DNA from: a virus
Taxonomy: Duplodnaviria; Caudoviricetes
Direction: 5' to 3' (one strand)
DNA length: 50,595 nt
IMG/VR virus record: IMGVR_UViG_3300009604_000003
Coordinates: 1-50,595 of that record
The translations under genes were made by a program, and so were the position numbers. This document shows positions 1 to 50,595 of the stretch, one piece after another (position 1 is the first letter of the stretch; each line of letters opens with the position of its first letter). Under the pieces are notes generated by a model. It searched no databases. It saw only the letters and a program-made list of their open reading frames with translations, and had not been told where the DNA came from.

Positions 1-123
1 ATTGCCTCTTGTTCCTCGTTTAGTTTGTCAATAGCCAAGCATAGTGCTTGTCCTATGATGAACTGTCCACGCATACCCCGTGCAAACTCTGCTGCTTCTT
101 CTGACATATCATCCCCTTTCTAA
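1..123. repeat. Terminal direct repeat (copy 1), circular-assembly overlap
   Basis: Bases 1-123 are identical to 50473-50595; the repeat lies inside a gene that continues across the junction. Confidence 0.95.
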
Positions 124-528
124 GACCGCTCTAACCCTGTTCCAATACTTCTTGGTCTGATCCTTGTAATGACCAAGTGGACCACCATTCCATATCCTCG
201 CCTTATCCTGATCGGTAGGCTCCCGTCCTAGTCTCTCGTGAGTGGCATACCTGTCTTGGTACGCCCTGAATACTAGAACTGCGTAGTCTAGCCGATCACA
301 ATCAGACCACTCGCCTTCTAAGTTTGCGTCTATCCATGCTGAACGTGTGATCTGAAGGGGTCCACGTTCCTCGTGTTTGCCCCATATAGTTCCTTCACGT
401 GAGCCTGTTTCGACCTGCCAGATCGCTGCTTCAAGGGGAGTGAGATTGCTAGTCTCCTCCCCATGAAGTGCGACCTTAGCACCGATTAGAATCGAACTAA
501 TGAACAGTGCTAAGTACACATATCTCAT
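109..528 (-). CDS. Invertebrate-type (destabilase-like) lysozyme with N-terminal hydrophobic signal/anchor
   Basis: AIWQVET, GPLQITRSAWIDA and ARIWNGGPLG...YWNRV motifs typical of i-type lysozymes; start placed at ATG 528, which overlaps the upstream stop (ATGA). Confidence 0.75.
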   Translation of the reverse strand: MRYVYLALFISSILIGAKVALHGEETSNLTPLEAAIWQVETGSREGTIWGKHEERGPLQITRSAWIDANLEGEWSDCDRLDYAVLVFRAYQDRYATHERLGREPTDQDKARIWNGGPLGHYKDQTKKYWNRVRAVLERG

Positions 529-749
529 GCTTTCAAGCCCTCCCATGTACCTGAATCGGTATCAAACTCAACGCCTTTACGTGAGAGTTCTGCCCCAAGT
601 TCTTTACAGGTCCAGCCTACGCTAGTCGCAGGATTCATACCCTCGATACCGAGGTGCTTCTTAGCACGATCACGAAAACCTTTCCGGTCATCCTTTGATG
701 AACCGAACATGTCAGCAAAACTCGGCTGACTTTCTTGCTTAGTAGTCAT
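525..749 (-). CDS. Hypothetical early protein
   Basis: 74-aa ORF with a purine-rich SD-like site, coupled to the downstream gene. Confidence 0.7.
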   Translation of the reverse strand: MTTKQESQPSFADMFGSSKDDRKGFRDRAKKHLGIEGMNPATSVGWTCKELGAELSRKGVEFDTDSGTWEGLKA

Positions 750-840
750 ATGACTACCCCCTTTCTATGGAGAAGGAACTGAATGGGCTGTCGCCCACCC
801 AGTCCCCGGAGTAACACTGCAATGAGGAAGTGTTAGTTCT

Positions 841-1893
841 TTATGCCATGGCTCTGTATACCTCTTCCCCGTGCTTCTCTCCGACTAACTGATGGAGTAG
901 TCCCATCACCCTGTCACACTGATCCCCACCCTCTCCCCACGATGTCTCTACTATCGTATCCAGTCCCAGTGCATCACGAACGTAGTCCTTAGTTTCCAAT
1001 GCCCTTCCATGACTAGGATCACCGATACATGAGGATCTCTGTATCTGGAAGCAGTATCTCCTGAACAGACCGGGGACTCCTACACTCATGATCCGTTCAA
1101 CATCGAGAGGTTCGTGTCCCCCCTTCATAGGCCACATGATTGCCACGTTGTAGTCATCCCAACAGGTTCCAGTGTGACCTCCATCTGGATCACCAGTAAC
1201 TGGCGAACCATCTGGATCCTTAGTCCCATCATCCCAAGGGGGATGATCTTGGTGCTGGTTGGACAGCCCCCATATCTCCACTCCATATCCCAGTGCTGTC
1301 AGTCTCTCACATAAGCAGGCTGCCATTGCTGACATCCTGCCGAACGTCTCCTCACTGTTTCCCCATGAGACACAGACATTTATTCCGATTTTGATGATCG
1401 GATTCACACCGATGTTGGTAACGCTATCGAATACCGGGATCGGTCGGTCTGTGAACGTGGACTCTAGGTGACGTATGGGATGGACAAATCCACCACACCA
1501 GTCGTACTCATGCTTTCTTCGAGCGGACTGGCACTCTTCCATCGGCAACTCTAGTCCCATTCGAGCAGTGATTTCGGTGTTCAACTCGTGATAGATCTCA
1601 CGGCACTTATCCGATGGAGCCTTTCCTTGTAAGAGAATCTCGTCGGTCCCCTTGCTTCCATGTGAACCGAACACCCATTCATCATCGTGATCTCGACCAT
1701 ACTTCACTCCGTAGTGAGTATCCTCATCGAAAGGACGCTCCGTTTCTGCTTGGCGCATGAGATCAGTAAGGGACGGGAACCTTATCTCATGTACTTTGTG
1801 CCACTGAACACCGCCATCGTCAGCCTTGTTCACCCATCGAACATCTGCTCTAAGGGCACCCGGCATCTCATGGATTCTCATATCGTTACTCAT
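841..1893 (-). CDS. Probable VWA/CobT-like partner of the MoxR AAA+ ATPase
   Basis: Overlaps the AAA+ gene end; degenerate MIDAS-like strand IKIGINVCVSWG followed by helix-strand LTALGYGVEIW; MoxR-VWA pairing is common. Confidence 0.55.
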   Translation of the reverse strand: MSNDMRIHEMPGALRADVRWVNKADDGGVQWHKVHEIRFPSLTDLMRQAETERPFDEDTHYGVKYGRDHDDEWVFGSHGSKGTDEILLQGKAPSDKCREIYHELNTEITARMGLELPMEECQSARRKHEYDWCGGFVHPIRHLESTFTDRPIPVFDSVTNIGVNPIIKIGINVCVSWGNSEETFGRMSAMAACLCERLTALGYGVEIWGLSNQHQDHPPWDDGTKDPDGSPVTGDPDGGHTGTCWDDYNVAIMWPMKGGHEPLDVERIMSVGVPGLFRRYCFQIQRSSCIGDPSHGRALETKDYVRDALGLDTIVETSWGEGGDQCDRVMGLLHQLVGEKHGEEVYRAMA

Positions 1894-3166
1894 CGTCGAT
1901 CACCTTTGCCCTTTCCTCGTCAGTCCAGTCTGCCATGCAAGCCTTCATGATTGAGTCATCACTCTTGCCGTCTCCATTGACACGACCTGCTTCGGTACAG
2001 CGATAGTGAACCGCTCTAGCAGCAGCAGCCACCGTCCTAGTGGATGGAATCCTGTGGGGGAGGTTCGCTTTAGCACACTTCTTCCGAAGTTTGTGAATCC
2101 TCTCCAGTAATCCCAGTGCATCCTGAAGGATACGGCGTTCTAGATTCTCGTCATACCCTACGAATATTCGGCATAGACCGGGGAAGCGATCCATCACAGC
2201 AGCATCCTGCTTCATACGACCTGTGTACTCCCCAGTGGGACCACACAGGGTATTCATAGCGATGATGGGGATGAAGTCCGGGTGCTGTGTAGCCATCGGC
2301 TTATCCCTCCTGAATGGCACGGGTCCATGGCCGTTACCGTCATAGAACGGGTTTAGTCCCACTGCTGCATTCGGTTCGAGGTTATCGAACTCATCGCTGA
2401 AGTGGATGCCCCCGTTTTCGTACATGTTCAGCATCTCATGCTCATTGAAGCCACCAGTTCGAGCGTCTGGAATGCCGAGGTAATCGAACACGGTAGTGCG
2501 GTTAGTGCAGGAGATCTCACTGAACGGCAGTCCAAGTGCCTTGGCAATCGAGGACACCATTCGAGACTTCCCAGTACCACGGGGACCATGGAGTAGGACT
2601 CGTTGCTGCTCCATGACAGTCTGTAGTACCGATGGGAACGCTTCATGCTGGTCATAAACGCCGTGCTTTTGCTGACGTTCAGGAACAGTGACCTCGATCT
2701 TCACTCGACAGTGATCGATAGCAACCTTCTCAGCAACGTCAGCAGCAGCCTCTTTAGCGACCCTTCTAACCTCGGTCCAGTCCACCTCAGCAGAGCCAAC
2801 CAAGTCCTTGATCGTACTAATGAGGACATGATCCTCTCTGGTTGGTTCGTCTTTGAACCAGTAAGAGTCATGTGAGGGATCGATCCCCAGTTCCTCACAT
2901 GCTGCTGACCATCCAGCCCAACCCGTTCCTGTCTCTTCGGGCCTGTTCTCCCATCGGGACATGTAAATCACCTTGGCGATTGCATCTCCTGAGATGGCAG
3001 CCTTACGAACCTCGTGTTTACGAGCAAAGTTCAGGCTATTCGGGAAATGCCCTTCACGGCACCTTGCGAGGTAGTCTTTGAAACCCCTCGCAGTCATGCC
3101 GTACGTATCCGTGTCCCATCTATCTGATGGTATCGGATCGAATGACATATAATCGTTATCTAACAT
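1886..3166 (-). CDS. MoxR/CobS-like AAA+ ATPase
   Basis: Walker A GPRGTGKS, Walker B IHFSDEFD, HPDFIPIIAMNT sensor, DAAVMDRF arginine finger; AGGAG SD. Confidence 0.9.
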   Translation of the reverse strand: MLDNDYMSFDPIPSDRWDTDTYGMTARGFKDYLARCREGHFPNSLNFARKHEVRKAAISGDAIAKVIYMSRWENRPEETGTGWAGWSAACEELGIDPSHDSYWFKDEPTREDHVLISTIKDLVGSAEVDWTEVRRVAKEAAADVAEKVAIDHCRVKIEVTVPERQQKHGVYDQHEAFPSVLQTVMEQQRVLLHGPRGTGKSRMVSSIAKALGLPFSEISCTNRTTVFDYLGIPDARTGGFNEHEMLNMYENGGIHFSDEFDNLEPNAAVGLNPFYDGNGHGPVPFRRDKPMATQHPDFIPIIAMNTLCGPTGEYTGRMKQDAAVMDRFPGLCRIFVGYDENLERRILQDALGLLERIHKLRKKCAKANLPHRIPSTRTVAAAARAVHYRCTEAGRVNGDGKSDDSIMKACMADWTDEERAKVIDDE

Positions 3167-3215
3167 TGCACTGACTCCTACTAAACGATGAAAAACAAAT
3201 CAAAATCTGGCCTCT

Positions 3216-3268
3216 CTCCCCCTCCCCCCTCTCTCTTCATTCTGAAGAGAGAGAGGGGGGAGGGGGAG
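3216..3268. promoter_or_regulatory. Conserved bulged hairpin, copy A (core CTCTCTTCA-TTC-TGAAGAGAG)
   Basis: 24-bp stem, 3-nt loop, 2 extra nt in right arm; same core at 47380 and 50238. Confidence 0.8.
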
Positions 3269-3299
3269 GTATCCGGCTTCCCCCTCTCACGTTCCTGTT

Positions 3300-3423
3300 C
3301 CTGTATATGTGAACTCCTGTACATGTGAACTGCTCCTGTACATGTGAACTGCTCCTGTAACTGCACCTGTACATGTGAACTTCACCTGCACCTGTGTATG
3401 TGAACTTCACCTGTACATGTGAA
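3300..3423. repeat. Tandem CCTGTRYATGTGAA repeats (6 full copies, 1 truncated)
   Basis: Copies at about 3300, 3316, 3335, 3366, 3391, 3410. Confidence 0.9.
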
Positions 3424-3426
3424 AGC

Positions 3427-3537
3427 CTCACGTGAGGGAGTCGCACCCTCACGTGAGAATGGAGAGTTATATCTCACGTGAGGAGATCATCCTCACATGA
3501 GAAAACTCACGTAAGAGAGAGTTATCTCTCACGTGAG
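3427..3537. repeat. Array of CTCACGTGAG palindromes (4 perfect, 2 variant)
   Basis: Perfect at 3427, 3448, 3473, 3528; CTCACATGAG at 3492; CTCACGTAAG at 3506. Confidence 0.9.
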
Positions 3538-3550
3538 GGAAGGGAGAAAA

Positions 3551-3584
3551 ACTCCCTAGAGAGAGGGAAGTCCCTCTAGGGAGT
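3551..3584. other. Inverted repeat/hairpin downstream of early gene 2
   Basis: ACTCCCTAGAG...CTCTAGGGAGT, 11-bp arms with inner GAGGGA/TCCCTC. Confidence 0.7.
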
Positions 3585-3592
3585 GGGATTGA

Positions 3593-3892
3593 TCAGACCA
3601 TGGCAACCTCCCTTGGAACGAACGGGATTCCCTCCTGAAGGAGGAATCGTTCAGCCTCATCCCTCAGTATGGAGTAGTTGTAGTCCCCGTCTCCATTCAG
3701 ATCGAAGAGGTTGACATCCTCTCCTTCCTGAACAAAACCGTGAGAGAAAGCGAAGAAGATGAACTTGATGTCATTCTTCACGAACTCTGTAACTGAAACA
3801 GGTTCCTTCACGTGAAGGACTGTCTCTGTACCGCTAACGGGAAGTCCTGAAACTGTGACTCTCTCAGTCATAGACTCATTGAATAAACTCAT
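3593..3892 (-). CDS. Hypothetical immediate-early protein (acidic C-terminal half)
   Basis: 99-aa ORF with AGGGAG SD; hairpins inside the coding sequence. Confidence 0.75.
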   Translation of the reverse strand: MSLFNESMTERVTVSGLPVSGTETVLHVKEPVSVTEFVKNDIKFIFFAFSHGFVQEGEDVNLFDLNGDGDYNYSILRDEAERFLLQEGIPFVPREVAMV

Positions 3893-3938
3893 TGCTGTAC
3901 TCCCTTTCAGAGTAGAACTAAAGACTAAAATGGAAAAA

Positions 3939-3993
3939 CTCCCCCTCTCTCGGAGAGAGAGAGGGAGCGGATTCGATCTCTTCAGAAGAGATC
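3939..3993. other. Two adjacent intergenic hairpins
   Basis: CTCCCCCTCTCTC-GGA-GAGAGAGAGGGAG and GATCTCTTC-A-GAAGAGATC. Confidence 0.7.
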
Positions 3994-4477
3994 AGACTTG
4001 GTTACAGATCCAACGAGAGGTCTTCACTCTCTTAGCATTGTGAAAGATCTTGTTGAAGATCATTCCAGACTGAGAGACTCTCTCTTCAATGGGAAGAGAA
4101 AGCCAGTTCTCAATGGCAAAGTGCTGAGCCTTTGAAGCCCAAACTCGGTTCTCTAGGGAGAACCGGACATTCACTTCCAAACCGGGAAGTTGAGAGGCTT
4201 TCAGGGGAGGAACTGGCCATCCAGACAGTTTCACCAGAGACCTTCCCTCTTCAGCAGGGAGACAGTGAAACTTGATCTCAGTTTCAGTAGGAACTGAAAC
4301 TGGAGCCTCGTTCCCAGAACTCACAGAGTGAGTTCTGGAGAGTTCCATTTGGAGTTGGATCAGAGCCTTGGTACTGAGTCCTTGGAATGTAGCACCTCTC
4401 ATTGAAGGATGGTCCTTCTTGATCCTAGAGATGATACTTTTTCTTGGACTGAGACGATTCTTTGTTGAAACTGTCAT
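3992..4477 (-). CDS. Hypothetical immediate-early protein (first gene of the leftward transcript)
   Basis: 161-aa ORF with AGGAG SD; basic N-terminus; dense internal hairpins. Confidence 0.75.
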   Translation of the reverse strand: MTVSTKNRLSPRKSIISRIKKDHPSMRGATFQGLSTKALIQLQMELSRTHSVSSGNEAPVSVPTETEIKFHCLPAEEGRSLVKLSGWPVPPLKASQLPGLEVNVRFSLENRVWASKAQHFAIENWLSLPIEERVSQSGMIFNKIFHNAKRVKTSRWICNQV

Positions 4478-4539
4478 TGCAGAAATCTCCTAAATCGAAG
4501 AGGAAGAAATCCGAGCCGAGCCGAAACTTTTTCAGCCCG

Positions 4540-4651
4540 CTGCCCTTCTTTCTTCTCTCTTCTGTTCTCTTGAAGAGGGAAATCTCTCTCCCCTCACTTT
4601 GTTCGGGGAGAGATATTTCCCGTCGAACAGAAGAGAGAGAAAGAAGGGCAG
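4540..4651. promoter_or_regulatory. Long imperfect stem-loop upstream of the first early gene
   Basis: 27-bp outer stem with 1-nt bulge, plus 17-bp inner stem GGGAAATCTCTCTCCCC/GGGGAGAGATATTTCCC with one mismatch. Confidence 0.7.
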
Positions 4652-4709
4652 TACTTGCCATCTAACTATCTCCTAGTACTAAAGACATATGGCGTCGGCC
4701 TCGAAAATC

Positions 4710-4738
4710 GGGGGGAGGAGGGAGGGGAGGAGAGGGGG
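4710..4738 (+). other. Polypurine tract matching the G-quadruplex consensus
   Basis: G6-AGGA-G3-A-G4-AGGAGA-G5. Confidence 0.55.
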
Positions 4739-4812
4739 AAGTACAGATAACTAAGAAGACCGGACATCTTTGATGCTTACTTATCTATTAGAACTTACTA
4801 AGTCTCTTCACG

Positions 4813-5111
4813 ACAAACACTTAGAATCCATAGGATTATAAGTGTTTGTGAAACTCTGGTTTACCAGAGTTTCACGGCGCACGTTGGGTCACACAGTACA
4901 GAGTACTGTGTGACCCCGATCTGATTTCAAAGTACCACTTAGCATATCTCTTTGGAGATATGCTAAGTGAACCCAGCCACAACGTACCCCTTACTCTGTA
5001 AGGGGTACGTTGGTTTTCCAGAGCCGATCATCGCTTTACAGTACTAACAGGGTTAGTACTGTAAAGCGTACGCGTCTCAGGGGTCGGGTCACATCGTGAC
5101 CCGACCCCTGA
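4813..5111. repeat. Array of seven tandem sequence-distinct hairpins
   Basis: Stems of 13-17 bp with loops of 2-4 nt at 4813-4849, 4848-4875, 4886-4916, 4936-4969, 4980-5012, 5032-5068, 5077-5111. Confidence 0.95.
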
Positions 5112-5197
5112 CGGCGGGGTTGCTTTTTAGTTATAACCTGCCCCAAGCAAATCTAAATATTTTTGGTACACTCCAGACGATCACAGGAGGATCTCAA

Positions 5198-5554
5198 ATG
5201 GATATACCTATCCCTAAAAAAGCGTGGCCTATTACTGATAAGTTCTTGGTGTACCCCGATCCACCCGACAAGGAAACAGAGGCGGGTATTATAATCACCG
5301 CAAGTTACCCCAAGTTCACTGGAACTGTAGTCAAGTTACCAGCAGATATTGAGGCGATTGATAGTCGTGGTTCATCGCACACTAAGTTCGATGCGAAGAA
5401 GAACGATATCGGCACGTTTGTTACTGTCGGTTCACGAATCCAATGGTCTAGTCAAACCGGATTCGCGGTTCCAGTTACCGTAGATGTAGATGGGGAAGAC
5501 ACTGACTATCTTCTATTCACCATTAGAGATGTGGATTTGATACTAGATGTTTGA
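5198..5554 (+). CDS. groES: GroES-like co-chaperonin
   Basis: PITDKFLV, ETEAGIII mobile loop, GTVV, VTVGSRI, DGE..YLL..RDV pattern; ATG 5198 follows an AGGAGG SD. Confidence 0.8.
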   Translation: MDIPIPKKAWPITDKFLVYPDPPDKETEAGIIITASYPKFTGTVVKLPADIEAIDSRGSSHTKFDAKKNDIGTFVTVGSRIQWSSQTGFAVPVTVDVDGEDTDYLLFTIRDVDLILDV

Positions 5555-5669
5555 ATTGCCTTTTTTAACTATGATCGCAGATAAATGGAAACTTCCCTTC
5601 GATGAGGGAGAAGGTGATATATTAATAATAGAAGAAGAAGAAGAACCAGAGGACGAACCTGATGGTTAG
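5547..5669 (+). CDS. Small acidic protein (40 aa), not in the ORF track
   Basis: MFELPFLTMIADKWKLPFDEGEGDILIIEEEEEPEDEPDG; overlaps the groES stop and the terL start. Confidence 0.4.
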   Translation: MFELPFLTMIADKWKLPFDEGEGDILIIEEEEEPEDEPDG

Positions 5670-7905
5670 GACAAACAAGGGTTCTATGTCGGTTAGTGAG
5701 CAAGAAGCCACTAAGCACGGTATGTCTCTGCCTTATATTCCCGGTGCTGAGAAGCCTAGTTGGATAGATCGTAAAGAAGACGTTTGGCTTGATAAAGACC
5801 ATACGCAGATCAACCCCTCCTACTTGATTGAGGAGAGGGATAGGATCATCGATTTTTCTGACAAGCATTTTAATTACTATGGATTCCGCTGGCTCATGGA
5901 GGCGGATATGTTGAAGGGCATCGTAGAGCAGGCCAAGCACTTTGGTATTGACCTGACTACGTTTGCGCCCGAGACGCTTTCTTTGAAAGACATTCAGAAT
6001 TTTGACCAGTTGATAGAAGCGGGCAGTGAGACTCTTGAGATTCTCATTAAGCGCATTGAAGATGGTCATGAGCGGGCTGTCCGCATGTTGGACGAAGCAA
6101 AAAAAAAGCGTTGGGTCGATACGCTCAAGAAAATATCGATGGTAAGGGAATTGTGCAGAGAAAAAGATCACCCAAGTCTCGACGCAAAAAGTCGGGAGGG
6201 TGAGGCTTGGCGCTACATGCATACGCTTAGGTTTGCGTTGTATGTAGGGCGAAGTGACATTACCGGCAAGTTGGACTTCATCCACTTACCAGATCACCTG
6301 ATCCTTACGGATCTTGTGAAAGAGATCGCATACGAATATCGGGAAGACGCTGAGATTCAGGGTGTCATGATTGTCATCCCGCCTCGTCACGGAAAGTCAT
6401 GGTTCATGATTTTCGATGAGTTGCTTGCTATCTGCATGAATCCAGATGAAATTGGGGCGATCATCCATAACTCAGAGGACATGGCTGCCAGTCGTCTGAA
6501 GGTTATTAAAGAACATTTCAACGATCAGTTGCCGCAGGGGAAGCGGCGGCGTGCTTTGTTCCCCGAGATTAAGATGGATTGGAATATCAATAATAGTCAG
6601 ACGATGGTTCTTCAGAACCGGAATGTCATGGCGATGGAAGGGAACTGCAACTCGTACGGTTTGCACGGCAAGCGCCTCGGTGTCACGATTCACCGTCTTA
6701 GAGGTGATGACATCATTGACCAGAAAGAGTGCAGAGAATCGTCAACTAGACAGAGAACCAACGAAACCTTTACGAAGGTGTGGCTGTCTCGATTGACTTC
6801 GAAGAGAGCATTCTTCTTTATCATCGGTACTAGGTGGCATGACGATGACATCCTCGGAAAGATGCTCAGAATGCTTCGTGCCGGTCAGACCAATTTTGCA
6901 TATGTCTCCATCCCTGCTGGCGGGCCAGAGGATGACTTCACTCCTATCTGGCCGGAGGTAGGATACGACACAAGATATCTTGAGCGGTGGTTCTATACCT
7001 TGGGGCCACAGGACTACTCCTGCATTTTCCAGAATGATCCTGACACTGCAACAGCACGTAAAATCACGAAGTTATGGTTCTATGACAAGCGGTGGGTAGA
7101 AAATCCAGACGATGCTCCGCAGCATGTAAGGAACTTCTTAGCACGTGGAACTTATGCCCTATCGGTTGATCCTGCCGGAACAGAGGCTAGGAGATCTAAC
7201 AAGGCTGGAATGACTTATTGTGTGTATGGGCCTATGGAGGTGAAGTTGCCATCAGGCCTCATTGTTGAGCAACAAACTATGTGGTTCTTGCGCAACTGGG
7301 ACTTGTCTGCCAGTCAATACACCATTACAAAGATAATCTCGGACTTCTATAATAGGCAAAGAAGGGCGGATGGAAGGCCAGAGGTGGATCGTATAGTCGT
7401 TGAAACCACCGGGGGTTTCCATGCGACTACTGAGATGCTCATCAATGATCGTGGTATTCCTGATAGCGTGGTCATTAAACGCGCTCCGGGTAAGGGAAAT
7501 AAGATTGATCGGTTCCTCCAATACTCTGCGTTTATTGAGGGAGGCAAGGTCTATTTTCCGGGTACACCATCCAAGGGTATATCGGATGACGAGCAACTTG
7601 TTATGGACAACGATTGGTCTGAAGCGGCCAACCAGATGTTGCGAGCGGGTACTGTTAGTGATTTGAACCTGCTGGACTGTATATCCCAGCAGTTGGCAGA
7701 TGTCGCCTATATCTTCATGGAAGATAATGTCCACGATCATCCCGAACTTCTTGCTAGGGAGAGGGCGCGTCAATCTTCTTATGGCGAGGTTAAGTTGGAG
7801 ATGTACAAGAGGAAGATGGAGGGAGACAAGAGAAAGAAGGACCGAAGGAAGAATGGTTCATCTCTTGGTTATTTACGTCAAATTCAATCGAGGAGATTTG
7901 GGTAA
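5662..7905 (+). CDS. terL: Terminase large subunit with long N-terminal extension
   Basis: VIPPRHGKS Walker A, GDDIID Walker B, IIGTRWHDDD motif, SVDPA RNase H nuclease motif. Confidence 0.9.
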   Translation: MVRTNKGSMSVSEQEATKHGMSLPYIPGAEKPSWIDRKEDVWLDKDHTQINPSYLIEERDRIIDFSDKHFNYYGFRWLMEADMLKGIVEQAKHFGIDLTTFAPETLSLKDIQNFDQLIEAGSETLEILIKRIEDGHERAVRMLDEAKKKRWVDTLKKISMVRELCREKDHPSLDAKSREGEAWRYMHTLRFALYVGRSDITGKLDFIHLPDHLILTDLVKEIAYEYREDAEIQGVMIVIPPRHGKSWFMIFDELLAICMNPDEIGAIIHNSEDMAASRLKVIKEHFNDQLPQGKRRRALFPEIKMDWNINNSQTMVLQNRNVMAMEGNCNSYGLHGKRLGVTIHRLRGDDIIDQKECRESSTRQRTNETFTKVWLSRLTSKRAFFFIIGTRWHDDDILGKMLRMLRAGQTNFAYVSIPAGGPEDDFTPIWPEVGYDTRYLERWFYTLGPQDYSCIFQNDPDTATARKITKLWFYDKRWVENPDDAPQHVRNFLARGTYALSVDPAGTEARRSNKAGMTYCVYGPMEVKLPSGLIVEQQTMWFLRNWDLSASQYTITKIISDFYNRQRRADGRPEVDRIVVETTGGFHATTEMLINDRGIPDSVVIKRAPGKGNKIDRFLQYSAFIEGGKVYFPGTPSKGISDDEQLVMDNDWSEAANQMLRAGTVSDLNLLDCISQQLADVAYIFMEDNVHDHPELLARERARQSSYGEVKLEMYKRKMEGDKRKKDRRKNGSSLGYLRQIQSRRFG

Positions 7906-8273
7906 TGGGCATTACACTTGTAACGGTACTCGTAATGGGCGGGGTCGCTTTGGCAGCCATTGGGATCATGGTATTCCAGTGGAGTGTTGTTAATCGTTTG
8001 GAGGAGAAACTGATTTCCGTAGTAATGGACGTTCACGAGGAAAGCCGCTTCTATCACAATGCTGGCAGGTCAAGTGCCGAACATCAACTAAGCATTGAAA
8101 GATTGAATATAGAAAAGATCCAAGCAGAGGCCGAAAAAGCAAAGGCAGAAGCGGCTAGGATGACAGAAGAGAGATTGACAAAAGAAACATTTATAGGTAC
8201 AGGCCCTCCTAAACACGGAAAACGTGGACACCGTAGAACTGTCGTAGAGGCCGCAGGCGGACCAAATGGCTAA
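7905..8273 (+). CDS. Hypothetical membrane-anchored coiled-coil protein
   Basis: N-terminal hydrophobic helix and AEAEKAKAEAA coil; coupled to terL and portal. Confidence 0.7.
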   Translation: MGITLVTVLVMGGVALAAIGIMVFQWSVVNRLEEKLISVVMDVHEESRFYHNAGRSSAEHQLSIERLNIEKIQAEAEKAKAEAARMTEERLTKETFIGTGPPKHGKRGHRRTVVEAAGGPNG

Positions 8274-10371
8274 ATACTCATCAGCCAAAGAAATCTTAGA
8301 ACGAGTCGATGATTTACGCGAAGAGCATCAGATGCTTCGCGCAGATCTCGCGGTTTATAGCGCGTTGGGCGTGTCATATGCCCATGGCAAGCAGTGGAAG
8401 GGTATGGATTCTTCCAACTTTGGGGATCTTATTATTGATGAATGGGAAGAGAACTACGACTTGCAGACTCGTGAGTTGCGCGTCGTAGACAATAAGGTTG
8501 GCCCCCTGCTCAGGCGGATGCAGGCCGATCTAAACCCCACAAAAATTGAGGCGAAGGTTTCAACACCTCGCCACTTGTGGGGTTTGAAGGAGAATCAACT
8601 AGCCAATACATGCGAGAAATTGTTATTGGGTATTGAAGAAGATGCCCAATTCACGAAGGCGGCGGCCCATGCTAGTTTCATGCGGTGTATTGAAGGTAGC
8701 CATTTGATGGTTATCGAGTTGTCACAGAAGAAAAAGTCTATCAGGAAGGAGGTGATCAAGAATAAGGACGGGTCGCCGGTTGAGGTAAACGATAGATGGC
8801 TTAGGTGGACAACGGCTCCACTTACTGACTTGGTTTGGGATCCCTCTAATATCCACCCAGATCTAACCCAGCACACTGTTCTGATGCTTGATCAGGTCAA
8901 AACGATCAAGCGCTTTGAGGAGATGTTTGGTCCCATTGAAAAATATGGGGTTAAAGAAGAAGATCTTCCGACCCTTGATGAGATTGCTCCGTATTACTCA
9001 CAAGCCGCTGATATAACCGGAACATCTCTTCACATCGCCTATAACGCCTATCGCAAAGAGAAGGCGGTTAAGGTCATCACTCTCCTTGAGCGTGATCCAA
9101 GAGATCCCACCATTTGGCCTACTTGCTACTTCATTCTTGATACCTCTTCTAGAGAAACCAAGAGTCGTGGCAAGGTTTTGAATATGGATAATCCAAAGAG
9201 TCCCTTTGGGCACCATGGTCGCAACATATTCAAATTGGACTGCTTTAAGAGATCGGATTCTGTGTCGGGTGCAGGCGCGCCACATGTAATGATGACAACG
9301 CAGGATCTGATCAACATGCTGCGATCAATCCAGATGCAAGCGGTGTCAGCGCAGGTTCATGGGCAGTGGCTTGTAGATAAGCAGACTGTTGATCCAGATG
9401 AATTCATGAATAAACTGAACTCCGGTATAGGCTCGGTACTTCAGTACGACAGTCGTGGCCCGGAGAATCGGAAGCCACCGCAGTTGGTATCAATGGGGAA
9501 TGTTGACAACAACCTTCTCCTTATTGCCAATGATCTATCCAACGGTCTTAGAGATCAGATCCACTTGAGTGGTGCGAACTTGGGTATCGGTAAGACTCAC
9601 ATGCCACAGCAATATGCGTTGCGCCTCTTGGAAGAAGCGGGGGCGGTTAAGGATCAGTTGATCACTGCTGATGTGAATACATACGGTGATATGCTAAAGG
9701 TAACGCTTGGAACCATTAGAGATATCATGGATACGCCGAACAGAATGCTCAAAAGGCTTATCGATGTTCATGGGTTTACAAAGGAAGATCTGGTTGGTTT
9801 TAAGAAGTTGGATGCAAAACTGATCAGATTTAATATTTTTGCACGAGAAAAATCAATAATTAGTAGGAGTGTTGCGGAGAGGCAGCAGCAACTAACCGAG
9901 GCACTTCAAGCGCAAACCATTACGCCACAGGAGTATTGGATTGGCATGGCAACCGACATCAAACAGCCGATTCTTAACTCTCATGACGACATAATCAACT
10001 GGTGTAATCGCGCAGTAGAGCAAATAGTTAACGGTGAGGAGTGGCAGGGAGTGAGTTCAATCGATGCTTCTGTCTTCAAATACTGCATAAATACGGCTGT
10101 TACTGGCCTAGATTACACGATTCCCGAAGATAAAGAGATTATCGAGCGGCTTAATAGAGCGGTTCTAATTCAGTTCACGGTATCCGCTGAAGCAGCGATG
10201 GCTGAACAGCAGATACTCCAATCGGCCATGCCTCAGCAGCCGGGACCAGAGCCGCAGGGCATGCCAGAGGGTACTCCGGGTATGAGTATAGGGCAGGCAC
10301 CGGAATCAATTAACCCACAAACCAATCCAGTAGGAGCCGCAGGTGGATTACCACTTGGACTTTCTGCATAA
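8266..10371 (+). CDS. Portal protein (probable)
   Basis: 701 aa, between terL and scaffold/MCP; YAHGKQW and VVDNKVGP N-terminal pattern of P22-like portals; Q/P-rich tail. Confidence 0.75.
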   Translation: MAKYSSAKEILERVDDLREEHQMLRADLAVYSALGVSYAHGKQWKGMDSSNFGDLIIDEWEENYDLQTRELRVVDNKVGPLLRRMQADLNPTKIEAKVSTPRHLWGLKENQLANTCEKLLLGIEEDAQFTKAAAHASFMRCIEGSHLMVIELSQKKKSIRKEVIKNKDGSPVEVNDRWLRWTTAPLTDLVWDPSNIHPDLTQHTVLMLDQVKTIKRFEEMFGPIEKYGVKEEDLPTLDEIAPYYSQAADITGTSLHIAYNAYRKEKAVKVITLLERDPRDPTIWPTCYFILDTSSRETKSRGKVLNMDNPKSPFGHHGRNIFKLDCFKRSDSVSGAGAPHVMMTTQDLINMLRSIQMQAVSAQVHGQWLVDKQTVDPDEFMNKLNSGIGSVLQYDSRGPENRKPPQLVSMGNVDNNLLLIANDLSNGLRDQIHLSGANLGIGKTHMPQQYALRLLEEAGAVKDQLITADVNTYGDMLKVTLGTIRDIMDTPNRMLKRLIDVHGFTKEDLVGFKKLDAKLIRFNIFAREKSIISRSVAERQQQLTEALQAQTITPQEYWIGMATDIKQPILNSHDDIINWCNRAVEQIVNGEEWQGVSSIDASVFKYCINTAVTGLDYTIPEDKEIIERLNRAVLIQFTVSAEAAMAEQQILQSAMPQQPGPEPQGMPEGTPGMSIGQAPESINPQTNPVGAAGGLPLGLSA

Positions 10372-10393
10372 AAAATAGGGAAGGATCACTATA

Positions 10394-11368
10394 ATGAATC
10401 TCATGCTTAATACGCGATTACTGTCTTCAGATGCCCCTGACGGCGGAGGTGCCCCGGAATCCCCGGCCCCACTTCCTGCCCCAGCCGTATCAGAAGCAAC
10501 TACTGTTCCAGCCCCAGCATCCGCTCCGGCTCCAACAGAAGGTAATACTGTTTCACGCGATCAATATGATACTTTGGTCGAGAAGTACAATCGTGCCGAA
10601 GGGCGCGCTAAGACTTCGCAACGGCTTGCATCCACGGCGCAGCAATATGGTTTTGCTGATGCTGATGATCTTGCTAGACGATTGCCAAGTCTATTGAACC
10701 AACCGGTTCAACAGCAACCGCAACCGCAGCAGCCAGAGAATCCGGGCTATTACTATGGTCAATACTCCCAACAGGAGACAAGGCCAAGTAATTATTCGGA
10801 TCAGATCACTCCTTCAATGATTGATGAGCGCATCAATTCTCGTCTCGAATTTCAGACCTCTATCAACGATCACAATCTTGGTAGGGAATCTGAGAATCAG
10901 ATGATTGCGCGAATGATCACCGAATCCCCCGAGTTCAAAGATGCTTTTAGCGATTTGGATGCGGGAGACTACGGGAGTGTTTTCAACGCTGCTTATTCTG
11001 GTGGGGGTTCAGCGGCATCAGAGATCATTGCCTCTGCAATCGACAACGCCATTTATGGCGCTGCCGAAAAATATGGAGATAATCATCCGTCCCACTTACA
11101 TGGTCGGCCAATTCCCATTAAGGATCCAGTCGTTATCGATAAGGTTAAGGATCGCGTGATCGAAGGAATTAAGGAATTGGCAGCGATGACGGTCTTCGCT
11201 GCTTCCAAAGAAGGTTTGGTTGATTCGGTTATGACAGACAACTCTGTTTCTCCGGGCACTGATGTAGATTGGTTCGAAGCGAAAGATAAACGAGCCAAAG
11301 AAATCGCAGCATTTGCCCAGAAGAATTTTGAGAAGATGGCGAACGCCGGTCAGCCACAATCAAGTTAA
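10394..11368 (+). CDS. Capsid scaffolding protein (probable)
   Basis: P/A-rich disordered N-terminus, helical/Q-rich body, directly upstream of the MCP. Confidence 0.6.
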   Translation: MNLMLNTRLLSSDAPDGGGAPESPAPLPAPAVSEATTVPAPASAPAPTEGNTVSRDQYDTLVEKYNRAEGRAKTSQRLASTAQQYGFADADDLARRLPSLLNQPVQQQPQPQQPENPGYYYGQYSQQETRPSNYSDQITPSMIDERINSRLEFQTSINDHNLGRESENQMIARMITESPEFKDAFSDLDAGDYGSVFNAAYSGGGSAASEIIASAIDNAIYGAAEKYGDNHPSHLHGRPIPIKDPVVIDKVKDRVIEGIKELAAMTVFAASKEGLVDSVMTDNSVSPGTDVDWFEAKDKRAKEIAAFAQKNFEKMANAGQPQSS

Positions 11369-11379
11369 GGACATAAGAC

Positions 11380-12915
11380 ATGGCTGTTTCTGACAATGTT
11401 ATTGCTTATTTAACGTCGTGGTCTGATGCCTTCGAACAGTTTTACCGTCCCGGTGTTGGTGACTATCTCAAGCGTTTTGGTAAAACCACGCGCGCGATCT
11501 CTAAGAATCCTAAGAGGCGCGTGATTGGTGGATCCATGGAAGTCACAATGAAGACTCGTAAGAACCGATCCGCACGGCTCACAACGGACCTGATGGCCCC
11601 GCCACCAGATGCCGGACCCGGTGCGTACACGACTTACAAAGTCCGATTTGATCATACGACCCCCGCGTCGAATGACTTCTCCGCGCTTCAGATTGGTTTC
11701 CAGACCTCATGGTACGACATCAAGAAGAAGGCTGATAACACGTTTAAGGATTCTGCTGGAGACTTCATCCGGCAGGATATCGAAGATGGTTTAGAAGATG
11801 TCGCAGAAGAATTTGCAGGTTCGTTCCATTACCCCGCAAATGCAAAACTTGCAACCATTACTGGTGCCGCAGATCTTGTTAAACTTAATGACTCGGATCT
11901 ATTTGATAGTGCTTCGGCCTTTACGGGCACTGTCGCTGAGTGTCTCGTTAAGGTTGACAAGAGTGCAATGGCACATCTTGGTGATGGTGATCTAGTTGAT
12001 ATTTACAATGCAACAGAAGGCGACAACATGGAACTTCGTGCTTGTCGCATTATCAACGTAAATGCCGTTGACTATACTTTAGTTCTCTCAATTGAAACTG
12101 GCACAACGCTACTTGACGGTGGCGGTGCTGCTGCTAACTTCACTTCTTTTGAAGCCAAGGTGAATGATGATAACGATGTTATGCATCTTTACCACAGTGG
12201 CTCATTTGAAGAGGATGGCAGTCCAGATTCAGGCGCGACAATCAAGGGTTGTTTGAATAACTTCTTCGACCCATCAACTGATTGGTTTAACATCGCTACG
12301 GCTAACCGCCTTAATGCTACATATCGAACACTTAATCCTGTTCGTATCGATGCATCGGCGGGTGGCAGTGATGTCCAGTTGACGGGAGATCACTTCCGTC
12401 AGGCTGGTGAGGCTGTAGGTTGGGCAAACGGCTCTTATCTTGACACCGATTCACGAATGATCGTTATGAACCGCGATCAGTATCGTGCGGTTAACCTGCT
12501 TCAGGCAGATTCAGGCATGACTGTTTTGCCTGCTCTTCAGTCTGATGTTGGTAACAAGATGAATAAGGCGTTTGGATTTGATGGTTGGACTCTTCATGAT
12601 CCGACTCTTGGTTCTGTTCTTCTTACAGTGGATGATATGGCCGCTTACGGTGTGATCGACTTCCTCGATATTCCCTCTTGGGAATACGTTGAGCCGTTCC
12701 CCGGCGGTGCATCCTTTGACTTCCTCCCCGGACAGATGGCTAAGATCTGGCATCGGACGCACTATAACAGTGCTTCTACGGCCCAGAACTACAACGCCAA
12801 GTACGATGGTCGTCCAAGTAAGGAGTTCGAGGCTCAGGGCGAACAACTTTACGCATGGATCAATACTGCTCCTAAGCGTAATGTTCGGATTATGGGACTT
12901 GATTCGACTCTGTAA
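11380..12915 (+). CDS. Major capsid protein (probable)
   Basis: 511 aa after the scaffold, AAGGA SD, followed by a terminator-like hairpin; APKRNVRI C-terminal strand resembles HK97-fold MCPs. Confidence 0.7.
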   Translation: MAVSDNVIAYLTSWSDAFEQFYRPGVGDYLKRFGKTTRAISKNPKRRVIGGSMEVTMKTRKNRSARLTTDLMAPPPDAGPGAYTTYKVRFDHTTPASNDFSALQIGFQTSWYDIKKKADNTFKDSAGDFIRQDIEDGLEDVAEEFAGSFHYPANAKLATITGAADLVKLNDSDLFDSASAFTGTVAECLVKVDKSAMAHLGDGDLVDIYNATEGDNMELRACRIINVNAVDYTLVLSIETGTTLLDGGGAAANFTSFEAKVNDDNDVMHLYHSGSFEEDGSPDSGATIKGCLNNFFDPSTDWFNIATANRLNATYRTLNPVRIDASAGGSDVQLTGDHFRQAGEAVGWANGSYLDTDSRMIVMNRDQYRAVNLLQADSGMTVLPALQSDVGNKMNKAFGFDGWTLHDPTLGSVLLTVDDMAAYGVIDFLDIPSWEYVEPFPGGASFDFLPGQMAKIWHRTHYNSASTAQNYNAKYDGRPSKEFEAQGEQLYAWINTAPKRNVRIMGLDSTL

Positions 12916-12946
12916 TTCAGATCATTCTCCTCCTTTCCCAGATAGT

Positions 12947-12984
12947 GGGGGGGTAGGCCGAAAGGCCGCCCCCCCTCATCTTTT
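12947..12984 (+). terminator. Intrinsic terminator-like hairpin after MCP
   Basis: GGGGGGGTAGGCC-GAAA-GGCCGCCCCCCC then TCATCTTTT. Confidence 0.65.
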
Positions 12985-13149
12985 ATGGAAGATATTAGAA
13001 CTAGAGACACTCTCGTGGAAATGGCTAAAGCCTTCGGTATATCCGAAGAGTTGCTAAAGCACTTGTCAGTAACATCTCTTAGGCGGATAATAGAATATGA
13101 AACGGAGGTAAAGGATGGGAATAGCAAAGTACAGACATCTACTGACTGA
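12985..13149 (+). CDS. Small hypothetical protein (54 aa), not in the ORF track
   Basis: MEDIRTRDTLVEMAKAFGISEELLKHLSVTSLRRIIEYE...; fills the gap on the coding strand. Confidence 0.5.
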   Translation: MEDIRTRDTLVEMAKAFGISEELLKHLSVTSLRRIIEYETEVKDGNSKVQTSTD

Positions 13150-13585
13150 ATTGGATCGCGCTCCGTATGGCGGGGGAATGGGTGCAGAGGCATTTGATCG
13201 AGAGTTGTTTTCTCGAATAGGATGTAACATTGCTTGGCACCGTACTCGTCGGTGTTATGTTGTTTATAAACATGTAGGGAATAACATTAAGACCTATATG
13301 GATATAGTTCCAGAGAGACACTTTCCTCTCGTCTCTACTCTTATTCCATTGGTCATGAGTACAATTAAAGCAGCCAATGCTTATATGAGTGAGGATCCTA
13401 GTCGGGCTATTCTTGAGTATTTCTCTCGTGCTAAGGTAGAAAGGAAAAGGGATATCAAGGATTATGTTGATGAACGATTCCCTGACTTTAGGCGATATGC
13501 TGAGTGGTCTTGGAACAAACTTAATTCGCCACATTCAAGATCTATTACCAAGCCAAACATGAAAACCGCTTATAATCTTCAGTGA
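13115..13585 (+). CDS. Hypothetical protein
   Basis: 156-aa ORF with GGAGG SD. Confidence 0.7.
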   Translation: MGIAKYRHLLTELDRAPYGGGMGAEAFDRELFSRIGCNIAWHRTRRCYVVYKHVGNNIKTYMDIVPERHFPLVSTLIPLVMSTIKAANAYMSEDPSRAILEYFSRAKVERKRDIKDYVDERFPDFRRYAEWSWNKLNSPHSRSITKPNMKTAYNLQ

Positions 13586-13596
13586 TCCTCCCCTAA

Positions 13597-13664
13597 CTAC
13601 TGTAAGTGAGCGCTCACTTGCAGTAGATCAATCGGGGCTTCGGCCCCGGCTTAACGCCGATTGA
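13597..13664 (+). promoter_or_regulatory. Palindrome plus putative three-way-junction RNA leader
   Basis: CTACTGTAAGTGAGC/GCTCACTTGCAGTAG; then TCAATC-[GGGGC-TTCG-GCCCC]-[GGC-TTAAC-GCC]-GATTGA abutting the SD. Confidence 0.55.
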
Positions 13665-13677
13665 AAGGAAAAACCAA

Positions 13678-14187
13678 ATGGCGCGAAAAAACACTGCCCC
13701 TAAGAATTCTCCGTACAAAATTGACGCTATTAACTACACCACCGCTGACGTGCTGAGTGATACTACTGGTCAAGGTGGAAGCCCTCGAAACCTCACAAGC
13801 ATTTGGGAAAAATTGAACTCAATGTGCTTTGATGTTGAGTGGACGATTGGCGCTGAGTCCGGAAATGCCATCATTGTTACTGCCCAACTCTTGGATCTCA
13901 AGCGTCGAAACCTTGGTCGATATGCGTCTGGAATTTTCAGTCTTCACTCCTCAGATGCAGCAGGTGCTTCGTATGGTGCAATTGATACTGCAACTGAAGG
14001 GCTAACTCTCTCAACGGGAGAGTGGATGCACGAAGAACTTACGGACTCGCTGGCACTTGTACAAACAAACTCAGACGGCAAGATAGTCTTCAGTATTAGC
14101 GAAACTACTGGTGCGGATCACTTTAAGTGCATCCTGCATATTGGTGATCGAGTTTTCCTGAGTCCGCTTATTGCCTTCGCAGCATAA
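13678..14187 (+). CDS. Virion structural/decoration protein, Ig-like (probable)
   Basis: Beta-rich; IIVTAQLLD and QTNSDGKIVFSI resemble Big-1 Ig-like domains. Confidence 0.5.
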   Translation: MARKNTAPKNSPYKIDAINYTTADVLSDTTGQGGSPRNLTSIWEKLNSMCFDVEWTIGAESGNAIIVTAQLLDLKRRNLGRYASGIFSLHSSDAAGASYGAIDTATEGLTLSTGEWMHEELTDSLALVQTNSDGKIVFSISETTGADHFKCILHIGDRVFLSPLIAFAA

Positions 14188-14205
14188 TCTAAGGAGTCTT
14201 AGATA

Positions 14206-15450
14206 ATGGCTGTCTTCGTCTATGGCGCACCTCCGGTTTTTACGGGCAAAGTCTCGACAGACTCTTGGTTTCCTGTCAGGCTTGTGGATGCTACCGATCT
14301 AAAGACAGGTGAAGCAAGTATTGCCTATGGCGATCTCACGGTTAAATACAAAATAGCCGGAACTGCTAGTGCTGCCACATATTCAATCGCTTCTGCTGAT
14401 TGGGTAGAACACGCAGATGGTCACTATTCCATGCGTATTGGAGCAGCCGAGTTTACTGCCGCTGGTAACTATTCTGTTTGGATAGACGCTACCGCAACAG
14501 CGGCGACAAGTTTCTCGGTTCAAGTATTTGCTGCAACTATAGATGATCTTGTCCGCTCGACTACACCAGCCAATGCATTAACGGTTGTGAGTGGGCGGGT
14601 AGATGTAGGTAAGTGGCTTGGCACGGCAGTTACGGTAAATGCTACTACCAGTAAGCCTGATGTGGATGTGTTTGGTATTAGTAGTGATGCGACAGCCGCA
14701 GATAACTTGGAGTTGATTACTGAGCAGTCGCGTGGTGTTGATATAGCCGAATGGAATGGTACGGCAGTCACACTCACTGGAGGTCTGCCAGATATCAATG
14801 TCAAGTCTATTAGTGGCGATTCGGCAGCAGCCGATACTCTCGAATCCATCATAGATGGGGGTGCCAATATCGGTGCTAATATATTGGCTGTTAGTGATGA
14901 TGCAACCGCAGCCTCAAATCTGGAACTCATAATTGAAGGCACCAATCTCCTCTCTGTCGATGCGATTAAGATTAGCGGGGATACGACAGCAGCAGATAAC
15001 CTTGAGTTGTTTACTGAAACACTATCTTCCGGCAAGTTGGCGGCAGGTTCTCTTTCTGACGATACGATTACAGCAGCATCTATTGCTACAAATGCCATTG
15101 CCGCTGATGGGTTAGCCACGGATGCTGTTGCAGAGATCGCTGATCAGGTTTGGGATGAAGCAACATCAGGCCATACTACAAGCGGCACCTTTGGCGAACA
15201 GTTGAAGACAGATGTAGATGCTATTCTTGCGGATACCGGAACTGATGGGGTACAGATTGACCTTACCCAAAACTTGCTAGAAACACATAGCGGTCTTCAG
15301 GTGGGTAAGGCTTTGTATCTGGCTCTTGCTCACTTCGGTCACAAGTGGACTACATCTGGTGGAAATAGCAAGGTATACAAGGCTGATAGCGCTACTCTAT
15401 TCCAGACAAGAGTTATTACTAGTACCACGGAAATACAGAAGGGTTCGTAA
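14206..15450 (+). CDS. Virion fibre/structural protein with internal repeats
   Basis: A/T/D-rich; four ISxDxxAAxNLE repeats; IADQVWDE motif. Confidence 0.6.
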   Translation: MAVFVYGAPPVFTGKVSTDSWFPVRLVDATDLKTGEASIAYGDLTVKYKIAGTASAATYSIASADWVEHADGHYSMRIGAAEFTAAGNYSVWIDATATAATSFSVQVFAATIDDLVRSTTPANALTVVSGRVDVGKWLGTAVTVNATTSKPDVDVFGISSDATAADNLELITEQSRGVDIAEWNGTAVTLTGGLPDINVKSISGDSAAADTLESIIDGGANIGANILAVSDDATAASNLELIIEGTNLLSVDAIKISGDTTAADNLELFTETLSSGKLAAGSLSDDTITAASIATNAIAADGLATDAVAEIADQVWDEATSGHTTSGTFGEQLKTDVDAILADTGTDGVQIDLTQNLLETHSGLQVGKALYLALAHFGHKWTTSGGNSKVYKADSATLFQTRVITSTTEIQKGS

Positions 15451-16325
15451 TGGCATCGTATCCACCACCCACATTTTCGCCGAGTCTTCCGGCCCCAGTG
15501 CCGTTTATAGGCCAACCCATGGTAGGTGCGCCCGACCCATCTTTAATGGGTTCTCGTGGTATAATGTCGCACCTACCTTCAACAGCATCAAGAGAGGCTT
15601 TCTCTCAATTACCGCAGGTAGCACAACGCGCTGCTCAGGCTGCGTTTACCCCCCCGCCGCCATTGGTTTTCGATGAAATACTCGGGCGATTCGGCAATCC
15701 CGGGATACCTCTTCATCGAGAAGGGGCACAGCCTATCGCCGATAGATTGTTTAGTACAACGGCTGAGTTAGACCGAGCGAAAAAAGCACAACAGATGGCA
15801 CAACAGTTGGCAACGCGCTTCCCATCGGAGTACGCACCGCACGGTTGGGCCTCCTTCGAGGATAATGTGCGATTAGGTAGGAGAGTCCCTAATGCTGCAT
15901 GGTTGGAGACTCAGGCTAGTCAGACCCCATGGAAGACACCATGGAGTGAAGACACCATTAGGTTCAAGAGAGAATTGAGCAAGGCTGGAAGACGAGCCAC
16001 ATTAGGAAGAGTGGCAGGAAGGGGCCTTGGCTACTTAGCGACTGGTGCCGGAGTAGCGAATTATCCCCTTCTAGGTTATGCCGCTGGTCAGTTCCTTGGT
16101 CAGGCCCACGAAGAACCTAGTTATCGTGTCGGAACACCTGAATTCATGGATCGGTATTGGCCAATTGAATGGGGTGCGAATCCGCCTGCTCCAAGTCCAG
16201 AAAGAACCGATATACCGAGTCAATATGATATTGATAGGGTTATGGGAGTGAACCCCGGTATGGGTCGTGAAGAAGCATATGCCTTGTGGCAGTCACGAAA
16301 CGTACTTCCGATACCTTATAGATAA
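15450..16325 (+). CDS. Hypothetical protein (P-rich)
   Basis: 291-aa ORF coupled by TAATG; last gene of the + strand block. Confidence 0.7.
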   Translation: MASYPPPTFSPSLPAPVPFIGQPMVGAPDPSLMGSRGIMSHLPSTASREAFSQLPQVAQRAAQAAFTPPPPLVFDEILGRFGNPGIPLHREGAQPIADRLFSTTAELDRAKKAQQMAQQLATRFPSEYAPHGWASFEDNVRLGRRVPNAAWLETQASQTPWKTPWSEDTIRFKRELSKAGRRATLGRVAGRGLGYLATGAGVANYPLLGYAAGQFLGQAHEEPSYRVGTPEFMDRYWPIEWGANPPAPSPERTDIPSQYDIDRVMGVNPGMGREEAYALWQSRNVLPIPYR

Positions 16326-17086
16326 GTAATCAGATCAGCGTCCCACTCACGACTCTTAAGCCTATGGTTCTTACCGGTCTTGCAGCAACCAACCACAATC
16401 CCTGCTCCCCACTGCGTCACATCCTTGCGCTTCATGTAGTTCGGTTGTGAATTACCTAGTCCTATAGATCCAGTATTTACATAGAAGTGTGGCAAGAGAA
16501 CCTTTGCGGTTCTCTTGGCTTGAGTCACTGGTATTGGTCGGTGGGTATGGCCTCTTACCGTTAATCTCCACGAGGGTGCGCCACCACAGGAATACGCCAT
16601 TTGGAGTCCTTCTAATTCATCAGAGTTTTGGCCGCAGTCGTATCCATGGTTGAAGATAACCTGCCCCAATTGGTAGCATCCCTTCTTGGATTTCTCGTAG
16701 GGAAATTGCCTCCATTTCCTGAACTCCTTGCCAAAGTCTTTGTGGTTATTCCATTGAACAAGCGAACGCAGTTCCTTGGGAATCCTGCGTGCGTCATTGG
16801 CTTGTAGATTGTCGTCGTGGTTTCCAAGCATCCAAATATACTTGGTCGTCGTTGGTAGGACAGATCTTATGTCCTCCAAGTATTCCGACGCTATTTCATA
16901 CTCATCTTCGAGAACATGGTCAACCTCATCATTGAATACGGACGCAGCAGCGGCATCAAATAGATCTCCAAGCAATACAAAGTGTGTTAAGTCTAGCCCC
17001 TCAAGAGTATCGAGAAGCCAATCCTTTATCTTTGGATCTGCGTGCGGTACATGAATACAACTAATTGCCGCGAATTGTGCGTTCAT
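16316..17086 (-). CDS. Calcineurin-like metallophosphoesterase
   Basis: SCIH (DxH variant), GDLFD, GNHD, NHG and GHTH motifs. Confidence 0.85.
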   Translation of the reverse strand: MNAQFAAISCIHVPHADPKIKDWLLDTLEGLDLTHFVLLGDLFDAAAASVFNDEVDHVLEDEYEIASEYLEDIRSVLPTTTKYIWMLGNHDDNLQANDARRIPKELRSLVQWNNHKDFGKEFRKWRQFPYEKSKKGCYQLGQVIFNHGYDCGQNSDELEGLQMAYSCGGAPSWRLTVRGHTHRPIPVTQAKRTAKVLLPHFYVNTGSIGLGNSQPNYMKRKDVTQWGAGIVVGCCKTGKNHRLKSREWDADLITYL

Positions 17087-17091
17087 AATTA

Positions 17092-20000
17092 TTAGAACTT
17101 AGGTTGCTGCGGAATATGTTGTCCGGGGACAAATCCCTCGCGCCTAAGAACCGTCATATCCTCTCTTCTAAATTGCGGATGTAGCACCTTGGGAACCCTC
17201 TGTCTCATGCCAGAATGCCACATAATCCGATACTCTTGAATAATTCTTGTTGCTATACTTTCTGCTAAAACTTCGTCGCCTTCTCTTACTGCTCTATTTA
17301 CCTGTCTTTTTAAAGCCTGAATATCCTTGTTTCTTTCCATGCTAATTCGCATCTGCAATTTTCCGATGTCTAGCGGCTGCCATCTACCCCTAACCGCTAG
17401 TTTATATAGTACACCCTCTAAGCCGTCTGTTTTCCCTGCTTGTGTTAATTGATTATAAGAACCAACCCACCCGATTTGCCTTCTTAGATACTCTCCGATT
17501 GATAACCCGCCGAGTTCTTTGTCTCCGATTAGTCGTTGATCGAAGGTTTGTATTCCCAAAGCAATTTCAATTGGTGCCTTAATTAAAGGCGAAGAAGACA
17601 TAAGGAAATAATGCATCATTTCCTTCAATCCTTCTGCGCCATAGAGTGCTTGACCGATTTCCGCGAGTTCTTGAATAGGTGTTAGTGTCCCAATCCTAAG
17701 ACCCTTGGTGGTACCGTCATCCGCGCTCATCTGTATCATGAGTTGATTGCGCTGATATCGCGGCAATATAAATGTCGGTACTTTATCTTCTTCCTTTAAT
17801 GTTTCTTCCTCTATCGCGTGTTTGATCTTCTGGAAAGAAGCGTGATATTTAGGTTTCTCGAATAGCAGTTTGAATTGAAGTGCAATGTTATTTCTCTGCC
17901 ACGCATAGAATGGAATAACTCGTCGTCCAATAGACTGTTCGAGATTGGTGAAGTCCCCGTAATCGAAGTGCGCCTTCTTCATCAACAACTGGGCTGCTTC
18001 CAGAGAATCGCCCCTGTCTCGCCTTGCCATATAAACAAGTGTTCTAAATGTATCGTCGATAGATGCATTTAGTTTGAACCACCAAGCACCAAGTGGACCT
18101 GCGGTGGCGATATTTTTAAGGAAGCCTTGTTTAACCTTTCGGGCCTGTGCATTGGGATTGGCGTAGGCCGTTCTATGAGTCATAAAGATTTCGCGCGCAA
18201 CCTGACTTCCATCCAGCGCATTAATACGAACAAGATGTTCGGCAAACTGCGTTTCGTTTAATTCTTCACCCGCAATGATATATTTTTTGGTGTCGTCGAA
18301 AGACAGTCCCGGTCCATGTGGAATGGTTTTTGCCAACCTGTTGCCGAAGTGGTATTGGCTCGCAATATGATGTGCCTTCCTGAAGTTTCTAAAGAAATCA
18401 GCGGGCGTAAGTTCTCCAACTACGATTGAGTGGATGACTCCCCCCATTATATTTACAGTGGTCCAGCCGGGGTGCATCAGGACCGTACCTTTCCAGATGG
18501 ATTGTATGTAATCAAACATACCGGCTATAGCGGATAGATTCTGGTCGTTGGTTATCTTGGTTAGATAATCTTCAACGGATGCTGCGAGATCTTCTGGATA
18601 CCAGAGATGCTTCCCCTCAGTTCCAAATAGCGCTTGTAGTGTTGCATCGTCTCTGACTTCTTTAGACAATCTTCGGTAAGAAACATTATTAATAATGATC
18701 TCCCCGCCTTCGCTAATTGATCCTACTCCAGCGCGGGGGTTTCTTACATAATCCTGAATCTCAGCATCCTTTAGGATCTTTATTTCAGGGCCAATGTAAT
18801 TCAGGAAATCATGCACTGCTTCTATGCGGTGATGTTGCTTGGCTCTGTTCCCAAGAACAAGACCTAAATCAGTTTCGAAGATTTCTCCCGCAAAACTATT
18901 GCCAGTTAAGTGTGCAAATCTGTCTCTTACACCCGGTCTATTTAGTTCATATGGGCTAGTTGGGTGTGCTTTGAACTGCCACGATTCACCTTTAATATCG
19001 CCTCCGGGCAGCCCGCCAGTTTTGCCTTCTGCAAGTAGCGCTTGGTTATATTCCGCGATATCTCCGGGCAGCATCTTCTCCGGGTTTTGTCGTAGGAATG
19101 TTCGTCTTGCTAGTTCATACGCCTCTGGCAAATTGCCATCGTTTATCTGCTGGCTAAATACATAGGACCAACCCTGACCAGTTTCATCAACCCAGTCCGG
19201 GTCATGTTCTGTTGGATACCAATGCCTGTTCGTTGCCCTATGTCTACCGGATGGCTCGTTTATCGATATCCTTCCGGTAGAAGGATTCCTTCGAACACCA
19301 AGAGCGCCCTGTTGATATGCCGCTTTTTGCGCTTCCTTGGTAAATCGTAATGGTATATAGGCAAATGCGGGGTTATACGTGCCCTGTGCGGCCCAATCCG
19401 ATTCACTTAATCCATATTGTCTATGCCTATCAACAACCTCTTGGGCTAGATCCGTGATCTGCTGATCCTTCCAGATAGCATCTCGCCCCCCATGCTTAGC
19501 CATTACGTTGTCTAGTGACTGAGGATTAGATGGATCAAATATCCAATCTGATTTATGGAATCCTCTTAGACCGTGTTTGCCGCCTTCTTGCAGTTCTATC
19601 ATCTTGGCGAGGAGGATTACATTAGCGTCCTCGATATCCATGTCGTGTCTTTTTGCTATTGTCTTTACACTTTTGTCATAGTGCCTAATAACAAGAGACT
19701 GCTTGAATCCCGGCAGGTTGCCGTGTGCGTATCTGAATCTCGATACGGCTTCACCAGATGTAGCATATCTTCTACCAACACCAGTTACGTTTCGGAATAC
19801 CCGATCAAATCTTTCCGCTACTTTAGCCGCTGAGTTTACACGGCTTTTCTTCATGGTATCCAACTTCGCGTCAATGGGTGCCCTTGCTTTACGAGCGGCA
19901 TCTCTAGCCATCTGCACTTTTTCGTTTAGATCTACAGTCGAACTGGCAAGATCTTCTATATGGTTATAGTGCCCTCTGTTCTTGGCTTCAATCCGGGCCT

Positions 20001-23000
20001 TTTTGTTGGCTTGTTTTCGATACTCTGTGGCTGATCTCTTGGATTCTATTGTTGCACCAAATGTCAGGTCGAGTGTTTGCTTTAACCTGCCTCTAATTGG
20101 CGCTTCCCTAAATGCTGCCTGACCGTATACCTCTTTCATGTATGCGGCTAAAGTTTCAAATGCTTCTTGCAATTCCGGGGTAGGTGCCTTGCCTGTTCTG
20201 ATGTTTTCCAGCACAGCATCTACAAAGGCCTCGTGCGCTTCTCTTGTCCAGTTCCCCTTAACTACTCCGAATTGTCTTTCTATACGTGCCCTTACGCCTA
20301 CCGGCATAAACTCCAATATAACGTGACCCATTTCATGCAAGAATGAAACAGCATCGGGCGCATCAAGTGCGCGAATTAGAGCGGTTCCACTCTCCAAGAA
20401 TTCAGCCGAGGCCTTAATGGTTCCGTCTCTTGTTTCGAAGAAGTAATCTCTTCCTTGTGCCGACCTTCTTCTGACATCACTACTCATTGTGAAGTACGGT
20501 CTTTGCACCATTCTGGATGCTATTTCATCCACCGCTTCTAGGCCAATTGTGTCATAAAGTCTTTGGAGATCCCTACTCTTAAGTTGACGCACAACCTGTG
20601 CGCCGGTTGGGTTAACATCTACCGTTAACCCAACAATTTTGGCAAATATATCTGCTTCCGCATCTATAACCTCCATGGTTGATGTGTCTCTCCATCGACT
20701 TGGATTCGTAAATCCAGCGTCATCTGCCTTGAGTCCCTTTCTAGTTTTATATAGAGTCACGGCCTCCTCAAAAGACATCTCATTTAGCCTTTTGGCCCAC
20801 TCATCTGAATTTTCCGCGATCCCAAGTGCCCTTAGTTGATCTTTTGCATTATCTACTTTGTTATAGAAATCCCTAACCATTTCCTCTACAAGTTTACGTG
20901 ATTCAACGGCGTCGGCCCCGGTTGATAAACCACTTATAGACTCGAAGTTTGCACCATCTAATCTTGCAAGGGCTGCTGATCTGTCTGTAGCCATGAATAT
21001 ATATGGATCGCCCATAATGTTTCCCATTATTGGGCCAGCGAATCCTCCAATCGGGCCATATTCAAGTTTTCCACCGACACTTTCTACGGCTTCTTTGAAG
21101 AATCTCGGGAGTTCTTTTTCATACCAACGTCCTGTTTGAGTTTCCAGTACATTAGTATTATTCCACCTGTTGAGTTTTATTTCGTTTGCTCGCGTGTGAC
21201 CGATTTGTTGTGTCAATTCATTGACATCCCAATCCACTCTCGTCGGGATTATTAACTCATTGACTTCTTGCTTCCCAGTTCGCTTTTGTGGACCAACTGC
21301 GCCTTTCTTTCGTGCCTTGAGTTTTAGTTTAAGGTGCGCTGTGTATCTACTCGTATCAGCCTCACTGATTCCACGAGAAGCGTTATGAACCAAATGATCC
21401 GATAAAGATGCACTATCATGCGCCTCGGGCGCTGCTCTGGCAGCCTCTTTGGTACGAACTATTTGCCATTCAACTACATTGTTTCTTCCGTGTAGCAGTC
21501 CTACCCCGTCACTGATTCCGTCTCCCTCTGTTACGGAACGCAAAAGAGGCGCGATGTTTTGTGAGTCTGCCGGTTCAGCAAGCCTTGAATCTTCTATCAA
21601 TGAAATTATGAATTTTCGCGCTCGTTTTATTGTTAATCCGGGATTTAGGTCTTTCAATTCTTTGGCTAAATCATCTACCGTTCTCGTAGGAGTTCCTGTA
21701 ATAAACTCTTGGAGCGCATCCCATTGTGTGGTTCGTGTAAGCCTATTAACAAACTTATCTCCATCCCCCATCGCACCAACCATATGTTTAGCATCGCCTA
21801 TCATGACCTTCTTAATATCACCATGTTCGTGAGCATATTTGCCTATCATTTGGCGTATTGCTGTTCTGGCCCAGTTCTTCTTTGTGGCTCCGTGGAATTC
21901 GGGAGCGAACTGCCCGCCCCATATACCTCGACCAGCGCCCTTGGCGGTTTGTTCAATGCCTTGATTAATTAGGAATGCCGAGCGTAGTTCCGGTGGCAAA
22001 TCCCCAAGCGCTTGCACTACATCTCTGGTTAGTACCCCATCAGACCTTACTATATTATCGATAGCATTTCTAGTTTTTCGTAGGGCATCGTCCTCTTTCC
22101 TCCCCAAACCTAAACGTAGAACTGTTTTTATATCTTCCCCATAATGGGCTTCCACGCTTCTAATAAAGCCCTGCAAAGCGTTTTCTGCGCCTTGCATAAC
22201 ACTACTACTCACATCATCAATTACCATAATTTTGCCGCCAATGTTGCGGTCGTGAAGTATGGAAACTTGGATTTGCCCGACATGTCCGGCCATGTCCCCC
22301 AACTGACTTTCCGATGCGTTGCGAGATACAGGCAATGCGCCTCGTGATCCAAATCCCTGACTTCTAGTATCCACGGCGAATAAGTTGTACACTTGTGTTT
22401 CGAGTACATCAGCGTTTCCAACGCTTCTTTCGGGAGAATGATCCCCATAAACCCGGCTTCCATGACGCTCGGTACTTTGTGCGTGCTTAGAGGCACTAGG
22501 AACCATCGCCTCGCTTCCCATGTCCATAATCAAGGACATGTTTCTTGCTTCTGTTTCCAAGTTCGAATATTGAATTGCTAAGCGTGTCAACCTTGGATCA
22601 TTGATATTAGCAACAGCGTGCCAGAAACTCGATGCTTCATAGATCGCTAGGTTCCCCGATCCCTCAGATGGTACTTTAGTCCCAAGAAGACGCGATCTCT
22701 TCTCACCCCCGTAGCGAGAATGACCAGCAAGATCCCCACCAAATTCGGATTGTATTTCATCCCACAATGTTGCTTTGGCTGCTTTGTTTTCTTGGTGCAT
22801 CCGATGGAAATGAGCGCCAAGTTCTTCCGGTATATGTTGGTTGTATCCATCAGATCCAACCAAGTGCATATACAAACCATCTGATGAGTTAGCATCAACC
22901 CAAGAATTCATAGCATTGTGATCAATACGTGCTTTGGTGCCTCGGGTGGGCTGAATCGGAGCATGTATAGGACTATAAGGTTCCCATGTGCCTATACTTA

Positions 23001-26000
23001 CTTCTCCGGGTCTAGTGAATCTATCTTCACCCAGTCTTTTTACAATTTTGCCACCCTCTGGTCTGACTCGTGTTCTTCTTGCAATTGCTGGATCAAGTAT
23101 CACATATGAAATACTCCCCTTATCTTCTACTGTGTTAACGTAAGGAATTACGTCGTATCCCCGATCTCGTATTTCTGCTATTTTTTCGGGGTGTTTAATG
23201 AGCCATTCGTTTACTGTAAGGTCTTCAATCATACTCCCATCTATTTCACTGTAGAATGGTCTTGTGGCCCTTATCTCAAGTTCATAAACTGCCTTGGGGA
23301 TTTGGCCTTCCCGATGTCGTTTGGAATACTTAGCGGGCTGGAGGGGCAGTCTTTCTCTAGCGGCTCTTAATGTTCCGGCGTGAAGTGGTGGTGCCTTTTT
23401 ATACGTGTACAAACGAAATTCACCCCGCACCTCATCCCCACCGTGATAAACCGTAATAGTTTGGTTTTCTGGAAATCCCGATTCAATTCTATCGAGATAA
23501 TCCAGCATCCAAGAGGCCCGTAGTTCCTCTTGGTTGGGCGGAGCAATAACATTCAACTCATCAACTAGATCCCACCCATCATCTATAAGGGCGGTTTTTT
23601 CTGCGTTGTTCAACGAACGCCAATCCTCAAAGAGAACTGAATCAGGCTCACCAGCCGCAAACGCTAGTTCCCGCTCAGCAGGGGTTCGATGGTCTCTGAC
23701 CTCAAACTCCATAAGGAAGTGTCGCCATTCCTCTACCGAGGAGTTTTTCTTCATTACACCAGAACGAACAGCAACATCCACGAGGTTTTGCACTCGCCAT
23801 CGTTGCCATATTTTCGGATGGTGAGTTAGTCTAAGTTGCTCGACGATGTTCCCGAGAAAATATAGACCCTCTGAGTTGACTCCATCTGCTCTGGAGAGTT
23901 CGTGGGCATTTCTGTAGTGGAGGCGTATCGCTTCGTGGATCCTTTCTTCCCTTTTTGCCTGCGTGGTCGCTTTCGTGGACGGGGCGAGTTTTTGTTTGGT
24001 CCCTTTTTGGGCATTTACTTTTGCTCCTTTAAATAATTTCTTGAGTTCTATCCCGTGAGCCTCGGTCCAAGGTACATCCTTATCCAAGAATAACCAAGCG
24101 ACCATTTTGCCATCTTTTTCAGCGATGTGTATATCAATACCACTAGCCTTAGCGCCGGTCCATTTCTTGAATTGATTAAGGCCAACCGCAACTGAACTCG
24201 CCCTTGTTGCTGCTGGGAAATTTCCAGCAGAAATGCGACTAAGTTCTACAATTGTCTCTGAACCATCGCCGGTAACAAAGGTGATAGCCGTGTCATGGCC
24301 GCGAAGTCCGGCCTGATGATGCGCGGTAAATGCTATTTGGTGTCCCAATACCTCTTCTGTTGTATCACCGATCCACAAGGCGGAATCCGTGTGGCCTGCG
24401 GTTCCGTGGGATATTCCCATGCTGTTGTCTACCGGTGTTACTTTCGACAATTGTTTGCCGATAAGTTTAACCGCTGTTTGGTGCCCTTCTTTTTTCGCGA
24501 GTTGCTGAGTAAGTTTCCATGCATCCCCCGCACTTGATTCAGCCTCAACCCCTCGATGTAAGTAAAACAGTCTTGTTGCATCTCCGCTTTCCGATGCAGG
24601 GATAGAGTGGAAGAATGCACCTCTGCCGGGGGTTCCGCCCTTAACGACATTGATCTTTGTTGACAAGAATTCGGTGGGTGTCAACCCAAATCTGGGAGCA
24701 AGAGAGGTAGCCATGGCATCTACTAGATATGACAGAGCCTTTGCCACCTTTGCTGGGACATTGAACTTTACTTTTATGTTGTCAACGAATTCGGTTGCAC
24801 CGGGTCGTGGCTTGTAGTCCTCGGGTATGAGGGCTTCCATCCTCTTCGTAATCTCATCGATTTTCTTTTGGTTCCCAAGAATCACGTTGGCTTGAAGACG
24901 AACTATTTCGTTTGTATTGGATCTCGTAACCTGACCAATTTGTTGTTCTACCAACTTCCTTTCATGTTCAATGGCGTTTACCGATGCTTCCATCGTGTGC
25001 ATCTTTTCGTTCCACCCACGGAACATTCGGCCAAACCCACCCGGCCCAATGTACATGTCGAGGGCTTGCGCCATCTCGTTGCCCCGAACACTATCCACCG
25101 CATCAAGAATGGCTGACGATTGCGGGGAAAGAAGGGATTGGATTTCTCGTGTAGTTAACTCTTCTCTTTGCAAAAGAGACTTGAGTTCTTTTTCTGTCTT
25201 TGTTATTACCTGTTGAAATTCAGCCAGCCCCTCTGCCACTTCTGCTGGTACTTGCTGCAACTCACCAGCCGCGCCCTCTAGCGCAGGAAGTGTGTTTTTT
25301 AGTTCCGACTCCGCGACCTTGGCTGATTGCAGTTTGTTAGTTGCCTTCTCAATAGCCGATAAATGCACGGCATTTCTTTCGTGCAATTCGACGAGTTCTG
25401 CCAAGGAGTCCCGCCTTCTGGTTTTACTTTGTTGTTTAAGAAAAACCTCCAAACTCGGCTCATCAAATCCTGACGTTATATCCGCATCTGGTTTCCACTT
25501 GATCCTTTTACCGTCCTCCATGAGTATGCCGTCTTTGAGATATTTGTATTCATCAGCAGTTAGATCTACTACCTTTACCCTGAATCCAACTTGCGGCGCT
25601 GTCTGGTAATCGGAAATTCCATTTCCATTGCGGGGTGCCCATTCGATTTTGTTAGCCAACTTCTCGTTGCCCATGGCTTTTCGAAGAGCGTTTTGATATT
25701 CAACAACAGCCTCTCCCTCCCTCTTGAATATCGGAGCGACGAGTTCAACTGTTTTATAAGCACCCATCTTGCCGAGCAACCCAGCCTTATATGCTTTTAG
25801 AACTGCTCTATCAGCATTTACAAACGCCTCATAAGCGGTCCTTGCCTCCATGCCCTTTGAGCCTGTTGCACCCGGCACTCTCTTAAACTTGGATAATCCG
25901 CGAAGGGCTTTGTACTGCCGTGCAGTAGCCCCGAACTTAAACGGGACAGGCATATTGGTAAGTATGTTCCTGTATCCAATCCTTCTCCACAGGAGTGGTG

Positions 26001-27348
26001 CCACCCAATCCATGAATGGGAGATGTGTTTGAAACATACTCTTTGCTTGGAATCGCCTGAAGAACTCTAGGCTGATCTCTTGGCTTCTGATCAAGTGCTT
26101 AGATTTTTCAATTGCTGGCGTCAAAGATCTGTAGTGCATCAAGTTATCTTGAAGCGCTTTCATAATCTGGCCGCGTGCCCGCCCTATGTCTTTCCGAGAC
26201 ACACGGATTAATGCCCCTTCAGCACCCCTTATCATTCGCCCATCAAAACTGTTTACGATTTTCAGTGCCTCATCCAAGCGAGCGAGGTGATCCATTCCAC
26301 CCCCAATGTGGCGGATCTCGTTTCCAATTACGATGTGATTATTAACCAGATCCTCAAGAATTTTGTATTGGTGTCCGCGCGGCATGACCAGTTTGCCGTT
26401 TACTATCTTCCCCTCCTTGAGCATCATGTCCGATGCGTGCTTAAGATATTTAACTCCCCGACTTTCAACTGATACAAATCCCCTCGAAGCGATCCCCACT
26501 CCCTTGCCCCACTTCGAAATTGTTCCCCCCGCTGTCATATATGACAGTGGATCAAACAATATGTCTCCAAATAGACCCAAGAGTGTGCGCTTAACGCCCG
26601 GCTCCATGCCCAGTTGCTCAAGAACCTCTGAGTACCAAAGCCGTGGTACTCCAGCCGAGGCCAACTCTTGGCTTTCTATTTTCTTGCGGATAGCAATGCT
26701 CGCTGCCGCAGTAATGGATCGAGAGGCTATCCCAGCCGCCACTGTTGTGCCTGTATATGTTGCGGCAGCCAGCGCCATACCCCATCCGGCACCAGCGATG
26801 GTTCCTCCGGGGCCACCGGCCAGAGTTCCAAGAATACCACCACCAATAGCACCGAAAACCTCTTGGGCCGCAAGGCCCCTAAACCATGTGGAGGCATCCG
26901 GTTTATCGGTATACATTATGTTGGCTATGGAGTTTCTAGGTAGATCAATAAGATCGAGGAACTTCATAAACGAACCACGCTCATCTCCAATGAGGTGCTG
27001 CCCAGATTGGTCAATCAAGTCTCGGATCTCAGATGGATCCATTCGATTAATCTGGTCAATTGTGAGCCGTGGAACCGTTCTCTGTTCCAGTTGTGCCTGT
27101 GTTCTTGGGTTTGCTTCCCTGTTAGCAAAGATCGCTTCGTCTATTATCTGTTGCCTTGCATTATTAAACTGATTAGCATTCGCCTCCATAAGCAACTTGC
27201 TGCGCATCTGACCTATTTCATATTGATCTTTCGATTCGGTATTATTAAAGGGTGGCGGTGCAAGTCGCACGCCGGTAACGCCACCGCGACCCATGTTGCG
27301 GAGGAACGTCTCGTTACCAAGTTGAATTGGACCAGAGAACTGGGTCAT
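17092..27348 (-). CDS. Giant polyvalent internal virion (ejection) protein, 3418 aa
   Basis: ART-like domain (VYHG...GYDVIPYVNTVEDKGSISYVILDP), HEMGH zincin motif with W..EAHE, C-terminal FDYGD...IPFYAW domain typical of large ejected proteins, G/A-rich hydrophobic N-terminal segment. Confidence 0.75.
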   Translation of the reverse strand: MTQFSGPIQLGNETFLRNMGRGGVTGVRLAPPPFNNTESKDQYEIGQMRSKLLMEANANQFNNARQQIIDEAIFANREANPRTQAQLEQRTVPRLTIDQINRMDPSEIRDLIDQSGQHLIGDERGSFMKFLDLIDLPRNSIANIMYTDKPDASTWFRGLAAQEVFGAIGGGILGTLAGGPGGTIAGAGWGMALAAATYTGTTVAAGIASRSITAAASIAIRKKIESQELASAGVPRLWYSEVLEQLGMEPGVKRTLLGLFGDILFDPLSYMTAGGTISKWGKGVGIASRGFVSVESRGVKYLKHASDMMLKEGKIVNGKLVMPRGHQYKILEDLVNNHIVIGNEIRHIGGGMDHLARLDEALKIVNSFDGRMIRGAEGALIRVSRKDIGRARGQIMKALQDNLMHYRSLTPAIEKSKHLIRSQEISLEFFRRFQAKSMFQTHLPFMDWVAPLLWRRIGYRNILTNMPVPFKFGATARQYKALRGLSKFKRVPGATGSKGMEARTAYEAFVNADRAVLKAYKAGLLGKMGAYKTVELVAPIFKREGEAVVEYQNALRKAMGNEKLANKIEWAPRNGNGISDYQTAPQVGFRVKVVDLTADEYKYLKDGILMEDGKRIKWKPDADITSGFDEPSLEVFLKQQSKTRRRDSLAELVELHERNAVHLSAIEKATNKLQSAKVAESELKNTLPALEGAAGELQQVPAEVAEGLAEFQQVITKTEKELKSLLQREELTTREIQSLLSPQSSAILDAVDSVRGNEMAQALDMYIGPGGFGRMFRGWNEKMHTMEASVNAIEHERKLVEQQIGQVTRSNTNEIVRLQANVILGNQKKIDEITKRMEALIPEDYKPRPGATEFVDNIKVKFNVPAKVAKALSYLVDAMATSLAPRFGLTPTEFLSTKINVVKGGTPGRGAFFHSIPASESGDATRLFYLHRGVEAESSAGDAWKLTQQLAKKEGHQTAVKLIGKQLSKVTPVDNSMGISHGTAGHTDSALWIGDTTEEVLGHQIAFTAHHQAGLRGHDTAITFVTGDGSETIVELSRISAGNFPAATRASSVAVGLNQFKKWTGAKASGIDIHIAEKDGKMVAWLFLDKDVPWTEAHGIELKKLFKGAKVNAQKGTKQKLAPSTKATTQAKREERIHEAIRLHYRNAHELSRADGVNSEGLYFLGNIVEQLRLTHHPKIWQRWRVQNLVDVAVRSGVMKKNSSVEEWRHFLMEFEVRDHRTPAERELAFAAGEPDSVLFEDWRSLNNAEKTALIDDGWDLVDELNVIAPPNQEELRASWMLDYLDRIESGFPENQTITVYHGGDEVRGEFRLYTYKKAPPLHAGTLRAARERLPLQPAKYSKRHREGQIPKAVYELEIRATRPFYSEIDGSMIEDLTVNEWLIKHPEKIAEIRDRGYDVIPYVNTVEDKGSISYVILDPAIARRTRVRPEGGKIVKRLGEDRFTRPGEVSIGTWEPYSPIHAPIQPTRGTKARIDHNAMNSWVDANSSDGLYMHLVGSDGYNQHIPEELGAHFHRMHQENKAAKATLWDEIQSEFGGDLAGHSRYGGEKRSRLLGTKVPSEGSGNLAIYEASSFWHAVANINDPRLTRLAIQYSNLETEARNMSLIMDMGSEAMVPSASKHAQSTERHGSRVYGDHSPERSVGNADVLETQVYNLFAVDTRSQGFGSRGALPVSRNASESQLGDMAGHVGQIQVSILHDRNIGGKIMVIDDVSSSVMQGAENALQGFIRSVEAHYGEDIKTVLRLGLGRKEDDALRKTRNAIDNIVRSDGVLTRDVVQALGDLPPELRSAFLINQGIEQTAKGAGRGIWGGQFAPEFHGATKKNWARTAIRQMIGKYAHEHGDIKKVMIGDAKHMVGAMGDGDKFVNRLTRTTQWDALQEFITGTPTRTVDDLAKELKDLNPGLTIKRARKFIISLIEDSRLAEPADSQNIAPLLRSVTEGDGISDGVGLLHGRNNVVEWQIVRTKEAARAAPEAHDSASLSDHLVHNASRGISEADTSRYTAHLKLKLKARKKGAVGPQKRTGKQEVNELIIPTRVDWDVNELTQQIGHTRANEIKLNRWNNTNVLETQTGRWYEKELPRFFKEAVESVGGKLEYGPIGGFAGPIMGNIMGDPYIFMATDRSAALARLDGANFESISGLSTGADAVESRKLVEEMVRDFYNKVDNAKDQLRALGIAENSDEWAKRLNEMSFEEAVTLYKTRKGLKADDAGFTNPSRWRDTSTMEVIDAEADIFAKIVGLTVDVNPTGAQVVRQLKSRDLQRLYDTIGLEAVDEIASRMVQRPYFTMSSDVRRRSAQGRDYFFETRDGTIKASAEFLESGTALIRALDAPDAVSFLHEMGHVILEFMPVGVRARIERQFGVVKGNWTREAHEAFVDAVLENIRTGKAPTPELQEAFETLAAYMKEVYGQAAFREAPIRGRLKQTLDLTFGATIESKRSATEYRKQANKKARIEAKNRGHYNHIEDLASSTVDLNEKVQMARDAARKARAPIDAKLDTMKKSRVNSAAKVAERFDRVFRNVTGVGRRYATSGEAVSRFRYAHGNLPGFKQSLVIRHYDKSVKTIAKRHDMDIEDANVILLAKMIELQEGGKHGLRGFHKSDWIFDPSNPQSLDNVMAKHGGRDAIWKDQQITDLAQEVVDRHRQYGLSESDWAAQGTYNPAFAYIPLRFTKEAQKAAYQQGALGVRRNPSTGRISINEPSGRHRATNRHWYPTEHDPDWVDETGQGWSYVFSQQINDGNLPEAYELARRTFLRQNPEKMLPGDIAEYNQALLAEGKTGGLPGGDIKGESWQFKAHPTSPYELNRPGVRDRFAHLTGNSFAGEIFETDLGLVLGNRAKQHHRIEAVHDFLNYIGPEIKILKDAEIQDYVRNPRAGVGSISEGGEIIINNVSYRRLSKEVRDDATLQALFGTEGKHLWYPEDLAASVEDYLTKITNDQNLSAIAGMFDYIQSIWKGTVLMHPGWTTVNIMGGVIHSIVVGELTPADFFRNFRKAHHIASQYHFGNRLAKTIPHGPGLSFDDTKKYIIAGEELNETQFAEHLVRINALDGSQVAREIFMTHRTAYANPNAQARKVKQGFLKNIATAGPLGAWWFKLNASIDDTFRTLVYMARRDRGDSLEAAQLLMKKAHFDYGDFTNLEQSIGRRVIPFYAWQRNNIALQFKLLFEKPKYHASFQKIKHAIEEETLKEEDKVPTFILPRYQRNQLMIQMSADDGTTKGLRIGTLTPIQELAEIGQALYGAEGLKEMMHYFLMSSSPLIKAPIEIALGIQTFDQRLIGDKELGGLSIGEYLRRQIGWVGSYNQLTQAGKTDGLEGVLYKLAVRGRWQPLDIGKLQMRISMERNKDIQALKRQVNRAVREGDEVLAESIATRIIQEYRIMWHSGMRQRVPKVLHPQFRREDMTVLRREGFVPGQHIPQQPKF

Positions 27349-29762
27349 CTAGGGCCGGTCAGAAGAGGTCTGACATCGGCTGGCGGCCACTGACTCACAG
27401 TAGAACCCGCACCCGCCGGGGGCGGTGTACCTTGGGGCCGGGATACCGCAGCCGCTCCTCCATAGATTTCCTTGTATGCATCGTGGATCTGGAAGAAATC
27501 GGGGGACTGTCTAGCGCTTCCAAGGCCCGCTCTGTTGGTTCTGGGCATAGGTCCAGTAAGACCAGTGCCACCAGCAAACAGGTGGAGGGTATCAAAGAAT
27601 ACATTCCTCACCTTTATGGCATTGGATTGTTTATCTGACAGAATGTTGCTCCAATCCAATCCGCCACTCCAGCCATTGTCGGTCATTAGGAATGTAATTT
27701 CTTGTGCAACTCGCTTCGCATCTTCTGTGCGCCCAAATTTAGCGAGAATCCGTATCATATCTACCGTTTCCCTCATCCCGTTCATGTGATCTAAAAATTC
27801 ATGTAGTTCTGTGGGGCTTACTATTTCCAGAAACTCGAAGTTTGCAAAATCCTGTATATACCCCGGAGTGCCAGTGGGATGAGATTTGGCTCCTCTCAGC
27901 GCTACATTAGCGTACTCATCTGAACCCGGCCCGTAATCAGAGATTGTCATGGATCCATCATTGAATACTAGCGGACGTTTATCCGTACCGGGTATTCTCG
28001 AAATACCCGGTATGGAATTACCGGGGTGCGGCTGTCCCTGATCTAGTGGCGGTAAAACTTTTGCCTGAGTGCCAGTGGGAGTTGCAACTGCGTCTGGATC
28101 AACTGCGTTTGGATCAACCGGCGGCTGTGTTCTTGTTTTCCCAAGTTGGTCCCAACCGGGGAACGCACTCGGATCACCGGTAAACGTGTCAAGTAGTCTT
28201 ATGTCTACTCCCGGCAACATCTCGGCAATAATCCTATCAACAAGCGGCTGGGCTATACTAGGGGGCATCGATGCAAATCCCTGTTGCAGTAGGGTTAGTA
28301 GATCTTGGGGCATGAGCAATCCGCTTGCCGCAGCATCACCCAAAGCCGCCACAAACGCGTTTACCTTTGATGCATCATCCGTGTTTATTGTGGCAAGAAA
28401 ACTTAGATTGGATTGAAGTCTTGCGAGAGCATTTTCCTCAGTCACTTGCCCCTGCTCAAACTCAAACCTGTCTTGTTCCAACTTAACAAGCGTGTCTTGT
28501 AGATCTAGATCCGACAATTGTTGAGTACTAAGGCCAAGCCGATTAGCCCTTTCCATGAATGCTTTGTCATCTTTCCGCTGTTGCGCAGTGGCTCTTCTAC
28601 CAGCCCTGTCAGCCACCCTTCTAGCCACGACTTCTTCACGAGTCTCCTGTCCTCTAGCCGTGCGCCGTATATCCATTTCTTGGTTTTGAATTGCTTCCGC
28701 TGCCGCCAATTCAGTTGTGCCCGGATTCTCTGCTATATGAGCCTCTATGCGGTCTTGCGTTCCACCAACACCTGTTCGTGCAATACCCCTCTTTTCGAGC
28801 CAATCTGTAATACTATCTATCTTATCTTCATCCGTTCGGGGTGTCCCCACAGGTAGCGCGTATTTCTTCGCTCTCCTGCTCACCTGTCTCTGGTATCGAG
28901 CCTGATCCTCAGCCGCTTGATTCTTTATCTCCTCATGTCTCATCGCAACTTCGAGCGACCTTGGAGATCTTTCGTATTCCCGCGCTAGATCTACCCCATA
29001 CCGTTCCATTAGCCTATTTCTGCGCACCAATTCTGGTGTCTCTGGCATATCCCACGTACCCTCCGCACGCATTTTTGCTTCTACCTGCGCTCTAGCAGCA
29101 TCCTCTCCCGCAGCAAAACGCTGATTTATAGCATCGGCTCTCCGGCCCACTTGTTGTCCAACCCACTGGCCCCCCATATGGCGGGGTGAGGTAGGCCGCG
29201 ATGGGCGAGGGACGGGGGTGTAGTCGAAGGGTAGTCCCTGACGAGGGGGGTGAGTCACTTTCGCTATTGCTGGTGGCGGAGGATATTGACCATATGCGCC
29301 ACTCTTAATACCTTGGATTGCAAGTTGACCGGGATCATAGGGAATGACATCTGGCTGATCGGGTGGTAGTGGTGGCGGTGGTGGCGGAGGGACGTAAGGT
29401 ACATGCACAGGCGGGCCATACTCGCCATGTGCCTGTCCGCGTGCCGCTTCACCCATCATGCTTTCCGCCACTCGTCCCCACGGAGTTCTATTCCATGGTA
29501 TCTGTGGTATCTGTCTTCGCGGTGGGCGTGGTGGGGGTGGAGCCGGTGGTACACCACCATGCATCTCCAACATGCCAAGATCTTCTAGTGGGTGCGGCGG
29601 CGGAGGTGGTGGATATCGACCATACTTCCCACTCTGAATATCCATGGCTGCAAGTTCACCGGGACTATAAGGAATAATATCCGGCTGATCTGGAGGAGTA
29701 ACAACATCCGGTCCTCCTCCAAACTTTTGTCCTCTCTTTGGTCGTTTCTTAGCCACGATCAC
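27345..29762 (-). CDS. Proline-rich/coiled-coil internal virion protein (probable)
   Basis: 805 aa upstream of the giant gene; poly-Pro tracts and a duplicated ~33-aa motif. Confidence 0.6.
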   Translation of the reverse strand: MIVAKKRPKRGQKFGGGPDVVTPPDQPDIIPYSPGELAAMDIQSGKYGRYPPPPPPHPLEDLGMLEMHGGVPPAPPPPRPPRRQIPQIPWNRTPWGRVAESMMGEAARGQAHGEYGPPVHVPYVPPPPPPPLPPDQPDVIPYDPGQLAIQGIKSGAYGQYPPPPAIAKVTHPPRQGLPFDYTPVPRPSRPTSPRHMGGQWVGQQVGRRADAINQRFAAGEDAARAQVEAKMRAEGTWDMPETPELVRRNRLMERYGVDLAREYERSPRSLEVAMRHEEIKNQAAEDQARYQRQVSRRAKKYALPVGTPRTDEDKIDSITDWLEKRGIARTGVGGTQDRIEAHIAENPGTTELAAAEAIQNQEMDIRRTARGQETREEVVARRVADRAGRRATAQQRKDDKAFMERANRLGLSTQQLSDLDLQDTLVKLEQDRFEFEQGQVTEENALARLQSNLSFLATINTDDASKVNAFVAALGDAAASGLLMPQDLLTLLQQGFASMPPSIAQPLVDRIIAEMLPGVDIRLLDTFTGDPSAFPGWDQLGKTRTQPPVDPNAVDPDAVATPTGTQAKVLPPLDQGQPHPGNSIPGISRIPGTDKRPLVFNDGSMTISDYGPGSDEYANVALRGAKSHPTGTPGYIQDFANFEFLEIVSPTELHEFLDHMNGMRETVDMIRILAKFGRTEDAKRVAQEITFLMTDNGWSGGLDWSNILSDKQSNAIKVRNVFFDTLHLFAGGTGLTGPMPRTNRAGLGSARQSPDFFQIHDAYKEIYGGAAAVSRPQGTPPPAGAGSTVSQWPPADVRPLLTGPR

Positions 29763-30345
29763 GTGCCCTCATATATCTCTCGATTTCTCTCCGCCTATCA
29801 CCGAATGGATCTTCCACCTCTCTCTGCATTGCCGAAAGAGTTTGCTGGCTTCTTCTTGGCAAAAAGCCCTGTATCGGTGTACTCATCGCCATTGTTCTTT
29901 GCCAATCAGGAGGTGGTTTCCATGCATATTCGCCACCACCTCTTTCCATAGCCTCAAACGCAGAACCGGGATTTAGTCCGGGGAATAATCCTTGACTCAG
30001 TTTACTCTGTAGGGGTTTGATTTGTTGGTTTAATTCATTAACTAGCAACGACACCTGTTCGGGCGTAGGGCCAGTGGGAGCGAAGGGATTAACACCACCC
30101 ACTTGCTGCGGTTGCGCGCCAGCGCTTCTCCGTCCCCCGACCTGTTGCCCGCCAGTGCCACCTGTTTGCCCCGCTAGGGTGGGATACCCAGCCCCCTGCT
30201 GGTAAAGCGGCTTAGCAAACATACCTCCTGCGCCGGGCGTTATGGCCGGTTCTGTCGTTGGCTGCTGGTCAACGCCCGGCATACCGCCTTGCACCAATGC
30301 GCCTAGCGCAGCCCATTGAGCGGCCATTCCCGCTGGTCCCGGCAT
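29749..30345 (-). CDS. G/Q-rich internal virion protein (probable)
   Basis: Low-complexity G/A/Q/P composition like small ejection proteins; operon position. Confidence 0.5.
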   Translation of the reverse strand: MPGPAGMAAQWAALGALVQGGMPGVDQQPTTEPAITPGAGGMFAKPLYQQGAGYPTLAGQTGGTGGQQVGGRRSAGAQPQQVGGVNPFAPTGPTPEQVSLLVNELNQQIKPLQSKLSQGLFPGLNPGSAFEAMERGGGEYAWKPPPDWQRTMAMSTPIQGFLPRRSQQTLSAMQREVEDPFGDRRREIERYMRARDRG

Positions 30346-30346
30346 G

Positions 30347-30607
30347 TTAGTAGCCTAGTTCAGGCCCGCCACCCATCATGGGGGGCGGCCCGCCCATTGG
30401 CGGCCCCATTGGTGGAGGTCCACCCATGGGGGGTCCACCCATCGGCGGTCCCATCATGGATGGGGGTGGCATTTCCATGCCTTCGGGGGGCATGGGCATT
30501 TCTCCGCCCATATCCATCTCCCTCTGACCCTCAACCAAGATCATTTGTATGGCATCCAAGATGCCCATCGGGTCGTATCCGAAATCAATACCATTCACAT
30601 TGGGCAT
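30347..30607 (-). CDS. Small P/M/G-rich protein
   Basis: PPMGG repeats; coupled to neighbours. Confidence 0.6.
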   Translation of the reverse strand: MPNVNGIDFGYDPMGILDAIQMILVEGQREMDMGGEMPMPPEGMEMPPPSMMGPPMGGPPMGGPPPMGPPMGGPPPMMGGGPELGY

Positions 30608-31008
30608 TACTTGTTGTCCTGTTTCCTATGGAATGGTACCCACTCATTGAGTTTTGCCTTGCGTTTGTTGCAACCACAATCTCCAGTGGGCTTTATTCCC
30701 GTTGTCTTACTGATAACTTTACCAACTAAATCCCCTAATCCCCCCATTTCTTTTAAGGATTTCATGATGCGCTTAAAGATGTTGGGCTTTTTAACACCCG
30801 ACCTTCGCGCAAATTCCTTTGGAGAAACGGTTTCTATATAGGGGGCTAGAGGCGATGTGCTTTGACCTACTACCTTGGTCCGGTAGCGCACTGTTGTATC
30901 ATCGCTGTTTATGCGATGTCTCACCGTTCCCAGTGAGTGCCGGACTATCTCTTCGTCATTATGACGCTGGGCGCTCGTGGATGTATTATCGATTTGGCTT
31001 CTCAACAT
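30607..31008 (-). CDS. Hypothetical protein with GLGD...CGC..R...LN motif
   Basis: GLGDLVGKVI...GIKP..DCGCNKRKAKLN, a motif recurrent in environmental phage proteins. Confidence 0.65.
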   Translation of the reverse strand: MLRSQIDNTSTSAQRHNDEEIVRHSLGTVRHRINSDDTTVRYRTKVVGQSTSPLAPYIETVSPKEFARRSGVKKPNIFKRIMKSLKEMGGLGDLVGKVISKTTGIKPTGDCGCNKRKAKLNEWVPFHRKQDNK

Positions 31009-31102
31009 CTAGTCTCTGCACCTTCCGCTTACTTTAATACCATTCAGCGGCTTGGCTCAGGATTGCCGGTTCTCGGTTTCCCTGAATTCACCCAGTAAAG
31101 GC

Positions 31103-32020
31103 CTATGATCCGATGGGATCACATGTTACCCATGTATCTACAAGATACACAGCGGAGTGGGAATCACACAGACTGTGATTCCTCCTGAAATTCAAATGTA
31201 GTATAAGGTAAAAAAACTTATCCGTATCTGGCAAAGTGATTTGCCCCGTTACATGTGTGTATATCGTTCGCCATTCTGCGTAAGTAAAATGAAACCAATC
31301 GGTATCGGTTGGGCCACTCTCACAGGGGCAATCAAGTCCCCCGGTTGACCATCCGCCAATCCCGCAGTGCCTCCAGTAAAACGGAAAGCGGTCCAACACG
31401 GAGTTAGGGCAACCACTAGCGGCACTACCACAATCGCTGTTGCAATTTGGTCCCCCCTCAATCGCGGCATCCGAATCATTGCAGCATGGGTATGCGGCAT
31501 CTGGGGTAGATTGACCCGACGCGCATGGGTAGGATCTGGGGGGAATCATAATATTCCTGCCACATTCTCTACAGCAGCAGAATGGCGCACTTCGTGGGTC
31601 TTTCCCGGTTGTATTTAGTATCGTTCTAAGCCACTCGGTTTGGTTTGTAAACTGAATCCCATCATGCTGTGCGCAAGAGAATATAAATAGCCTCGAACAT
31701 TGTCTTCCGGGGAACCCATCGGGGTAATCTTCTTGTGTTGGCTCACAATCTGTACCCGGAACATATGGTGTATACGGTCTAATGAGAATTCTAGGGAAGT
31801 TTGCTTCTAAGCAAACACCCTCACTTAGTCCGCAAGTAGCGTTAGTCCCATCACATTCCGACGGGGGATCTTCGGGAGAACAACATTCAGAATCAACATC
31901 GGGGTCGTCGCCACCACACCCCACCTTCCACGGAACATACTCCCCCTCATCCGAATCTAGTGCAAGAAATCCAGCACGAGTATTATCTGGCACAAGCAGA
32001 AACTTGCCCTCACTAGACAT
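31103..32020 (-). CDS. Cysteine-rich putative tail/receptor-binding protein
   Basis: 24 Cys in 305 aa; located in the tail module. Confidence 0.6.
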   Translation of the reverse strand: MSSEGKFLLVPDNTRAGFLALDSDEGEYVPWKVGCGGDDPDVDSECCSPEDPPSECDGTNATCGLSEGVCLEANFPRILIRPYTPYVPGTDCEPTQEDYPDGFPGRQCSRLFIFSCAQHDGIQFTNQTEWLRTILNTTGKDPRSAPFCCCRECGRNIMIPPRSYPCASGQSTPDAAYPCCNDSDAAIEGGPNCNSDCGSAASGCPNSVLDRFPFYWRHCGIGGWSTGGLDCPCESGPTDTDWFHFTYAEWRTIYTHVTGQITLPDTDKFFYLILHLNFRRNHSLCDSHSAVYLVDTWVTCDPIGS

Positions 32021-32023
32021 CGC

Positions 32024-32587
32024 TTATGGCTCTGGGCAAAGAGTGGTTGATAGTGTCTCGTTGGCATTAAAAAGAACCCACGTTTCTTCAACGGGATCGT
32101 AGAAAGCCGTGCCATATTTCACCGTATTAGAAGGTCCGGGGTCAGGGTTTCCCGTCGAGGCAACAGCACTTGTATCCAATGTCCCAACGCTAGGCCTTCT
32201 AAGTACAGGTTGCATGGTGCCTATTTCATCCCCGCTCAGAGTTGTAACCAAGTAACTCGCTGTACATGGGCCAGAGATTCCGCCATGCTCTTGGTTGGGT
32301 AACTCATTTACTATCACGGGGACCATCTTTATTCCCTGATCTGGAATCCCACCAATTCCAACGGACACATCAGATGATGTGTCCGGCATGATGTTGGGGT
32401 GCATGTATTCAATGCGATCTCCGACATCAGTAAACTTAATCGGCTGATCGATTATAGATCTGGTTCCAAGTACCGTCCTCTTGTCTGTAATTAGAGGTTC
32501 TCCCTCAGATATGATGCCCTCACTTGTCCAGAGAGGCTCTATTCCAAGGTTGTCTTCATGCTCAAATGAGATCGGAGAGATTGTCAT
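32024..32587 (-). CDS. Hypothetical tail-module protein
   Basis: 187-aa ORF coupled by ATGA. Confidence 0.65.
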   Translation of the reverse strand: MTISPISFEHEDNLGIEPLWTSEGIISEGEPLITDKRTVLGTRSIIDQPIKFTDVGDRIEYMHPNIMPDTSSDVSVGIGGIPDQGIKMVPVIVNELPNQEHGGISGPCTASYLVTTLSGDEIGTMQPVLRRPSVGTLDTSAVASTGNPDPGPSNTVKYGTAFYDPVEETWVLFNANETLSTTLCPEP

Positions 32588-35040
32588 CCATCACTCTCCG
32601 CCATCTCTGCCATGCTGGTGGGTCGAAGGTCGTAGTGGAAATGCGCGACGACCTTAGCCAAGGACCAATCAAGTTCCCCAGTTGATTCTATTCTGACACG
32701 GATGTACTTCCCCCTCATGCCAAGGAAGTATGGGAGCATGAATCTGCGTCCTAACTTGGGGTCAATGTTGGTGGCGGCGGTGGCTAGAGCATTCTCTGCT
32801 CCTGTTTCATTTACATCGTGTGGGTTATCAAACGTAGAAACTCGAACAGTGAGGTTCGCGTCTTTTGTATTCTTACCCAAGTCAATGACTAACTCATCCA
32901 TCTGCTTAGTCATGTCTGGGTTCTCATTAACCCACAACTCCACATAACTGGCTACAGTCCCATCTTCTGAGTCACTTCTTTCGGTTGGATCGTATTTATA
33001 CGGGCTGTTACCAACCCAAGTGAGAAATCTGTATCCACTATCAGCCCTGTGCGAGGCCATGTAATTTACCTTCCCACTTGAGCCGGGAGAGGTTAGTTCT
33101 GTCGCTGGATCGCTTGTCTGGGAACCACCGACCCACCACTCTGAGGTAAAGTTCTTCCCTACATCGTGCATCAAGATCCTGTAAGAGTCGGTCGTATCTT
33201 CAATTGGCATAGAGATCAGGATCTTGTTTTCGCTTTCAATCATACCGACACGGATATCATCCTTCTGTTCGTCAGTAAGATTGCGTATCCATCCATCGAA
33301 CCCCAGTTTAGTTAGCAGGTTTATGGGCTTGCCGCCCTGAAGAAGTATTGGACCCTCGTCGCCCACATACAACATGCCATTAGATACAGGGTGAAGTGAC
33401 TTAGGATTCAGTACACCCGGCCCACCCATCTCTGCTACCTGAACATCTTTTCCCTTTTGCCCTATCTGGTAGATAGTCTTTCTGGTGATAAGCATGGTGC
33501 TGGTCCCCTCAGTCCATGCCCTAATAGGCTTGCCCTTCAGTTCAGGCATCGGTGCGAACGTATCACTCTGGGAGTTGGTTAGCCTGCCGATTTGCTCGGG
33601 ATGTCCCACGCTGTACTCTGCTCCATTTAGATGGACACCACTGTCAACATCCTCATATGGGTTATCTTCATAAGTTGCGTTGTACGTCTTCATTGCAGAA
33701 GCGTTGTACCCATCTACTTTCAGTGGGTACATATAGATAGCAGTCCCATTGCTAAGAATAGCCATGAGGTGTGACGGAACTGGACGTTCGTATTGATCCG
33801 TGTAATGCCCCGAATTAGACAGAGATTCGTTATCTCTATACAGGCACATGGAACTGCCGGGACAGTTGGAAACATCTATGTGAGACAAAGATGTATTTCC
33901 CGGCCAAATGTTCTCTAGATATGTCAGTGATGCCATGTAGTTAGACATGCCATGCGCTTGGTTATACAACATTCCGGGGAAGTGCGAATTAGGAACGGTG
34001 TACGTCATGACCTCTTTGCCGGTGGAACACCAGATGGCTATGTCATAGTCATCTTCTAGGCTCGTCATTTCGGGTCGGTCGGCAACAATCTGGTACTGAT
34101 ATCTGGTAGTCGTGGGGGCAGTAGGAGGAAATCGGATAACTGCCTTGGGGTCACAGGCTTTGCCAAATGTCTTTCTCTTTCGATCATATAAACCCACTCG
34201 GAACGCTACGTTCAGTGTCTTCTCTCCGCGATTGTTATGTGCTGTGGTTGGAACGTGCCAACAAAAGAGCGTCCCACTTATTGCCGTTGAATACAAGATG
34301 GAACACTGGTGTTCAAACCCCAACTCACTATCTTCACAACTGCAACCAGATTTGCAACCGCCGGAACCTCCAAGAGGCTCTGAGCATTGTGCGAAGCCCT
34401 CAATTCCACAGTTGCCTCCCCAAGTGGTGTTATTGCAGCAGACAAACTCGCCCACCGTACACCCACCTATGTTACCCTCGCTATCCACGCTGCAACATGT
34501 GCAATAATGGGCGCAATAATCACCCGATGGCAGTTGGAGGTTTTGCGCTGAGTACACATCCGGCACACTACCAATGTACCCACCCCCTATAGCCGGTACT
34601 CCGGGGGATCTGACGGTTGATCCGTCATATGAAAATATCGCCTGACCGAGATCGCCCTGACAAAAGTAAACTTCCCCACCATAAAGCGCAAAAGAACCGG
34701 GGTTATCTCCGCTTATGAGGGAGTAATTAGCGCCACTCGCGTCTATTGATTTAAATTCATCGTTACCAAAATAGTAAATGGTGTCACCGGATTTCAGCAT
34801 CAGGTCCGATGACCTACCACTATTAACAAGGTATGCACTTATGTGGTTGTCTGGATCGGTGGCACCATTGGGAGTGACAGCAGTAAACCCGCCCCTTCTC
34901 CTGAGACATCCATCGTTGCCGATGTCCATGTTCACCAGTTTTGTTACTGGGTTCTGGCCCATCGTCGGGCTGTTAGGTGAGAGTTTGAACTCTTCCCATA
35001 CAGCAGATGAACGATGAGACTGAGGTGTTTGCTTTGCCAT
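32584..35040 (-). CDS. Tail nozzle/tubular protein B-like (P22 gp10/T7 gp12 class), with Cys-rich insert
   Basis: 818 aa, beta-rich; N-terminal NMDIGNDGCLRRRGG and C-terminal GKYIRVRIES patterns typical of podovirus nozzle proteins. Confidence 0.65.
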   Translation of the reverse strand: MAKQTPQSHRSSAVWEEFKLSPNSPTMGQNPVTKLVNMDIGNDGCLRRRGGFTAVTPNGATDPDNHISAYLVNSGRSSDLMLKSGDTIYYFGNDEFKSIDASGANYSLISGDNPGSFALYGGEVYFCQGDLGQAIFSYDGSTVRSPGVPAIGGGYIGSVPDVYSAQNLQLPSGDYCAHYCTCCSVDSEGNIGGCTVGEFVCCNNTTWGGNCGIEGFAQCSEPLGGSGGCKSGCSCEDSELGFEHQCSILYSTAISGTLFCWHVPTTAHNNRGEKTLNVAFRVGLYDRKRKTFGKACDPKAVIRFPPTAPTTTRYQYQIVADRPEMTSLEDDYDIAIWCSTGKEVMTYTVPNSHFPGMLYNQAHGMSNYMASLTYLENIWPGNTSLSHIDVSNCPGSSMCLYRDNESLSNSGHYTDQYERPVPSHLMAILSNGTAIYMYPLKVDGYNASAMKTYNATYEDNPYEDVDSGVHLNGAEYSVGHPEQIGRLTNSQSDTFAPMPELKGKPIRAWTEGTSTMLITRKTIYQIGQKGKDVQVAEMGGPGVLNPKSLHPVSNGMLYVGDEGPILLQGGKPINLLTKLGFDGWIRNLTDEQKDDIRVGMIESENKILISMPIEDTTDSYRILMHDVGKNFTSEWWVGGSQTSDPATELTSPGSSGKVNYMASHRADSGYRFLTWVGNSPYKYDPTERSDSEDGTVASYVELWVNENPDMTKQMDELVIDLGKNTKDANLTVRVSTFDNPHDVNETGAENALATAATNIDPKLGRRFMLPYFLGMRGKYIRVRIESTGELDWSLAKVVAHFHYDLRPTSMAEMAESDG

Positions 35041-35046
35041 GATCCA

Positions 35047-36132
35047 TTACCCCATGCCGCCAAGGAACCTGCCATTGAAAGACTTGAAGGACTTGATGAA
35101 CTTAGTTGGCTTGTAGTAAGAAGCGTTCCACTCAATGGATCCCTGATCATCGAACTCAGCAAGGAGTGTCATGTAATCCCTGTCCACCTTAGCCATGAAT
35201 CGAAGAGCATCCTTGTTGTCCCCGCTGTACTCGTGCATTGATCTTGCAACAACCCTGTCTCTGAGGTGCATACGGAATGCTGCGGGCATTTGATCTAAGC
35301 CTGTAGTGGAATCGTAGTCAGTTCCCAGATCCGGTGCGGATGTATAAATGGTGGCGAATACGTCATACGCTTTGTCTGGTTCTGGCAGGAAATGGATCTG
35401 CGGCAGGGTGGATCCGTCTGGCACTAGATAGAAGAACCTCGGCCTGCCAGTCTGATCTGATGCTTCTGCGTACCTAGCCATGAGTGCTGCAAATCTAGTT
35501 GAATCTTGCCACTCACAATCTGTGACTGTCTTGTTAGTATCTTTAATGTGAAGGATTTTACTAGCGAAACCATCGAACCCGATCTCAGAGTCCCCGGAAT
35601 CAAGAGTGCCATCGGCGTTGAGAACCAACCAGACGGGCCGCCTTCTCCATCTCCACTTCTTAGCCTCCCAGAGGAAGATGAACTCCTCTTGGATGGACCT
35701 GTCTACTTCAGAAACGGGTGGGAATACGGGTGTTGGCCGCCTGATAAGGACGGAGATTATTGATCTCCTAAACTTCCCTATCGTAGGGAGGCTGGATTCT
35801 CCGAATGTTGTGGCCCAATCAGATGCGTATGTCTGTGCTATCTGCCCCAGCAGTGGTACTACATGTGCCTGTTGAAATGCGGTGGCGTCATCGACTGACC
35901 GATAGATGCGCATCATGCGCATGATGGCCTCGGCTTCAGTTAGTTCGTCCCACGATGTGTCTACCGTGGTCTGACCATCTTCGCCTGTGGCATCTACATA
36001 CCAACGCTGCAACTCTTTGACGCGCAACTCTGACTGAGCCTGAGCAGCATTTAGTGCGTTATTGGCATCCGTTGGGATGTTGTCAGTTCTGCCGAATACC
36101 GCTCTTAGTACGTTGTTATCGACAAAGGCCAT
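35047..36132 (-). CDS. Head-tail adaptor/tail tubular protein A-like
   Basis: W.WRR, GRPRFF, IHFLPEPDKAY adaptor motifs; upstream of the nozzle. Confidence 0.65.
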   Translation of the reverse strand: MAFVDNNVLRAVFGRTDNIPTDANNALNAAQAQSELRVKELQRWYVDATGEDGQTTVDTSWDELTEAEAIMRMMRIYRSVDDATAFQQAHVVPLLGQIAQTYASDWATTFGESSLPTIGKFRRSIISVLIRRPTPVFPPVSEVDRSIQEEFIFLWEAKKWRWRRRPVWLVLNADGTLDSGDSEIGFDGFASKILHIKDTNKTVTDCEWQDSTRFAALMARYAEASDQTGRPRFFYLVPDGSTLPQIHFLPEPDKAYDVFATIYTSAPDLGTDYDSTTGLDQMPAAFRMHLRDRVVARSMHEYSGDNKDALRFMAKVDRDYMTLLAEFDDQGSIEWNASYYKPTKFIKSFKSFNGRFLGGMG

Positions 36133-36779
36133 TAGATTTCCGCGAATGCACAGTTGCCGGATGCGGCGGCAGTGCCAGCACCACCGTTTACATCAACACT
36201 GAATTGCACATACTTGGCACCCAGAGTCAACAGTGAGACAGAAACCCCTGCTCCAGAAGTGGTACCAGCCCCGTCCCCAGCAGAGGTAACGAAGTCAGGA
36301 AGCCCGCCAACGTAAGAGGTTGACTTTCCTGTTCCCAAGTAGTGGTGGGTAGTGCCACCAGCAGCAGCGATAAGGGTACACCACATATCGGTTGTGGCAA
36401 TCGGGCCAGCCTGAGCAGCGGCGATTGCACCATCGTGAATTGTGCAATCAAGTGCCGCGATGATTTGTGGAATCCATGCAACAGTCTCGCTGGACTTAAC
36501 GACAGGTTCATAGTCGTAAAGGGGGTGCCACAGAGTAACCCACAGACGAAACTCTTCGGATCTGGCATCTGTTCCGTATGGCATAATCATGATGGCATTG
36601 CATTTGCCCAACTTGTGGACCCCAGCCGTTGCTAGCAAGGGTTCTGTGGCTGTAGGAAGAAGCCCGGCAAACGAGGTTGTTGTTGCGTTTGTCTGGAATG
36701 CCCGGCGCAGGACTCCCTGTGGGAAATGGTCCTGTCTATGGGCAGATGTAATCGGTGATCTTGGATATGCGTCTGTCAT
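36132..36779 (-). CDS. Hypothetical structural protein
   Basis: 215 aa, A/G/T-rich beta protein in the tail module. Confidence 0.6.
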   Translation of the reverse strand: MTDAYPRSPITSAHRQDHFPQGVLRRAFQTNATTTSFAGLLPTATEPLLATAGVHKLGKCNAIMIMPYGTDARSEEFRLWVTLWHPLYDYEPVVKSSETVAWIPQIIAALDCTIHDGAIAAAQAGPIATTDMWCTLIAAAGGTTHHYLGTGKSTSYVGGLPDFVTSAGDGAGTTSGAGVSVSLLTLGAKYVQFSVDVNGGAGTAAASGNCAFAEI

Positions 36780-36785
36780 TGTTCC

Positions 36786-37025
36786 TTAACTTTCTGGCTT
36801 AGTGAGTGTTCGACTCTCAAGTAGTGTATAGCCCTTTAGATTCTCAGCGGTGTCACCTTTAGCGGCAGCCGAAGTGGTGAACGGGAATCCGAATGTGGTG
36901 TAATACCCGCCACCAGTGGTGCCGAAGGGGTCAGGCAAGATGCCCATAGTCACGAGGTTCTCAGCAACCACGGTAGCCACGGGTTCAGATAGTGTTCTAC
37001 TTGCTGTTAGTTGATAAAGAGCCAA
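36786..37025 (-). CDS. Hypothetical protein
   Basis: 79-aa ORF, TTG start; LxxSRTL at both ends. Confidence 0.55.
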   Translation of the reverse strand: MALYQLTASRTLSEPVATVVAENLVTMGILPDPFGTTGGGYYTTFGFPFTTSAAAKGDTAENLKGYTLLESRTLTKPES

Positions 37026-37032
37026 GCCTCAC

Positions 37033-37152
37033 TCACTTCCTTCCGCACCCCACGCCAAGCATTCGCTTAACGAATGGGCAGCAGTAGATGCCTGCGCAAA
37101 ACGAAAGAACCCCAACAAGAACTACGAACCACATTGTGTCCATAAAATCCAT
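37033..37152 (-). CDS. Small membrane protein (39 aa), not in the ORF track; possible holin component
   Basis: MDFMDTMWFVVLVGVLSFCAGIYCCPFVKRMLGVGCGRK; TAATG-coupled; one TM helix and a basic tail. Confidence 0.55.
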   Translation of the reverse strand: MDFMDTMWFVVLVGVLSFCAGIYCCPFVKRMLGVGCGRK

Positions 37153-37541
37153 TACGAAATTTCCCTATGACTGAGAATTTGCTTGGTCGTCTTGTACGTC
37201 CATGCCAATGTTAGCACACCAGTGGCAACTACCACTGGAATAAATAGCGCATGAGCGTATGTACATACGATCCAATTCAAAAGAATGAGCGAGATGCCCC
37301 CTACGATGGGGTACCATCCCTTCTTCCCTGATGTGATTACCAGAAGAACTAGGCCTGCGGCCACAGCCAGCGCGCCTATCCAACTTAGTAACTTCATCCC
37401 CTCGAAGCCCCCGCTCTCTACCACGTGCGTGATCAACTCAACAGGGCTAGTTTCACTACTAGACCACGGTAGTTGCACGATCTTCTGCCCCTTACAGGCA
37501 GCGAGAAACAGGATTGGTAGTGCAAAGAATAGTTTTTTCAT
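37152..37541 (-). CDS. Lipoprotein with C-terminal transmembrane helices (lysis/spanin-like candidate)
   Basis: MKKLFFALPILFLAA-C lipobox followed by about three hydrophobic helices. Confidence 0.6.
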   Translation of the reverse strand: MKKLFFALPILFLAACKGQKIVQLPWSSSETSPVELITHVVESGGFEGMKLLSWIGALAVAAGLVLLVITSGKKGWYPIVGGISLILLNWIVCTYAHALFIPVVVATGVLTLAWTYKTTKQILSHREIS

Positions 37542-37756
37542 TTGGTTAGTACCAGAATTGTGGTTGTCGTGATGCTGGAGAAAATGACGGCTGCTGTTGC
37601 AGATGCGATATACATCTTGGTTCTTAGAATTGCAATGTCTTTCTCTATATTTTGCAGCCTTCCTTCGATCTTGTCCAGTCGCTTCTGGGTTCCGCCAAGG
37701 GATTCGGTTACGAATTTCCTGTACTCTACCCAGCCGTTTCCTGACTCGACATCCAT
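37538..37756 (-). CDS. Coiled-coil protein with C-terminal TM (holin/XhlA-like candidate)
   Basis: RLDKIEGRLQNIEKDIAIL heptads then a hydrophobic tail. Confidence 0.55.
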   Translation of the reverse strand: MDVESGNGWVEYRKFVTESLGGTQKRLDKIEGRLQNIEKDIAILRTKMYIASATAAVIFSSITTTTILVLTK

Positions 37757-38217
37757 GGTGGGATCATATTACCAGAAGTATCTTCTTTAGGAGAAACATA
37801 AACGCTATGTTCATTACGTCCATAGCCACGAGCATACATGAAGTCTTCTAAGTTCATGGTCATGGGTAATTCTGATGGGTTCAATTCACTACTAACAGGG
37901 GGGTGAATCGTCATTAGGAACGTAGCCTTCCACCTCTCCCTGCTTTTTCTCCACACAACGACAGCGAGATCGCCCATCGTTTTGTCTCCGTGCGCTTGGA
38001 AGAGTGCTTCTTCAAGGATCTTGGACCCAACAGATATGCGCTCGTTGAACTTAACCTCGAAGTGAACGCCCGCCATATCGTGTATTACGTCCGGTGAGTT
38101 GGGGCCACCGGCCCGCTGCTGTCCTCTTACCGCATGAATGCCATAGTGCCCCAGTTCTTTGGCAAACTGCAACTCACCACGACATCCCTTAGCCCTAGAA
38201 TTCACCCTCTTCTTCAT
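37726..38217 (-). CDS. Holliday-junction resolvase, PD-(D/E)xK (Hjc-like)
   Basis: NSRAKGCRGE, SPDV, HFEVK motifs. Confidence 0.8.
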   Translation of the reverse strand: MKKRVNSRAKGCRGELQFAKELGHYGIHAVRGQQRAGGPNSPDVIHDMAGVHFEVKFNERISVGSKILEEALFQAHGDKTMGDLAVVVWRKSRERWKATFLMTIHPPVSSELNPSELPMTMNLEDFMYARGYGRNEHSVYVSPKEDTSGNMIPPWMSSQETAG

Positions 38218-38488
38218 CTGATTGCTCTTCTAATAAAAACAAGAATCCCGGCGTGTTTCTACCTTTATAAACACCACAGACATTCTCTTCCATCCACTCC
38301 ACTGCATCATCCCAACTCCCACCCTTCTCCTCCATGATGATCTCTACGCAACTGTCGTAGTCATATACCGCAATGGTTGGTACTCTCGCTCGTCTAACAA
38401 ACCCCACATAGGCCTTCTCAAAGCCATCGATTACAATTATGTCTTTGTTAAGGGCCGATACGTCACGATATTCTCTCGACATTCCCAT
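38195..38488 (-). CDS. Conserved phage hypothetical protein
   Basis: DGFEKAYVG...AVYD...A.EW...N..G...G..TP.F pattern widespread in phages. Confidence 0.7.
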   Translation of the reverse strand: MGMSREYRDVSALNKDIIVIDGFEKAYVGFVRRARVPTIAVYDYDSCVEIIMEEKGGSWDDAVEWMEENVCGVYKGRNTPGFLFLLEEQSDEEEGEF

Positions 38489-38681
38489 AACCGCATCCTA
38501 GAGCATCCAGCATCCTCTCCACGGTAGATATACGACAATCAAGATCCCCCTTCAAGTAACTATATATAGTGGGTGAATCAAGTTTTGTTTCTTTCATCAA
38601 CCAATATCTGGTGCGTCCCTGCCGCTCCAATTCTACAAGTATCGCTTGTGCAGTTGGCCCAATTTTTTTCTCTTCACTCAT
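38463..38681 (-). CDS. Cro/C1-type HTH transcriptional regulator
   Basis: TRYWLMKETKLDSPTIYSYLKG...ISTVERMLDALG. Confidence 0.75.
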   Translation of the reverse strand: MSEEKKIGPTAQAILVELERQGRTRYWLMKETKLDSPTIYSYLKGDLDCRISTVERMLDALGCGYGNVERIS

Positions 38682-38747
38682 TCTAACGAGGCTCCCATCT
38701 CATCCATCGGCATCATACTCTCTATCGCTCCAATTACAGCGGCTTGT

Positions 38748-38975
38748 GGATACTTGGGACACATGGGACACATGTTCTTATAAAGCCCAATCAACTCTAT
38801 TCGCTTACTCTCTTTTTGTTATATATTTCTACTGTTTAATGTGTCCCAAGTGTCCCAAGTGTCCCAGCCCCAAAAAAAATTGTGTGTAAATATTTGTCAA
38901 CACAGGCCTTATAAAACTTCCTGAGACTGTGGCCCTTCGCCCAACATGTGTCCCAACATGTGTCCCATGTGTCCT
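38748..38975. repeat. Putative replication origin: GTGTCCC iterons around an AT-rich spacer
   Basis: GGGACAC x2 (inverted), GTGTCCC x3 at 38841-38865, two more plus a variant at 38948-38975; immediately downstream of the primase-helicase gene. Confidence 0.7.
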
Positions 38976-41382
38976 AAATCGAGTCGTATTCAGGTATGTC
39001 GTACACAATGTCACCGACTTTATGCTCATCCCCATACCAAACCCAGCATCGAGACTTCCCATGCCGCCTGTCTAGTTTGAGTTCCTCAAGGGGTTCGAGG
39101 GTCATCATGTTTTTGATCCACGTGGTGCAGCCCTTGGGCGACATGGAGTTGTCTATCACATCTTGGTCCCTCAACTCGTTCACCAATATCTTCTTGGGCA
39201 TTCGAACAGCATCAGTGATGGGACTGTATCCCCTTCTGCGGATGAGGTCACAGATGCACTTGGCGACCTCTTCTGCCTCCTCCAGATCAGAGTCAACCTC
39301 TGGCCGGAGTGCTTGGTAGTAGGTGATGACGGCATCGGCGTTATCAAACTTCCCGATTATGGCTCTTTGCCATGTGGCCCATCGGTCTAGTTTCCCCGAA
39401 GAAATCGTGCTAAGACTGGGCTGTTCCAACCAGTGCATGATGTCGGAGATAAGTTGCGCCCGGTTCTCCTTGATGAAGTTCTCTTTCCAAGAGTTGAAGT
39501 CATTGGAGTGCTGGGGCTGCCCCACATTTATGATGATCGACCTCTCTGCTAAGTCGCGGCTTAGTGTGGGCGTGTTGGCTGTGATAAACCAAGTCAGATA
39601 GTTGGGCCTGCTAAATTGCCCCTTGTACATCTTCTTGCCATCCATAGTCCTTGCGGTGATGGCGCTCTCAAGACCACCACGGGACAGTCTGGATTTCAGG
39701 TTGTCGATTAGTACGCACCGTTGGGACAAGGACTCGTCGGACAACAACCTTGCTCGGACTGCCTCCCAGTCCTCCCTCTCGCTAATTGACGGTGCCCCAC
39801 CCCATATCTCACAAATCAACGAGGCGGTCGTGGTCTTCCCTACACCACGACCATACCTCGATGTGAATACGAACGCTGGTCTTGTGCCCGGAGGCCCACC
39901 CCACCCCGGAGTTACCAGAGCAGCCAGCATGAGTTGCCGGTCATAATCCGTCTCTGGATTGAATCTACTAATGAGTTCATCCAGCGCATGGCCTGTTGGC
40001 TCAGGCAGTTCAGACTTCAGGTAGTAAACACCATCAACCTCTGGAAAATGTGGGAGTATCTCCACGGATTTGTACTGCGGCTTGGCCTCCATGCACATGT
40101 ACTCATGCATCTCCTTCTTGGTCACAGTGTTCCGCTTAGCGTTAGTGTCACGACACACACACTCGCGCGATGTCCACCTGATGTCGCATTCCTTTAGTAA
40201 GTATGCAAAGAAGGCAGCCTCGTTGGTGATGTACCTGATGCTGCCACCACTGGGCAGTTCGCCCTCCGGTGGTTTGTCGCCAAGAACAAACATCATGCCG
40301 TTCACCAAGCGGGGCCAGCCGTCATTGGATTCTTGAATCATCTCGCAGATCTTTGGTGCCGTGATGTAGCAGCGACGAGACTCGTCACCTGTTCCTAAGT
40401 CTGCGACATTAGATACGGTTGGCCTGTATTTGCGACCTGTCCCCGAAGCACGCTCCCTAGATTCATCCGTTCCATAAATCATTCTCTGGATGCATGATTC
40501 AATCGTGTCATCATCATCTTCCCGTGGTGTCCGGGGCTTCGAGTATGCGGATTTGATGGAGGTTTCTATCTCTGTCGGGGTAAGACCAGAGTTCATGGCC
40601 GGGCGTACTAAGAGATCCATAGTCTCTCGCTCGGTGTACCCGCGCCCGGACAGGTCGCACGCAGCAGTAAACAACCTGCTGTTGCGCTCACCTGCGGGTG
40701 CGCCTTGCTTCATGAAGTAGATTGTTGCGGGGTGTGGCTCCGCCTGCCCCATTTCTATCTCGCGCGGGGTGGCGGTGGACGCGGGCTTGATGTTTTCTAA
40801 TGGTTCAACACCAACGTCGTTGAGTTCGTAGACAGCATCTAAGTGAATGCTAAGCGACTTGCACTCGACATGCGGATCGTACTTCACGTTTAGAAAACCG
40901 GGAAGACGCATGATCCTTGGAGGATCTTTGATCTTTGGGTCACTCCCGCACGCAGCGATTAGTCCACGCTGGTATGCAGACCAGACCTCGGGATCAGAGA
41001 TCGGCTCTTCTAAACGCCAATAGATATGCACGCCGTGTCCGCTATGAACTTCTGCTGTGGGGGTGGGCAACCCTTGGTTGCTGATGATTGTTCTTGCGTA
41101 GTCTGCTGATACGTTGTCGAAGTCTACGAACAGGCAACGGAACGTGGCTACATCTTCGGTTGCGCTCCCGCCCTTCCTAGTACGCGGGTTGGCACCGAAG
41201 TAGATATTCTGGCCGTCGAGGTTTCGGCTATTGTAGTACGCTAGTTTCTCGTGGATTTCACTGGCCTTGCACCAGTCGCGCTCACCCGATGGGAGCATCC
41301 GTACTTCTACCAGATCATCTTGGTTGAATATCGCGGAGATAAACTCCGCGACGATTTCTACGGTTCTCGTCTCTTCCGACAT
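38974..41382 (-). CDS. Primase-polymerase (RepB-like AEP) + PriCT + helicase replication protein
   Basis: LFVDFD, VHSGHGVHIYW, DPPRIMRLPGF (prim-pol); GERNSRLF (PriCT); GRGVGKTT and VLIDN (P-loop helicase). Confidence 0.85.
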   Translation of the reverse strand: MSEETRTVEIVAEFISAIFNQDDLVEVRMLPSGERDWCKASEIHEKLAYYNSRNLDGQNIYFGANPRTRKGGSATEDVATFRCLFVDFDNVSADYARTIISNQGLPTPTAEVHSGHGVHIYWRLEEPISDPEVWSAYQRGLIAACGSDPKIKDPPRIMRLPGFLNVKYDPHVECKSLSIHLDAVYELNDVGVEPLENIKPASTATPREIEMGQAEPHPATIYFMKQGAPAGERNSRLFTAACDLSGRGYTERETMDLLVRPAMNSGLTPTEIETSIKSAYSKPRTPREDDDDTIESCIQRMIYGTDESRERASGTGRKYRPTVSNVADLGTGDESRRCYITAPKICEMIQESNDGWPRLVNGMMFVLGDKPPEGELPSGGSIRYITNEAAFFAYLLKECDIRWTSRECVCRDTNAKRNTVTKKEMHEYMCMEAKPQYKSVEILPHFPEVDGVYYLKSELPEPTGHALDELISRFNPETDYDRQLMLAALVTPGWGGPPGTRPAFVFTSRYGRGVGKTTTASLICEIWGGAPSISEREDWEAVRARLLSDESLSQRCVLIDNLKSRLSRGGLESAITARTMDGKKMYKGQFSRPNYLTWFITANTPTLSRDLAERSIIINVGQPQHSNDFNSWKENFIKENRAQLISDIMHWLEQPSLSTISSGKLDRWATWQRAIIGKFDNADAVITYYQALRPEVDSDLEEAEEVAKCICDLIRRRGYSPITDAVRMPKKILVNELRDQDVIDNSMSPKGCTTWIKNMMTLEPLEELKLDRRHGKSRCWVWYGDEHKVGDIVYDIPEYDSI

Positions 41383-41478
41383 GTTGGGTTAGTCGCCTCC
41401 CTGCGTCTGGTACTGCATTGTACAGCACCTACCCAAATCACCTTCGACCTGTTCTAAAACATGTTCATTGATTGTGCA

Positions 41479-41580
41479 TCAGGCAGGGAAGATCAGCCCG
41501 CCGATCCATAGACCAACTAGAAGACCAAGCAAAGACGCTAGGATCTTCAGGTCAATGGGAAGACTTCCGATTTCTTTCAG
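41479..41580 (-). CDS. Possible 33-aa membrane peptide with CTG start
   Basis: (L/M)KEIGSLPIDLKILASLLGLLVGLWIGGLIFPA; the CTG overlaps the upstream TGA (CTGA). Confidence 0.35.
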   Translation of the reverse strand: MKEIGSLPIDLKILASLLGLLVGLWIGGLIFPA

Positions 41581-41783
41581 GGGCGCGGCTTCATTCTCTT
41601 CATGATCGTAAAAAGTCTTTGGTCATCTCGTTCTAATCGACGCTCGACTAGATTCGTTTTTTCTCTCAACCTGAACAGGTCTTCCTCGATCTTCGTTAGC
41701 CTATGACTCATCTTCCAGAAGGTCGCAAATGAACCCGTGACGGCTGCCGAGGCAACGACTGTCAGTATCTCTGCCCAGTCCAT
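41577..41783 (-). CDS. Small membrane-anchored coiled-coil protein
   Basis: N-terminal hydrophobic helix then RLTKIEEDL coil. Confidence 0.6.
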   Translation of the reverse strand: MDWAEILTVVASAAVTGSFATFWKMSHRLTKIEEDLFRLREKTNLVERRLERDDQRLFTIMKRMKPRP

Positions 41784-41789
41784 GGTTGA

Positions 41790-43130
41790 TTAGTTCGCTG
41801 ACTTGATCATTCTGAGTAATGCGTCAGACATTTTTGCCTTATTCCGCACACACCAGAGTATACCTTCGTCAACTGTCCTATCGGCAACAATGTGGTAATA
41901 GGTACAGGGATTCTCCTGACCTTTTCTATGAATTCTATCTCTCGACTGTTGGTACCTCTCATACGAGAAGTCCATCGAGTAGTAGATGGCGTAACTGGCG
42001 GCGGTTAGTGTGATGCCGTGACCAGATGCAGCCGGGTGACAGATCAGCGCGCCTAGTTTCCCCTCTTGGAAATCGCTAATGATCTTCTCGCTGTCCTTAG
42101 TACGCCCATCCAAGATCCCGTATTCCTTGCCCATTTCGCTTAGCACCTTGGAGATTGAGTCGATCTCTGCTCGGAAGTGCGCCCAGATAACCACGGGTTC
42201 ACTCCCCAGTTCCTCCAGTATGCGCATCAACTCAGTCAGTTTTGGCTGGCCGTTCGTTAGAAGGGTGTGATCTCCCTCGTAGTAGAACCCACCTGACAAC
42301 TGCCGCATCTTCATGACCTTTGCCTGCCCTGCCGGGGATAGAATCTCGCCGTTCATTTCTGCGGCCAGTCCAGCGTAGGTCATTTCATACGTGGCCCTGT
42401 CCTTAGTATCAAGGTCAACAACTCTAATGATGTCGGTTTGTGGCGGCAGATCCAGAGCATCCTTCTTAGACAGGCTCCAAGAGTGTGCCCCTAGTTTCTC
42501 GCTAAACTCTTCCTGCCTGTCTTTGCGGGGGATGTATCCGACGATGACATCCCGGCCATTGATGGGCCTAGTCTGCTTATAGAAGAACCGGGCAGCGAAG
42601 CCGTAGAAACTCCTACCGAATACCTCCATGCCAATGGCCCTCATCTGTGTGAAGTATTCCGTTGGACAGTTAGGCGCAGGAGTACCAGACAGGAGGTAGA
42701 CGCTCTTCATTTCATCAGCGAACTCTATCGCTGCGGCTGTTCTCTTGGCCTTATGGCTCTTTATCATGCTCGATTCGTCCAAAATCAGACGCTCGACCCC
42801 TACCTCTCGCAGTTCTTTCACGTGATTTTTGAACAAATCTATGTTGATTACGAGGATATCTGCGTCACTTCTGATCAGTTCAAGCCTCTTCTTCTTGTTG
42901 CTTGCCCAACAGCAGACGATGTTCAAGTGCGGAAAGAACCTCTCCGCATCTGCTATCCACGCTGCCTTCATGACAGACTTGGGACACACAACCACCGTCT
43001 TCATAGGCTGGTCATCTATGATCGCCAGTGATCCGGCGGTCTTGCCTAGTCCCGGCTGTAGCCAGAACCCATAGCGTGGACGCTCCCGCGCTATCTCCAT
43101 CATCCTGATCTGGTGTTCCATTAGTTTCAT
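41790..43130 (-). CDS. SNF2-family (SF2) helicase
   Basis: PGLGKT, ILDESS, LLSGTP, GHGITL, QSRDRIHRKGQ motifs. Confidence 0.92.
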   Translation of the reverse strand: MKLMEHQIRMMEIARERPRYGFWLQPGLGKTAGSLAIIDDQPMKTVVVCPKSVMKAAWIADAERFFPHLNIVCCWASNKKKRLELIRSDADILVINIDLFKNHVKELREVGVERLILDESSMIKSHKAKRTAAAIEFADEMKSVYLLSGTPAPNCPTEYFTQMRAIGMEVFGRSFYGFAARFFYKQTRPINGRDVIVGYIPRKDRQEEFSEKLGAHSWSLSKKDALDLPPQTDIIRVVDLDTKDRATYEMTYAGLAAEMNGEILSPAGQAKVMKMRQLSGGFYYEGDHTLLTNGQPKLTELMRILEELGSEPVVIWAHFRAEIDSISKVLSEMGKEYGILDGRTKDSEKIISDFQEGKLGALICHPAASGHGITLTAASYAIYYSMDFSYERYQQSRDRIHRKGQENPCTYYHIVADRTVDEGILWCVRNKAKMSDALLRMIKSAN

Positions 43131-43312
43131 TTCTTGCGCCTCTTGTATCCCGCCTTATTCTTGGAGATGCGAGACTTAGATCGATCCTTGACCGTTCCAC
43201 TGTGCGTGTGCGGTGAAATTGACGTGGTGATGACATCTTTCGCACAGACGTAAGAATTCACGAGTTTTCTCATTGAAACATACGAGTGCAAGGCAAAGTG
43301 TGATAGAGGTAT

Positions 43313-43654
43313 TCATGCGTCACCTCCCGTAGCCTTGGCGATTGCACGGTCTATGATTACGCGCAGTGGCAATTCCTCCCCGTTGAAGTCTCTAACCACT
43401 AACAAGGAAGGATATAGATATGACAGTTCAGTACGGGGCATGTGCAGCCCGTCCATTATTTGAAGTGCGGCCAGCATGTCGGGGGCTGCTGCAATCAGTT
43501 GCTGGTTCATCCACTTTGTCTCCCAGCATTTTATTGTGCGCCCAAGGTTCTTCCCCTTGGCAATTCGCGCTATAAACGTAGGTTCCTCGCGTGTTCCAGT
43601 GAATACCGCCCCGGCGAAGGCATTCCACGGTCCCGGTGTGTGTTGAGTAGTCAT
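43313..43654 (-). CDS. Conserved phage protein (HTPGPW...IAAAPDML family)
   Basis: Characteristic HTPGPW and LIAAAPDMLAAL motifs. Confidence 0.75.
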   Translation of the reverse strand: MTTQHTPGPWNAFAGAVFTGTREEPTFIARIAKGKNLGRTIKCWETKWMNQQLIAAAPDMLAALQIMDGLHMPRTELSYLYPSLLVVRDFNGEELPLRVIIDRAIAKATGGDA

Positions 43655-43678
43655 ATCTATATCCTTCCTTGTTAGTGG

Positions 43679-43944
43679 TTAGAGACTGAGGTAGACGTAC
43701 ACGCCGCCGGATGCGGTCCGGGCGGTCCAGTAGCCACCCTCCAGATCACGTGCATATGCGGCGTGGTCGAAGTAGCACCGTATGGACTCGGGCATCTGAT
43801 CGAGATACCCGCAATCATCCGCATGGTCATAGGCGAAATCTTCAATGCTGTTCCACTCGCCTTGGTACGCCTCCTCGAAGGCTTCCACATTGTCGGCGGT
43901 GTCATTGCCATACGAACCGTGTGAAGGGATTCGGGTGTAGGCAT
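43679..43944 (-). pseudogene. ardA: Truncated, frameshifted ArdA-like antirestriction gene
   Basis: FEEAYQGEW.S.EDFAY...MPE.IR.YFD..AYARDL matches the ArdA C-terminus; the SD-led ATG at 43944 is out of frame with it. Confidence 0.6.
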
Positions 43945-43963
43945 GTTGCGCCTTCCTTTCAAA

Positions 43964-44022
43964 TAAAAACCCGGCCACCATCAGCGTTGCTTGGGGGAAG
44001 CATTGCTGATTAGGTGGCCGGG
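43964..44022 (-). terminator. Long-stem intrinsic terminator after the SSB gene
   Basis: Minus strand CCCGGCCACC...GGTGGCCGGG followed by TTTTTATTT. Confidence 0.7.
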
Positions 44023-44051
44023 GCACGCCTCCGGGTAAAAAAGAGGTGATA

Positions 44052-44774
44052 TTAGAACGGCAAATCGTCGTCCGTTGCTGCCGCTGCCACTCTTCCGACA
44101 ACAGCGTTGGGATCTCCCAACCTGTTGTACCAAGAGATGGCCGCTTCCATGTGGTCACTCGTGGCATCGCCAGCAGGCCGTGGCACAGGGATTAGTGCTG
44201 ACCCTTCGGCAAACTTCTTGTCACGGATCTCCATGATGTAAGCACCCGGAGATGTAGTCTCTCCATCCTTGACAGCAGCCTGACGAGCAGCCTCCATTCT
44301 CATGAGTGCCTGACCAGACTTGATGCTGGTCTTCTTGAAGGAGAGGATCACGGGAACCGTGTGTCCCTCAAACAGGACAACCCAGTTCACGTGCTTGATC
44401 GCAGCGTAACCCACGCCCTTCCGTCCAGTACCCCAAACAAGATCTGCGTCTGGCACATCTTCTTTGTTCATGGTGCGGTACTCGATGCCTGAGCCTGCGC
44501 CTCCTTCTGCGTACTTGATCCACTCGTTGTACCCGAAGATTGGAACCATCTTCACGTCCTCGATAGCAACAGCCGCTCCTGTACTTGAGTAGACCCACGT
44601 GCCACGCTTGTGGTCGCCGTGCATCTCTGTTTCCATGGCGGTTCCTTGGATGAGCGACAGCCGATCAAGGCTGAAGTCTTCCTGCTCTGCGTTTAGCATG
44701 GAGCCAAACCCTGCTGGCCCCGTGGAGGGTGCCAGTGTTGTGTCTTCTTTCTTCGTAATGCTTTTCTCTGTCAT
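44052..44774 (-). CDS. Single-stranded DNA-binding protein (probable)
   Basis: Acidic DDDLPF C-terminal tail; RLSLIQG and ILSFKKTSIKSG motifs; replication module. Confidence 0.65.
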   Translation of the reverse strand: MTEKSITKKEDTTLAPSTGPAGFGSMLNAEQEDFSLDRLSLIQGTAMETEMHGDHKRGTWVYSSTGAAVAIEDVKMVPIFGYNEWIKYAEGGAGSGIEYRTMNKEDVPDADLVWGTGRKGVGYAAIKHVNWVVLFEGHTVPVILSFKKTSIKSGQALMRMEAARQAAVKDGETTSPGAYIMEIRDKKFAEGSALIPVPRPAGDATSDHMEAAISWYNRLGDPNAVVGRVAAAATDDDLPF

Positions 44775-44778
44775 TGTT

Positions 44779-45168
44779 CTAAGTCCTTCGTGTCAGAATC
44801 TTTGTTATTGGTGTGAGGGTCAACCCCTTTGGTAAAGCCCCACCGCTTTGGACATGCTCTCGGATCTTCCCACTTGATACACGCCTCTGGATGAAGTCGT
44901 ATCGTCCAGACTCAGCGCACCACTTGAAGATTTCCTCGAACTGTTCCGGGTCGTAGTCTGCCACCAACTCTTCTTTCCGTGTGATTGACAGTCCCACTTC
45001 CGTGTTCTTGATTGTATCAACGCCGGAGGCTTCCATGTGTCGCTCTATCTCCCTGTTGATAGTTTCCTTCTCCTGTTTCAAGAGTGACAGCCGGGCGTTT
45101 AGATCCTCGATCATGTCGAGTACCTCCCGCAACTTTTTGATGTTGTCACCCACTCTGATCGTTGTCAT
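44779..45168 (-). CDS. Conserved phage coiled-coil protein adjacent to SSB
   Basis: N-terminal coiled coil and C-terminal LPKGL motif; AAGGA SD. Confidence 0.65.
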   Translation of the reverse strand: MTTIRVGDNIKKLREVLDMIEDLNARLSLLKQEKETINREIERHMEASGVDTIKNTEVGLSITRKEELVADYDPEQFEEIFKWCAESGRYDFIQRRVSSGKIREHVQSGGALPKGLTLTPITKILTRRT

Positions 45169-45289
45169 ATTGATCCTTCCTTAGAGATTCCCCCCGCCCT
45201 TCCACCGAGAGTGCGAGACATCACGCCGAAGATGCGGCGGATTTGATCCGTCAAAAGCACACCGGATTCCAGACGGGGGGAGATCATAG

Positions 45290-45598
45290 TCATACTCTAA
45301 ATCCTGCCGCCCTTAGTATCTTCTTGGCTGTCGAGGTCAAGTAGATCTGTGATTGCGGCTTCCACGGTTCGTATCTGATTAGTCCCACCTTCGCCATTCG
45401 CCTGATAGTTCTTCGCACGCTCCTGTTTTCCAAGAGTCCAGAGAGAATCACATCTCTCTTAGTCGGGTTCTCTGAACACAGGAGCATTTGCTTTGCCGTA
45501 TGAATGGCGGTCGGTGTGCTTAGTACACGTATCCTTTCTACTGCTGTCGCTAGTTCGTTGATCCGATCAAAGGTCGGGGTCTGCTTCTCTTGTTCCAT
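45290..45598 (-). CDS. Winged-helix DNA-binding protein (possible)
   Basis: SVRRTIRRMAKVGLIRY...IYLTSTAKKIL wHTH-like pattern. Confidence 0.5.
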   Translation of the reverse strand: MEQEKQTPTFDRINELATAVERIRVLSTPTAIHTAKQMLLCSENPTKRDVILSGLLENRSVRRTIRRMAKVGLIRYEPWKPQSQIYLTSTAKKILRAAGFRV

Positions 45599-46010
45599 AT
45601 TTACCCAGTGATCTTAGTTCTAGGGCTGTTAGTTGGTCGAACCTCGGGTCGCTACCCCCGAACTTATACTTCACCCGGCTCGTCTTCTCCTCCACTTCGG
45701 AAGCGTCCAAGATAGCCGGAGTCGGGAGAGTCTTCCTCGGGATTTTCTCGTCGCTGATCTGGAGTGGCCTCACTTGAGTCGATGTAATGTTGTATTCTTT
45801 CAATCGCTTTGAGAGTGTATCTGTGTAGTTCTTCAACGCACGCTCTATCGTCCGGCATGATTCGATCCTCCATTTCTCGCCCTTCCCTTGAGTCGGGCTT
45901 TCTAACCAGAGCAATGCCCACTCTAACGCTTGGACCTTCCACAGTAGTTTGGTCAGGTTCTTACGTACAGACTTGAGGCTGCGTCTGCGTTCTCGCATCT
46001 GCTTGAGCAT
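45567..46010 (-). CDS. Hypothetical protein
   Basis: 147-aa ORF; overlapping alternative frames exist. Confidence 0.5.
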   Translation of the reverse strand: MLKQMRERRRSLKSVRKNLTKLLWKVQALEWALLWLESPTQGKGEKWRIESCRTIERALKNYTDTLSKRLKEYNITSTQVRPLQISDEKIPRKTLPTPAILDASEVEEKTSRVKYKFGGSDPRFDQLTALELRSLGKYGTREADPDL

Positions 46011-46122
46011 AGGCTTCCCTGCTTATATCGGTAACGATGATTAGTCTGCTCCAGAAGAGCAGCACAAAGCAGGCGGTGTTCGCCATTAGCACCAACCTGC
46101 TTTGCACCGCACGCTCTTCCAC

Positions 46123-46554
46123 TCATCCCTCTCTAGGCGATTTCTTACCCCAACGGGTTCTCACAGCATCTGCCGCCTTGAACCCTTCCATTCCTCCGGT
46201 TACAGGGGCAATCGAATCGAGTACCTCTTCGGTATCGGTTTTCAATGTTGGCCTGCCCCTTTTGACATCACCCTTGGACCCGTTCCTATAGACGTACCCA
46301 GTGTAGGTTCCATCTACTTCACGGTCATGGCGGTAGGACATATGCAAATCATGCTTGCTAAGCATGTTGTAGTTGCTGACTAAGATGCGAACGTAGTCGC
46401 TCCTAGATCGCTTCATGGGACTAATCTCTATGTGAGATTCCTTCTCACTGGTAAGTTTCTTATCGATAAGGTCGAAGAGTTGCCCCCTAAGACCAAGACG
46501 TACCAGCCCGAACGTGGGCTGGCCCTTTTTTACCTTGAACTGTAGTTCATTCAT
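46123..46554 (-). CDS. Hypothetical protein
   Basis: Start reassigned to ATG 46554 after an AGGAG SD. Confidence 0.65.
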   Translation of the reverse strand: MNELQFKVKKGQPTFGLVRLGLRGQLFDLIDKKLTSEKESHIEISPMKRSRSDYVRILVSNYNMLSKHDLHMSYRHDREVDGTYTGYVYRNGSKGDVKRGRPTLKTDTEEVLDSIAPVTGGMEGFKAADAVRTRWGKKSPREG

Positions 46555-46954
46555 TGTTCCAGTCTCCTTGCTGCATGTAGTCACTGATACCTCTAAGGAG
46601 GTTTTCCTCCACCGCATCGATACTCTTGATGCGAACATTCTCATCATCACAATCTGGAAGACCCTCGTTAGTCACATCTACGAAGTTGTTACCGTCATTT
46701 AGCACTTCTAGGTATGGGACATGCACAAGGATCTTGGTTCCAGTGTCGTTATCTCGAAGAACAAATCCAACGCGGACCTGTTCTTCACCTTTCATTTTGC
46801 CACTGGCGAACGTGAATCCCTCCACTACACAGTCGTGTAGAGAAGAAACAGCACAGCCAGCGTCTAGCATCTTCTCCCGTTCATCGCTTGAGGCTTTCTG
46901 GAAGAACGGGTAGTCTTCCAAAACCCTTTCCATTTTGTCTCTGTCAATCATCAT
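46547..46954 (-). CDS. Hypothetical protein
   Basis: 135-aa ORF in a tightly packed operon. Confidence 0.7.
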   Translation of the reverse strand: MMIDRDKMERVLEDYPFFQKASSDEREKMLDAGCAVSSLHDCVVEGFTFASGKMKGEEQVRVGFVLRDNDTGTKILVHVPYLEVLNDGNNFVDVTNEGLPDCDDENVRIKSIDAVEENLLRGISDYMQQGDWNNE

Positions 46955-47369
46955 CTACCCCCTCAAGTATTGATTCGTACGCAGAACCCCATGTCTGGTC
47001 GGTCATCACAGACAGTGTGGTAACGTCTTGTAGGAACTGCTTCGGATTGCTCCATTTCTCAGCGATCTCCTCGCTTTTCATACGGATACGCTGCATCTTT
47101 CCTATGAATATCAGGAAGCACGCCGCAGTTTCGTCATCTGAATATGGCGGTGGTCCCATCGGTTCATGTACGAAGTCAGCAAACTCCATCATCTTGTCTT
47201 TGCCCAACTCGAACATGTCGTCAACGTCTTCGGACTCGGACAGTCTCCCGGCTTGCTTGCCCACCATGACGGCGGCTTCAGCAAGGCATCCGGCTACGCT
47301 TTCCATCACCTTTACATATACGTTCTGTGATTTTTCGTCTTCTGCATCAAACATTTTTAACCCTTTCAT
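46944..47369 (-). CDS. Hypothetical acidic protein
   Basis: 141-aa ORF downstream of hairpin B. Confidence 0.7.
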   Translation of the reverse strand: MKGLKMFDAEDEKSQNVYVKVMESVAGCLAEAAVMVGKQAGRLSESEDVDDMFELGKDKMMEFADFVHEPMGPPPYSDDETAACFLIFIGKMQRIRMKSEEIAEKWSNPKQFLQDVTTLSVMTDQTWGSAYESILEGVDDD

Positions 47370-47379
47370 TTTTCATTAC

Positions 47380-47424
47380 CACCCTACCCCCTCTCTTCAT
47401 TCTGAAGAGAGAGAGGGTAGGGTG
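47380..47424. promoter_or_regulatory. Conserved bulged hairpin, copy B
   Basis: CACCCTACCCCCTCTCTTCA-TTC-TGAAGAGAGAGAGGGTAGGGTG. Confidence 0.8.
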
Positions 47425-47460
47425 TATGGCTACCATAGCCACTCTATACCGCCTGTCAAA

Positions 47461-47790
47461 CTATTCACCATGCAACTCTCTTATAACCCGCACTAAGACT
47501 GCTCTCGATACTTCAAGTAGTCGCTTCTCAAGTACCAAGTCTCCGCTTTTGTATGCTAACACTGCTAACTCCTGCATGGTTTTGTACAAATCATCGGTCT
47601 TGGCAACCGCGATTATGTGTTCCTTCTTTATATCGGACCACGATTTTTCATCCACAATCTTCATGGATACACGCTCACCGCTCCACAAGAGCAGCCTACG
47701 AATGTCACCTATGCTTTTCTTATCGTCCCAATACAGGCGATTGACTAGAAGTTCCTCTTCTTTTAGTACGGATAACTTCTTACGGCCCAT
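47461..47790 (-). CDS. Hypothetical protein
   Basis: 109-aa ORF. Confidence 0.7.
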   Translation of the reverse strand: MGRKKLSVLKEEELLVNRLYWDDKKSIGDIRRLLLWSGERVSMKIVDEKSWSDIKKEHIIAVAKTDDLYKTMQELAVLAYKSGDLVLEKRLLEVSRAVLVRVIRELHGE

Positions 47791-48169
47791 CGGTGTAGTC
47801 CTCGTTTAGGGAATACACCTCGAACCGTGGCTCTTTTAGCATGTTTGGGATCTCTTTCCTGACATTCTCGGGGACGCTTAGAGTCTCCCCCTCATCATCG
47901 ATGCAACCCATTACCAAGACATCACCATGTATTGGGTTAGTGAAGGCGGGCCACTTGTCGTTCCTTAGTAGCCATAAGCAGGCAGGCATATTGATCGGCA
48001 GTTCATTGATAAGCCCCTCCTCATTGATGTACACGGATACACTGTGCTTCATTTCATCTATAGAGAGGGCCTCTATTAGTCCACCGACACACTTTTGCAT
48101 GTCTTCTAAGCCGTTTATCTCTACGTCCTCCACTTTTCCTGACGTTTGAATCCATATTCCATGCTTCAT
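47780..48169 (-). CDS. DUF3846-like protein
   Basis: LEDMQKCVGGLIE, YINEEG, LPIN..A, IHGDVLVMG motifs. Confidence 0.75.
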   Translation of the reverse strand: MKHGIWIQTSGKVEDVEINGLEDMQKCVGGLIEALSIDEMKHSVSVYINEEGLINELPINMPACLWLLRNDKWPAFTNPIHGDVLVMGCIDDEGETLSVPENVRKEIPNMLKEPRFEVYSLNEDYTDGP

Positions 48170-48396
48170 ACTGGGTACTCCTTAGTTTCAAAAAATCTAG
48201 TGGGCAGGTATCTCTTCGCTGACCTGCCACCCTTGGTTACATCCATGTACTCTATAAGCAGGGGAGTACCTATGCTCCCCTGCTTAGTCCATTGCTTACG
48301 AAGAACCGTAAGAGCCTTGCTTTTGGGGTACGTTTTCTCGGTAAACGCCTCAATCGCATGGTCCCTAGCGTGGATCTTCGCTTCACTCACTGTCAT
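48166..48396 (-). CDS. Hypothetical protein
   Basis: ATG 48396 overlaps the upstream gene end. Confidence 0.6.
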   Translation of the reverse strand: MTVSEAKIHARDHAIEAFTEKTYPKSKALTVLRKQWTKQGSIGTPLLIEYMDVTKGGRSAKRYLPTRFFETKEYPV

Positions 48397-49105
48397 CGTC
48401 GGTATCTTCACCGATAATCTCCAGTGTATAGGCATTCGAAGCCTCGATCACAGCAGCAGTACGCTCATCTAACTCACCACTCTTCAACCTTATTCTGCCA
48501 GCCGTTATACGGGGTTTCCCGTCTGGACGGCTAGGGTCTGGATGGGACACCTTTTCCAAGATGAATGGCGAGAGATAATCTGGAGTGGTAGCCCACACGC
48601 CGCCAACCTTTAGTGAATCCATTATTCCATCGAACCAATCCACCCACTCGGAGGCATCGAACCCATTCACAACCACACCACTTGTGATTTCATGACGAGG
48701 TTGGCCGATGCTTGCTGAGGCTGAGTATCCAGTCTCAATCTTCTTTGTGATCCTTGCCTGAAGATCACGTGCCTCAAATCCACGGCCTATCATCTCACTA
48801 GGCTCGATCTCTAGTTGACCCGCTATCGCCCTTAGTGCCGATAGCCCGTAGATAGAGTTCTCTATGCTGTCCACCTCGTTGCCATCGGGATCAAACAGCG
48901 CACCCTTTTGACCGTCTGTTTCCTTGGTGTTGTGGATTGTTTCTGAAAGCGAAACGAATGCACCTAGTTCTGCACCCGTTTCCTTGGCAGCATGCTCTGC
49001 TCCAAAGATGCCATGACCATTACACATGTTCACGAATGAGACTAACTGTTCCTTAGTAAGGGGAACCTTGGCCTCGCCAATATAAATATCACTCATTGTC
49101 CTCAT
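48383..49105 (-). CDS. Hypothetical protein
   Basis: 240-aa ORF. Confidence 0.7.
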   Translation of the reverse strand: MRTMSDIYIGEAKVPLTKEQLVSFVNMCNGHGIFGAEHAAKETGAELGAFVSLSETIHNTKETDGQKGALFDPDGNEVDSIENSIYGLSALRAIAGQLEIEPSEMIGRGFEARDLQARITKKIETGYSASASIGQPRHEITSGVVVNGFDASEWVDWFDGIMDSLKVGGVWATTPDYLSPFILEKVSHPDPSRPDGKPRITAGRIRLKSGELDERTAAVIEASNAYTLEIIGEDTDDDSE

Positions 49106-49335
49106 CCTTCTTTTACAGCCTGTAGGAGACTGTCTCCTACCCTTAGAACCGTTGATATATTCACGCCCTTATCATCTACATGATCCACGATCCACTGTTC
49201 GCACTCCGCAGTGTCCCCTAGATACTCTGGTACACGTAGAATCTTGCACCCCTCAATGGAGTCCCATGTCTCGCCGTCACTTAGTACGACCACCATTTCG
49301 TCACTCATCCGAATCACCTGCACTAACCAGTTCAC
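49102..49335 (-). CDS. Hypothetical protein
   Basis: VVLSDGETW motif; true start probably MSDEM. Confidence 0.6.
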   Translation of the reverse strand: MNWLVQVIRMSDEMVVVLSDGETWDSIEGCKILRVPEYLGDTAECEQWIVDHVDDKGVNISTVLRVGDSLLQAVKEG

Positions 49336-49741
49336 CCGTTGAACTATCTTCCGTCACCAATGCGGTACTGGCTACGTTGCTAAGACCCCTTAGCAGTGTT
49401 GGCAAGACTGACCGCGAGATTGCTGCTCGGAAAGAATCAGATTGCATCTGCTCATCTAGAAGAGTGGATAGAGCGTTCTTCGTTATCAACTCGATCTCTG
49501 CCTTGGCACAAGTACGAATAATCGACCTGATATTCTCGCTGATCTGCTCTTCGACTGCCTCTGAACACATATCAGCAGCCTTGTCTTCAGTCATAACATC
49601 TGAACCGAAGTGATTATCGATAGTCTCCGTGATGAGAGTCTCGATCCGACACTCCATCTCATCGAACATCTCGTCTGAATCGACATCGAAATATACATCG
49701 ACACAAGTATCAATATTTACACTGTCACCTACATGCATCAT
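49301..49741 (-). CDS. Hypothetical acidic helical protein
   Basis: 146 aa, D/E-rich. Confidence 0.7.
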   Translation of the reverse strand: MMHVGDSVNIDTCVDVYFDVDSDEMFDEMECRIETLITETIDNHFGSDVMTEDKAADMCSEAVEEQISENIRSIIRTCAKAEIELITKNALSTLLDEQMQSDSFRAAISRSVLPTLLRGLSNVASTALVTEDSSTGELVSAGDSDE

Positions 49742-50211
49742 TCATCTCCTAAAAGTTCCTTGAGTGAATCAACACCGACCTTGTTTAGCACGTTGCTTTT
49801 CATGTGTTCGGCGTACTCTTCATCTGTCTCTGCATAATCTGCTGCTGCCTTGAATACATCATTACCTAACTCTGAGGCATCGCTAGAATCCAGCGTCCAC
49901 TCACCATAATCCCTAATAATCCCCAACAGTTTTGTGTAACACCCATGTGGAGTGGGGTCGCCGGGTCCAATCTGGTTTCCCTCACTGTCGTGAGTAAGGT
50001 CGTATACCAGTCCTGTTAGTGCTGCGGCAGCAACACTCTTTCTAGGGAGACATTCGAGCAATCTCCCTAGATCGACGATTTCTTGGTCCTCACGCAACTC
50101 AAGTGGCGTGCTAACCAACTTGTTTAGACCTTGCATGATTACCTTCCCAAGCAGGAAGGCACCACGATTTGATCTCATTAGGTCCATGTTTTCTTCGTGT
50201 GTCCATTTCAT
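49738..50211 (-). CDS. Hypothetical protein
   Basis: Start reassigned to ATG 50211 after AAGGA; N-terminus resembles the upstream gene (RGAFLLGKV vs RGQFIIGQA). Confidence 0.7.
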   Translation of the reverse strand: MKWTHEENMDLMRSNRGAFLLGKVIMQGLNKLVSTPLELREDQEIVDLGRLLECLPRKSVAAAALTGLVYDLTHDSEGNQIGPGDPTPHGCYTKLLGIIRDYGEWTLDSSDASELGNDVFKAAADYAETDEEYAEHMKSNVLNKVGVDSLKELLGDE

Positions 50212-50237
50212 TTCTTTGATCCTTGTTTTCGGTCTAC

Positions 50238-50284
50238 CACCCCTACCCCCTCTCTTCATTCTGAAGAGAGAGGGGGTAGGGGTG
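50238..50284. promoter_or_regulatory. Conserved bulged hairpin, copy C
   Basis: CACCCCTACCCCCTCTCTTCA-TTC-TGAAGAGAGAGGGGGTAGGGGTG; contains the stop codon of 50256..50579. Confidence 0.8.
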
Positions 50285-50579
50285 TATTGTCGCCATCTTT
50301 GTCACTCATAGTGCCTTCGGGAAAGCCACGCATCATGTCACGCGCTTCCCCCTTTAGGTTGGGATGTTCAACGATATCGGGAGCCACCTTTCTTGCTTGA
50401 CGCACTCCAGCGAACATCGGGAACAGATTGTCCCGTAGATACTCCATATCTGAGATGTTTGATTGCTCCCGCATTGCCTCTTGTTCCTCGTTTAGTTTGT
50501 CAATAGCCAAGCATAGTGCTTGTCCTATGATGAACTGTCCACGCATACCCCGTGCAAACTCTGCTGCTTCTTCTGACAT
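50256..50579 (-). CDS. Hypothetical protein (start also present at 107 through the terminal overlap)
   Basis: 107-aa ORF directly downstream of the lysozyme on the circle. Confidence 0.7.
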   Translation of the reverse strand: MSEEAAEFARGMRGQFIIGQALCLAIDKLNEEQEAMREQSNISDMEYLRDNLFPMFAGVRQARKVAPDIVEHPNLKGEARDMMRGFPEGTMSDKDGDNTPLPPLSSE

Positions 50580-50595
50580 ATCATCCCCTTTCTAA
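50473..50595. repeat. Terminal direct repeat (copy 2)
   Basis: Identical to 1-123. Confidence 0.95.

Follow-up and report, generated by a model that had tools for sequence, protein, structure and literature searches.

Three hairpins and the genes around them

The window, a viral record of 50,595 nt whose ends overlap by 123 bp, represents a circular assembly with a unit length of 50,472 bp. Its source is an uncultured marine phage of ~50 kb to which no cultured relative was matched, and searches among 50,697 phage records returned 0 matches for positions 1-6000 (megablast) and for the giant protein and the portal (tblastn). Comparison was made with the phage contigs G001-G004, L058 and L060, including the marine contigs G003, G004 and L060. 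A Cys-rich protein of 818 aa is kept in G001 and G002 but had no sequence match in Pfam, PHROGs or the PDB, and a protein of 805 aa has no homologue among the relatives.

Three inverted repeats reported in the initial annotation were confirmed at 3216-3268 (HP1), 50238-50284 (HP2) and 47380-47424 (HP3), all assigned to the - strand. They are 45-53 nt long and share an identical 21-nt core, CTCTCTTCATTCTGAAGAGAG, which lies on the + strand at 3231-3251, 50250-50270 and 47391-47411, respectively. No other copy occurs in the whole record and none appeared in 100 dinucleotide-preserving shuffles (chance expectation 0). In each hairpin the 5' arm is made of pyrimidines and the 3' arm of purines. 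HP1 has inner and outer stems of 11+13 bp and an arm difference of 2 nt. The corresponding stems measure 9+12 bp in HP2, whose loop contains the stop codon of the upstream ORF, and 9+10 bp in HP3, which has a single non-Watson-Crick position (U.G on the - or sense strand, A.C on the + strand). The proposed ~3-kb spacing was measured as 3453 and 2859 nt on the circle, the right (+ strand) arm is indeed longer by 2 nt in all three hairpins, and GTAT follows this arm in each. HP2 and HP3 are near-duplicates with a 32-nt exact string common to both, and the three copies are therefore not three independent observations. In L058, a strain contig of the same phage (99.7% identical), HP1 is unchanged.

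All three hairpins are set in non-coding leaders just upstream of - strand genes, as first described, with 10-49 nt between hairpin and ATG, a placement that counts in favour of a role as RNA. Downstream of HP1 lies the gene for an AAA_5/CobS-like ATPase (1886-3166, - strand), whose ATG at 3166 is 49 nt beyond the hairpin; a single-protein query gave no loci related to this ATPase, and an alignment-based query succeeded. HP2 is followed by an AAGGA ribosome-binding site and a 157-aa gene of no family (49738-50211, - strand; ATG at 50211, 26 nt away), and HP3 by a 141-aa gene, also of no family (46944-47369, - strand; ATG at 47369, 10 nt away). These two genes open blocks of four and three genes, respectively, that lack homologues in G001-G004 and are placed between conserved genes. 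On the other side of HP2, a 107-aa ORF (50256-50579, - strand) crosses the 5' arm and ends in the loop, its last codons and stop being supplied by the hairpin; conservation of this ORF in G001 is limited to residues 4-59. An unrelated 13-bp hairpin lies near its homologue in G001, apparently downstream, as placed by coordinates rather than gene calls.

Two T-tailed, terminator-like hairpins identified by the terminator scan upstream of HP1 (3506-3584, - strand) indicate that U-tract terminators are in use in this genome. Three T-tailed hairpins are called at 3506-3968, 300-700 nt from HP1, whereas none of the three core hairpins is called as an intrinsic (rho-independent) terminator on either strand. 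Because ~320 nt of terminators and repeats precede it, HP1 belongs to a 5' leader rather than to a junction between cistrons. A sigma-70-like site, TTGACA-16-TATGGT (47432-47459, - strand), stands between the stop codon of the upstream gene and HP3, and from it a transcript would begin at the base of HP3. This site is a consensus match only (10/12) and, with 6 promoter-like sites found in that region versus 11 expected, is not significant alone; the scan used the sigma-70 consensus, and the promoter type of the host may differ. An Rfam scan returned a group I intron alone, with no family at the three hairpins.

A wider family of hairpins in other phage contigs

A search of relatives with a covariance model, as suggested in the initial annotation, uncovered the same kind of hairpin in L060 (five copies), G004 (two) and G003 (one), which together with the three of this phage make up a wider family of 11 (model R1). 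Its members in other phage contigs differ in sequence and are alike in build. The upstream stop codon is spanned by the hairpin, or lies 0-17 nt before its start, in 8 of the 11, and a ribosome-binding site with an ATG follows on the same strand within ~50 nt in at least 9. The five L060 hairpins occur within 2.5 kb, for ~7 small co-oriented genes. One of them, L060_1, carries the exact 21-nt core, and no similarity between L060 and this phage or its relatives was detected beyond the core with its C-rich/G-rich extensions (blastn, tblastx).

When the four core-sharing copies were compared, changes on both sides were seen at 6 of 19 consensus pairs, in agreement with the earlier observation that the outer stems vary yet stay complementary; selection of the stems as structures is supported by this comparison and by the like-built hairpins of other sequence in the other contigs. 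The unrelated 13-bp hairpin of G001 likewise points to structure being kept as sequence changes. The core, loop included, is conserved far beyond the needs of a generic duplex, which hints at recognition by a sequence-specific protein.

In IMG/VR, the exact 21-mer and the L060 leader motif each had 0 matches, the core with a free loop had one, unrelated match, and a 19-nt version of the core had 28 loci, none with pyrimidine/purine arms. A metagenome scan yielded 22 loci, of which only L058 and L060 were relevant. A host repeat family was sought in the genomes of 185,579 species; none of the 25 core loci found there had pyrimidine/purine extensions, and by eye most resembled ordinary A-run/T-run terminators, offering no host clue.

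Folding, register and the 2-nt asymmetry

Folded as RNA, the hairpins reach -38 to -55 kcal/mol, a stability equalled by 0 of 200 shuffles (z = -3.7 to -7.5). In the sense-strand folds the helix measures 19-24 bp, or about two helical turns. Across the 11 hairpins, the sense fold is more stable than the antisense fold in seven, equal within 0.2 kcal/mol in three and less stable in one, and the mismatch in HP3, like that in the large G004 hairpin, is a G.U pair when read as mRNA and A.C on the antisense strand. Resting on two G.U pairs and small energy differences, this predicted bias towards the sense strand is weak.

The additional 2 nt of the long arm amount to a further repeat unit in an (AG)n/(CT)n run, which allows the bulge to slide. 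In the slipped register, a perfect 19-22-bp helix is closed by a loop of 8-9 nt, and the register with triloop and bulge is 1.6-1.8 kcal/mol less stable; the 2-nt bulge may accordingly not exist. Of the conserved bulge previously described, the 2-nt asymmetry stands in all three hairpins, but the more stable register takes it up into the loop. Its proposed function as a fixed directional mark is not supported, since the bulge vanishes on slippage and either arm can be the longer one in the wider family of relatives.

Candidate roles of the hairpins

From the computed structures, the positions of stop and start codons, the structural conservation and the related hairpins in other phage contigs, we infer an action as RNA: the hairpins would be sense-strand stem-loops for mRNA processing or stability in general, the reading we favour, with a probability of about 0.4. 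Under this model, transcription of the - strand early region would yield three cis-acting RNA stem-loops, placed in leaders that separate the gene blocks of a polycistronic early mRNA, a transcript that is itself predicted from gene order, the hairpins being located between co-oriented genes. A nearly perfect RNA duplex of ~20 bp would be of the size cut by host RNase III, and either cutting, or the hairpin acting as an exonuclease barrier, would divide the early mRNA into stable-ended blocks. RNase III specifically, whose identity as the enzyme we likewise infer, is a doubtful candidate.

Among the analogies drawn in the initial annotation, the closest fit proved to be the T7 early sites for RNase III (R0.3-R1.3, with R1.1 as the model substrate). 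Such sites feature about two helical turns of dsRNA and an internal loop or bulge that limits cleavage (PMC1540722). The present hairpins have the two turns; the 2-nt asymmetry would form a bulge only in the less stable register. Like the T7 sites, they are ~two-turn hairpins, some of which are slightly asymmetric, repeated between early gene blocks and near the next ribosome-binding site. Unlike them, they have strict pyrimidine-then-purine arms and an identical 21-nt apical core, and share no sequence similarity with the T7 sites. The position of HP1 in a 5' leader, rather than between cistrons, and a core conserved beyond the needs of a generic duplex count against RNA processing. Stabiliser hairpins of the REP or intercistronic type are known in bacterial operons (malE-malF, puf operon), and the resemblance here lies in a stable hairpin that lacks a U-tract and comes right behind a stop codon within an operon, where it would shield the upstream segment from 3' exonucleases; those are host elements, however, and the core scan of 185,579 species' genomes gave no locus with pyrimidine/purine extensions. 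If the hairpins are processing or stability signals, they would show how the early message is partitioned into blocks in a lineage without a cultured relative, and would serve as a sequence-and-structure marker of early gene junctions in marine viral contigs.

Several features of the hairpins could also be accommodated by a phage-encoded regulator that binds the RNA and recognises the apical core, be it an antiterminator of the lambda nut/HK022 put type or a translational operator: core and loop are identical in all three copies and L060_1 while the outer stems are variable, each copy heads a gene block, and HP1 comes after terminators. We regard this as unlikely, as is its corollary that each early block would be switched on only once the regulator is made, given that the core reads UUC in L060 versus GAA here in mRNA sense, so that loop-specific recognition is not conserved, that none of 10 early proteins tested matched an RNA-binding or antiterminator family, and that boxB stems are much shorter than the present ones. 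Identity with nut/boxB was dropped on inspection. A small chance is left to a transcription stop, pause or attenuation that works without a U-tract, in a factor-dependent or host-polymerase-specific manner, and doses early transcription. The high stability and GC-richness of the hairpins, which in 8 of 11 family members come directly after a stop codon, and a T-rich stretch ~8 nt beyond the HP1 stem, would suit it, but HP2 and HP3 lack the U-tract that canonical T-tailed hairpins 300-700 nt away possess, the promoter-like site lies upstream of HP3, and if transcription stopped at all five hairpins within 2.5 kb of L060, most of its small co-oriented genes would be silenced. The hairpins are not plain terminators.

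Signals read in extruded or single-stranded DNA, either N4-like hairpin promoters for an injected polymerase or stops in stepwise DNA entry, are highly improbable. There is a likeness to N4 in the three 3-nt-loop hairpins of the early region, placed upstream of gene blocks, and in the presence of an encoded protein of ~3400 aa (here 3418 aa, of unassigned function; ORF at 17092-27348), and cruciform extrusion of the perfectly palindromic core is conceivable. The virion RNA polymerase of N4 has a T7-like polymerase domain, and its promoter has a 5-7-bp stem, a 3-nt loop, a G:C closing pair and a purine at the template-strand loop centre (PMC4496689). Transcription from such promoters begins at a set distance past the stem. 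The stems studied here are instead 19-24 bp long, a 3-nt loop forms in just one of the two near-isoenergetic registers, an A-T pair closes it, and on the + strand, which is the template for - strand genes, the loop is TTC, with no central purine. The giant protein showed no polymerase similarity in the searches run: its sole PHROGs match was phrog_9880 (weak, function unassigned, E 1e-5), Pfam gave no match, a 3-sequence profile found nothing in the PDB at E<=1, no ESM Atlas match was usable, and a conserved DxDxD motif was sought in it and not found. Its candidacy as a polymerase is not supported by these searches. Its middle third is the least conserved part. In L060, moreover, hairpins follow almost every small gene, and five of them after small genes within 2.5 kb fit poorly with stepwise entry. 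The hairpin promoters envisaged in the initial annotation would be a second such family serving an injected polymerase, a reading that is not supported.

Mobility is compatible with a role as RNA, and the stem-loops favoured above for mRNA processing or stability possibly double as recombination cassettes beside ORFan genes. That they are mainly mobile or recombinogenic palindromic cassettes of the PeSL kind, swapping accessory early genes, is improbable in our estimate. The ORFan blocks after HP2 and HP3, the core with its C-rich/G-rich extensions in the otherwise dissimilar L060, and the codons and stop that HP2 supplies to the upstream ORF speak for it, whereas only three copies exist in the genome, no transposase or target duplication was seen, and L060 is merely 2.5 kb of ORFan genes that may belong to a related phage. 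Integron attC sites, whose core sites take the form RYYYAAC ... GTTRRRY at the base, were rejected: flank inspection revealed no R''/R' sites and no GTTRRRY after the stems, the TAA that recurs ahead of the stems represents the stop codon of the upstream gene, and no integrase family was found among the proteins scanned. PeSLs (promoter-early stem-loops) are reported to be composite terminator/promoter motifs at indel junctions (PMC4122927). Those of T4-type phages are short conserved stem-loops in variable early regions by ORFan genes and act as exchange points between sequences that are otherwise unrelated (PMC4122927). The present hairpins likewise flank ORFan genes (HP2, HP3) and are shared between otherwise dissimilar sequences (L060). 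They differ in that a candidate early promoter accompanies the stem-loop at HP3 only, through its 10/12 sigma-70-like match, in their much longer stems, and in numbering three rather than dozens, in a ~50-kb uncultured marine phage and not a T4-like myovirus. If cassette exchange is true, PeSL-like modular shuffling would extend beyond T4-type phages. More broadly, the hairpins of this phage, G003, G004 and L060 might constitute a new class with long pyrimidine 5' and purine 3' arms at early gene junctions of uncultured marine phages, its core-sharing subfamily being recognised as a folded structure by a specialised protein of phage or host origin (processing nuclease, antiterminator) and carrying ORFan genes between phages as a regulatory cassette; we see this as a long shot.

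Contigs of four runs were aligned to this genome. One X19 contig seems to omit 47371-47428, exactly HP3, which would favour a cassette and suggests that the HP3 copy may be dispensable, but this joint rests on a single contig with a depth of 4.3. Diverged contigs break or change at the hairpins, although breaks are expected anyway from the 32-nt string common to HP2 and HP3, and the differences of the X19 and X24 contigs at the hairpins are too thin to count as evidence. In the diverged X24 contig, a different G-rich arm stands before 47435.

Hairpins at gene junctions of the early region

The genome is that of a tailed phage. Its + strand carries genes for a large terminase (5662-7905) and a portal (8266-10371), and its - strand a long block stretching from around 4477 past position 1 and onward round the circle to 16316. 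The first and last 123 bases of the IMG/VR record are identical, giving a complete circular assembly with a unit length of 50,472 bp. This terminal direct repeat (1-123, 50473-50595) falls within a 107-aa gene whose start at 107 is equivalent to 50579, and thus represents an overlap left by assembling a circle or concatemer, not a biological end. Searches by megablast or tblastn among 50,697 phage records matched no cultured relative; the phage is marine, being present in 24 metagenome runs of marine or seawater samples (21 studies). A group I intron (Rfam RF00028, 76.5 bits, full-length model) was found at 30920-31175 (-). It lies between ORFs 31103-32020 and 30607-31008, with some overlap, and no Pfam match was obtained for either ORF.

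A 21-nt core, CTCTCTTCATTCTGAAGAGAG, is present at 3231, 47391 and 50250 (+ strand), with no fourth copy in the record and none in any of 100 shuffles. Each copy forms the apex of a longer inverted repeat, HP1 (3216-3268), HP2 (50238-50284) and HP3 (47380-47424), spaced 3453 and 2859 nt apart. Whichever DNA strand is read, pyrimidines make up almost all of the 5' arm and purines almost all of the 3' arm; on the + strand the right arm exceeds the left by 2 nt in all three cases, and GTAT comes next. The computed folds reach -38 to -55 kcal/mol (z -3.7 to -7.5). On re-analysis, this recurring structure proved to be genuine and not random, and the initial annotation of its arms, 2-nt difference, flanking GTAT and spacing was right.

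Read along the - strand, two small genes (4477-3992, 3892-3593) and three T-tailed terminator-like hairpins (3968-3938, 3584-3551, 3537-3506) lie upstream of HP1, which is followed by the gene for an AAA_5/CobS-like ATPase (ATG at 3166) and a DUF7192 gene. Three small genes come next, the last being the 107-aa gene that reads into HP2, traversing its 5' arm and reaching a stop codon within the loop. HP2 is followed by six small genes, a sigma-70-like TTGACA-16-TATGGT, HP3 and further small genes, all on the same strand. Each hairpin does sit just upstream of a - strand gene, as first described, with 49 (HP1), 26 (HP2) and 10 nt (HP3) between its end and the next ATG. HP2 and HP3 are missing a U-tract, and in HP1 a T-rich run begins only about 8 nt past the stem.

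A hairpin family with variable sequence

A query alignment made from the ATPase and three homologues yielded 28 IMG/VR loci. Two related contigs, G001 (49.5 kb) and G002 (48.2 kb), share with this phage a giant protein (3418 aa; ORF 17092-27348, -) at 36-44% identity, together with helicase, primase and several early genes, and G004 and the fragment G003 are remoter relatives. The core was found in none of these four. A metagenome scan for it gave 22 loci, two of them relevant: L058, from a 99.7% identical strain with HP1 unaltered, and L060, a 2.5-kb scaffold carrying the exact core, including TTC, within C-rich/G-rich arms.

A covariance model, an approach proposed at the outset, was derived from the four hairpins that share the core and run across 581 kb of sequence. 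It recovered the same hairpin type in L060 (five matches), G004 (two) and G003 (one), besides the three in the window (77-83 bits), where other matches (4537-4655, 3930-3975) were only weak. All 11 hairpins have a pyrimidine 5' arm, a purine 3' arm and 14-23 pairs. In L060, G003 and G004, hairpins and genes share one orientation, the stem starts 0-17 nt past a stop codon in seven of eight cases, and a ribosome-binding site and ATG come next; G001 carries an unrelated 13-bp hairpin near its homologue of the 107-aa gene. Thus, gene junctions appear to retain a hairpin whose own sequence is free to vary. Comparison of the four copies with the core shows six of 19 pairs altered on both sides, which bears out the claim that outer stems differ yet stay paired. 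These hairpins form a small family spread across uncultured marine phages.

The 2-nt difference had been taken for a conserved bulge serving as a recognition and direction mark, which over-reads it. The extra 2 nt are one added unit of an (AG)n run opposite a (CT)n run, so the position of a bulge is not fixed. A slipped register, with a perfect 19-22-bp helix and a loop of 8-9 nt, is 1.6-1.8 kcal/mol stabler than the triloop-plus-bulge form for all three hairpins on both strands and is also picked by the RNAalifold consensus, so that, in these models, the bulge may be absent as a structural feature. Compared with HP2, HP1 has one more repeat unit on both arms and retains the one-unit difference, which is mildly suggestive of the arm-length difference being maintained. 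In mRNA sense, the loop is GAA in the window copies and UUC in the L060 copy, and all four copies with the core have their longer arm on the 5' side; family members without the core have a 3' arm longer by 2-4 nt or a perfect stem. There is no universal directional mark across the family.

Candidate roles of the hairpins

Conserved stem-loops between phage early genes are an already known kind of element, and the present hairpins are a new variant of it. In T7, RNase III sites are placed between early genes, and our hairpins are like them in setting about two turns of duplex in such positions. Because of their junction position, lack of a U-tract, retained structure and roughly two-turn duplex, a role in RNA processing or stability is the best fit, and we put its probability at about 40%: the hairpins would be intercistronic elements that govern how a polycistronic early mRNA is processed and how stable it is. 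True T-tailed terminators occur near the hairpins, whereas the hairpins themselves are without U-tracts. The sole mismatch in HP3, and one in a large G004 hairpin, is G.U in the sense and A.C in the antisense strand; sense folds are the stabler for 7 of the 11 hairpins, equal for three and less stable for one, hinting weakly that they may function as sense RNA. According to PMC1540722, a two-turn helix is the main feature of RNase III substrates, and bulges can restrict cutting and leave protective 3' hairpins. By analogy RNase III itself could be the processing enzyme, though we consider this specific assignment doubtful.

The hairpins were initially likened to N4 promoters or signals for DNA entry, read by an injected protein. 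Four features define N4 promoters (PMC4496689): the stem measures 5-7 bp, the loop is of 3 nt with a G:C closing pair, the template strand has a purine at the loop centre, and transcription starts 8 nt past the stem. The window stems, in contrast, are 19-24 bp long, the closing pair is A-T and the template loop is TTC, so N4-type promoters are not supported. Five hairpins within 2.5 kb of L060 are at odds with promoters and with DNA-entry stops alike, and the injection proposal is likewise unsupported. The giant protein, by its sequence, gives no sign of a polymerase: it has no Pfam match, one weak PHROG match of unknown function, no PDB match either singly or as a three-sequence profile, no usable Atlas match for residues 901-2300, and no conserved DxDxD motif. 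Its two ends are best conserved, and an HExxH at 2338-2342 is invariant. The homologue in G001 is a 3543-aa frame, another occurs in G002, and none of the relatives has a homologue of the adjoining 805-aa ORF (27345-29762).

A part in cassette exchange would, by analogy, be compatible with RNA processing or stability. HP2 precedes four genes and HP3 three genes without homologues in G001-G004, lying between conserved genes. The ORF upstream of HP2 takes its C-terminus and stop from the hairpin, and HP3 is seemingly absent from one low-depth contig. L060 shares the hairpin element and nothing else detectable, although 2.5 kb of ORFan genes gives little basis for calling it unrelated. In all this the hairpins resemble the PeSL cassettes of T4-type phages (PMC4122927).

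Other repeats in the early regions

Downstream of every hairpin in L060 (1-2525) comes a conserved leader, about 35 nt long and ending in GGAGG, a T-rich spacer and ATG; ahead of the first hairpin there are two direct repeats of GGTTGGCTGGCAAT. The four relatives each carry a distinct short module in 3-5 copies immediately before early-gene start codons. In G002 (L037, contig 43077-43526), G003 (L041, 9290-10441) and G004 (L038, 19276-20155) the module consists of a small GC hairpin with the ribosome-binding site and ATG behind it, and in G001 (L034, contig 45521-47283) of a conserved ribosome-binding stretch with no hairpin.

Within the window, about 6.7 copies of a roughly 19-nt tandem repeat occupy 3300-3423 (repeat-bearing stretch 3295-3423), and several palindromes containing CACGTGAG lie at 3427-3540; together (3295-3540), between two T-tailed terminators and HP1, they look like an operator or iteron field. 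At 4537-4655 (-), a 129-nt stretch of CT/GA runs is predicted to form one long composite hairpin (-78.6 kcal/mol) overlapping a possible 78-aa ORF (4661-4425), and a 33-nt polypyrimidine tract (about 4709-4741) lies just upstream. Seven tandem, unrelated hairpins (4813-5111), five perfect and two with 94% complementarity, fill the intergenic space from which the - strand early genes and + strand structural genes diverge. Their stems measure 13-17 bp, most of their loops are 3 nt long, and four of the seven have AC-NNN-GT closure. Since the G001 and G002 contigs both end just upstream of the ATPase gene, in the equivalent region, 4813-5111 may hold the physical genome ends, a packaging site or an origin.

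Follow-up and report, generated by a model that had tools for sequence, protein, structure and literature searches.

Hairpin-rich early control regions are known from a few model phages, where they are located between genes. In T7, with its RNase III sites, and in the N leader of lambda, with nutL and its terminators, the hairpins of the early transcripts lie between genes. The promoter hairpins of phage N4 have stems of 5-7 bp. Three N4 promoters, with a conserved sequence from -17 to +1 and loop bases 5'G and 3'A, are described in the available extract of the N4 study, which gives a hairpin with a 3-nt loop and a G:C closing pair as promoter criteria (PMC4496689). The injection-stop (iss) region in the first-step-transfer DNA of T5 is, in the excerpt available, untranslated and defined by eight DnaA boxes. 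At the RSF1010 origin, the accessible part of the source has RepB' priming on 40-nt inverted repeats (PMC8567376). No hairpin-saturated phage gene appears in the available portions of the literature matches listed on inverted repeats or cruciforms in phage genomes. Here we describe a locus of a marine phage in which perfect hairpins run through an open reading frame.

Genome Organization

The window analyzed, 50,595 bases, is an entire IMG/VR record (IMGVR_UViG_3300009604_000003) that consists of one contig from an uncultured marine phage. The first 123 bases are repeated at the contig end, so that the assembly circularises and the contig, closed by this terminal overlap, does not give the physical ends. 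Recognizable genes encode the large terminase (5662-7905, plus strand), a P22-type portal (8266-10371, plus strand), an AAA_5 ATPase (1886-3166, minus strand), a primase (38974-41382, minus strand), and an SNF2 helicase (41790-43130, minus strand); a giant ORF of 3418 aa occupies 17092-27348 of the minus strand. The primase matches PriCT_1 at 23.3 bits (cut-off 21.1) and RepB_primase (PF16793) at 20.2 bits, which is under the Pfam cut-off of 24.3. A search for tRNA and tmRNA genes found none. The best match of the terminase among cultured phages is ~22-26% identical. The lineage is marine and almost unannotated, and any defined class of signal would be an aid to reading its transcription and replication programme.

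Genes run rightward from ~5.2 to 16.3 kb and leftward from ~4.5 kb through the contig junction to 16.3 kb. From these orientations, the ORFs at 3992-4477 and 3593-3892, which we label g1 and g2, are the first two leftward ORFs past the divergent intergenic region. Their position and the replication genes downstream suggest that both are early genes.

Hairpin Content of g1

g1 (3992..4477, minus strand) is an orphan ORF of 161 aa with a pI of 10.3 and, as had been remarked from the letters alone, no tyrosine and one aspartate. Hairpins were scored when perfect, with a stem of at least 5 bp and a loop of 0-8 nt, the score being the sum of (stem length - 4). By this measure g1 contains 16 perfect hairpins, and stems occupy 33.3% of the ORF. 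The strong ones lie at 4146-4165 (8 bp), 4279-4302 (10 bp), and 4314-4338 (11 bp, with an AC-aga-GT apex), and further hairpins start at 4046, 4072, 4081, 4173, 4266, and 4404. An earlier sequence-only reading had listed ten inverted repeats in the two ORFs, and all of them are where it placed them (3631, 3804, 3856, 4046, 4072, 4081, 4146, 4279, 4314, and 4404); the one at 3631 is a 6-bp stem with a loop of 2 inside a bulged longer stem.

The number of hairpins in g1 is far above what its protein sequence would give. Synonymous shuffles (n = 2000) contained 5.26 ± 2.09 hairpins, and none reached the 16 of the real sequence. The score of 39, compared with 8.06 ± 3.69 after synonymous shuffling, was reached by 0/2000 synonymous and 0/2000 dinucleotide shuffles. 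Stems of at least 6 bp numbered 10 as against 1.9 in shuffles, and stems of at least 8 bp numbered 3 as against 0.25. The excess was likewise matched by 0/1000 block shuffles at each block size (6, 9, 12, 18, and 30 nt) and by 0/1000 sequences with codons resampled from genome usage; local synonymous swaps within 20 codons reached the g1 value once in 1000. On the synonymous, dinucleotide, block, and local shuffles, an artefact of composition was rejected. Among 103 coding chunks drawn from 50 ORFs, g1 ranked first with a z of 9.05, the runner-up having 4.54 and the median being 0.47.

Folding energies gave a similar picture. The RNA minimum free energy (MFE) of g1 was -177.4 kcal/mol as compared with -140.5 ± 7.2 for 150 synonymous shuffles, corresponding to a z of -5.15 for the sense strand, and the z for the antisense strand was -4.84. 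In raw folding energy per base g1 ranked 5th of 71 tiles of 486 nt, and after GC correction it ranked first (z -3.0). When seven segments of g1 were folded as DNA, four proved individually significant: those at 4146, 4279, and 4314 were each matched by 0/200 shuffles and that at 4404 by 2/200. The g1 stems are pure Watson-Crick, and the G-U extensions that flank them show no strand bias.

A scan of positions 3000-5400 with Rfam 15 returned 40 matches at E ≤ 1, of which none attained the gathering score and none lay inside g1. All were of generic hairpin-to-miRNA type; a single one (3545-3600), likewise below the gathering score, reaches into the 3' end of g2. A tRNA-like element or a known RNA family was rejected. 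Operator sites of one dimeric protein were also rejected, as the palindromes differ among themselves in sequence. The intrinsic-terminator criterion, a G+C-rich stem with a T run behind it on the transcribed strand, picked out only one weak 5-pair site (4317-4300) inside g1.

These results support the conclusion that the excess is confined to g1 and that its codon order yields stems beyond what protein sequence, codon usage, and local composition account for. A nucleic-acid signal does overlap the g1 reading frame. In this frame, which belongs to a double-stranded DNA phage, the hairpin load is about nine standard deviations above the need of the protein.

g2 and Its Palindrome

g2 (3593..3892, minus strand) is an acidic ORF of 99 aa with a pI of 4.4 and a D-x-N-x-D-G-D loop. 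The sequence-only reading had described both of the first genes as saturated with hairpins, with a structural code laid over the protein code, and had proposed comparison with codon shuffles and with the rest of the genome. For g1 the shuffles bear out the saturation and partly support the overlaid code, but neither idea extends to g2. Its 4 hairpins compare with 3.1 ± 1.6 in shuffles, and the fraction of shuffles that reached its count was 0.37 and its score 0.125. Among the coding chunks it ranked 28th of 103 (z 1.47), and the folding-energy comparison, so clear for g1, gave an MFE z of only -1.18 (sense) and -0.62 (antisense). In DNA folding, the three hairpins listed for g2 did not outperform shuffles (z -1.1, -0.5, and -1.5). 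The g2 codon score is typical (0.214), and an ORF of this length arises in 41% of shuffles of the region. We take g2 to be an ordinary gene for a small acidic protein.

The 16-bp palindrome TCCTTCACGTGAAGGA within g2 (3804..3819) carries a TCACGTGA box. There are seven TCACGTGA boxes in the genome, and besides the g2 copy four are found at 3428-3536. The palindrome is best read as an extra box of this operator-like array rather than an element of a hairpin code.

The Module Surrounding g1

g1 lies in a module of ~2 kb, from 3167 to about 5111, that is dense in hairpins and repeats and is situated between the two divergent operons. The top 18 of ~500 windows of 500 nt, ranked by hairpin score, all fall within 3001-5500, and 14 of the 33 perfect stems of at least 8 bp in the genome are within 3229-5111. 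Outside the hotspot there are 19 such stems as against 4.8 ± 2.5 expected. The DNA is visibly rich in GA/TC, as had been noted from the sequence: GA, AG, TC, and CT dinucleotides together make up 0.33-0.52 per 100-nt bin at 3501-4800, compared with 0.267 genome-wide. Nine terminator-like sites are found in 3000-5400, as against 2.7 ± 1.7 in shuffles.

At the right-hand end of the module are six perfect hairpins arranged back-to-back (4848..5111), with stems of 13-17 bp and loops of 2-4 nt. Four of the six have an AC-NNN-GT apex, which confirms the earlier remark that the g1 hairpin at 4314 has this apex in common with the upstream array. Next to the array an imperfect 17-bp hairpin on the minus strand (4813..4849) contains a perfect TATAAT (4840-4835) with a weak -35 element. 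This TATAAT is a candidate leftward early promoter; a sigma-70 scan at its thresholds found no leftward promoter. Further towards g1 are an all-purine tract of 32 nt (4710..4741, plus strand) and, in the g1 leader, an imperfect hairpin of ~110 nt (4540..4651, minus strand).

A perfect 9-bp hairpin spans the g1 stop codon (3975..3993). Directly after g1 and directly after g2, on the minus strand, are intrinsic-terminator-like sites that have a GA/TC stem style in common, a GA/TC hairpin with a T run at 3938..3968 and a hairpin with a T run at 3551..3584. Beyond g2, CACGTG-box palindromes that pair into hairpins form an array (3427..3540), one hairpin of which (3537-3506) resembles a terminator on the minus strand. 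The array is followed by iteron-like direct repeats (CCTGTACATGTGAACT) spaced 19-31 nt apart (3290..3423), whose copy number varies between strains, and then, upstream of the AAA ATPase gene, by a long minus-strand hairpin of GA/TC type with a T-rich run after it (3211..3269). A hairpin family of 41 nt, to which this long hairpin belongs, has three copies at gene junctions (3222-3262, 47382-47422, and 50241-50281), and a hairpin inside g1 (4078-4102) is 84% like this family from the junctions of the same-strand operon.

Strain Variation and Relatives

Strains were compared using four marine runs from four studies. The module is mosaic between strains, the differences listed including 25 nt lost at 3373 and 11 nt gained at 3400, while the segments 3667-3733 and 4490-4697 are replaced by other sequence. 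In one strain 4490-4697 is swapped for 254 other letters, and the break falls exactly at the Shine-Dalgarno (SD) sequence of g1; the SD, the ORF, and the terminator thus behave as one cassette. One strain has a strongly diverged 5' half of g2, with the 3804 palindrome destroyed. g1 itself is kept while its flanks are swapped, with 7 of 486 positions changed (98.6% identity), and the six-hairpin array is also kept (nine differences and one gap in 461 nt). None of the seven g1 substitutions in a strain of 1.4% divergence falls within a stem of at least 5 bp, which has a p of ~0.06 at best if the substitutions are independent; as three of the seven are adjacent, the avoidance of stems is only suggestive. 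More diverged contig pieces, at 5-13% divergence, also exist, for example one with 16 differences in 4044-4170.

Portal homologues of 68-72% identity are found on marine contigs of ~44-50 kb, two of which, G001 and G002, were compared with the present genome. The ends of G001, whose portal match is 70% identical over the best segment, overlap by ~240 bases, which shows the contig to be complete. Between its ATPase gene and a GroES-like gene is a 617-nt spacer with three stems of 6-7 bp and without g1 or g2, and G002 is like G001 as far as its contig extends. All that the relatives have in common with the present genome here is a small CCCC..GGGG hairpin and a TTTTT-N-TGGTACACT motif ahead of the rightward operon. 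As the relatives are without the module, the region from 3167 to about 5095 is lineage-specific. Nevertheless, the G001 genome has 17 perfect stems of at least 8 bp as against 4.7 ± 2.2 expected, with a hotspot among its small leftward genes that is milder than the one described here (maximum 25 per 500 nt, compared with 69). This makes it look as if small early genes of the family habitually have perfect hairpins within and between them, g1 being the extreme case.

Wider searches did not reveal the locus elsewhere. The region 3100-5200 had no blastn match among phage records, no related locus was confirmed in a viral contig collection searched with g1 and with the ATPase, and three hairpin patterns gave 0 matches in the same collection. 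A portal profile search of genome contigs found only a 3.6-kb MAG contig, which does not contain the region.

Translation of g1 and Role of Its Hairpins

g1 is quite probably translated. The alternative is that it is a non-coding stem-loop array, whether structured RNA of a leader or trailer or an element of the DNA, whose frame is open by chance; this reading partly overlaps the others discussed below. It would account for a codon score near zero (0.04 bits/codon, with only 1 of 34 reference genes lower), for the lack of any homologue besides g1 itself in collections of 5.8 billion and of 1.84 billion proteins, and for the low-confidence fold of the Atlas model (pLDDT 0.46). It would also fit the substitutions in the 1.4%-diverged strain, where seven nucleotide changes give five amino-acid changes and one synonymous change, a dN:dS pattern without purifying selection. 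However, the annotated frame scores highest of the six, and just 2.2% of 2000 module shuffles contained an ORF of at least 161 codons. An in-frame stop lies four codons upstream of the ATG with no earlier start after it, and the ATG is preceded at a correct spacing of 8 nt by AGGAG, although such an SD-like match is cheap here, since AGGAG is ~4 times commoner in the GA-rich stretch (8 in 1534 nt) than genome-wide (1.25 per kb). All 161 codons are kept in three full-length variants. Four of the five replacements are conservative (three K/R and one I/V), and the diverged contig pieces over 4044-4170 and 4213-4350 differ by substitutions without gaps, whereas pieces that include the intergenic flanks are gapped. 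On this evidence a non-coding g1 is unlikely. Nevertheless, g1 has more the look of a young gene carried on hairpin-rich DNA than of an established protein later overlaid with a structure code.

The hairpins could instead be signals in the DNA, extruded as cruciforms under supercoiling or folded in single strands and read by a phage enzyme as structure-specific promoters, in the manner of N4, or as primase-loading sites, in the manner of RSF1010 ssi, in which case those in g1 would be of the same element class as the array at 4848-5111. The stems are perfect on both strands without strand asymmetry, and the three strongest g1 hairpins have loops of 3-4 nt. The AC-NNN-GT apex of the 4314 hairpin, in common with four of the six array hairpins, occurs in 5 of 9 long hairpins, for which a hand estimate of chance is ~1e-4. 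Should the divergent promoters be the TATAAT at 4840-4835 and, near 5165, the conserved TGGTACACT, the array is untranscribed and at least the array must act as DNA; it probably does lie in untranscribed DNA between such promoters. Iteron-like repeats are nearby, and the phage has a PriCT_1 primase with a weak match to RepB-primase, although that match is under the Pfam cut-off. Against a role as DNA signals, the g1 stems are mostly just 5-7 bp, the hairpins have no conserved flanks in common, and the array is absent from relatives. The N4-type version fared badly in the sequence tests made. No homologue of the N4 virion RNA polymerase (vRNAP) was found by phmmer, profile, PHROGs, or tblastn searches. 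Specifically, the 3418-aa ORF gave nothing below E 0.04 by phmmer or below E 0.28 with a four-sequence profile against the PDB, no match in Pfam or by tblastn against phages, no usable match in an Atlas search with the centre of the protein, and in PHROGs only phrog_9880, a family of unknown function. The loops (AGA, AGG, TCT, and ATC) are not the 5'G..3'A that N4 extrusion needs. The earlier suggestion that this is first-entering DNA that becomes transiently single-stranded is not supported: the closed contig does not give the physical ends, strand asymmetry was not found, the giant ORF has no similarity in sequence to the vRNAP, and N4 promoter features are missing from the hairpins. Overall, we judge a DNA-signal role improbable. 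It is very improbable that the g1 stem-loops and the array are DNA promoters or priming sites for an enzyme unrelated in sequence to the N4 vRNAP; if they were, extruded DNA hairpins would have been put to use a second time, independently, in starting early expression or replication, and here with the signals passing through a translated frame. A non-adaptive origin, in which GA/TC-rich DNA prone to slippage and template switching leaves inverted duplications that persist as the g1 protein is barely constrained, would suit the repeat-unit indels and whole-segment replacements that distinguish strains in the module, the mostly non-synonymous changes in g1, its orphan status and low-confidence fold, and the perfection of the stems, as young copies would have. 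Just outside the g1 stems 15 of 36 mismatches are of transition type, where a hand estimate gives ~10 by chance, which would fit the decay of longer stems. However, the excess is very large (z 9) and is present at every stem length from 5 to 11 bp, g1 is conserved between strains while its flanks are swapped, the apex motif is common to a g1 hairpin and the array, and a second genome of the family is also enriched in hairpins of unrelated sequence. We therefore regard a purely mutational origin as doubtful.

We tentatively prefer the explanation that g1 is a lineage-specific, cassette-like orphan early gene whose hairpins are selected and most likely act in the early transcript. The g1 hairpins, which are at the least strongly non-random, would have been selected for function, and the stem-loops would be a nucleic-acid feature overlaid on, or predating, a weakly constrained frame. 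The string of stem-loops in the first early transcript may cooperate with the long leader hairpin and with the GA/TC-style terminators flanking g1 and g2. Such a structured mRNA could be protected from nucleases or be processed; alternatively, the outcome could be pausing or attenuation ahead of read-through into the ATPase and replication genes. Action in RNA is favoured because the g1 unit is bounded by GA/TC terminators of the same style, because a related hairpin family is found at cistron junctions of the same-strand operon, and because the hairpins of the relative are in and between small early genes. We infer on these grounds that the hairpins act in RNA, although the seven strain substitutions include no compensatory change and leave the stems untouched, the raw folding energy of g1 is only fifth of 71, g1 has a single weak terminator-like site inside it, and the hotspot of the relative is much weaker. 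With perfect stems, strand-symmetric folding energy, and no G-U bias, RNA is not favoured over DNA by any test, and action at the two levels cannot be told apart from the tests made. If the hairpins are functional, g1 is a clean natural dual code and may be an instance of a young gene that arose on regulatory DNA with structure. If they are no more than debris of mutation, the locus still points to a hypervariable module that is prone to recombination.

Comparison with Known Systems

Like the N4 early promoters, the locus has, in front of the first early genes, a cluster of short perfect hairpins with 3-nt loops and a C:G closing pair, and the giant ORF is of a size like that of the N4 vRNAP. 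Unlike in N4, the stems here are 5-17 bp long, many of the hairpins are inside an ORF, and the loops differ. The loop sequences here read aga, agg, tct, atc, agga, and tagg, no flank is common to the hairpins, and a C:G pair closes the loop in 5 of the 9 long hairpins.

The densest part of the present locus is an ORF, unlike the iss region of T5. DnaA-box matches with one mismatch number seven in the genome (chance mean 11.9), none of which is in 3000-5400, and a T5-like injection stop was rejected as the region has no DnaA boxes. The combination of iteron-like repeats, hairpins, and a gene for an archaeo-eukaryotic-type primase is reminiscent of RSF1010 with its oriV and its ssiA and ssiB sites, as far as the available text of the source describes them (PMC8567376). 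Nevertheless, RSF1010 has two 40-nt sites where fifteen or more hairpins are found here, and the RepB_primase match of the phage enzyme is under the cut-off.

The early regions of T7 and lambda offer a further likeness. As in those phages, a long leader hairpin precedes the first gene and hairpins are located at gene junctions, and the first protein is small, basic, and probably disordered and is followed by terminators. The difference is that here hairpins are found throughout a coding sequence. The locus is thus an unusual variant of the hairpin-rich early control regions of phages.

Hairpins in the Genome and in a Relative

Outside positions 3000-5400, the region set apart in the counts, the window contains 19 perfect stems of at least 8 bp compared with 4.8 in block shuffles. 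The complete genome of a relative, G001, contains 17 compared with 4.7, so that the excess over block shuffles is about 4-fold in both. Many of these stems are intragenic, for example those at 20606, 27986, and 32362 (11 bp each). The termini of the record (1-123 and 50473-50595) overlap by 123 identical bp, showing that it is a closed assembly, circular or permuted, of 50,472 unique bases.

A family of near-perfect 41-nt hairpins (CCCTACCCCCTCTCTTCA ttc TGAAGAGAG...) has three copies, at 3222-3262, 47382-47422, and 50241-50281. Each copy is immediately followed downstream by the start of a leftward gene, and only the first is followed by a T run. The copies are connected in assembly graphs.

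Hairpins and Repeats between the Divergent Operons

Six perfect hairpins with stems of 13-17 bp and loops of 2-4 nt lie back-to-back at 4848-5111, between two divergent operons. The stem sequences are unrelated to one another, and four of the six hairpins have an AC-NNN-GT apex. The array is absent from G001 and, as far as its contig reaches, from G002, the relatives' contigs identified through portal homologues. It is kept in one strain variant, with 9 differences and 1 gap over 461 nt.

Two elements upstream of the GroES-like gene are conserved in all three genomes, at 5102-5172 in the window and in the loci of the two relatives (L001, 150-225; L002, 140-225): a small hairpin, CCCC..GGGG, and the motif TTTTT-N-TGGTACACT. 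The motif resembles an extended -10 element, and the packaging/structural operon probably has its promoter region at 5102-5172.

Within 3290-3540, four to five copies of an iteron-like direct repeat (CCTGTACATGTGAACT) adjoin an array of five to six CACGTG-type box palindromes. Repeat copy number varies among strains (a 25-nt loss and an 11-nt gain). Together the repeats and boxes may form an origin or operator array.

The leader of g1, the hairpin-packed orphan gene at 3992-4477 (minus strand), carries an uninterrupted 32-nt purine tract (G/A only) at 4710-4741, which could adopt a triplex or G-rich structure.

Features of Two Predicted Proteins

The minus-strand ORF at 17092-27348 encodes 3418 amino acids. 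Across four relatives its N-terminal (residues ∼1-480) and C-terminal (residues ∼2290-3418) parts are conserved and its center is variable. No sequence match was found in Pfam or the PDB. Residues 2338-2342 form an H-E-x-G-H motif.

Residues 64-76 of the product of g2 (3593-3892, minus strand) read F-D-L-N-G-D-G-D-Y-N-Y-S-I-L. This loop has no family match; it resembles the calcium-binding loops of EF-hand or dockerin proteins.

Follow-up and report, generated by a model that had tools for sequence, protein, structure and literature searches.

Tandem hairpins of differing sequence beside the early/late control region of an uncultured marine phage

A block of seven tandem hairpins, each with its own stem sequence, lies at 4813–5111 in the genome of an uncultured marine phage of 50.6 kb (the window, meaning the whole stretch of 50,595 nucleotides analysed). 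It occupies non-coding DNA beside the early/late control region. The hairpins are real and statistically exceptional, an array with unrelated sequences recurs at the same locus in a relative, and the control box at its right edge is conserved. We regard the array as the strongest part of a lineage-specific, fast-evolving set of fold-back elements. Our best guess at its function, offered tentatively, is that it gives the early transcript a structured 5' leader; a role as cruciform DNA is nearly as likely.

The seven hairpins

The first-pass annotation described seven inverted repeats of near-equal size, and all seven are present, with stems of 13–17 bp, loops of 2–4 nt and perfect pairing in six of the seven:

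4813–4849: H1, 17-nt arms, 94% complementary with one G·A mismatch, loop ATA (3 nt)
4848–4875: H2, 13-nt arms, 100% complementary, loop TT (2 nt), 2-nt overlap with H1
4886–4916: H3, 14-nt arms, 100% complementary, loop AGA (3 nt), apex GTAC-N3-GTAC
4936–4969: H4, 15-nt arms, 100% complementary, loop TTTG (4 nt)
4980–5012: H5, 15-nt arms, 100% complementary, loop TCT (3 nt)
5032–5068: H6, 17-nt arms, 100% complementary, loop AGG (3 nt)
5077–5111: H7, 16-nt arms, 100% complementary, loop ATC (3 nt), right arm (5096–5111) inside the conserved box

Direct reading of the sequence bears out the geometry first reported – six of the seven close on a C:G pair, four have an AC-NNN-GT apex, and no G·T pair occurs in any stem. 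None of the hairpins is followed by a T-tract, and the sole terminator-like match in 4300–5400 is a small conserved hairpin at 5102–5122. The array is neither a CRISPR nor a tandem repeat, as had been proposed: the seven units are inverted repeats of differing sequence, and Tandem Repeats Finder reported only a 7-nt CTTCTTT run at 4545–4568. Nor is it a member of a known RNA family, since no match in Rfam 15 reached its gathering score; a permissive scan of 4300–5300 gave only generic miRNA-precursor-like matches of 20–37 bits, against gathering scores of 35–230. The sole Rfam match in the whole window is a group I intron at 30920–31175, and no tRNA was found in the window.

A genome-wide count of perfect hairpins (stem 8 bp or longer, loop 2–6 nt) was compared with 20 dinucleotide shuffles. 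There are 23 in the window and 1–7 in the shuffles (mean 3.1). Stems of at least 11 bp number 10 in the whole window and 0–1 in the dinucleotide shuffles, and the 50.6 kb genome has just six perfect stems of 13 bp or longer, all of them within 4848–5111. Folded as DNA, 4805–5125 reaches −113.2 kcal/mol, compared with −37.6 ± 3.8 for 100 shuffles (z = −20.1), none of which folds as well; folded as RNA, the array region has a z-score of −18. A chance origin of the array hairpins is excluded. An assembly artefact is also ruled out, because near-identical copies of the array are found in contigs from independent marine runs. Two records that overlap the array, record 9 of X14 (4578–5127) and record 26 of X20 (4745–4896), were each seen to have five differences. 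The locus occurs in at least 18 runs, and none of the 20 runs listed was an RNA dataset carrying it.

The stems had also been described as not being copies of one another. They do lack a common sequence, but three pairs of hairpins have a 7-mer in common – CACTTAG (H1/H4), GGGTCAC (H3/H7) and ACAGTAC (H3/H6) – and the H3 arm is a combination of 7-mers also found in H7 and H6. Elsewhere in the window, array k-mers of 11–13 nt are no more frequent than chance predicts, and antisense targets are not supported. The earlier proposal of a decoy for host DNA-binding or defence proteins fared poorly, as no array k-mer of at least 12 nt recurs elsewhere in the phage and H3, the single hairpin queried, has no copy in 185,579 prokaryote genomes (GTDB).

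A wider stretch, 3167–5111, is hairpin-rich and ORF-poor; perfect hairpins with stems of 7 bp or more number 17 there, and the expectation is 1.5. In coding control regions the number of hairpins is at expectation. A C:G closing pair is found in 21 of 44 hairpins and a 3-nt loop in 20 of 44. Stems stop abruptly, and only 5 of 59 have at least three further pairs beyond the first mismatch. Juxtapositions of A and C at stem ends, which are G·U if the minus strand folds, number 20 of 59, where about 17–20% are expected (P about 0.005). GTAC has a density of 17.4 per kb in the region vs 3.0 per kb in the window; it is enriched at the same locus in four relatives (L017, L012, L016 and G001), and CGTACG is enriched too across the clade. 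Raw energies had given a preference for folding of the minus strand, which was gone after per-strand shuffles. With composition controlled, the fold excess over shuffles is −118 (plus) and −134 (minus) for the window, and −134 (plus) and −120 (minus) for L017.

The locus and its relatives

The array is situated in the sole divergent intergenic region of the genome, and both adjoining operons point outward. No ORF of at least 40 aa was found in 4666–5095. The features around the array are:

3943–3965, 3975–3993, 4146–4165, 4279–4302 and 4314–4338: five perfect hairpins of 8–11 bp (in 3943–4338)
3992–4477, minus strand: orf161, the putative first early gene
4540–4651: imperfect inverted repeat of 112 nt, 79% identity, one arm CT-rich and one GA-rich
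4710–4741, plus strand: all-purine, G-run-rich tract of 32 nt
4761–4767, plus strand: CGGACAT motif, its orientation conserved in relatives
About 5098–5172 (~75 nt): conserved control box, with a TATA-like element
5104–5120: ACCCCTGAC..GGGGT, in the box
5137–5152: CCTGCCCCAAGCAAAT, in the box
5164–5172: TGGTACACT, in the box
5198–5554, plus strand: GroES-like small protein (weak matches), first gene of the rightward structural block
5662–7905, plus strand: large terminase (TerL), the anchor used for finding relatives

Three of the five hairpins in 3943–4338 fall inside orf161, an ORFan with no family match and no homologues in the relatives or among 5.8 billion proteins, and it may therefore be no real gene. 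Most of the gaps between early-operon genes contain hairpins as well (at 3229, 3943/3975, 47391, 49122 and 50250).

The box is common to all eight relatives, while left of it their sequences are wholly diverged; contigs from other runs indicate that strains, too, diverge left of about 5098–5104. The box probably carries promoters for early and late transcription, in divergent orientation. TGGTACACT was rejected as a repeated motif of late promoters, being unique in the window with one-mismatch matches at chance. The CGGACAT motif lies 288–367 nt left of the box in all five relatives with sufficient upstream sequence. Its minus-strand reading, ATGTCCG, was considered as the start of a conserved gene and rejected, since the ORFs are too short in most – 61 aa in G001, and just 3–35 aa in L017, L012 and the window, as read by eye.

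The phage has no close neighbours among described phages. A blastn search of 4400–5700 against 50,697 phage records gave no match, and tblastn with TerL gave 153 matching records, none of which reached 60% identity; the phage thus has no cultured relative among them. The 28 capsid homologues have uninformative names. Alignments of TerL and MCP returned only G001, G002 and one distant locus, box-pattern searches of IMG/VR gave 41, 0 and 13 loci with no true relative among them, and the GTDB genomes hold no TerL relative.

At the same locus, 845 nt of L017 contain 21 perfect, unrelated hairpins of 7 bp or more, vs 0.34 in shuffles, with 45% of the bases within stems. Hairpin density is 25–60 times that of shuffles. 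L012 and L016 have one-orientation iteron-like loop motifs left of the box, five of five forward in each. There are few hairpins in L012 and L013, and in G001 they are not above chance (structure z = +0.1). The terminases of the relatives that lack a common array sequence are 71–80% identical. The first-pass annotation had asked whether related phages keep hairpins at this place, and the answer is divided – L017 has many, G001 none above chance and L012 and L013 little – so hairpins are not required by the clade. Its suggestion that shape rather than sequence is selected fits the unrelated hairpins of L017 and the excess of C:G closure and of 3-nt loops.

This turnover can also be read without any function, as an unconstrained spacer in which template switching keeps adding perfect inverted duplications. 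H7 visibly repeats the adjoining conserved sequence in inverted form, the stems have 7-mers in common in a mosaic pattern, and turnover among the relatives is complete, with no hairpin excess in G001. A functionless by-product nevertheless seems rather unlikely, given how much of the L017 locus lies in perfect stems and how far the density exceeds shuffles. Mutation alone does not predict the biases to C:G closure and 3-nt loops, the distance from CGGACAT to the box stays near 290–370 nt, and on general grounds 0.6–1.9 kb of useless DNA is unlikely to be retained in a 50-kb phage.

Possible roles of the array

The reading that we prefer, a structured leader, places the fold-back array in untranslated DNA between the promoter box and the first conserved early gene. 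New hairpins would arise through local inverted duplication. The right arm of H7 lies in the conserved box, so its left arm would be the inverted copy; H7 would thus consist of the conserved box edge plus that copy, and H3 would be a mosaic of H7 and H6 pieces. Hairpins would be retained for fold-back stability and not for sequence, as the perfect stems, minimal 3-nt loops and C:G closure suggest. A leftward early promoter within the box may start transcription near 5117. The earliest phage RNA would then have H7 about 6 nt in from its 5' end, and H6 to H1 would come next as consecutive RNA hairpins. The outcome would be a fully structured, ORF-free leader that could resist 5'-end-dependent nucleases and Rho loading, and its hairpins might be RNase III-type processing sites like those in the early-operon gaps. 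We infer the position and direction of this promoter, the transcription of the array and any effect at the RNA level.

Hints at the RNA level are the hairpins in the early-operon gaps, the excess of A·C at stem ends and the missing ORFs. Read on the minus strand, the box has an A/T-rich tract, then TTGCTT, TTGCTC or TTCGCG, 16–17 nt and TAnAnn in six of eight cases (the rows for L011 and G001 read by eye), with the window and L015 deviating. Against the leader, a consensus scanner gave no such minus-strand promoter in the window, L016, L017 or L012. In the boxes of L016 and L012 it placed CTGACG-17-TATAAT on the plus strand, and in L012 also TTGACA-17-GAGAAT on the minus strand, left of the variable region; if the latter is genuine, the region is an untranscribed spacer between two promoters. 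Stems totalling roughly 300 bp contain no G·U and six of the seven are perfect, which is stricter than RNA needs; in this respect DNA fits better than RNA. Both strands fold equally well once composition is corrected, and an RNA shield leaves the GTAC enrichment unaccounted for.

A DNA element is also possible, if still doubtful. The palindromes could extrude as cruciforms, or fold in transient single-stranded DNA, in a spacer beside or between divergent promoters, where they might insulate or tune the promoters by taking up or sensing negative supercoiling, or might bind proteins that recognise junctions or hairpins. Mismatches are poorly tolerated in cruciform extrusion. Near-perfect stems without G·T, minimal loops of 2–4 nt and a C:G closure that is symmetric on both strands are all in keeping with this, as are the equal folding of the strands after composition control, the position in the genome's sole divergent intergenic region, and the L012 scanner promoters, which flank the variable region with the minus-strand one on the left and the plus-strand one on the right. 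However, promoter positions are uncertain in the window and in L017, where the scanner found none, and the hairpins extend a long way leftward, both between and within putative early ORFs, where they would have no inter-promoter role. The lack of hairpins in G001 also counts against cruciforms, and the A·C excess at stem ends is unexpected for a purely double-stranded element. A more speculative form of the idea, to which we give only limited credence, is that a sequence-agnostic "hairpin cassette" constitutes a distinct class of phage cis element, which would act as extruded DNA and not as RNA or as a set of protein-binding sequences, be refilled by inverted duplication and be selected only for fold-back geometry. 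It might be, for example, a torsional buffer or gate for the first transcription, or a bait or shield against host proteins that sense hairpins, junctions or DNA ends.

The array as a replication origin or priming zone, with single-stranded initiation hairpins for a PrimPol-helicase and GTAC as recognition motif, is unlikely. The phage does encode an AEP PrimPol in fusion with a helicase-size protein, the ORFs scanned included no DNA polymerase, GTAC and CGTACG are enriched at the locus clade-wide, and iteron-like repeats in one orientation occur at the locus in L012 and L016. But a better candidate origin lies directly after the PrimPol gene: seven 8-mers, TGGGACAC, at 38755–38967, with 9-nt spacing and in inverted sets around A/T-rich DNA. 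G001 (7 copies) and G002 (3 copies) have this cluster with both its sequence and its layout preserved, whereas the array sequence is not common to relatives with 71–80% identical terminase. H1 to H7 contain no repeated unit, the GTAC enrichment being the sole repeat-like signal, and the DnaA box TTWTNCACA has no occurrence in the window.

A part in packaging or DNA entry had been suggested at first, on the view that the array marks the likely physical genome end. The assembled contigs do not support that view: a 123-bp overlap closes the record at another place, and a 1828-nt contig of run X11 reads through 3900–5157 with one difference. A pac- or cos-type recognition site or an end-protection module near TerL is distinctly unlikely, even though the array is about 90–550 nt upstream of the GroES-like and TerL genes, the contigs of G001 and G002 begin some 150–160 nt to the left of the box, and G001 carries a repeat of about 240 nt (2 mismatches) at its two ends. 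Conservation would be expected of a recognition site, and nothing at the locus is less conserved than the array. Contig breaks at 5098–5157 are explained by strains that share the box and differ leftward, as seen in loose ends and parallel 142-nt contigs.

Very improbable is a bank of factor-independent bidirectional terminators or attenuators. The stems are stable and contain G+C, the loops are short, and the scanner flags 7 terminator-like sites in L017 vs 0.8 in shuffles; clusters of hairpins have been proposed as bacterial terminators in the available part of PMC8355165. However, intrinsic-terminator scanning flagged none of H1–H7, none of them has a T-tract on either strand, and the array is downstream of no gene, both flanking operons being directed away from it.

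If the hairpins are functional, selection acts on the shape of the nucleic acid alone. Two phages with 71–80% identical terminases differ completely in the perfect hairpins they have at this place, 7 in one and 21 in the other, and other relatives have different repeat types or none. The locus is thus a natural system for asking what minimal-loop tandem hairpins do at the start of the early programme – RNA protection or processing, supercoil handling, and dealings with hairpin-sensing defences such as Lamassu and SbcCD are candidate roles – and how blocks of hairpins are generated. A further question is how the box and the conserved TGGGACAC iteron cluster belong together in a control map for a widespread uncultured marine lineage with almost no annotated genes. 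If the array is merely a structured leader, it is an ordinary though extreme example of one.

Comparison with known systems

The early promoters of coliphage N4 are hairpins read by an injected virion RNA polymerase; there are three, with 5–7 bp stems and conserved sequence, each before genes. The present phage is similarly podovirus-like, with 3-nt-loop DNA hairpins at the start of its early region (five of the seven loops are of 3 nt) and a giant protein of virion size. Unlike the N4 hairpins, those of the array have 13–17 bp stems and no sequence in common, and the 3418-aa protein gave no match to a solved RNA polymerase at E up to 1. This protein has no Pfam family and no PHROG of known function. 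RNA-polymerase motif patterns were also tried on it and set aside, the few pattern matches carrying no weight. It may be a polyvalent protein (Atlas cluster score 0.85), which we take only as a lead.

Single-strand initiation (ssi) hairpins serve plasmid and phage primases, an example being ssiA and ssiB of RSF1010 with RepB'. They are sequence-specific and few. The array resembles them in that a DNA hairpin could be the functional form and in that an AEP-type primase, weakly matching RepB-primase/PriCT, is encoded by the phage; it differs in its unrelated sequences and in the presence of a better origin candidate, the conserved iteron cluster, elsewhere.

The proposed hairpin-cluster terminators, as described in the available part of PMC8355165, also consist of several adjacent hairpins in a non-coding gap, but they follow stop codons at operon ends, whereas the array is upstream of both operons and without T-tracts.

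In phage T5, untranslated repeat regions surround the injection stop signal (10.1101/866236). According to the available part of that source, they share with the present locus a long non-coding early stretch, in a lytic phage, with dense palindromes and inverted repeats. In T5, 25 relatives keep both the sequence and the order of the repeats, which include DnaA boxes and lie in the long terminal repeat, again going by the available part (10.1101/866236). The array, unlike them, is not conserved in sequence between relatives; nothing left of the box is common to the relatives, there is no terminal repeat at the locus, and the window has no DnaA box.

Hairpins of RNase III type in T7-like phages, as DNA palindromes, trigger the Lamassu (DdmABC) defence, according to the accessible part of 10.1101/2022.11.18.517080. 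Like the array, they are early intergenic palindromes that can fold as RNA or single-stranded DNA, several per genome, although in that part of the source they are dispersed single sites, often mutually similar, and the array is a tandem set of seven unrelated ones. Since phage palindromes can be a liability under DdmABC, on the same partial source (10.1101/2022.11.18.517080), the array is harder to explain as neutral.

The hairpin array and its setting

The 50,595-bp window, a complete IMG/VR virus record, has a 123-bp overlap between its ends and so represents a circular assembly opened at an arbitrary point. Its genes form two diverging blocks, one on the plus strand and structural, the other on the minus strand (MoxR-like AAA protein, ArdA, SNF2 helicase, AEP PrimPol-helicase and a giant protein of 3418 aa), which makes 4478–5197 the sole divergent intergenic region of the genome.

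Gene blocks and landmark genes of the window
5198–16325, plus strand: structural block, including a GroES-like protein, large terminase, P22-like portal and others
5662–7905, plus strand: large terminase (TerL)
4477 leftwards round the circle to 16316, minus strand: second gene block
38974–41382, within the minus-strand block: AEP PrimPol-helicase

No close cultured phage relative was found: blastn against known phages gave no match, and TerL has 21–27% identity to theirs. The capsid protein has 27 homologues besides itself, all marine metagenome sequences. For the 3418-aa ORF (17092–27348, minus strand) no Pfam family was found; around residue 2338 its product carries the zincin-like motif HEMGH, the Atlas links it weakly to clusters of the 'large polyvalent protein' (LPD39) kind, and it is probably an injected multi-domain protein. 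A group I intron (30920–31175, minus strand; 76.5 bits, E = 9e-18) sits between ORFs at 31103–32020 and 30607–31008, so its host gene is probably split.

The array of seven hairpins at 4813–5111 (H1–H7, left to right) is real and striking. All seven inverted repeats described in the first-pass annotation were recovered, with arms of 13–17 nt and loops of 2–4 nt; arm complementarity is 100% in six, and the remaining one has a single G·A mismatch. A genome-wide scan for perfect hairpins (stem of at least 8 bp, loop of 2–6 nt) gave a clear excess, with 23 in the window compared to 1–7 in 20 dinucleotide shuffles. Ten stems have at least 11 bp (0–1 in shuffles), and the six of at least 13 bp all lie within 4848–5111. 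Folding of 4805–5125 gave z = −20.1 as DNA and −18.0 as minus-strand RNA, with none of 100 shuffles as stable. Repeat analysis agreed that this is neither a CRISPR array nor a tandem repeat. No Rfam family matched in the array at the gathering score – a permissive scan returned merely generic hairpin look-alikes, far under threshold – and no tRNA in the array or ORF of at least 40 aa in 4666–5095 was found.

At least half of the sampled words of the array stretch are present in 18 of the 20 public marine runs listed. A 1828-nt contig of one run (X11) spans 3900–5157 with one difference, and contigs from two others (X19 and X20) cover portions of the array with none, so a fault of one assembly does not explain the stretch.

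Perfect hairpins extend leftwards from the array, at 3943, 3975, 4146, 4279 and 4314; between 3167 and 5111 there are 17 of at least 7 bp, where 1.5 are expected, and counts in the terminase and portal genes equal expectation. None of the three putative ORFs (161, 99 and 71 aa) that separate the array from the AAA gene has a homologue in the relatives, and the longest has none among 5.8 billion proteins, so the untranslated stretch may exceed 720 nt. Hairpins are found, too, in most gaps between genes of the early operon, where CTCTCTTCA-TTC-TGAAGAGAG is present in three copies.

Structured elements left of the array and in early-operon gaps
4540–4651: imperfect inverted repeat, 112 nt
4710–4741, plus strand: all-purine tract, 32 nt, at least four G-runs, between the CGGACAT motif and the large inverted repeat
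3214–3268, 47377–47425 and 50236–50285: CTCTCTTCA-TTC-TGAAGAGAG hairpins, intergenic, just upstream of start codons

From its sequence, the purine tract could form a G-quadruplex. In the long hairpins of the CTCTCTTCA-TTC-TGAAGAGAG family the 5' arm is CT-rich and the 3' arm GA-rich; the G+C-rich relative L013 has a related long hairpin at 262–292.

The locus in related phages

TerL searches yielded eight related loci: G001 (49.5 kb) and G002 (48.2 kb) from IMG/VR, the metagenome contigs L012, L013, L015, L016 and L017, and L014, a duplicate of G001. With the window, the comparison set is eight distinct phages. Common to all eight is a box of about 75 nt directly right of the array, containing ACCCCTGAC..GGGGT, a TATA-like element, CCTGCCCCAAGCAAAT and TGGTACACT, the last of these 25–33 nt ahead of the GroES-like start codon. 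Left of the box there is no sequence relationship among the phages, and contigs of other strains diverge from the window at 5098–5104. CGGACAT occurs in the same orientation, 288–367 nt left of the box, in all five relatives with sufficient sequence. The right arm of H7 (5096–5111) falls within the box, and the GTGACCCG..CCCCTGAC of the H7 region is also present in L015, where the left arm is missing; H7 thus seems to be the box edge duplicated in inverted form. Both H7 and H6 share 7-mers with H3, which is a mosaic of them, and another 7-mer is common to H1 and H4. At the ends of the G001 record (L009 1–240; L010 9213–9452), about 240 nt covering the box are repeated with 2 mismatches; although the record is labelled linear, it is probably a complete genome assembled as a circle, the break being caused by strain variation.

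Perfect hairpins of at least 7 bp, shuffle expectation and fold z at the locus
Window, 3167–5111: 17 hairpins; 1.5 expected; z −15.6 (for 4478–5197)
L017: 21 hairpins in 845 nt, 45% of bases in stems; 0.34 expected; z −14.5
L012: 2 hairpins; 0.35 expected; z −6.7
L013: 4 hairpins; 0.5 expected; z −2.0
G001: 1 hairpin; 0.22 expected; z +0.1

A hairpin array recurs at the same locus in one relative, L017, with sequences unrelated to those of the window. The earlier proposal that shape rather than sequence is selected holds in part: L017 and biases in closing pair and loop fit it, but G001 and the few hairpins of L012 and L013 do not. L012 (2213–2770) and L016 (1–205) instead have five copies each of G(T/C)GA(N)TCG, all in plus orientation, in loops of imperfect hairpins, and short direct repeats were read by eye in G001 and G002. 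The variable base of G(T/C)GA(N)TCG is exactly the N of GANTC, a CcrM/HinfI-type site, whose density is 14–29 per kb at these repeats and 4–5 per kb elsewhere in those loci.

Among the 44 perfect hairpins of the window, L017, L012 and L013, 21 close on a C:G pair (about a quarter expected) and 20 have a 3-nt loop. When the criterion is relaxed to stems of 6 bp or more and L016 and G001 are added, 59 hairpins are counted; their stems end abruptly, with at least three further pairs past the first mismatch in only five. Such biases and abrupt ends suggest that fold-back stability is under selection, in support of the 'shape, not sequence' proposal, and they argue against the array as operators for dimeric proteins; that it is a by-product seems improbable. 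GTAC is the sole palindromic 4-mer enriched in 4478–5111 (17.4 versus 3.0 per kb), and it is also enriched at this locus in L017, L012, L016 and G001.

Other short sites are depleted. Base composition predicts 195 AGCT sites in the 50,595-bp genome, but there are none; AGCT is the sole 4-mer under 20% of expectation and is also missing from about 55 kb of relatives' sequence (loci L060, L061, L012, L013 and L010). This pattern suggests that the whole clade strongly avoids a restriction system specific for AGCT. L012, L016 and L017 lack GATC, whose frequency in the window is normal. An ArdA anti-restriction homologue (43679–44167, minus strand; E = 7.5e-13) lies in the early/middle block.

Candidate roles of the array

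How the array is to be understood turns on the direction of transcription. The minus strand of the box carries an A/T-rich tract, a −35-like TTGCTT (TTCGCG in G+C-rich relatives) and, after 16–17 nt, TAnAnn in six of the eight phages, as read by eye. This putative promoter would start leftward transcription near 5117, six bases ahead of H7. It was not called by a consensus scanner, whose consensus may not be the host's; in the boxes of L016 and L012 the scanner instead picked out CTGACG-17-TATAAT on the plus strand and, in L012, TTGACA-17-GAGAAT on the minus strand left of the variable region.

The array may be a structured leader of early RNA, a proposal favoured tentatively and at well below even confidence. 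Consistent with RNA, A·C juxtaposition (which would be G·U on the minus strand) occurs at the ends of 20 of the 59 stems, twice the expected number (P about 0.005), and hairpins, including the three CTCTCTTCA-TTC-TGAAGAGAG copies, fill most early-operon gaps. A role as DNA cruciform or hairpin is the next candidate, somewhat less probable than the leader; in its favour are stems with no G·T pairs and almost no mismatches and two strands that fold equally well after per-strand shuffling.

Smaller odds go to an origin, a packaging element or terminators. Against an origin at the array, the window has no DnaA boxes, and a conserved iteron cluster directly after the PrimPol gene is the better candidate:

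38755–38967: seven TGGGACAC units, 9-nt spacing, two inverted sets around A/T-rich DNA

G001 (34666–34879, seven copies) and G002 (33566–33797, three copies) repeat this sequence and layout, and the cluster is likely to be a replication origin or master operator. It lies between the PrimPol-helicase gene and a small ORF that is helix-turn-helix-like by eye from translation. A physical genome end or packaging site, as first suggested, is made less probable by a contig that bridges the locus; relatives' contigs tend to begin there because strain mixtures share the box. Terminators also lost ground, there being no T-tracts and the array lying upstream of both operons and downstream of neither. 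The suggested decoy for host proteins found no backing either, the one hairpin tested having no match in GTDB genomes. N4-type hairpin promoters were also set aside: the stems are too long, no sequence is common to all, and the giant protein resembles no solved RNA polymerase, only weakly the polyvalent-protein clusters.

Comparison with known systems

Systems compared include N4 promoters, RSF1010 ssi sites and the lactococcal c2 origin. Full-text literature searches turned up no phage described as carrying unrelated perfect hairpins in tandem. Among the nearest described items are the T5 injection-stop repeat region (10.1101/866236), phage RNase III-like palindromes that trigger DdmABC/Lamassu (10.1101/2022.11.18.517080) and hairpin-cluster terminators (PMC8355165). 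We call the array a variant that belongs with the known hairpin-rich phage control regions.
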